Below the pieces are notes generated by a model, which saw only the letters and a program-made list of their open reading frames with translations, made no database searches and was not told where the DNA came from. Positions 1 to 64,000 of a stretch of 64,000 bases of DNA are shown here, piece by piece. The stretch is taken from contig NC_135808.1 in NCBI RefSeq assembly GCF_964213995.1, forward strand, positions 12,524,001-12,588,000, in the 5' to 3' direction. Origin of the DNA: Mustelus asterias (lineage: Eukaryota). The translations under genes were made by a program, and so were the position numbers. The first letter of the stretch is position 1. Each line of letters begins with the position of its first letter.

Positions 1-24480: not shown

Positions 24481-25884
24481 AATATGTTCAGCCCGTGTTC
24501 AATCCACCAGGCGGCACAATGGTTAATGCTGCTGCCTCACAGCCCCAAGGACCCGGGTCACTGTGTGTGTGGAGTCTGCACGTTCTCCCCGTGTCTGCGT
24601 GGGTTTCCTCTGGGTGCACCAGTCTCCTCCCACAGTCCAAAGATGTGCAGGTTAGGTGGATTGGCCATGATAAATTGCCCCTTAGTGTCAGGGGGACTAA
24701 CTAGGGTAAATGCATGGGGTTATGGGGATAGGGCCTGGGTGGGATTGTTGTCAGTGCAGACTCGATGGGCTGAATGGCACTGTAGGGATTCTATGATAAG
24801 ACTTTTTCAGAGCTGTTTGGCTTCCATATCAATGCAGTTCTCCTGGGTCAACTCACCATCTGATTCCCAATTTCCTCAGTCCAGTCAAAGACATGGACTC
24901 AAGCCCCACCCTTGGACATTCATACCCTGGCTTCAGTACACTGCTGAGTGTAGCTTGTCTGTGCACTTACTCAGAAACTGAACTCCAACTTATTGCTGAC
25001 TCCTTTCCCAAAGCGCGTGAAAATAATGGACCTTTTATCAAACTCCCAGAAAAGTAAAGCTTCTCTTCCAACCAGCTCCCACAGCACAACATGTCACTCG
25101 CATGTCATAAGAACATAAGAACTAGGAGCAGGAGAAGGCCATCTGGCCCTCGAGCCTGCCCCGCCATCCAATAAGATCATGGACTTATCATGGACTCAGC
25201 TCCACTTACCTGCCCACGCACCATAACCCTTCATTCCTCCACTGTTCAAAAATTTATCTATCCTTGCCTTAAAACATTCAATGAAGTAGCCTCACTCCTT
25301 CTCTGGGTAGGGAATTCCACAGATTCATAACCCTTTGGGTGAAGAATTTCCTTCTCAACTCAGCCCTAAATTTGCTATGCCCCCTATTTCTAGTTTCACC
25401 CGCCAGTGGAAACAAGATCAAAGCTATGATCCTGGAAACTGTGGACCATTTTCGGTACCTTAGAAACCTCCTCCTGACAAAAGAGAGATGAAATTCATCA
25501 CCACCTCCAATGTGCCAGATCAACCTTTGGTTTACTGAGAAACCTGAGTGTAAGGTCATGGTTTAACAAGCAGCAGTGATTCCCGCAATCCTGGCTGGAA
25601 TTTTCCAATGTCGTGTGCCCCGCCGTCGTTGCCAGCGAGAAGAGAATTTGACGGTTGGCCAAATCCCCATTCATTGCAGCGGGACTGGAGAATCCCAGCC
25701 ATGGACGAGGAGGTTGGAGAATTCCAGCCCTAATACGCTTCAAAGACTTGGTTACATGCTTGAGCCACACTTAGCTTCATGCAGGAGTCTCCAAGAGTGT
25801 TATCCCAAGCCCAGGTACCTTCAGTTGTTTCATCAATGACCACACCTTCAATGTTAAGTCAGAAAGTGAGGTTCTTTCCTGATG

Positions 25885-26850
25885 TTCATCCTTCAATACC
25901 ATTATCCCAACCAAACTCATCCCCAAACTCCATACTCTAGGGCTCGGATCCTCCGTCTGTGACTGGACAGAATTCCTAACCCACAGACCGCAATCAGTAA
26001 GAATAGGCAACAACACCTTCTCCACAATTATCCTCAACATCGGTGCCCCACAAGGCTGTGTCCTCAGCCCCTTACTATACTCCTTATACACTTATGACTA
26101 TGTGGCAAAATTTAGCTCCAACTCCATTTTCAAGTTTGCTGATGGCACCACTGTACTGGGTCAGATCTCAAATAATGATGAGACGGAGTACAGGAGTGAG
26201 AGAATCTAATGGAAATGGTCGAGAGCTTCAAGTTTCTAGGTATCCAGATCACCAACTACCAGTCCTGGTCCCTCCAGACCCACCTTACAGTTAAGAAAGC
26301 CCACCAATGCCTCAACTTTCTCACGAGGCTAAGGAAATTTGGCATGACTCTCACCAATTTTTACAGATGCACCCTTTACGGATGTATCACAGCTTGGTAT
26401 GGCTCCTGCTCTGCCCAAGACCGCAAGGAACTAAAAAGGATTGTGAACGTAGCCCAGTCCATCACTCAAACCAGCCTCCCATCCATTGATTCTGTCTCCA
26501 ATTCCCACTGCCTTGGAAAAGCAGCCAGCATAATCAAAGGACCCCACGCACCCCGGACATGCTCTCTTCCGCCTGCTTCCATTGGGAAAAAGATACAAAA
26601 GCCTGAGCACACGTTCTAACCGACTCGAGAACAGCTTCTTCCCTGCTGCCATCAGGCTTTTGAATGGACCTACCTTATATGAAGTTAATCTTTACACCCT
26701 AGCTATGACTGCAACACTATATTCTGCACTCTCTCCTTTCCTTCTCCCCTATGTACTCTATGAACGATATGTTTTGTCTGTATAGCACGCAAGAAACAAT
26801 ACTTTTCACTATATCCCAATACGTGTGACAATAATAAATCAAATCAGATC
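25885..26850 (+). mobile_element. Rex1/Babar-type LINE RT/3' fragment
   Basis: [17 protein letters not shown]...KFAD; KKAHQ; RLENSFFPAAIRLLN; tail tgtgacaataataaatcaaatc. Confidence 0.88.
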
Positions 26851-28869
26851 AAGATGTTCAATTCTATTCGCAATGCCTTCCTGCAATCAGACCAAAATAA
26901 TGTCAGCCTCAAGTGTGTTAGTGCAACATTTTCAATCAGGCTCTTAAACATTGGAATCAGGTGTTATCAGTTTATTGAATAAACAGTACAGGCAAATAAG
27001 TACTTAACTGCACCCCCCACACCCATGATCTGATTGAAGTTTCAAAAGTGTCACAGTTCTGAGGTCTGTATCTTGGGCCATTTTTTGAATCCAAATACTC
27101 AACAGGGACAATTCTCCCAGTGCCCTTATGTCATCATACATAAGTTAAAAAAGTGTATAAATTTTTCATAAAGTATATAAAAGTTATAAAGTATATAAAA
27201 GTTTCAACACGCTTCTCCATAGGAGAATTTAATTGACTTTTCCAAGATCAAAAATTTCAGTTTTCCTTTTTTTTAAAAATCATCTCCACTTTTGTTGAAC
27301 TAACGTGATTACTGTGTCATGTTTACAGACTCACCATCACATATTAGTGCTATTCAAACAAGTGAAACCATCAATTACACACAAACAAAATTGCAAGCTT
27401 GTCTTTGCTTCTTTTTTTCATTTGAACCAGTTGAAAAGAACACATGCGGAGATGGTTTGCAGCGCTAAACAAGTTTTACACTTTCAATGTTTTCACACTG
27501 TTGTGGGAGAATCGTTAAGACTGTCAGATTGCAGAAGTTCAAGAGCTCGGTTCACTGCAAACTTCTCAGGGGCAATGAGGAATCCTAAATAAAGCCGGCT
27601 TTGTCAGTGTTGTACAGCAATGCAGTCAGCTCACTTGTATAGCAAAGATAAAAGGTTGCCGCACGGTGCGTTACTTAACCAGTTGGTCGAGCTTTATTAG
27701 ATAGGTGTTGCTTGCTAGGGACGGCACGGTGGTTAGCACTGCTGCCTCACAGTGCCAGGGACCCGGGTTCAATTCCCGGCTTGAGTCATTATCTGTGCAG
27801 AGTCTGCACATTCTGTCTGTGGATTTCATTCCACAGTCCAGATGACATGCTGGTTAGGTGCATTGGCCATGCAAAATTCTCCCTCAGTATACCCGGAGTG
27901 TGGCGACGAGGGGATTTTCACAGTAACTTCAATGCAGTGTTAATGCAAGCCTACTTGTGACGCTAATAAATAGACTAACCTAAACTGCTTAGAGTCCAGG
28001 ATGGGAGAGAGGGAACACACCGCAAATGTCTCTGATGGCGTCACCACAAGTCACGTGACTAATCAGAGACGCATTTGTTTACAATAATAGTGATCCATGC
28101 CCACATCCTGAGAATAAATAATAACAAAAATAGTTGCTTATGATCTCAGTGTAACTAGTGATAGAAGATAAATACTGCCTTTATCTCAGTGTAAACAGTG
28201 ATAGACAATAAATACTGCCTTGCTCACATTAACCATAAAAATACAAAAAGCATTCCAAAAGCTTATACAAAATAAAATCCGTAAAAAAATAAATACTGAG
28301 AAATGAAAACAGTTATAATAAAATGCTTCTCTTGAATCATGCATAATATTCAGTAAGGCCACCCCATAAGACAAATACAACTTTTGTAAAACACATCAAG
28401 TTTGGCAAGTACCCAAATCATTTAAAGCAGAACATTCACAGATCTTCGGGCGGGATTTTCCAGCCACGCCCACCCCAAAGCTGAGAAATCCCAAGGGCAA
28501 TGAACCTTTGCAGGGTCTTTCTTCTTGAACATATTCAAGGCTGAAGGCAGCAGATGAGTTAACAAAGGGTACGGGGAGCAAGCAGGAACGTGGAATTAAG
28601 GCCAAATCAGATCAGTCACGATCTTATCAAATGGTGGAACAGTCACAATGGGCCAAATGTCCCACTAAGATTCCTACTTCATGATTTCCCAGGAGGGAAG
28701 AAATTAAAAATGACATTCAAGGACATAAAATTTTCAGCTTTGCAGTCACGATATTCTGATGAGCCACTTGCATGGCAAAGCCACACAAATCAAACAAGAT
28801 CTCAGAAAATTCTACCGCATGAAGAAGCGCCGTTTGCAGTTGTTGAAATTTAAAGTTCAAAATAGATTC

Positions 28870-28875
28870 TTTATT
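28870..28875 (-). terminator. Putative polyadenylation signal of gene A (AATAAA)
   Basis: First minus-strand AATAAA (+ strand tttatt) I found after the stop codon, about 50 nt beyond the end of the 37-bp array. Confidence 0.45.
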
Positions 28876-28924
28876 GACAGATCTTCCTCAATATATGGCA
28901 GTTCATCAATGGGAAAAATGCTCT

Positions 28925-31900
28925 TTGATACTCAGCAATTCTTCACTGCAAAGTGTTTTTCCAATATATAGCAATTCTCCACCAGGAACAGTGTTTTCAA
29001 TATACAGCAACTCTTCAGTGGGGGTGTTTTTGTATATACATCAATTCTTCACTGGGGACAGTGTTTTTCAATATACAGCAATTCTTTACTGGGGACGGTG
29101 GTTTTCAATATACAGCAATTCATCACTCAGGACAGTGGTTTTCAATATACAGCAATTCTTCACTGGGGACAGTGATCCTCAATATACAGCAATTCTTTAC
29201 TGGGGACGGTGGTTTTCAATATACAGCAATTCATCACTCAGGACGGTGGTTTTCAATATACAGCAATTCTTCACTGGGGACAGTGATCCTCAATATACAG
29301 CAATTCTTCACTGGGGACAGTGATCCTCAATATACAGCAATTCTTCACTGGGGACAGTGATCCTCAATATACAGCAATTCTTCACTGGGGACAGTGATCC
29401 TCAATATACAGCAATTCTTCACTGGGGACAGTGTTTTTCAATATACAGCAATTCTTCACTGCGGACAGTGTTTTTCAATATACAGCAATTCTTCACTGGG
29501 GACAGCGTTTTTCAATATACATCAATTCTTCACTGGGAACAGTGGTTTTCAACATGCAGCAATTTTTCACTGGGGACAGTGATCCTCAATATACAGCAAT
29601 TCTTCACTGGGGACAGTGATCCTCAATATACAGCAATTCTTCACTGGGGACAGTGTTTTCAATATACAGCAATTCTTCACTGGGGACAGTGATCCTCAAT
29701 ATACAGCAATTCTTCCCTGGGGACAGTGATCCTCAATATACAGCAATTCTTCCCTGGGAACAGTGATCCTCAATATACAGCAATTCTTCACTGGGGACAG
29801 TGTTTTTCAATATACAGCAATTCTTCCCTGGGAACAGTGATCCTCAATATACAGCAATTCTTCACTGGGGACAGTGTTTTTCAATATACAGCAATTCTTC
29901 ACTGGGGACAGTGATCCTCAATATACAGCAATTCTTCACTGGGGACAGTGTTTTCCAATATACAGCAATTCTTCACTGGGGACAGTGATCCTCAATATAC
30001 AGCAATTCTTCACTGGGGACAGTGATCCTCAATATACAGCAATTCTTCACTGAGAACAGTGATCCTCAATATACAGCAATTCTTCACTGTGAACAGTGTT
30101 TTTCAATATACAGCAATTCTTCACTGGGAACAGTGTTTTTCAATATACAGCAATTCTTCCCTGGGAACAGTGGTTTTCAATATACAGCAATTCTTCACTG
30201 GGGACAGTGATCCTCAATATACAGCAATTCTTCACTGAGAACAGTGATCCTCAATATACAGCAATTCTTCACTGTGAACAGTGTTTTTCAATATACAGCA
30301 ATTCTTCACTGGGAACAGTGTTTTTCAATATACAGCAATTCTTCCCTGGGAACAGTGGTTTTCAATATACAGCAATTCTTCACTGGGGACAGTGATCCTC
30401 AATATACAGCAATTCTTCACTGGGGACAGCGTTTTTCAATATACATCAATTCTTCACTGGGAACAGTGGTTTTCAACATGCAGCAATTCTTCACTGGGGA
30501 CAGTGATCCTCAATATACAGCAATTCTTCACTGGGGACAGTGTTTTCAATATACAGCAATTCTTCACTGGGGACAGTGATCCGCAATATACAGCAATTCT
30601 TCCCTGGGGACAGTGATCCTCAATATACAGCAATTCTTCACTGGGGACAGTGTTTTCAATATACAGCAATTCTTCACTGGGGACAGTGATCCTCAATATA
30701 CAGCAATTCTTCACTGGGGACAGTGTTTTCAATATACAGCAATTCTTCACTGGGGACAGTGATCCTCAATATACAGCAATTCTTCACTGGGGACAGCGTT
30801 TTTCAATATACATCAATTCTTCACTGGGAACAGTGGTTTTCAACATGCAGCAATTCTTCACTGGGGACAGTGATCCTCAATATACAGCAATTCTTCACTG
30901 GGGACAGTGTTTTCAATATACAGCAATTCTTCACTGGGGACAGTGATCCGCAATATACAGCAATTCTTCCCTGGGGACAGTGATCCTCAATATACAGCAA
31001 TTCTTCACTGGGGACAGTGTTTTCAATATACAGCAATTCTTCACTGGGGACAGTGATCCTCAATATACAGCAATTCTTCACTGGGGACAGTGTTTTCAAT
31101 ATACAGCAATTCTTCACTGGGGACAGTGATCCGCAATATACAGCAATTCTTCCCTGGGGACAGTGATCCTCAATATACAGCAATTCTTCACTGGGGACAG
31201 TGTTTTCAATATACAGCAATTCTTCACTGGGGACAGTGATCCTCAATATACAGCAATTCTTCACTGGGGACAGTGATCCGCAATATACAGCAATTCTTCC
31301 CTGGGGACAGTGATCCTCAATATACAGCAATTCTTCACTGGGGACAGTGTTTTCAATATACAGCAATTCTTCACTGGGGACAGTGATCCTCAATATACAG
31401 CAATTCTTCACTGGGGACAGTGGTTTTCAATATACAGCAATTCTTCACTGGGGACAGTGATCCTCAATATACAGCAATTCTTCACTGGGGACAGTGTTTT
31501 CAATATACAGCAATTCTTCACTGGGGACAGTGATCCTCAATATACAGCAATTCTTCCCTGGGGACAGTGATCCTCAATATACAGCAATTCTTCCCTGGGA
31601 ACAGTGATCCTCAATATACAGCAATTCTTCACTGGGGACAGTGTTTTTCAATATACAGCAATTCTTCACTGGGGACAGTGATCCTCAATATACAGCAATT
31701 CTTCACTGGGGACAGTGTTTTTCAATATACAGCAATTCTTCACTGGGGACAGTGATCCTCAATATACAGCAATTCTTCACTGGGGACAGTGTTTTTCAAT
31801 ATACAGCAATTCTTCACTGGGGACAGTGTTTTTCAATATACAGCAATTCTTCACTGGGGACAGTGTTTTTCAATATACAGCAATTCTTCACTGGGGACAG

Positions 31901-32360
31901 TGATCCTCAATATACAGCAATTCTTCACTGGGGACAGTGATCCTCAATATACAGCAATTCTTCACTGAGAACAGTGATCCTCAATATACAGCAATTCTTC
32001 ACTGTGAACAGTGTTTTTCAATATACAGCAATTCTTCACTGGGAACAGTGTTTTTCAATATACAGCAATTCTTCACTGGGAACAGTGTTTTTCAATATAC
32101 AGCAATTCTTCACTGGGGACAGTGTTTTTCAATATACAGCAATTCTTCACTGAGAACAGTGATCCTCAATATACAGCAATTCTTCACTGGGGACAGTGTT
32201 TTTCAATATACAGTAATTCTTCACTGGAGACAGTGTTTTTCAATATACAGCTATTCGTCACTCTGTACAGTGTTTTTCAATATACAGCTATTCGTCACTC
32301 TGTACAGTGTTTTTCAATATACAGCAATTCTTCACTGGGAACAGTGTTCCTCAACGTACA
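28925..32360. repeat. 37-bp (and 36-bp variant) minisatellite, roughly 90 copies: caatatacagcaattcttcactggggacagtg(atcct|ttttt)
   Basis: Head-to-tail units without unique spacers, degenerating at both ends; occupies the predicted 3'UTR of gene A. Confidence 0.98.
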
Positions 32361-32436
32361 CCGATTTTCCTGATTCAATATCACTCTTCAGTGGGACTTT
32401 GCTGCTGGGATTAGATGATGGTCCAGTCATCTCCTG
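32332..32436 (-). CDS. Gene A terminal coding exon (cytoplasmic tail and stop)
   Basis: Very strong acceptor ttcttttttcaatcttttgttcag|cag; phase 0. QEMTGPSSNPSSKVPLKSDIESGKSVYVEEHCSQ followed by TGA. Confidence 0.68.
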   Translation of the reverse strand, partial: QEMTGPSSNPSSKVPLKSDIESGKSVYVEEHCSQ

Positions 32437-34450
32437 CTGAACAAAAGATTGAAAAAAGAACATGAGTTGTCATGTTTGCAAACAGCGAAATAGGAATGCA
32501 CGAAATGGGAATGCACCTGACAATCCATTGCTTCAGCCAGTTACTGCCACTGAATTTATTACCTATTCTGACTATTCCCCCATTTACCCCCAATTTTCCA
32601 GTCCTTTCCTACCTCCATAACTGACTCTTCCATCATCCTACATCAATTCAACACTTTCCATTTTCCTGACCCTAACCATCTCTTTGTGAGAACGTGCAAA
32701 CCCTAAAAAGACAATCACCCAAGGCCGGAATTGAACCCAGGTTCCTGGCGTTGTGAGGCAGCAGTGCTAACCACTTTGCCACTGTGCCGCCCCCTTTCCA
32801 TTCCAGCCATTCACAACTTATCAAGTCACATGTTTCATTTCTTTACTTTCACCTTTATCATTTGTTCTGTAATAAAAACAGAAAATACTGTAGATGGTCA
32901 GCACTGAGCTTGTACATTCTCCCCGTGTCTTCGTGGGTTTCCTATGGGTGCTCCAGTTTCTTCCCACACTCCAAAGATATGCAGTTTTGGTGATTAACCA
33001 TGCTAAATTGCCCCTTAGTATCGGGGGGCTAACAGAGTAAATATGTGGGGTTACGAGGATAGAGCCTGGCTGGGATTGTTGTCGGTGCAGGCTCGATGGG
33101 CCGAATGGCCTCCTTCCGCACTGGAGGGATTCTATGATTTTATTCCCAGCATCTGCAGCATTTTGCCTTGGAAAGTAAAAGGTTGACTTTTTTTTAAAAA
33201 ATCTGCAAGTAGGAACTTTAATTAATAACATCCACTTGACTCTTTAAAAGATGCCTTCAATTGAATTTTTTTTTAGACATGAATAATTCTTATTATTCAA
33301 GTTTGCAGTATAAACCTTCAAGCAGTTTGGTTTTCACAATAAATATTATTATGGACTAGTCAGTAATACAGTTATTGAAATCCTCTCTATAAAGGCAGAA
33401 CGTTTGAGTATCCTCGCGTTTCCTAAGTTTAGTCACTTTTCAAGAGTAAATTCATTGCAACTTGATAAAGACAAATTAGTTCTAAATTTTTAACTGGCAT
33501 TAAACTCAAGAATATTAATATAATCTTGTACATTTTTCCCTCAAGCAGGGTTTACTTTCATTGCTCTATAAAATATTGACAAAACTTTGTAAAAATAATC
33601 CTCCCATCTGTGTGTCACCAAAATCAAACAACACAGCATGCAGTCAATGTTGGAATGTAACCAGTGACAACTTTGTATTGGAGGTAATGTGACCAATGGT
33701 AACAAGCTGTAAGGGTCAGCTGACCCAATAAACCATGGAACCAATTGCAGAATGATGTGATAGTCAGCTGACTCACTATAAATAAGAACCTGTTGGGAAT
33801 TGTGGATTGGCCGAGGGCGAGGCCACAGGTTTGGAGTAATGAAGTTTCTTTATTAAACCCTTTCTTTGATTTATAAGTTGGAGTACGTTTTGGCATATTT
33901 TATTGTCTGCATTTGAAGAGTTCCTTCCGAAGAAAGTCAACACTGTGGCCATCCATACTTTTGGCTCAATTTCCTCATTCTCCATTAAAAAAATACTCAC
34001 CAACAGCAAAATGGGTGGCACTGTGGCACATGGGCATCATGATGCCACATAGGCGGCACAGTGGTTACCACTGCTGCCTCACAGCACCAGAGGCCCAGCT
34101 TCGATTCCCGGCTTGGGTCTCTGTCTGTGCGGAGTCTGCACATTCTCCCCCTGTCTGCTTGGGTTTCCTCCCACAGTCTGAAAGATGTGCTGGTTAGGTG
34201 CACTGGACGTGTTAAATTCTCTGTCAGTGTACCCGAACAGGCACCGGAGTGTGGCAACTATGAGATTTTCGCAGTAACTTCATTGCAGTGTTAACATAAG
34301 CCTACTTGTGACACGAATAAATAAACTTTTAAAAAATATATAATTGTATCACCATTTCTGACTACAATAAAGGAATGAACGGTTTACAGAACGGTTCAAA
34401 GCAACAGATGAATTTCTAACTGATCACTTGTGTTTGGTTCCAATACTTAC

Positions 34451-34503
34451 AATCCTCTCAGCCTCAGCATTGTTTCCATCGGTCTGTTTGGTGCATGTTT
34501 TAC
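34451..34503 (-). CDS. Gene A exon: first cytoplasmic-tail exon
   Basis: Acceptor ttgttcaccatcagcag| (NAGNAG) and donor ATT|gtaagt; 53 nt, phase 1-0. (C)KTCTKQTDGNNAEAERI. Confidence 0.7.
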
Positions 34504-34769
34504 CTGCTGATGGTGAACAAATACAAGGAGTGATATCAATGAGAAAATCAACTAAGCAAAAGTTTTCAATAAATAGACCATTAATTAGCCCATAAATTAT
34601 TTCGCAGAGCTAGTCAGCCTTTAATTTTTAACCAGGTGGTGTGCCAAGGTTTAACAAGTCATAGGAAATTCCATTGTTCATGATAATATTAACCTATTTA
34701 TTTCAAATGCTCTAAAGTAACATAGGAATTCCATAGAAATATATTAAAAACTGGAGGATCGCCTGCCAT

Positions 34770-35231
34770 CACCAGATGGCAGGCCTGTCATGTGAGGAGA
34801 GACTAAGTCGGTTAGAATTCTATTCACTGGTGTTTAGAAGAGTGAGGAGGCATCTCATAGAAACTTATAAAATTCTAACAGGGTTAGACAGGGTAGATTC
34901 AGAAAGAATGATCCCAATGGTGGGGGAGTCCAGAACTAGGGGTCATAGTTTGAGGATAAGAGGTAAACCTCTTAGGACTGAGGTGAGGAGAAATTTCTTC
35001 ACCCAGAGTGTGGCGAATGTGTGGAATTCACTACCATTGAATGTATTTGAGGCCAAAACGTTGTCTGATTTCAAGAAATTAGATATAGCTCTTGGGTAAA
35101 AGGGATCAAGGGATATGGGAGAAAAGGGGGGAATCAGGATATTGAATTCGATGATCAGCCATGATCAAAATAAATGGTGCAGCAGGCTCAAAGGGCCAAA
35201 TGGCCTACTTCTGCTTCTAGTTTTCTATGTT
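34770..35231 (+). mobile_element. CR1 LINE 3' fragment
   Basis: LIETYKIL...TRGHSL...RRNFFTQ..WNSLP. Confidence 0.88.
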
Positions 35232-36562
35232 GCCATCATTTCAAAACTCAGCAATGTTGTCCTTTGATCTTAGGGTAATAAGAAAATAGAACTGAGACAG
35301 TCAAAATAAGTGAATGTGGCAAGAAAAAGTGAAGGTGACTGATTGGTCTTGTGCAAAGACAAGTAAAATATGAACAAAAGTTTTTCTGTAATGAATGGAG
35401 GTAGGGTGGCACAGTGGTTAGCACTGCTGCCTCACAGCACCAGGGACCTGGTTCAATTCCGGCCGACAGTGTGTGTGGAGTTTGCACGTTCTCCCCGTGT
35501 CTGCGTGGGTTTACTAAGGGTGCTCTGGTTTCCTCCTACACTCCAAAGATGTGTGGGTTAGGTGGATTGGCCATGCTGAACTGACCCTTAGTGTCAGGGG
35601 GACTAGCATGGTAAATACGTGAGGTTACGCGGATAGGGCCTGGCTGGAATTGTTGTTGGTGCAGAATGTTGGACCCCCTTGGAGGACGAGAGGGGGGATT
35701 TAATAGTGGGAAATAAGGAAATGGCTGAAGCTTTAAATAAGTTTTTTGTGTCGGTCTTCACGGTGGAAGACACCAATTGTTTACCGAATATTAACGATAG
35801 AGGGTTGGTAGGAGGAGAGGTACTCAATACAATTAATGTTACCAGGGAGGCAGTGCTTGGTAGACTAACGGGACTGAAGGTGGACAAGTCCCCGGGCCCG
35901 GATGGAATGCATCCCAGGGTACTGAAAGAATTGCCAGAGGTAATAGCGGATGCGTTAGTGGTTATTTATCAAAATTCATTGGATTCTGGGGTAGTGCCGG
36001 CGGATTGGAAAACGGCTAATGTTACGCCGCTGTTTAAAAAAGGAAATAGACAAAAGGCGGGTAACTACAGGCCGGTTAGCTGAACGTCTGTAGTTGGGAA
36101 AATGCTAGAATCCATCATTAAAGAAGAAATAGCAGGCCATCTGGATAAGAATGGTTCGATTAAGCAGACGCAGCATGGATTCATGAGGGGAAAGTCATGC
36201 CTGACGAACATGTTGGATTTTTATGAAGATGTGACTAGTGCGGTTGACGGAGGGGAACCGGTGGATGCGGTGTTTTTGGATTTCCAAAAGGCGTTTGATA
36301 AGGTACCTCACAAAAGGTTGCTGAAGAAGATTGGGTCACACGGAGTTGGGGGTAGGGTGTCAGCGTGGATTGGCTATCCGACAGGAAGCAGAGAGTCGGA
36401 ATAAATGGGTGCTTTTCTGGTTGGCAGATGGTAACTAGTGGCGTGCCGCAGGGATCGGTACTGGGGCCTCAACTATTTACCATTTATATAGACGATCTGG
36501 AGGAGGGGACTGAGTGTAGGGTAACAAAGTTTGCAGACGACACAAAGATAAGTGGAAAAGTG

Positions 36563-36970
36563 AACTTGGCTATTCCGCACACATGAGGACGGCCTAAACC
36601 GAGATGTTGGATTTATGTCACATTATCAGTAAGCCCAACAGCTTGCCTCCTGGGCTTGTAGAATCTCACTAGCTGTTCTGTCTGGAGACAATACACATTT
36701 CTTTAACCTGTGTTTAATGTTCCCTCCACCCACATTGTCTGTACCTTTAAGACCTGGCTGGCGGTAGGATTTGCATTCTAATCAGTATTCTGCAACTTGA
36801 TTTTGTCTGTTTGCACTGTTTGAGAGCACATTTCCACTCCATCTGACGAAGGAGCAGTGCTCCGAAAGCTTATGGTATTTGCTACCAAATAAACCTGTTG
36901 GACTTTAACCTGGTGTTGTGAGACTTCTTACTGTGTTCACCCCAGTCCAACGTCGGCATCTCCACATCAT
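36563..36970 (+). mobile_element. Penelope-like element 3' end (same family as 13463-14093)
   Basis: [19 protein letters not shown] followed by a 3' region ending ggcatctccacatcat. Confidence 0.85.
36839..36875 (+). ncRNA. Minimal type I hammerhead ribozyme motif in a Penelope terminal repeat
   Basis: CCAU-CUGACGA-A-GGAGC-agu-GCUCC-GAAA-GCUU-AUGG: intact core, helix I CCAU/AUGG, helix II GGAGC/GCUCC, palindromic AGCU helix III. Confidence 0.7.
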
Positions 36971-39096
36971 TGCTGCATCTGTACAGGGCTTTGGTGAGGC
37001 CGCAGCTGGAATACTGTGTGCAGTATTGGTCCCCTTATTTGCGGAAGGATATATTGGCCTTGGAGGGAGTGCAGAGAAGGTTCACCAGGTTGATACCAGA
37101 GATGAGGGGGTGTTGATTATGAGGAGAGACTGAGCAGATTGGGTTTGTACTCGTTGGAATTTAGAAGGCTGAGGGGGGATCTTATAGAGACCTATAAGAT
37201 AATGAAGGGGCTGGATAGGGTAGAGGTGGAGAGATTCTTTCCACTTAGAAAGGAAACTAGAACTAGAGGGCACAGCCTCAAAATAAAGGGGGGTCAGTTT
37301 AGGACAGAGTTGAGGAGGAACTTCTTCTCTCAGAGGGTGGTGAATCTCTGGAATTCTCTGCCCACTGAAGTGGTGGAGGCTACTTCGTTGAATATGTTTA
37401 AATCACGGATAGATGGATTCCTGATCGGTAAGGGAATTAGGGGTTATGTGGATCAGGCGGGTAAGTGGAACTGATCCACTTCAGATCAGCCATGATCTTA
37501 TTGAATGGCGGGGCAGGCTCGAGGGGCTAGATGGCCTACTCCTGCTCCTATTTCTTATGTTATGTTCTGATGTTCTTATGTTCAGACGCGATGGGTCAAA
37601 TGGCCACCTTCTCCACTGTCGAGATTCTAATATTCTACGAGTGAACATTCCATTACATGTTGAAACAATGTTAAATATATACGCCATGTAATCACTTTTT
37701 CATTCACAAAAATTAATTACCAATAATATTGATTTTGTTATTGCTAGATTCAAGGAAGGGAAGACATTTCTGAACTGTGGTCAGAAGAACTTCCTTGATT
37801 AGTGTGTCTAGCCTAACTGAAGAGGAGGCATTGCTGGATCCAGGGATGGGAAATGAGGTGGGTAAATAGACCAATGTGGGAACATCTGGTTAAGAGTGAC
37901 CACGTATCTTAAGGTTTATCTTGGTAAGCGACAAATCAAATATAGAACATCTAATTTGGAGCATAATTTCATTATGATGAGAAGGAATCGAGCCAGGATA
38001 GAATGGAACGACATAAAAGACTGATTAACAAAGTCAAGGCTTATGGACTGGAGGAATAAGAATGGAGCCAGATGAGAGCCACCACACCCAGCTGGGCAAC
38101 AGTGCATTGCGGGTTAGTGGGGCGGCACGGTGGTACAGTGATTAGCACTGCTGCCTCACAGCGCCAGGGACCCGGGTTCGATTCCCGGCTTGGGTCACTG
38201 TCTGTGTGGAGTTTGCAAATTCTCCCTGTGTCTGCGTGGGTTTCCTCCGGGTGCTCCGGTTTCCTCCCACAGTCTGAAAGACATGTTGGTTTGGTGCATT
38301 GACTCAAACAGGCGCCATAGTGTGATGACTAAGGGAATTTAACTGCAATGAAGTTACTGTGAACGTCAGCTTGAGATTAATGAATAAACCTTTTTTTTCT
38401 TTTTAACTACGTCAAAGGCTGCAGACAGGTTGAGAAGAACAAGAGTCATACAGTGCAGAAAAGGACCTTTGGCTCATCGAGTCTGCGAGAGGAAAAAGTT
38501 TACACGTGTCACAGTCACGTAGGATGTCATCTTTTACATTGGTGGGAGCCATTTTGTGCTGCGTTGGGACAGAAACCTGATTGGAGGGATTCAAAGATGG
38601 GAGGTCACGGAAAGATTGCAATGGATTTGGGAGGTGAAAACACATTTAAAGATTTTGGAGGGCAATGGGAGGTTGCAGATAGGATGGTATTGGGCAAGGA
38701 CACTGAAGTCAATGGTTGTTTTTTTACTGGAGAGGGATGATGACATCAGATTTGAAGGAGACCTTTAACAAAACCAGCTGACATTGGAGCCAGGAGGGGA
38801 CATGGTAAGGTTCTGTGGATTAGTGGAAACAGGATTGAGGGAACAGGGGGCGGATTTCAGGGGCAGAATGATCTTACAGGGGGCAAGAGGGGCAATAAGA
38901 AAGTAAGTAGAGGAAGATGCGAGTTTGGGGCTGGATCAGGGGGAAGCAAAGACGTTTGGGCCTGGTGAGCTCGTGGAATTGTTGGATGGTCTTGAACTTA
39001 GTGCCAATGTAGCCCATCTGATCTTTGTACTTATTGCTGAAGGGGAGGATGGAGGAGCAGGGAGGCGAGGTTTCGGTGGAGAAAAGAAGTCGGGAT

Positions 39097-39400
39097 CATA
39101 GAATCTACAGTGCAGAAGGAGGCCATTCGGTCCATCGAGTCTGCACCGACCACAATCCCACCCAGGCCCAATTCCCGTAAACTCTCATATTTACCCTGCT
39201 ATTCCTCCTGATACTGAGGTTAATTTAGCACGGCCAGTCAACCTAACCCGCACATCTCTGGAGTGTGGGAGGAAACCGCAGCACCCGGAGGAAACCCACG
39301 CAGACACGGGGAGAACGTGCAAACTCCGCACAGACAGTGACCCAAGCCGGGAATCGGACACAAGTCCCTTGCGCCGCGGGGCAGCAGTGCTAACCACTGC
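39097..39400 (-). mobile_element. V-SINE (HE1-like)
   Basis: Reverse-orientation head, core and tail. Confidence 0.85.
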
Positions 39401-39927
39401 TTTAGATTCCAGAACCTCATCTTTATATTCCAGAATAATCCTGGAACGTGCGGAAGCAGACAGGAGCAGGGGAGTGTATGAAGTACAAAATAGAAAATGC
39501 TACGGAAACTCAGCAGGTCTGACAGCATCTGTGGAGAGAAAATAGAGCCAACATTTTGAATCTGGGTGACTCTTCATCAGAGCTATATTACCCACAGTAC
39601 TTTGCCTTTATTTGAGTGTACGAAGCAGTCCAGCTAGATCCAGTTCACATCATGAATGGATTTGATTGTTACAGCTCAGGGGGTTGACGGTGGTAATGTC
39701 AATGGACTAGTAATCCAGAAGCCCTGGCTAATGTTCTCGGAATACAGCAGCTGGTGGAATTTAATATTCATTCTTTAACTCAGTAAAAATCAGGGGGTAA
39801 ATAGCACCCTGGTGGTCACTGTGAGTGAAGCAAATAATCTGTCAGTCAGTCACACTTCTTTCCCACAGCACTTTGCATTTGATGCAACAGTTTGGAAACA
39901 CCCTGTCGCTGAATCATCGATACTTAC

Positions 39928-40017
39928 ATAGCACAAGGACTGCAAGCAAGAAAATTGGCAGCACCACAGCAAGAATTCTACTTGTTTGTAGATAGAATGT
40001 TGCCTCGCATCCTTTAT
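39928..40017 (-). CDS. Gene A exon: extracellular loop with Cys plus transmembrane helix 5
   Basis: Acceptor tcttatcaatcgcag| and donor T|gtaagt; 90 nt, phase 1-1. (D)KGCEATFYLQTSRILAVVLPIFLLAVLVL. Confidence 0.82.
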
Positions 40018-40506
40018 CTGCGATTGATAAGATACAAACACAGAAATTGTAGTTCTAATCAGCACCATTAATCAAAAGACTGAATGCAGTCACTGAAAAT
40101 GAATACAATAAATATATATTGTAATGCACAGGCCGGAATTTTCTGGCCATTACCACCAATGGAATGTTCCGGCCCCACTGACAGTGAATCCGCCCCCCAC
40201 CCCCCCACCGACCCCCTCACCTCCCCGACCCCCTCACCTCCCCGACCCCCTCACCTCCCCGACCCCCTCACCTCCCCACCCCCCCAGCCACAGGTTGACA
40301 ACGGTGGGACCGGTAGAATCTGCCCCTGGCCAATGGCGGGCCAACTCCGCTGCCATTAAACACACCACGGGGAGCACAGAAAATCCCATCTTAGTCTTCA
40401 CTGTAAGCACACAAATCATGAGAAAAATTAACTGAGGCCTTTCACTTATAGAAATCTTTAGCTCCCAACCTTTGAACTTGCATGATAATCACCAATATAA
40501 AATAAA

Positions 40507-42013
40507 GGGCCCGATTTTACCAAAATTTTGCGCCTGTTTTCGGGCGCGAAATCGCGGTAAAGTTGGGCGTCGGGCCTAAAACGCGATCTGCACCCAACTC
40601 ATGGCAGATCGCGTCTTTACCGAGCGCCGATCCGGGCGTGGGTCTGGCATGCATTTGCATGCATTTAAATCGACTGAATGAAGCTCGCGCCCAACTTTAC
40701 CGATGAATCCGACTTCACCAGGTTGCAGCCCATTTCGCCCCTGCGCATTAAACGACCTGCTAAATAAAAGTCCGAATGGGACTTCAATTCAGCAGGGAAA
40801 CCGCCGAAGCCAATCCCCCCCGACCATCCTTAGTGGACCCCACCCCCCACGAACCACCCCGCAGCCACCCCCCCCGTCCCCCCCCCACTGATCAGACCCC
40901 CCTGGGAGGCAGGCCCCGCTGGCAGACCCCCCCCCCCGGGATCGGACCCCCTTGGGAGGCACACCCCTGACCTAGCTTGATCGCCGGTCTCCCTCCACCA
41001 TCCTTCCGATCTGTAGTCCGTCGACAGCCTCATGCATGTTCCTGGCCTTGCTCTGCCTTTCCCTGGGGGTGGGGGGTGGGGGGGGATGGAGAAGGGGAGT
41101 GACGTGTCTCCCCTGAGGGAGGGGGAGTGGAGAAGGGGAGTGACGTGTCTGCCCCTGGGGGGGGGGGGGGGGGGGCCTGCCAGTCTGCGGCCGATCCCTC
41201 CGCCCCACCGGAGGAGGGATCGGAGGAGGGATCGGAGGAGGGATCGGAGGAGGGATCCCCCCCCCCCAGGGGCAGACACGTCACTCCCCTTCTCCATTCC
41301 CCCCCCCCCCCCCCCCCAGGGAAAGGCAAAGCAGCACAGACAGCAGAGAGGATGAAAGGAATTCCCTTTGGAGGATAATGTCCAAATCACGGGAACTAAA
41401 AACCTGACAGTCCAAAATCTGGGATAATATTTCAAAGTGTATATCCCCCCATCCCTGTCCTGTAATATTATGATGTGGAGATGCCGGCGTTGGACTGGGA
41501 GTAGTCTCACAACACCAGGTTAAAGTCCAACAGGTTTATTTGGTAGCAAATACCATAAGCTTTCGGAGCACCGCTCCTTCGTCATTTGGAGTGGAAATGT
41601 GCACATTTCCACTCCATCTGACGAAGGAGCAGCGCTCCAAAAGCTTATGGTATTTGCAACCAAATAAACCTGTTGGACTTTGACCTGGTGTTGTGAGACT
41701 TCTTACTGTAATATTATCCCAGATTTTGGACTGTCAGGTTCCTGTGATTTGGACATTATCCTGCAGAGGGAATTCCTTTCATCCTCTCTGCTGTCTGCGC
41801 TGCTTTGCCTTTCGCGCCCGAGCGCGCTGCCTGCGGTCTGTTCCGAACTGCGCATGCGCAGTTGGAGCTCCGGCCGCTCCAATAGCGTTAAGCCCCGCCC
41901 AATAGACCGGTGCCGAAAAAAGACGTATGGGCACGCTGGAGCGCGGCTGCCGGGCGCGGATCCGTTTGACGACCGGACCCGGCACTTAGTCCCGATTTGG
42001 TAAAATCGGCCCC
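40507..42013. mobile_element. Non-autonomous DNA transposon (PIF/Harbinger-like MITE), GC-rich, with nested insertion
   Basis: TIRs gggcccgattttaccaaa / tttggtaaaatcggccc flanked by aaa on both sides; related copy at 63224-64000. Confidence 0.75.
41471..41708. mobile_element. Penelope terminal repeat in inverted, palindromic arrangement
   Basis: Arms match 36830-36970; centre aaatgtgcacattt near 41601; flanked by direct repeat ctgtaatattat. Confidence 0.8.
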
Positions 42014-44083
42014 AAAGTGTCAATTCGAAAGCTGGTGTCGGAGCAGCGGGACTTGGGTGTTTATGTGCACAAGTCATTGAAAGTGTCAGGATAGGTTGGG
42101 AGCACAGTTAATAAAGCATACAGCATCCTAACTTCATTCATAAGGGCACAGAGTACAAGAGCAAGGAAATAATGTTGAACTTGTCCAAGTCAATCATTCA
42201 GCCTCGCTAGAATATTGCAACCACTTTGGGGTGCACACTGTAGGACATTTGTGAAGGCATTGGATAGAGTATAGAAAATATTTAAAGCTTATTTGTTGGT
42301 GTCACAAGTAGACTTACATTAACACTGCAGTGAAGTTACTGTGAAAATCCCCTAGTCGCCACACTCTGCCGTTTGTTCGGGTATACTGAGGGAGAATTTA
42401 GCACGGCCAATGCACCTAACCAGCACATCTTTCAGAATGTGGGAGAAAACCAGAGCACGCGGAGGAAACCCATGCAGACAAGGGACGAATGTGCAAACTG
42501 CACAGTCAGTGACCCAAGCCAGGAATTGAATCCAGGTCCCTGGCGCTGCGATGCAGCAGTGCTAACCATTGTGCCACTGTGCTGCCCAAGTTTGATGGAT
42601 TCATTATCAACTTTGCATCCGTCATCATCATCTTTCGGACTGTGGGAGGAAACTGGAGCACCTGAAGGAAATCCATACAGACATGGGGAGAACTCTGCAC
42701 AGACAGTGATCCAAGCCGAGAATCGAACCCAGGTCCCTGGCACTGTGAGGCAGCACTGTGCCACCCCATTTACTGAGAATGCTTTCAGGGATGAGGAACT
42801 TCAGTTAAAAAGATAAGCTGTGGAAGTTAGGACTGTTTTTCTTTGGAGAAAGGAAGATCAAAAGGAAGTATTCAAAATCATGAGGGACCTGGGCAGATAG
42901 TTGGAGAGGAAACTTTGTGAAAGAATTGCAAACAAGAGTAATTAGTAAAAGAAGCAATGTTGATATGAGGAATAATACCTTAATGCAGTGGCTGTTTGGG
43001 TGGAATGCATTCTCTGAGTGTGTGGTGGAGGCAGGTTCGATAGAAGCATTCAACACAGCATTAAGGAATTCTAATTAGAAAGAAAACAGGGTTGGGGGAA
43101 GAAGGCAGGGAAATAGATCTAGGGGACTTACTCAGAGAGCTGGTGTAGACACAATGGACCAAATAGTCTCCTTCTGCACTGTAACAATTCTGTTATGAAT
43201 TTTTCAAATGATTCACAGAATCATAGAACCCCTACAGTGCAGGAGGCCATTAGGGCTATCAAGCCTGCACCGATAACAATACCACCCAGGCCCTATCCCT
43301 GTAACCCCACATATTTACCCTGCTAATCCCCCTGACACTAAATGGACAATTTACCATGGCCAATCCATCTAACTCGCACATCTTTGGACCCACGCAGACA
43401 CGGGGAGAACATGCAAACTCCACACAGACAGTGACGCAAGCCGGGAATTGAACCCAGGTCCCTGGCGCTGTGAGGCAGTAGTGCTAACCATTGTGCCACC
43501 GTGCCTTCTTTAAGAAAAAAATGTAAAGTTAAAGTAAATTTTATTTATTAGTCGCAAGAAGCTTATATTAACATTGCAATGAAATGATTATGAAAATCCC
43601 CTAGCAGAAGTCTTGAGTGGAGCATTGACGTTGGTCTGGACTGCCTGGGCCGAAAGGCCTGTTTCTGCACCGGGTGTTCGAAATAATTCTCAGTGTTCAC
43701 ATAAAATTGCCAATCACGTAGAAAAGAAAGTTCCAGAGAAATTTCTTTGCAGACGAGATTCTGAAGCAGGGAGCATTTGAGATGGGAACCATTGCATCTA
43801 TTAAAAGGAAGTTTGGATAAGTCTTTGAAGCAGAAGGTGATACGGGGCTAGGAGGAGATAGCCGAGCAGAGTGATTTGATTCAGATTGGTCTAGCAAGCT
43901 GGCAGAGACACAATGGGCCAAATGGCCTCCTTTAGCACTGGAAACTAATAACCAATTGATATTTCCAATGAAAACTTGTGACAAAAATGACAATGTAATC
44001 ATCTCTCCCAATCACACTATTCCGGACAGGATTTTACTTTTAGAATTAATTTGTTTGCTACAATTTTATCATTGAATACTCAC

Positions 44084-44170
44084 CCGCTCGATTATTTAGT
44101 TCCACAATCTGGAACGCTGACCCAATGATCACACTGATTTCACCCAATGCAGTTACCAAAGGCAGTGAAA
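44084..44170 (-). CDS. Gene A exon: transmembrane helix 4
   Basis: Acceptor ttttatttatctccag| and donor G|gtgagt; 87 nt, phase 1-1. (I)SLPLVTALGEISVIIGSAFQIVELNNRA. Confidence 0.78.
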
Positions 44171-44499
44171 CTGGAGATAAATAAAACAAAATCAGTATAC
44201 TCACATAGAAATCCGGATCCGTTGTTTTCCTGCTGTAGCTCTGGGAAATGCAATTGATCGGGAAAAGTACAGGAAACATCCTGTGCTTGGGATTGATTAC
44301 CTTGGATGCAACAAACGCAGGAAAATTAAGCAGGAAAGAATAGCGGCTGAATAGTCTACCCATTTCAATTCAATGGATAGAAAACCGAGTAGTCTTCTTT
44401 ATGGATATCCATGTCTTTCTGTCCTACTCTCCTGTAAACCCAGGTGATCCAATAGTCCCAGAGCAGATCTGAAGGCTCATTGACTTGAAATGTTAACAA

Positions 44500-45325
44500 G
44501 GGCAGGGTTCACCACTTGCACTGTGAGAAGGATGCACAGATGCTTCATTGTGATTTGGACAAGTTGAGTTAGTGGGCAAATGCATGGCAGATGCAGTGTA
44601 ATGTGGATAAATGCGCAGTCATCCACTTTGTTAAAACAGGAAGGCAGATTATTACTTGAATTTCTATAGATTGAGAGAGGGGAATGTGCAATGAGACCTG
44701 GGTGTCTTCGTACACAAGTTAAACATGCAGGAAAAGAAGGCAAATACTATGTTACCCTTCATGGTGAGAGGATTCGAGTTCAGGAGCAGGGATGTCTTGC
44801 TGCAATCATACAGGGCCTTGGTGAGGCCACATCTGGAATATTGTGTGCAGTTCTGGTGTCCTTATCTGAGGGAGGAAGTCCTTGCTATAGACGGAATGCA
44901 AAGAAAGTTTACCAGGCTGATTCCTGGGATGGCAGGACTGAAGTATGAGGAGAGATTGAGTTGGTTAGGATTATATTCGCTGGAGTTTAGAAGAATGAGG
45001 GGGGGATCTCATAGAAACCTTTAAAATTCTAACAGGTCTCGACAGCGCAGATGCAAGAAGGATGTTCCCAATCGCGGGGGTGTCCAGAACCAGTCCAAGG
45101 ATATAGGGTAGACAGTTTAGGACAGAGATGAGGAAAAATGTCTTCACCCAGAGAGTGGTAAGCTTATGGAATTCACTACCACGTAAATCAGTTGAGGCCA
45201 AAACATTGCATGTTTTCAAGAAGGAGTTAGATATAGCACTAGGGGATCAAAGGATACCGGAGATATAGGCTACTGAGTTGGATGATCAGCCATGATCATA
45301 AAGAATGGTGGAGCAGGCTTGAAGA
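44500..45325 (+). mobile_element. CR1 LINE 3' fragment
   Basis: LVRPHLEYCVQFW; RVVSLWNSLP. Confidence 0.88.
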
Positions 45326-45849
45326 AACGAACATAGAAACATATAAACTAGAAGCAGGGGAAGGCCATTCGGCCCTTCGAGCCTGCTCCGTCATTCATCA
45401 TGATCATGGCTGATCATCAAATTCAATATCCTAATTCTCTCATTACCCCCATATTTTTTGATCCCTTTAGCCCCAAGAGATATCTCTAATTTCCTCTTGA
45501 CCGACTCCTGTTCCTTTCTACATTTCTATGTTCGGCAGAGGTTATTTGGAAACACTAAGGTAGAAATTAGTTTGCTTGTCCATTTACTGGATATAAAATG
45601 GCTGCTTTGTATACCAATTTCTGACATTCCCGGTCCTACATCCAATCTACTTCTAGTGGTATGGTCGCTTTAGTATTGCTCTACTCTGCTTTAAGACTTC
45701 CCGTAAAACTGCCTGCAGTCAGCGGTGTCTCAATTTAGATATACAAAAAGGTCCCAGCATCTGGAAAAACAATGAAAGGGAATAAGTGCCGAGAAAACTT
45801 TGACAAGTTTTTTTCCAGAGAAATAGCCACTGAAAACACTCCAGGGACA

Positions 45850-46671
45850 TGTGGTGATATAAACAGGGCCTAGTTTTAAGGCTGATAAAATTGGATATCC
45901 TAAATTAAAGAATTGGGCACATTGAAATCAAACACAGTCAAACAGCAGGCAGGCCAATTGTACAATACACAAATGTGTCTGGGCCTGACCCATCAACCAC
46001 CCATCAAAGGTCGTTACACTCTACTTGAGACTTAGCAGGAGATCATGGCACCTCATTGAAATGCATCGGTCTATTGTTAGAAGCCCAGATCGGGCCAGAC
46101 TTTCTGTCACCAAGAGATCCTGTAGAAACCTTACCTGATAACAAGTTTAACAACATGGAGATGGACACCTGGGGGGCGGACCCTGGTGTCCTGTCAGGCA
46201 GACATCAAGAAACTCACTGGGTATTGGAATCCCCTCCTGGGACCTCATTGGCCAGAAGCCAGAGAAGGTTCTGGAAAGGCAAGCAGGCTGGGGATAAAGG
46301 CACACACTCAGAGGCACACAGGAGCGAAGACTCGACAGGGGACACAGCCGTGTCCATTCGGAAGACTGACCAGAGAAGGAAGGAAGGAAGAAGCGGCCAT
46401 CGAGACTCACCTTCGTGACGACAGACCAGAGGGGACTCAGAGAATCGGGCCTGCAGTTTAACCAAGCCATCTTTACGGGTAGTATACTTGAATCTGCTGG
46501 GGTATCCTCTTGTTTTATGTGGGTAATTTAAGGGTTAATAGTGTTATTTAATAAACTTGTTGAATCTTTACTTGTGTTTGTCCTTTGTCCACCTTGCAAA
46601 TAAGGGCACCGGGGTAAAACCTTGGAGTAAGTAAACTGGTTGAAAGTATCTGAGAATTAACAGGTACAACA
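45850..46671 (+). mobile_element. Solo LTR with 4-bp target-site duplication
   Basis: gaca|TGTGGTG...TACAACA|gaca; internal AATAAA near 46550. Confidence 0.75.
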
Positions 46672-46913
46672 GACAGTGTTCCCCTCTCAGCACAGAGTAC
46701 CACAGCTGGACATTGCCAATCTGCACTCAGCCTTCCTACATTTTCCCCAACCAAATATCTAGCAGAAACTTAGCGAATCCAAGTTTGAAACACTACACTG
46801 AACAGCCTCTCTCGTCACCTTCTCAATCACTTCCCCACCCGCTCCTCACCCTCCCAATTTCCCAGAATCTAAACCTCCCAGACGAATATTGACCGTGAGG
46901 GCTTTATTGTGTT

Positions 46914-47779
46914 TGTTGCGAAGCTGAGTTTGTGAAGTTGATAAAGATGTAAAGAAGGTAAAAACAATGCTAGAGAGAAAAAACATTGCGTGATCCTTTT
47001 AAAAGTTGGTGTTTTGTTTCAGTGCTTGGTGGTCTAAAACGCAAAGTACATCCAAAGTCCAAGCTGAAACATTTGTATCAAAATGTCAAGCAGTAGTCTT
47101 GACAAGGCAACCTGTTGTTGTTTGAATTTTGCCCAATAAATGTAAAGCAGGCACTCAGCTACCAAGAACCTATAAGATTTGAATTTGATGTTGTTGACAA
47201 CAACAGACCAATCCTATTGTAGGAAAATTGATAGGTCATCGCAGGTATAAAAAAGAATGCAAGGGGGGAAAAACAGGAGGTAGCAACTGTCACCTCTCAA
47301 GATTTGAGCGGGAGAGAGCAGCTCTCTAACCTGCAGCTTTATACATCTCTTAAGAGAACACACCATCTAACCAGCGAAAGGTACAAATCAAAAAGAACTC
47401 ATAGACAGAGAAATCAACCAAGAAACTTCAGAAGGTTCTGAAAGATACAAAACCTGGTTGTATATTGTTTGAGAGTGTCTAAATTGTTTTTTTGTTGTTA
47501 ATGAATGGGCATTGTATTTATTTGAACAGCATTCCAGTAGAATCTAATTTTATTCAGTATGCTAATTGGTTAGTTAAAGTTCCCTGTTAGTTAAATAAAT
47601 AAATTGTTAAGTGTTCATCTTAAAGTCAGTGTCAGGTATTTCTGTTAGTTAACCATGAAATGTCACAGAAGAACAGTTCACACCTTCGCACACACTTTTA
47701 GCAGATTACGAGGTGAGATATTCCTCTTTGGGGGGATCTGGTGTTATGTCTTTAGGGGGTCAAACTCCACATCATAACA
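46914..47779 (+). mobile_element. Probable second, older solo LTR
   Basis: TGTTGCGA...TCATAACA termini, TATAAAA near 47246, AATAAA near 47594; TSD not clean. Confidence 0.5.
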
Positions 47780-47814
47780 TACTCTACAAATATATCATTT
47801 ATCTTTGAACTTAC

Positions 47815-47943
47815 TTTTGATCTTCAAGGTATCAAGTAACTTTTTTCTTTTCTTGTCACAAGCCTTCTTACAAATCAATAATAAGGACGATATTAGCGCG
47901 GGACAAAGAGGAAGCAGCAACATCCACCGTGTGTTATGAAGTC
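47815..47943 (-). CDS. Gene A exon: transmembrane helix 3 plus basic cytoplasmic loop
   Basis: Acceptor tttttgttctttcaatag| and donor A|gtaagt; 129 nt, phase 1-1. (G)LHNTRWMLLLPLCPALISSLLLICKKACDKKRKKLLDTLKIK. Confidence 0.82.
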
Positions 47944-48639
47944 CTATTGAAAGAACAAAAAGTCAGATTAAAAGTCATTGCTGCTTAATTCACCACCTCT
48001 GAAAACATAACAAGAATATGCAGCATGCCAATCACTGGCGGGTTTTATGGTGCACTTGAGGGTGATACAACAGATGTAATATATGGATGTTCAAGGGAGT
48101 TATAAGGAGAGGCTGGAACTACCTCGGTAGCATCCAAGAATTACAGCCCCAATACACTTCAAAGACTTGGTTACATGCTTGAGGAACAGAATTGAAACTA
48201 CAGTAACAACTCAGCCTTCAACACCATTGTTCCTACAAAACCCATCTCCAAACCCCGTGGCTTAGGGCTTGGCTCCTCCCTCTGCGACTGGATCTCAAAC
48301 CAGAGTCTAAGTACATGGCTTAGCGAGGAACAGTGATTCCCGCAATCCTGGCTGGAATTCTCCAATGTCGTGTGCCCAGCCGCTGCCGTCAGCGAGAACA
48401 GAGAATTTGATGCTTGGCCAAAGCTCCATTTATTGCAGCAGGACTGGAGAATCCCAGCCATAGGCGAGGCTGGAGAATTACAGCCCCAATACACTTCAAA
48501 GACTTGGTTACATGCTTCAGCCACACTTAGTTTCATGCAGGAGTCTCCAAGAGTGTTATCCCAAGCACAGGTACCTTCAGTTGTTTCATGAATGACACAC
48601 TTTCAACATGAAGTCAGAAAGTGAGGTTCTTTCCTGATG

Positions 48640-49705
48640 TTCAGCCTTCAACACCATTATCCCAACCAAACTCATCCCCAAACTCCATGCCCGAGGGCTC
48701 GGCTCCTCCCTCTGCAACTGGATCCGAGACTTCCCAGCCCACAGACCATAATCTATAAAGATAGGCAACAACACCTCCTCAACATCGGTGCCCCACAAGG
48801 CTGTGTCCTCAGCCCCTTACTATACTCCTTCAACACCTTTGACGGTGTGGCCAAATTGCCCATCAACTCGATTTTCAAGTTTGCTGACAACACCACCGTA
48901 GTGGGTCAGACCTCAAATAATGATGAGACAGAGTACAGGAATGAGATAGAGAATCTGGTGAACTGGTGTGATGCCAATAATCTCTCCCTCAATGTCAGCA
49001 AAACGAAGGAGATAGTCATTGACTTCAGGAAGCACAGTGGAGGACATGCCCCTGTCTACATCAACGGGGATGAAATGGAAATGGTCGAGAGCTACAGGTT
49101 CCTCAGTGTCCAGATCACCAACAACCTGTCCTGGTCCCTCCATGCCAATGCTATAGTTAAGAAAACCCACCAACGCCTCTACTTTTTCAGGAGACTAAGG
49201 AAATTTGGCATGTCAGCTATGACTCTCACCAACTTTTACAAATGCACCATAGAAAGCATTCTTTCTGGTTGTATCACCGCTTGGGATGGCACCTGCTTCA
49301 AGACCGCAAGAAACTATAAAGGGTCGTGAATGAAGCCCAGTCCATCACACAAACCAGCCTCCCATCCAATGACTCCGTCTACATTTCCCACTGCCTCAAA
49401 AGCAGCCAGCATAATCAAGAACCCCCTGGACATATTCTCTTCCACCTTCTTCCGTCGGGAAAAAGATATACAAGTTTGAGCTCACGTACCAACCGACTCA
49501 AGAACAGCTTCTTCCCTGCTGCCATCAGACTTTGAATGGATGGATCTTTCACTACACCCTAACTATGATTGTAACACTATATTCTGCACTCTCTCCTTTC
49601 CTTCTCTATGTAAGGTAAGCTTTGTCTGTATAGCGAGCAAGAAACAATTCTTTTCACTCTAGACTAATATGTGACAATAATAAATCAAGTCAAATCAAAA
49701 TCAAA
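48640..49705 (+). mobile_element. Rex1/Babar-type LINE RT/3' fragment
   Basis: [14 protein letters not shown]...KFADNTTVVG...NLSLNVSKTKEIVIDFRK; (AATCA)n tail. Confidence 0.9.
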
Positions 49706-50449
49706 TTGAAAAGCTAAGAAGTTATATTAAACTAGTATCAAACCTTGATTACCCGACATATAGAATACTGTTCACTCCTACATTCATAAAAATGATAGAG
49801 GCACTCGTGAAAGTGCGTAAAACATTCACAAGAATTAAATCAGAATTTGAAAGTTATATCGATCAGAAAGAACTGTGACTATTTGATCGGGTAAATGATA
49901 AGATGTTTACACTTGCGGCGAGGCCAAAATGAGTGAGATATATTATATATTATAAATGAGATAATTGTGAAAGTTTCAGAATTACTTCATTAATTAAATT
50001 AAGTTGCTCAGCTGAAATGTGAGCCCTCAGGATGGATTTCCATCCCAGAACCTGTAGGGAGAATTGGAAACTTTTCCAGTTGGGCACACCCACACCAGGA
50101 GAAAGTGACTGCGAATGTGGGATTTTCATTCTGGAGGACATCTGATAACTGATGTTGGATCTACTGTTCCCCCTCCCCCCAAAAATACTGTTCAGAGCCA
50201 ATCACAGGGGTTGCCGGGACCTCAAAGCTCTGGAACTTCACCAGCAAAACAAAAAAAACCCAGCCCCCCCCCCCAGCCCTCACCCATCACACATTCCCCA
50301 TGCCCCATCCATGCCAACTCAGACCACCTCAACCTCCAGCCCACAAACCTTCTATGAAAACCACTACTGCTCACCCACCCATCTCCAATGGCCCGTCATA
50401 ATCTATGCCAATCTATGGCACATATATTCCAATCACCCAGTAAATACTC

Positions 50450-50765
50450 TGTTAAAACTGTACAGGACCTTGGTGAGACCACATTTGGAATATTGTGTGC
50501 AGTTCTGGTCACCTCACTATGAGAAGGATGTGGAAGCGCTGGAAAGAGTGCAAAGGAGATTTACCAGGATGCTGCCTGGTTTGGAGGGTAGGTCTTATGA
50601 GGAAAGGTTGAGGGAGCTAGTGCTGTTCTGTCTGGAGTGGAGGAGGCTGAGGGGAGACTTAATAGAGGTTTATAAAATGATGAAGGGGATAGATAGAGTG
50701 AACGTTCAAAGACTATTTCCTCGGGTGGATGGAGCTATTACAAGGGGGCATAACTATAGGGTTCA
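50450..50765 (+). mobile_element. CR1 fragment, inverted near-identical copy of part of 51155-51925
   Basis: LYRTLVRPHLEY...GAITRGHNYRV appears in both. Confidence 0.88.
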
Positions 50766-51154
50766 ATGAACTGTATCGTAACAACAGCGTGCGAGGAAAA
50801 ACTAATCATTGAAGCCTAATTATGTATTCTTAACTAAGAGTCCATACAGCTGCACTCAAAGGAAAACATTGCCTAATTGACAGCTCTTACTCTGTGATCT
50901 ATTCTGTCAATTGCACAATGTTGATCTTCACGACGTAGGTGGTGTCAAGTGCTTGCCATTTCTGCTATTGAAATTTTAAAGGTATGGATGATTGATACTT
51001 TTATAGAGCTGTAGTAAAAAGAGTATTTTTACGAAAGTAGAAGGTTATGAATCAATGAGTAGTTATTTTTAAATAGTCCATACACACTATTGTGACTGTT
51101 GAATTCATCGGTTACAGAGTACGTACTGGGTAAATGGGCATTGAAGTGTCATAT

Positions 51155-51925
51155 ACATAGAACATAGAACAGTACCGCACAGAACAGGCCCTTCGGCCCA
51201 CGATGTTGTGCCGAGCTTTATCTGAAACCAAGATCAAGCTATCCCACTCCCTATCATCCTGGTGTGCTCCATGTGCCTATTCAATAACCGCTTAAATGGT
51301 CCTAAAGTGTCTGACTCCACTATCACTGCAGGCAGTCCATTCCACACCCCAACCACTCTCTGCGTAAAGAACCTACCTCTGATATCCTTCCTATATTTCC
51401 CACCACGAACCCTATAGTTATGCCCCCTTGTAATAGCTCCATCCACCCGAGGAAATAGTCTTTGAACCTTCACTCTATCTATCCCCTTCATCATTTTATA
51501 AACCTCTATTAAGTCTCCCCTCAGCCTCCTCCGCTCCAGAGAGAACAGCCCTAGCTCCCTCAACCTTTCCTCATAAGACCTACCCTCCAAACCAGGCAGC
51601 ATCCTGGTAAATATCCTCTGCACTCTTTCCAGTGCTTCCACATCCTTCTTATAGTGAGGTGACCAGAACTGCACACAATATTCCAAATGTGGTCTCACCA
51701 AGGTCCTGTACAGTTGCAGCATAACCCCATGGCTCTTAAACTCCAACCCCCTGTTAATAAAAGCTAACACACTATAGGCCTTCTTCACAGCTCTATCCAC
51801 TTGAGTGGCAACCTTTAGAGATCTGTGGATATGGACCCCAAGATCTCTCTGTTCCTCCACAGTCTTCAGAACCCTACTTTGACCCTGTAATCCACATTTG
51901 AATTAGTCCTACCAAAATGAATCTG
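51155..51925 (-). mobile_element. Young CR1 LINE 3' end
   Basis: 208-aa uninterrupted ORF2 C-terminus and (TTCTATG)n tail. Confidence 0.92.
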
Positions 51926-52885
51926 CCGTCCTTACCCGGTCTGGCCTACATGTGACTCCAGAGCCACAGCAATGTGGTTGATTCTCAACTGCCCTCTGAA
52001 ATTATGTTGGCATGGAGAGTATGTGGGGCGAGGGATGTATGGTCTTTGGTGGAGGGCCATCAAGGACACATGGGCAAGACCTTTCAAAGATTCTGCATCC
52101 AGACTATGGTTTGTAACACCAGTGAGAGGCCACGACCCACGATTCCTTGAAATGCTGTTCCAACTCCATGAAAATTGCACAGATGTCTGTCCTGACTTTG
52201 GAGGTTTGGTGTTGTGCAGAGGTGGCACACAGCTCACAAACTTAACCTGCATTGGTGAAAATTGGGGCAGCCTGGAAATGGGGCCAGGATCCCGGAATCA
52301 GGTCCTGCCCATTATTTTTTCAACGAAGGACTGCAAAAAGAATCCAGTCCCATTTCTCTAGCCTGTCATCTGGATTCCTCAGCAGTAATAACCTCTTCTT
52401 AAGGGTTGGCAGTGAATGGGGCCTTACCCTTACCACCTGCTTCCCCAGATCACAGGAAGGAAAGTCAAATGGAGCTTAAAAAAGCAGAGTGATCCTTCAC
52501 CCAGTGGAGATTCCTGGATGCATGACTTTCCAGAAAAAAAAAAGTCAGGAACAATAGATTTGTTACAGCTACTGATTCTCTGTGGGATCGGCACAAGCTG
52601 GATTTTTAAGAACTTTATTAGTGGGACATGGGCGTTACTGGCTGGCCAGCATTTATTGCCCATCACTAATTGCCTTTGGAGGGCAGTTGAGAGTCAACCA
52701 CATTGCTGTGGCTCTGGAGTCACATGTAGGCCAGACAGGGTAAGGAAGGCAAATTTCCTTCTCTAAAGGACTTTAGTGAATGAGATGGGATTTTCTGACA
52801 CTTGTTTCATGGTCATCAGTAGATTCTTACTTTTTTAAATTAAATTTAAATTCCACCATCTGCCGTGGCGGGATTTGAACCCTGG

Positions 52886-53527
52886 CAAATGTAATGTTGT
52901 CATTTATCTCAAGAGGCTTGGAATACAAAAGCAGGGATGTACTTCTGAGGCTTTATAAAGCACTGGTTAGGCCCCATTTGGAGTACTGTGAGCAATTTTG
53001 GGCCCCACACCTCAGGAAGGACATACTGGCACTGGAGCGGGTCCAGCGGAGATTCACACGGATGATCCCAGGAATGGTAGGCCTGACATACGATGAACGT
53101 CTGAGGATCGTGGGATTATATTCATTGGAGTTTAGGAGGTTGAGGGGAGATCTGATAGAAACTTACAAGATAATGAACGGCTTAGATAGGATGGACGTAG
53201 GGAAGTTGTTTCCATTAACAGGGGAGACTAGGACGCGGGGGCACAGCCTTAGAATAAAAGGGAGTCACTTTAGAACAGAGATGAGGAGAAATTTCTTCAG
53301 CCAGAGAGTGGTGGGTCTGTGGAATTCATTGCCACAGAGGGCTGTGGAGGCCGAGACGTTGAGCGTCTTCAAGACAGAAATTGATAAATTCTTGATTTCT
53401 CGAGGAATTAAGGGCTATGGGGAGAGAGCGGGTAAATGGAGTTGAAATCAACCATGATTGAATGGTGGAGTGGACTCAATGGGCCGAATGGCCTTACTTC
53501 CGCTCCTATGTCTTATGGTCTTATGGT
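52886..53527 (+). mobile_element. Young CR1 LINE 3' end inserted into an antisense SINE
   Basis: 183-aa uninterrupted ORF2 C-terminus and (TTATGGTC)n tail. Confidence 0.92.
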
Positions 53528-53864
53528 CCTCAGAACATTAGCTGAGCTTCTGGATTAATAGTCTAGCGACTGGGCCATTGGCTCTCCCAGCTCTTTCCTA
53601 GCAATTTGAATATCTCTGTAGAGAGATTACAAAAGCAGCAGACAGTATTTAATGAGGGATCCACCAGCAAAAAGCATAAGACCAGCCTGGCAGAGTGTAC
53701 AGGAATATTAACATCGCTGCGGAATATCAGAAACAGTGCGACCCTGCTCAGGGGGAACATGGATCAGAGGGGTTTGATGTGGCCAGGTCGGTCAAAAGCA
53801 CACTTGTTGTGCAGGATTGCTGGTACCAGGAGACAGGGAATGAACTGATGTTATTAATGGTATG

Positions 53865-54155
53865 GTGGCACAGTGGTTGGCACTGCTGCCTCAGTGTCAA
53901 GAACCCGAGTTCAATTCCGGCCTCGAGTCACTGTCCGTCTATGTGGAGTTTGCATGTTCTCCCTGCCTCTGCATGGGTTTCCTCCGGGTGCTCTGGATTC
54001 CCCCCAGATGTGCTGGTTAGGTGCATTGGACATGCTAATTCCTCCCTTAGTGTACCCAAATAGGCGCTGAAGTGTGGCGACTAGGGGAATTTCACAGTAA
54101 CTTCACTGCAGTGTTAATGTAAGCCTTACTTATGACTGATAAATAAGCTTTACTT
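53865..54155 (+). mobile_element. V-SINE, tail B
   Basis: Head, core and tail B. Confidence 0.8.
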
Positions 54156-54245
54156 TTAACATGTTAAATTGGAATTTAATGTGTCAGAATTTCTGCATTG
54201 TAGGAATACCAACTGGGAGCAAAGAAACAGAAGCTCAAACAGTAC

Positions 54246-54347
54246 CTTCAACTGGAATCCAACACAGCATCGCACCAGCAAAAAGGAGAAATGACAGCAT
54301 TGGCAAATACTGCCAGGCTTGGAGCACATATTGGAGAGAGAGAAAAC
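54246..54347 (-). CDS. Gene A exon: transmembrane helix 2
   Basis: Acceptor ctcatcattgcag| and donor AAG|gtactg; 102 nt, phase 1-1. (C)FLSLQYVLQAWQYLPMLSFLLFAGAMLCWIPVE. Confidence 0.8.
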
Positions 54348-54459
54348 CTGCAATGATGAGCAAATTCACATCAATATTACTTGAACAAATAATATTCACA
54401 TATCTGAAACAATTGCCCCACATTCAGAAACTGATTTTGGTTTCTAAATTTGAATTATT

Positions 54460-54743
54460 AATGTCACAAGTAGGCTTACATTAACACTGCAATGAAGTTA
54501 ACTGTGAAAATCCCCGAGTCGCCACACTCCAGTGCCTGTTCGGGTACACTGAGGGAGAATTTAGCACAGCCAATGCATCTAACCAGCACGTCTTTCGGAC
54601 TGTGGGAGGAAACCAGAGCACCCGGAGGAAACCCACGCAGACACGGGGAAGATGTGCAGACTCTGCACAGGCAGTGACCCAAGCCGGGAATCAAACCTGG
54701 GTTCCTTGGAGCTGTGAGGCAGCAGTGCTAACCACTGTGCCAC
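54460..54743 (-). mobile_element. V-SINE, tail B, between the TM1 and TM2 exons
   Basis: Reverse head, core and tail B. Confidence 0.85.
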
Positions 54744-54851
54744 CTAAAATGATACCAATATGGCTTTTAAAATTTCATACAGTCTCTATTATTAAATGTG
54801 ACATTTTTGAAACTTTCAACACCAACGGAAGAAATAACAGATTTCTCTTAC

Positions 54852-54965
54852 ATTTAGTTTTCGACACGAGCAGGAATGAAATGATTGTACAGCTTAAGAC
54901 AGGGCCAGCAGTAGTCAATGTGGCAACAAACAATCCTATTGTGCAATAATGCAGCGGTGAAAGAC
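54852..54965 (-). CDS. Gene A exon: transmembrane helix 1
   Basis: Acceptor ctatttcag| and donor T|gtaaga; 114 nt, phase 1-1. (S)LSPLHYCTIGLFVATLTTAGPVLSCTIISFLLVSKTK. Confidence 0.82.
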
Positions 54966-56969
54966 CTGAAATAGATTTGAAACTTCAATATTTTGATAGC
55001 AGTTTACAAGTTACAAGCAAGATTTTCTTCCCCTTGGGATATGATTATTAAGCATTCTGACTGTTGAAAATAGAACACTCTCCACCAGGGACCCAGTTGC
55101 GACCTTCAAGCATTCTCACACCTATTCAAGGTGACATACCATACGCTCATAGAATCCCTACAATGGCAGAAGAGGCCATTCGGCCCATTGAGTCTGCACC
55201 GACTCTCTGACAGAGTATCTTACCCAGACCCTCTCACCTACCCTACCCCCAAAACCCCACACATTTACAATGGCTAATCCATCTAACCTGCACTTCTTGG
55301 GACACTAATGGACAATTTAGCATGGCCAATCTACCTAACCTACATATCTTTGGATTGTGGGAGGAAACTGGAACACCCGGAGAAAACCCACACGGATATG
55401 GGGAGAATGTGCAAACTCAACACAGACAGTCACCCGAGGTTGGAATTGAATCCGGGTTCCTAGCGCTGTGAGGCAGCAGTGCTAACCACTGTGCTTCCTT
55501 TAGATGCATTGCAAAATATTCTCCATTCTGCCCCAAAAATAGGGTGTTCCAGTTTTCTTCCACAGTCCAAAGATGTACAGGTTAAGTGGATTGGCCATGC
55601 TAAATTGCCCCTTAGTGCCCAACAATGGGTTGGTTAGGTGGATTGGCCATGCTAAATTGCTCCTTGGTCATGTAGGTGAGGGGACGGGGATTAGTGGGGT
55701 AAATACGTGGGATTATGGGGATAGGGTCTGGGTGGGATGCTTCGTTGGAGGGTTGGTGCAGACTCAATGGGCTGAATGACCTCCTTCTGCACTGCAGGGA
55801 TTCTATGATTCTCAGAATATACTTTGGCTCCACGATCAGGAGTTTACCAGTGCTTCATTTTCCACATTGAGCAAATTGCCTGCAATCTGAAGGAAACAAC
55901 ATACTTAAAAGTGAAACTTTACACTTTGGCACTCAGTAAATGCCGGCAATGTATATTACTTGTTTGTTCTGTAAATTCAGTCGTTTTTTCCCCTTTGGGG
56001 AATTGTACAGGAAGCATGAGAATAATTTTCAGGGCGGTTCTCAAACCTGTTGCACCATGTCTGTGGCCATCAAGTTCTGGGACTTGGACCCAGAGCGTTC
56101 AAACGTGCTGCCGACTGAGACACAATGCTGAGAGCTTGCTTCCCCTTGTGGGAGAGTCTAGGACCAGAGGGAATAATCTCAGAGGAAGGGGTTGCCCTAA
56201 GACAGAGATGGGGAGGAATTTATTTTCTCAGAAGGTAGTGAATCTGTGAAATTCAGAAACTATATTGTTAACTATGTTCAAGGCTGAGATAGACAGATTT
56301 TTAATCAGTAAGGGAATTGAGGGTTATGGGGATGAGGCGGGATAGTGAAGTTGAGGATTATCACATCAGGTCAGTCATGATCTCATTGAATGGTGCAGCA
56401 GACCCGATGGGCTAAATGGCTTTCTTCTGCACTTGTACCTTATGGCCCGAGTGTACATTGGGAAACTGTGCACTAGCAGTTTGTGATTTTCCATCCCAGT
56501 CCTTCCTCCTGTTCTGAAAATATTACAGAGTCATAGAATCCCTACAACGCAGAAGGAGGGCATTCGGCCCATCGAGCCTACACCAGTAACAATCCCACCC
56601 AGGCCCTATTCCTGTAACCGCATGTATTTACCCTGCTAACCCCTTTGACACTAAAGGGCAATTTACCATGGCCAATTCACCTCATCTGCACATCTTTGGA
56701 GTGTGGGAGGAAACCAGAGCACCTGGAGGAAACCCACGCAGACACGGGGAGAGTGTGCAAACTCCACATAGACAGTCACCCAAACCGGGAATCGAGCCCG
56801 GGTCCCTGGTGCTGAGAGGCAGCAGTGCTAATCATTGTGCCACAGTGCTGCTTAATATACAATATTATTCCCAAATTGAGCCCTTCAGTGAACCTGGATA
56901 TAAGGCAAGTTAGTGGAACATTGTTTCACCAAAATTATTAAAGCAATTGACTCCCCTGGCTTGACTCAC

Positions 56970-57224
56970 TGTAAAATGCGAGAATATGTGAACTGCTGCC
57001 CGTGCTAACACGATTTTCCATTGTACAAACGTAGATGTCACAGTTGGCTTCAGAGATAATCAGTGTGCTGTTGCTTTGCACTAATCGATAATGTTGACCA
57101 TTTGTTATCACTTTGTCATCTTTCCTCCACAGAATAGAACTCGCTTCCCCAACAGACACCAGGCAGGTTAACTTGGTTGTGCCGTTCACGTTAGTTTCAT
57201 TGATGAAAGGTTCCGACAGTGGTT
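56970..57224 (-). CDS. Gene A exon: IgC2/I-set domain
   Basis: Acceptor ctccctcccacag| and donor A|gtgagt; 255 nt, phase 1-1. Translates PLSEPFINETNVNGTTKLTC...ILWRKD...NSTLIISEANCDIYVCTMENRVS...ILAFY, with a C-W-YxC core and one extra Cys. Confidence 0.92.
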
Positions 57225-57327
57225 CTGTGGGAGGGAGTTAGATAAACAGATTGGAGCATGAGACTTTATCTCAAAAGTGGTTAACCAATAACAGCTCGCT
57301 CATTCACTGCTACATAACTGTTCAGAA

Positions 57328-57835
57328 TAGAACAAAGTACAATACACCACAGGAACAAGCTCTTCGGCCCACCAAGCCTGCGCCGATATGCAGTTTCTAT
57401 CTCTCTAATCGCCTCCCGTTCTATCAGGGTCTATCAGGACCTTGAACATTGCTAATGTGGCTGCTTACACCACCTCCACTGGCAATGCGTTCCAGGCACC
57501 CACCACCCTCTGTGTGAAAAATTTTCCCCACTCGTCTCCCCTAAACTTACCACCTCTCACCTTAAACCTGTACCCTCTTGTAGTCAACCCTTCCACCCTG
57601 GGAAAAAGCCTCTGACTAGCCCCACTATCTACGAGTCTCATAATTTTGTAGACCTCTATTAGTTTGCCCCTCAGCCTCTGTCTTTCCAGTGAAAACAATC
57701 TGACTTTATCCAACCTCTCCTCATACCTAAAACTGTCCCGACCAGGCAACATCCTGGTGAACCTTCATTGCACCCTCCCAAAGCATCCACGTCCTTCTGG
57801 TAGTGTGGTGACCAGAACTGTACGCAATACTCCAA
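57328..57835 (-). mobile_element. CR1 LINE 3' fragment
   Basis: YEERLDKVRLFSLE...FFTQRVVGAWNALP. Confidence 0.85.
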
Positions 57836-59854
57836 TAACTTAAAGCCAAGTTTTCTGATGCCATAATCCTATTGGAAAGATGGTCAACCTCCAATATCAC
57901 CCAACTCAGGAACCGCTTTAGCCCAGCTGATGTTGAAGTCCTCACCCCTAAACTCCACTATTCCAATGCTGTATAGGCAACCTCCATCCACCAGTTCTTT
58001 TAACCTCTGCTGTTGCTCTCCTATCCGATATCACGTTCCACTCACCCGTCACTCCAACCCTTACTGACTTGCATCGGGTCCTGTCCCTCAATGTCTTAAA
58101 TTTAAAATTCTCATTAAATCCCACCACATCCTAACTCTCTCTAATCCCCTCTAATGCGTCAAAGGCACCCCCCAAACCCCCACCCACCAAAATCTCCTGT
58201 CTACCCAATCTGGTCTTTTACACATTCCAGCACTTTCAGCTTCCTTTGCAAATTTCCCCTCCCCCTGCTGCTCCTTCCTCCCATTGAAAAATAAATACAT
58301 ATTCACGTGTCCACACAGCCAGGAAGGAAACTGTTCACTCTTGGCTGGCTAGAAAAGAGCTGGAGGAGGCCACAGCCTAGTGGTATTATCGCTGGACTAT
58401 TAATCCAGAAACTCAGCTAACGTTTTGAGGACCCGGGTTCAAATCCTGCCACGGCAGATGGTGAATTCAATAAAAAAGCATATCTGGAATTAAGAATCTA
58501 CTGATGACCATGAAACCATTGTCGATTGTCGGAAAAAGCCATCTGGAACGCTAATGTCCTTCAGGGAAGGAAATCTGCCGTCCTTACCCGGTCTGGCCTA
58601 CATGTGACTCCAGAGACAAAGCAATGTGGTTGACTCTCAATTGTCCTCTGAACAAGGGCAACGAGAGATGGGCAATAAATGCTGCGACGCCTAGTCCCAC
58701 AAGGGTGGCACAGTGGCTAGCACTGGTTGGCACAGTGGCACAGTGGTTAGCACTGCTGCCTCACAGAGCCAGGGACCCGGTTCAATTCCGGCCTTGGGTC
58801 ACTGTATGCGTGGAGTTTGCACGTTCTCCCCGTGTCTAGGTGGGTTTCTCCTGTGTGCTCCGGTTTCCTCCCACACTCCAAAGATATGCGGGTTAGCTTG
58901 ATCAGCCATGCTAAATAGGATGTGTAAGTTAGAGGGATTAGTGGGGTAAATGTGTGGGGTTGTGGGAATAGGGCCTGGGGTGGGGTTGTTGTCAGTGTAG
59001 ACTCGATGGGCTGAAGGGCCTCCTTCTGCACTGTTGGGTTTCTATGATTTCTCCGAATAAAAAAAAAGTCTAATCTCACAATTCAAGATTGTGGTATGTA
59101 AGCATGGTTAAACAACCACAACATAAAAAGGAGGGATAGGCCACTCAGTTCCTTGAGCCTTCTCCACCTTTAGGTGGTTGATCAGATCACAATCTTAACT
59201 CTATATTCCTACCCCACCATTGTCGTTCAAAAATCTGTCCTCAATCATCCAGCTTCCACTGCTCTCTGGCTAGAATCAAGATCCAATTATTCCACAGAGC
59301 AATGTTTCTCTTTATAATAAATTCACCAACCATTTACTAGTGTTTTCAGAATGACCTGGTTTGGTATACAACCCCTGGATGGGGAGCAGCTGTTCCCCTT
59401 TAGTTGAAGGGTCAGTCATGAGGGGACATAGGATCAAGATGAGGGGCAGGAGGTTTAAGGGGGATGTGATGAAAAATATTTTTAATCCCAAGGGTGGTGA
59501 GGGTCTGGAATGCGCTGCCTGGGAGGGTGATAGAGGCGGGTTACCTCACATCCTTTAAAGAGTACCTGGATCAGCACTTGGCACATCGTAACATTCAAGG
59601 CGATGGGCCAAGTGCTGGCAGATGGGATTAGGTGGAAGTTCAGGTGTTTCTTGTGTGTCGGAGCAGACTCGATGGGCCGAAGGGGCGCTTCTGCCCTGTA
59701 TGATTCTGTTCCTGGTTATGTGTAAGAAACAGAATCCCTGCACAGCACAGTTTCATCTTTTCCTCAGTTAGCCTGATGCCAGTGACATGTTACTAAACCC
59801 CGCATCCCACCGCACCTCCTCATTCTGGGCAGAATTAAACAGCCTCAGTTGACT

Positions 59855-60146
59855 TTAAAGTTTATTTATTAGTGTCACAAGTAGGCTTACATTAACAGTG
59901 CATCGAAGTTACTGTGAAAATCCCCTAGTTGCCACACTCTGGCGCCTGTTCGGGTACACTGTGGGAGAATTTAGCATGGCCAATGCACCTAACCAGCACA
60001 TCTTTCGGACCATGAGAGGAAACCGGAGCACCCGGAGACCCACGCAGACACGGGGAGAATGTGTGCAAACTCCGCACAGACAGTGACTCAAGGCAGGCAT
60101 CAAACCGGGGTCCCTGGCGCTGCGTGGCAGCAGTGTTAACCACTGT
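59855..60146 (-). mobile_element. V-SINE, tail B
   Basis: Reverse head, core and tail B. Confidence 0.85.
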
Positions 60147-61344
60147 ACCCTGACAACCCTACTGCATTCTAATGAAATCTCTTGCCACAGCATAACTTTA
60201 CTTGAATCTTTCACTTCTGCAGTATACCCCCCATTCTCCACTGTAGTTAGTTCATTAGTAACATTTTTAAGATTTATTAAATCGAAGTCATACACTGGCA
60301 ATGAGACATAAAACATTCATAATCTCAATCCTGATAGTGTTCACCTCTCCCTTTCACAGACTTTCCCCCATCAAAAACTTCCAATAGACTGAAACTGAGG
60401 AACAGTAGCACCATTAAATCGATGGATAATGGATCACATTTCCTGAGGGATTCCAGCCAGGATGACAGATAGGGCAACAACAATGGGAAGTGAATGAACT
60501 CAAAACTTTAAGGTTTCAATTATTTTCTGAGCGGATCAATGATTCAGTTTAATCTGGGATGAAGTGAGCAATCAACCATCAATTCATCCAGAACATTGTC
60601 TTAAAATCAGAGCCTGTGAAACACACAGCTAACTGAAATCAGTGTTTTAGCCCCACACACAAGACAACTGAATTAAAACGTGTAAGACTCAGATCACAGA
60701 CGTTTCTGTTCGGTAAATGGATGTGGGGGGTAATGGATGTGAGAGATAAGTTTTTTTAAGTTTAGTTATTAGTGCCACAAGTAGACCTACACTAACACTG
60801 CAATGGGGTTACTGTGAAAATTCCCTAGTCGCCACACTCCATCGCCTGTTCGGGTACATTGAGGGAGAATTTATTTATTTATTCATTCATTCATGGGACG
60901 TGGGCGTCGCTGGCTGGTCAGTATTTACTGCCCATCCCTAGTTGCCCAAGCGCAGTTGAGAGTCAACCACATTGCTTGGTCTCTGGAGTCACATGTAGGC
61001 CAGACCAGGCAAGGACAGAAGATTTCCTTCCCTAAAGGACATTAGTGAACCAGATGGCTTTTCCCCGACAATCGACAATGGTTTCATGGTCATCATTAGA
61101 TTAATTCCAGATTTTTTTTTTATTGAATTCAAATTTCATCAACTGCCGTGGCGGGATTCGAACCCAGGTCCCCAGAACATTAACTGAGTTTCAGGATTAA
61201 TAATCTAGCGATAATACCACTCGCCATCGCCTCCTCTAAGGCATGGCATATTCATGTTCCTATTCTGAGCTGGTTCTTAAGCAGTGAATAGTAAATGCGC
61301 TGAAATGTGCATCACTTTCAAGGTGAACTGTTGAAAACACTTAC

Positions 61345-61650
61345 GAACAGGTTTCAAATCAGTACTCCATTTCCAGACTCCACCTACAATGATGGTATAA
61401 ACCCCTTGGTCACTGGCTTTTAAATTGTTCAACATCAGGGACCCATTGGAGGTATTAAAAAATAGACAAGATCTGAAGTGTTCATTTGGTTCCTCTCTCG
61501 GATAATTTGGCAGATAATCCAGAATAATTACAGGATTTCCATTGCTGCCGTTGAACATCCATATAACATCATTGATGCCAAGGTCAACTCCATACCCAGG
61601 ATCCAGTAAAACTGAAGAACCAACGACTCCAATTGCTTCCTTCCTTCCAA
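61345..61650 (-). CDS. Gene A exon: IgV domain, CD2/SLAM/CEACAM type (first coding exon visible in the window)
   Basis: Acceptor ttttgttttaatcag| and donor C|gtaagt; 306 nt, phase 1-1. Translates GRKEAIGVVGSSVLLDPGY...VIWMF...NGSLMLNNLKASDQGVYTIIV...DLKPV, with the V-set W and DxGxY motifs but no canonical B/F-strand cysteines. Confidence 0.92.
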
Positions 61651-62179
61651 CTGATTAAAACAAAAATAAAACAGCAAATATAATCTTTAAACTGCTGCAG
61701 TAAAACACTAACATTGGCACTAGAGGCAGCTCAGACGTGACAGGACAAATGGCCTCCTTCTGTGCTGTAACCGTTCTGCGATTGTGTGGGTTATATAAAT
61801 TAGTTTTTTGTGTTCAGGAAAGTAAGTGCAGGCCAAAGGGGTGATCTAATGGACGTCTTTACAATTAACGGAATTGTTTAAAGTGTAGGTTTAAGGTGCG
61901 CGGGGCAGGGTTTAAAGTCGATGTACGAGGCAAGTTTTTTTTTTACAGAGGGTGGTGGGTGCCTGGAACTCACTGCCGGAGGAGGTAGTGGAAGCAGATA
62001 CGATAGTGACTTTTAAGGGGCGCCTTGACAAATACATGAATAGGATGTGAATAGATGGATATGGTCCCCGGAAGGGTAGGGGGTTTTAGTTAAGTCGGGC
62101 AGCATGGTCGGTGCAGGCTTGGAGGGCCGAAGGGCCTGTTCCTGTGCTGCAATTTTCTTTGCTCTTTGTATCTATGAGT

Positions 62180-62460
62180 GTCATAAGTTGGCTTGCATTA
62201 ACACTGCAATGAAGTTACTGTGAAAATCCCCCAGTCGCCACACATCTAACACCTGTTCGGGTACACTGAGGGAGAATTTAGCATGGCCAATACAACTAAC
62301 CAGCATGTCTTTCGGACTGTGGGAGGAATCTGGGGCACCCGGAGGAAACCCACGCAGACACTGGGAGAACGTGCAGACTCTGCTCAGACAGTGACCCAAG
62401 CTGCGAATTAAACCTGGGTCTCTGGCACTGTGAGGCAGCAGTGCTAACCACTGTGCTACC
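62180..62460 (-). mobile_element. V-SINE, tail B
   Basis: Reverse head, core and tail B. Confidence 0.85.
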
Positions 62461-63223
62461 CAATTGATAGCATAGACTGAGGGAAGCCATTTCCCCCTGG
62501 CAGTAGATTCCACAACAAAGAGGTAATCATTTAAATTGGAACTCAGTCGCTCGGGGGAGATTGGAGAAAACATTTCCTCAACAAAGCTTTGCCTAAATCT
62601 GGAACAGTCTAATCCTAAAATAATCTATTAAAGCTCCAGGGTCAATTGAAATTGATTTTTTTTACGTTAGAAAAGATATAGATCGATCATAATCTAACTG
62701 AATAGTGGATGCACATTCATGGGAGTGGCCTACTTTTTTATCTAGAATTCCTACAGTGCAGAAAGAGGCCATTCAACCCATCAAATCTGCAGCGCCACTC
62801 CCAAGGAGCATCTTACTCAAACCCTCCCCACCACCTACCATGTACATGGCCAATCCACCTAACCTACACAGCTTTGGACACTGAGGGGAAATTTAGCAAA
62901 TTATCAAATTGAGGTATACAAGATGATAGAAGGTATGGATAAAGTAGACGTGGAGCAAATGCTTCCTCTTGTGGGGCATTCTAGGACGAGAGGTCTTAGT
63001 CTTAGGATAAGGGGTAGCAATTTTAAAACAGTTGAGAAACGACTTCTCCCAAAGGGTTGCGAATCTATGGAATTCGCTACCCTAAAGTGCGCTGGATGCT
63101 GGGACAGTGAGGAGGAGTTAGACAGATTTTTAATTGGTAATGGGTTGAAGGGTTATGGGGAAAAGGCAGGAAAGTGGAGATGAGGAGCATATCAGCAATG
63201 AACGAATGGCAAAGCGGACTTGA

Positions 63224-64000
63224 TGGGCCAGATTTTACTATTGCGTTGTGCCCGTTTTCCGGCATGAAAACGTGGTAAAGTCAGGCATGAGGCCATTAAC
63301 GCTGAATTAATGAACTGCCTGCCCAACTTTATCAGCATTTCCCCCTTTACCATCGCGTTTGCGCGTCCAGATTCGGCGTGAAACAGACCTGCTCGGCAAA
63401 GGTCTGTTTCAGGCGCTCCAGCTTCTGAAGAAGTAAGTTCAGAGCTTCCAACGGCTTTCTAACTTAGATCGGTGGTGGTGGAGGGGGGAGGGAGGCGGGC
63501 CAGATCATTCTCTGACAAGGGGAGGTAGGGTAGGGAGGCGGGTCAGATGTATCTCTGGTGAAGGGAGGGAGGCCCGATCATTCTTGGGGGGGGGGGGGTG
63601 GCCAGATGGATCTCTGGGGGTGGGGGGGGCTTAGGGGGACCACTGCCACTCTGCGGGCAATTGGTGGGGGGGGAAGGGGGCAGGGGGTCCTGATCAGTCT
63701 GGGTAGCGGGGGAGGGGGGTGGATAAGGGGGACAGTTATGTTGTGGGGGTGGGGCGATGTCTGTGGGGGCCATCGCTCCCGGGCCGCTTTATCCGCTTTT
63801 TATGGCCCGGGAGTGATGTGACAATGTTTTTCAATTTATTTTCACTGTGCATGCGCTAAGCCCCGCCCACAATGCGATTCAGACTCACAATTTATTTCTC
63901 AGGCTGAGTGCGTATGGGGGGGGCGCCTGAAAGCAGATTCCCAAGTCAGACCTGAATTGCACCCAGATTCAGCACTTCGAATGAAAATGGTAAAATCAGG
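63224..64000. mobile_element. Harbinger-like MITE related to 40507-42013
   Basis: gggccagattttac ... ggtaaaatcagg (right TIR cut by the window edge); shares gcatgcgc..aagccccgccca near the right end. Confidence 0.7.

What the first reader, a model, noticed from the sequence alone, without database searches (positions are those of the whole stretch)
32332..61650. Hidden gene encoding a two-Ig (V+C2) receptor with five transmembrane helices: a CD47-like 5-TM module under a CD2/SLAM-like ectodomain
SEEN: nine minus-strand exons with GT-AG sites splice into one stop-free frame of about 412 aa: IgV (306 nt), IgC2 (255), five hydrophobic exons (114, 102, 129, 87, 90; all phase 1-1), a 53-nt phase 1-0 exon and a terminal exon. 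Basic residues follow TM1 (KTK), TM3 (KKACDKKRKK) and TM5 (KTCTK), the positive-inside pattern expected for N-out/C-in 5-TM topology. KNOWN: CD2/SLAM/CEACAM receptors are single-pass or GPI-anchored; CD47 is the textbook Ig plus 5-TM protein and has one IgV. From memory, CD47 also puts one TM helix on each phase-1 exon, followed by a short phase 1-0 tail exon. By-eye similarities to human CD47 as I recall it: linker AFYSLSP vs VSWFSP, TM2 end AGAMLCWIPVE|G vs VGAILFVP|G, LHN vs LKN. INFERENCE: a CD47-related membrane domain joined by phase-1 exon shuffling to a SLAM-like V-C2 ectodomain, potentially an uncharacterised cartilaginous-fish immune or adhesion receptor family. I cannot tell whether it is already annotated.
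Basis: partly seen in the sequence, partly recalled or inferred. Interest (0 to 1): 0.92.

Follow-up and report, generated by a model that had tools for sequence, protein, structure and literature searches.

The report
Two-Ig receptor on five-pass anchor
This is a real shark gene, already in RefSeq but only as an unnamed prediction, for a cell-surface protein with two antibody-like domains on a five-helix membrane anchor; it belongs to an unstudied family also found in amphibians, reptiles and birds, and it is built like CD47 without showing detectable kinship to it.

Summary
All nine minus-strand exons are at the stated coordinates with good splice sites. They match RefSeq XP_078075397.1, isoform X1 of LOC144497831, "uncharacterized protein", Mustelus asterias. 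So the gene is annotated, not hidden. Its leader exon lies outside the window. RefSeq also predicts isoforms that skip the TM4 exon (X2) or the TM1 exon (X3).

The V-C2-5TM architecture defines an unnamed family. It occurs in sharks and rays (expanded into several paralogue lineages), a newt, turtles, alligator and ratite birds. Automatic names include HEPACAM-like, CD48-like and SLAMF9-like.

The modelled ectodomain fits NTB-A/SLAMF6, CD48 and CEACAM1 best.

CD47 homology of the membrane domain got no support. There was no CD47 hit in Pfam, in PDB sequences (exon by exon and by family profile), in Foldseek, in VIA-align or in BFVD. What remains is a CD47-like design: five helices, one per phase-1 exon, and a conserved cysteine pair that could tie C2 to the TM4-TM5 loop.

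The scan noted a similar gene 377 kb away (s1-891360).

The parts
61345..61650 (-). Exon E1, IgV domain (306 nt, phase 1-1); residues 33-133 of RefSeq X1. It has no canonical B-F cysteine pair.
   Evidence: V-set E 2.5e-6; 100% identity to P0003 33-133.
56970..57224 (-). Exon E2, Ig C2/I-set domain (255 nt, phase 1-1). It carries the canonical Cys pair plus one extra Cys in the 'ANCD' loop.
   Evidence: (Ig_3 7e-8, I-set 1.1e-7).
54852..54965 (-). Exon E3, helix TM1 followed by KTK (114 nt, phase 1-1). Skipped in RefSeq isoform X3.
   Evidence: (KD max 1.75); conserved in paralogues.
54246..54347 (-). Exon E4, amphipathic stretch plus helix TM2. It ends in the family's invariant Trp; the near-invariant Gly is the E4/E5 split codon (102 nt, phase 1-1).
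   Evidence: KD 1.99; W286 invariant, G291 at least 90%.
47815..47943 (-). Exon E5, helix TM3 plus a strongly basic inner loop (129 nt, phase 1-1).
   Evidence: KD 2.23; 9 K+R in the loop.
44084..44170 (-). Exon E6, helix TM4 (87 nt, phase 1-1). Skipped in RefSeq isoform X2.
   Evidence: (KD 1.82).
39928..40017 (-). Exon E7, outer loop with the conserved Cys ('KGCE'), then helix TM5 (90 nt, phase 1-1).
   Evidence: KD 2.49; C366 at least 90%.
34451..34506 (-). Exon E8, start of the cytoplasmic tail. Both keep the frame.
32332..32436 (-). Exon E9, last 34 codons and the stop. Its last 15 nt lie inside the 37-bp satellite that follows.

Best explanation
What it is. This is a real protein-coding gene of the starry smooth-hound, RefSeq LOC144497831. 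The window holds all of it except the leader exon. Its longest product (445 aa) has a signal peptide, a distal IgV domain without the usual intradomain disulfide, a membrane-proximal Ig C2 domain, five membrane helices each on its own phase-1 exon, and a short, poorly conserved cytoplasmic tail.

The family. It is one paralogue of an unnamed V-C2-5TM family. The family is multi-copy in sharks. In the tree the tetrapod rows sampled (newt, turtles, alligator, ratite birds) form one clade that follows taxonomy. All members are known only as automatic predictions.

How it most likely works (inferred).
- It sits N-out/C-in at the cell surface.
- The distal V domain binds a partner in trans, as CD2/SLAM/CEACAM ectodomains do.
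- An extra cysteine in the C2 domain is disulfide-linked to the conserved cysteine in the TM4-TM5 outer loop. This would pin the ectodomain onto the helix bundle as CD47 pins its IgV (recalled).
- Output goes through lateral contacts of the helix bundle and its basic inner loops, not through tyrosine motifs. The tails carry no ITSM or ITIM and are the least conserved part.

Relation to CD47. The likeness is one of design. Common descent of the membrane domain is neither shown nor excluded.
For: Gene and product (shown).
- Exons and splice sites.
- Identity to RefSeq X1, X2 and X3 of LOC144497831.
- Ig domains.
- Five helices: hydropathy and AlphaFold2 (pLDDT 77, pTM 0.68, helices 4-34, 41-72, 76-100, 103-145, 153-181 of the membrane part).
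- Charge distribution and six N-glycosylation sequons in the ectodomain.

Family.
- 26 proteins at E<=1e-5 with P0003.
- 30 at E<=1e-3 with the membrane region of the turtle protein alone.
- 43 at E<=1e-15 with the family profile.
- Tree of 31 rows: a tetrapod clade and an elasmobranch clade, both 100/100. This gene is sister to Scyliorhinus canicula LOC119976060.
- W286 is invariant; G291 and C366 are at least 90% conserved.

Ectodomain kind. Best-fitting two-domain structures among the rows listed are NTB-A, CD48 and CEACAM1b.

Cysteine pair. 68 of 78 family proteins have both cysteines. All 3 that lack the loop Cys also lack the C2 Cys.

Tails. No ITSM or ITIM in 28 of 28 tails. Tail identity is 0.11 between sharks and tetrapods, against 0.30-0.33 for the Ig domains.
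Against: - No transcript evidence was seen here.
- RefSeq X2 and X3 skip a membrane-helix exon. Similar one-exon-skipped isoforms are predicted in turtles and other sharks. So the five-helix form may not be the only or the main product.
- The cysteine-pair count includes isoforms and close orthologues. 4 of 78 proteins keep the loop Cys without the C2 Cys. No model coordinates were available to measure the distance.
- Binding partner, trans binding and signalling route are inference from architecture only.
- The membrane domain is less conserved than the Ig domains (0.14-0.23 against 0.30-0.33 between sharks and tetrapods). That fits an anchor as well as a signalling module.
- The AlphaFold2 models are of middling confidence (pLDDT 73-77).
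Confidence: 0.7

Rival explanations
1. The five-helix domain is a true homologue of the CD47 membrane domain. Either it was joined by phase-1 exon shuffling to a CD2/SLAM-like V-C2 ectodomain, or CD47 descends from such a V-C2-5TM ancestor by loss of C2. On this view the family is CD47's sister lineage.
For: - Same overall design: Ig ectodomain, five helices, short tail.
- One helix per phase-1 exon. That CD47 is built the same way is recalled, not tested here.
- A conserved outer-loop cysteine before TM5 plus an Ig-domain cysteine, at the place where CD47 has its long-range disulfide (recalled).
- Membrane helices diverge fast, so the negative sequence tests are weak evidence.
Against: - No CD47 membrane-domain family in Pfam for 10 of 10 full-length members, nor among the 25 listed families for the 17 membrane-only parts.
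- V-set_CD47 appears only below its cut-off (18.5 bits against 21), and on the C2 domain.
- The family profile found 0 PDB sequences at E<=10.
- Single exons found 0 hits, except E5 with 5-HT2C receptors at E about 0.7.
- The structure searches listed cytochrome b561, STEAP and designed bundles, not CD47. No poxvirus CD47-like protein appeared.
Confidence: 0.2
2. The five-helix protein is not the working product. The gene mainly makes exon-skipped forms with four helices (as RefSeq X2 and X3), or it is a decaying paralogue in an expanded cluster with little or no expression.
For: - RefSeq predicts X2 (without E6) and X3 (without E3).
- Exon-skipped isoforms recur in other species.
- No run on record as RNA holds the C2 exon.
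- This copy's C2 loop is shortened ('ANCD' in place of the family's 'K.SDCG'). Its V domain has Cys where 27 of the 28 aligned members have Arg or Lys.
- Its tail ends inside a satellite.
Against: - All nine exons are open with good splice sites.
- The invariant and near-invariant family residues W286, G291, C366 and the Ig core are kept.
- The orthologue in S. canicula has the same full architecture.
- Skipping one helix would put the basic loop and the conserved cysteine on the wrong sides of the membrane. Such forms are more likely by-products that survive because every helix exon is phase 1-1.
Confidence: 0.1

Closest known systems
CD47 (integrin-associated protein)
   Same: An Ig-superfamily ectodomain on five membrane helices with a short cytoplasmic tail, N-out/C-in. 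Each helix is on its own phase-1 exon; for CD47 this is recalled. A conserved cysteine lies in the TM4-TM5 outer loop and could bond to the Ig part; the CD47 disulfide is recalled.
   Different: - Two Ig domains (V + C2) instead of one IgV.
- The candidate tether would start from C2, not from the V domain.
- No detectable sequence, profile or listed structural match to CD47.
- Multi-copy in sharks.
CD2/SLAM family (NTB-A/SLAMF6, CD48, CD2, 2B4)
   Same: A V-C2 ectodomain whose V domain lacks the canonical disulfide. These are the best structural fits among the listed rows (2if7_B TMt 0.73, 2dru TMt 0.72). There are weak sequence hits to SLAMF6, CD48 and CD2 (E 0.15-1.4). RefSeq names some members CD48-like or SLAMF9-like.
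   Different: - Five membrane helices instead of one helix or a GPI anchor.
- No ITSM in 28 of 28 tails.
- The Pfam SLAM model stays below its cut-off.
CEACAM1 and HEPACAM (names RefSeq gives to relatives)
   Same: An N-terminal V domain without a disulfide plus C2-type domains. CEACAM1b fits the model with TMt 0.67. 'HEPACAM-like' is the commonest automatic name.
   Different: Those proteins are single-pass with long signalling tails (recalled). The names come from Ig-domain similarity only and ignore the five-helix region.

Membership tests
CD47 family | A single IgV ectodomain recognised by Pfam V-set_CD47 | tested here: not met
   There are two Ig domains. V-set_CD47 was listed for 3 of 10 members, always below its cut-off (best 18.5 bits against 21) and on the C2 domain.
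CD47 family | Membrane region recognised by the Pfam CD47 transmembrane model (that such a model exists is recalled) | tested here: not met
   No such family was listed for 10 full-length members at E<=1. None was among the 25 listed of 53 families for 17 membrane-only parts at E<=10.
CD47 family | Sequence similarity to solved CD47 chains | tested here: not met
   Exon by exon: E3, E4, E6 and E7 gave 0 hits, and E5 gave only 5-HT2C receptors at E about 0.7. The family profile of the membrane region gave 0 hits at E<=10.
CD47 family | Fold of the five-helix bundle like solved full-length CD47 | tested here: inconclusive
   No CD47 row among the rows listed by Foldseek PDB, VIA-align wide (50 rows) or VIA-align on Foldseek's 455 chains (50 rows). 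All listed matches are generic helical bundles below the tool's own bar for helical models. The 40% cluster representative for CD47 may be an ectodomain-only chain. No direct pairwise superposition was possible.
CD47 family | Five membrane helices, N-out/C-in, short tail | tested here: met
   Hydropathy maxima 1.75-2.49, five long helices in both models, basic inner loops.
CD47 family | Long-range disulfide between the Ig domain and the TM4-TM5 loop | tested here: inconclusive
   Candidate pair: the C2-loop Cys and the 'GC' loop Cys. Both are present in 68 of 78 proteins. The 3 that lack the loop Cys also lack the C2 Cys; 4 lack only the C2 Cys. The rows are not independent and no distance could be measured.
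CD2/SLAM family | V-C2 ectodomain with an N-terminal V domain lacking the canonical disulfide | tested here: met
   Pfam V-set and Ig_3/I-set. No conserved Cys in the V domain. Best structural fits are NTB-A and CD48.
CD2/SLAM family | Single membrane span or GPI anchor | tested here: not met
   Five helices.
CD2/SLAM family | ITSM (T-x-Y-x-x-V/I) in the tail of signalling members | tested here: not met
   0 of 28 tails hold an ITSM or an ITIM pattern.
CD2/SLAM family | Pfam SLAM or Receptor_2B4 model above cut-off on the V domain | tested here: inconclusive
   SLAM scored 20 bits against a cut-off of 25 in P0012. Receptor_2B4 scored 27.7 bits against 21 in P0015, but its best stretch lies on the C2 domain.
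Unnamed V-C2-5TM family (RefSeq 'uncharacterized', 'HEPACAM-like', 'SLAMF9-like') | Full-length colinear similarity, including the membrane region with its invariant Trp, the near-invariant Gly after TM2 and the loop Cys before TM5 | tested here: met
   This gene is sister to S. canicula LOC119976060 with 100/100 support.

The most novel reading that the evidence does not exclude
This family is the surviving sister lineage of CD47: an ancient jawed-vertebrate Ig-plus-five-helix receptor that kept a CD2/SLAM-type V-C2 ectodomain and a disulfide tether to the TM4-TM5 loop. It expanded in sharks, persists in amphibians, reptiles and ratite birds, and was not found in mammals or teleosts with these word-limited searches. 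If so, it would show how CD47 arose and would reveal a second 'marker' or adhesion system with its own unknown ligands.
Probability: 0.2. Interest if true: 0.85.

Novelty: new variant of a known kind. Interest (0 to 1): 0.6.

Why it matters
To my knowledge (recalled), CD47 is the only well-known Ig-superfamily protein carried on five membrane helices. It is a major immune checkpoint, and the origin of its membrane domain is unclear.

Here is a second family with the same design but a two-domain CD2/SLAM-like ectodomain. It is conserved from sharks to birds. It sits in databases under misleading automatic names, and none of the six literature searches turned up a paper on it.

- If the membrane domains are related, the family bears on how CD47 arose.
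- If they are not, it is a case of convergent design. That would suggest a disulfide-tethered Ig domain on a helix bundle is a recurrent solution for presenting a ligand at a fixed height and angle.

Either way it is a concrete, testable candidate for comparative immunology in species that have no known counterpart for it.

Tried and rejected
Ruled out.
- A chance set of ORFs. The model equals an independent RefSeq model, and every exon is conserved in other species.
- A leader exon in 61651-64000. Only two weak candidates turned up, and the RefSeq leader has no match in the window.
- SLAM-type signalling. There is no ITSM or ITIM.
- The 5-HT2C hit of exon E5 (E about 0.7) is a chance match of a helix followed by a basic stretch.

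Gave nothing.
- ESM Atlas on the membrane part.
- Six literature searches: I saw search listings only, and none is on this family. For bioRxiv 10.1101/2025.04.17.649282 I read two passages. They say nothing on CD47 exon structure, so that structure stays recalled.
- No supplements were opened.

Not done.
Whole-protein steps used RefSeq proteins that the tools returned.
So no profile-profile or pairwise comparison with CD47 was run.
- Synteny could not be examined.


Full report
**Observation**

- E1 61650-61345 (306 nt)
- E2 57224-56970 (255 nt)
- E3 54965-54852 (114 nt)
- E4 54347-54246 (102 nt)
- E5 47943-47815 (129 nt)
- E6 44170-44084 (87 nt)
- E7 40017-39928 (90 nt)
- E8 34503-34451 (53 nt)
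- E9 32436-32332, with the stop

The same mechanical scan lists many chance candidates of the short lengths. The lengths alone therefore mean little. The splice sites are good. Every acceptor follows a pyrimidine-rich tract. Six of eight donors are GTAAGT or GTGAGT. None of the seven split codons is a stop.

Pfam finds V-set in E1 (E 2.5e-6) and Ig_3/I-set in E2 (about 1e-7). It finds nothing for the short hydrophobic exons taken singly. Each of the five hydrophobic exons has a 19-residue Kyte-Doolittle maximum of 1.75-2.49.

**Identity**

A phmmer search of 1.84 billion representative proteins with the IgV exon alone gave 219 proteins at E<=0.001. One of them is a 407-aa protein 100% identical over the whole exon. 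Cluster look-ups name it XP_078075399.1, isoform X3 of 'uncharacterized protein LOC144497831' of Mustelus asterias. They also returned X2 (416 aa) and X1 (XP_078075397.1, 445 aa).

X1 carries, in order, the peptide of every one of the nine exons.
- A 32-residue leader precedes E1. It has no match in the window.
- RefSeq uses the E8 acceptor 3 nt upstream, a CAGCAG pair.
- X2 lacks E6 (TM4) and X3 lacks E3 (TM1).

The gene is therefore annotated, though only automatically and without a name. Searches with window sequence were made exon by exon. All whole-protein steps used the RefSeq proteins that the tools returned.

**Transcript evidence**

None could be obtained. No run on record as RNA holds the C2 exon. 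I worked beside that stretch afterwards and sent none of it to a search. The RefSeq isoforms are predictions whose evidence I could not see.

**The family**

With X3 as query, 26 proteins reached E<=1e-5. They come from Scyliorhinus, Heterodontus, Carcharodon, Cetorhinus, Rhincodon, Chiloscyllium and Heptranchias, plus three further Mustelus paralogues on the same 140.5-Mb record and one turtle protein.

Searching with only the membrane region of the turtle protein gave 30 proteins. They come from many turtles, Alligator, ostrich, emu and the newt Lissotriton. A profile of 28 full-length members gave 43 at E<=1e-15 and added rays and kiwi.

Their source names are 'uncharacterized', 'HEPACAM-like', 'CD48 antigen-like', 'CD276 homolog', 'SLAM family member 9-like' and 'CEACAM1-like'. 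The precomputed Pfam lists hold only Ig families. These searches need shared 5-residue words, so the lack of teleost or mammalian hits does not show absence.

A maximum-likelihood tree of 31 rows separates a tetrapod clade from an elasmobranch clade, both with 100/100 support. The elasmobranch clade holds several paralogue lineages. This gene is sister to S. canicula LOC119976060 (100/100).

In the 28-row alignment W286 is invariant. G291, the E4/E5 split codon, and C366, in the loop before TM5, are at least 90% conserved. Mean identity between sharks and tetrapods is:

| Region | Identity |
|---|---|
| IgV | 0.30 |
| C2 | 0.33 |
| Helix exons | 0.14-0.23 |
| Tail | 0.11 |

**Architecture and topology**

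AlphaFold2 on 17 membrane-only parts gave pLDDT 77 and pTM 0.68, with five long helices. The full-length model gave pLDDT 73 and pTM 0.49. It has two beta-sandwich domains followed by the same helices.

K+R counts are 2, 9 and 3 in the predicted inner segments, against 1 and 2 in the outer loops. The ectodomain has six N-x-S/T sequons. This fits N-out/C-in. No dedicated topology predictor was available.

**Ectodomain kind**

The V domain has no conserved cysteine pair. By sequence the IgV exon hits JAML best (E 2.8e-5). It hits SLAMF6, CD48 and CD2 weakly (E 0.15-1.4).

Among the listed Foldseek rows for the full-length model, the two-domain structures that superpose best are:
- NTB-A/SLAMF6 (2if7_B, TMt 0.73, rmsd 3.5, 21% identity)
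- CD48 (2dru, TMt 0.72)
- CEACAM1b (5vst, TMt 0.67)

The only listed row with CD47 in its title is an antibody chain. The ectodomain is thus CD2/SLAM/CEACAM-like. However, 0 of 28 tails hold an ITSM or ITIM.

**Is the membrane domain CD47-related?**

Every test I could run was negative or uninformative:
- Pfam on 10 full-length members at E<=1 lists no CD47 membrane family. V-set_CD47 appears only below cut-off, and on the C2 domain.
- Pfam on the 17 membrane-only parts at E<=10 lists 53 scattered families. None of the 25 shown is CD47.
- PDB sequences: E3, E4, E6 and E7 gave 0 hits. E5 gave only 5-HT2C receptors at E about 0.7. A profile of the membrane region gave 0 hits at E<=10.
- Foldseek of the membrane-only model against PDB gave 0 matches at E<=0.001 of 456 at E<=10. 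Cytochrome b561 and STEAP were on top.
- VIA-align on Foldseek's 455 chains gave the same picture.
- BFVD gave no poxvirus CD47-like protein among its 50 rows.
- ESM Atlas gave nothing usable.

Three caveats apply. The lists are truncated. The CD47 representative in the 40% clusters may be an ectodomain-only chain. The model is of middling confidence.

No CD47 sequence was available from a tool, so no profile-profile or pairwise test was run.

**What does speak for a CD47-like design**

Three things do: one helix per phase-1 exon, the short tail, and a candidate long-range disulfide.

I examined 78 family proteins that cover both regions:
- 68 have both the extra C2-loop cysteine and the loop cysteine before TM5.
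- 3 lack both. These represent two lineages: P0164, and P0015 with P0165.
- 4 lack only the C2 cysteine.
- 3 have a gap at the loop.

The rows include isoforms and close orthologues, so this is a lead and not a test.

**Mechanism**

Shown: the gene, its exons, its domains and the family.

Inferred:
- It is a surface receptor whose distal V domain binds in trans.
- Its C2 domain is tethered to the helix bundle by a disulfide.
- Its output runs through the bundle and its basic inner loops, not through tail motifs.

The exon-skipped isoforms would misplace the basic loop and the conserved cysteine. I read them as in-frame by-products made possible by the uniform phase 1-1 exons. Their recurrence across species leaves regulated topology switching open.

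**Novelty**

Six literature searches gave no paper on such a family. One of them used six RefSeq locus names and gave 0 papers. I saw listings only, and the library lacks most subscription journals.

The gene is already in RefSeq. What is new is the recognition of a conserved V-C2-5TM family spanning sharks to birds. I rate it a new variant of a known kind, interest 0.6. It is presumably one of the paralogues; I did not check it.

Noticed in passing
window 28933-32346: A 37-bp minisatellite of 92.7 copies (90% matches) begins right at the gene's 3' end. It overlaps the last 15 nt of the coding sequence including the stop, so the 3' UTR starts as 3.4 kb of satellite. tblastn shows weak echoes of the last 19 residues all along the array.
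   Followed up: partly
window 3420-3683, minus strand: An IgV-like stretch weakly similar to residues 39-120 of P0177 (tblastn E 0.004, 27% identity). It lies within the neighbouring single-IgV gene noted by another reader (s1-892544).
   Followed up: no
proteins P0003, P0159, P0188, P0196, P0198-P0206, P0179: RefSeq and UniProt isoforms that lack exactly one membrane-helix exon (TM1, TM3, TM4 or TM5) recur in shark and turtle members of the family. All helix exons are phase 1-1, so skipping keeps the frame. Whether these are by-products or regulated is unknown.
   Followed up: partly
proteins P0001 (Heptranchias), P0007 and P0166: Some family members have duplicated Ig domains (V-V-C2 or V-C2-C2) before the five helices. 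The ectodomain therefore varies by domain duplication.
   Followed up: no
window introns, e.g. 35679-36586 (+), 48637-49329 (+), 51234-51860 (-), 52894-53445 (+): Long ORFs that look like reverse-transcriptase or LINE fragments, and many copies on both strands of a short repeat giving ORFs of the '...AQWLALLPHSARDLGSIPG...' type. These are presumably a SINE. Calling them LINE and SINE is my recollection, not a tool result.
   Followed up: no
window 40001-42000: A G+C-rich patch (0.56 against about 0.44 around it) with overlapping proline- and glycine-rich ORFs on both strands, inside the E6-E7 intron. It looks like low-complexity sequence.
   Followed up: no
window 12350-12866: A run of 517 N (assembly gap or masked).
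   Followed up: no
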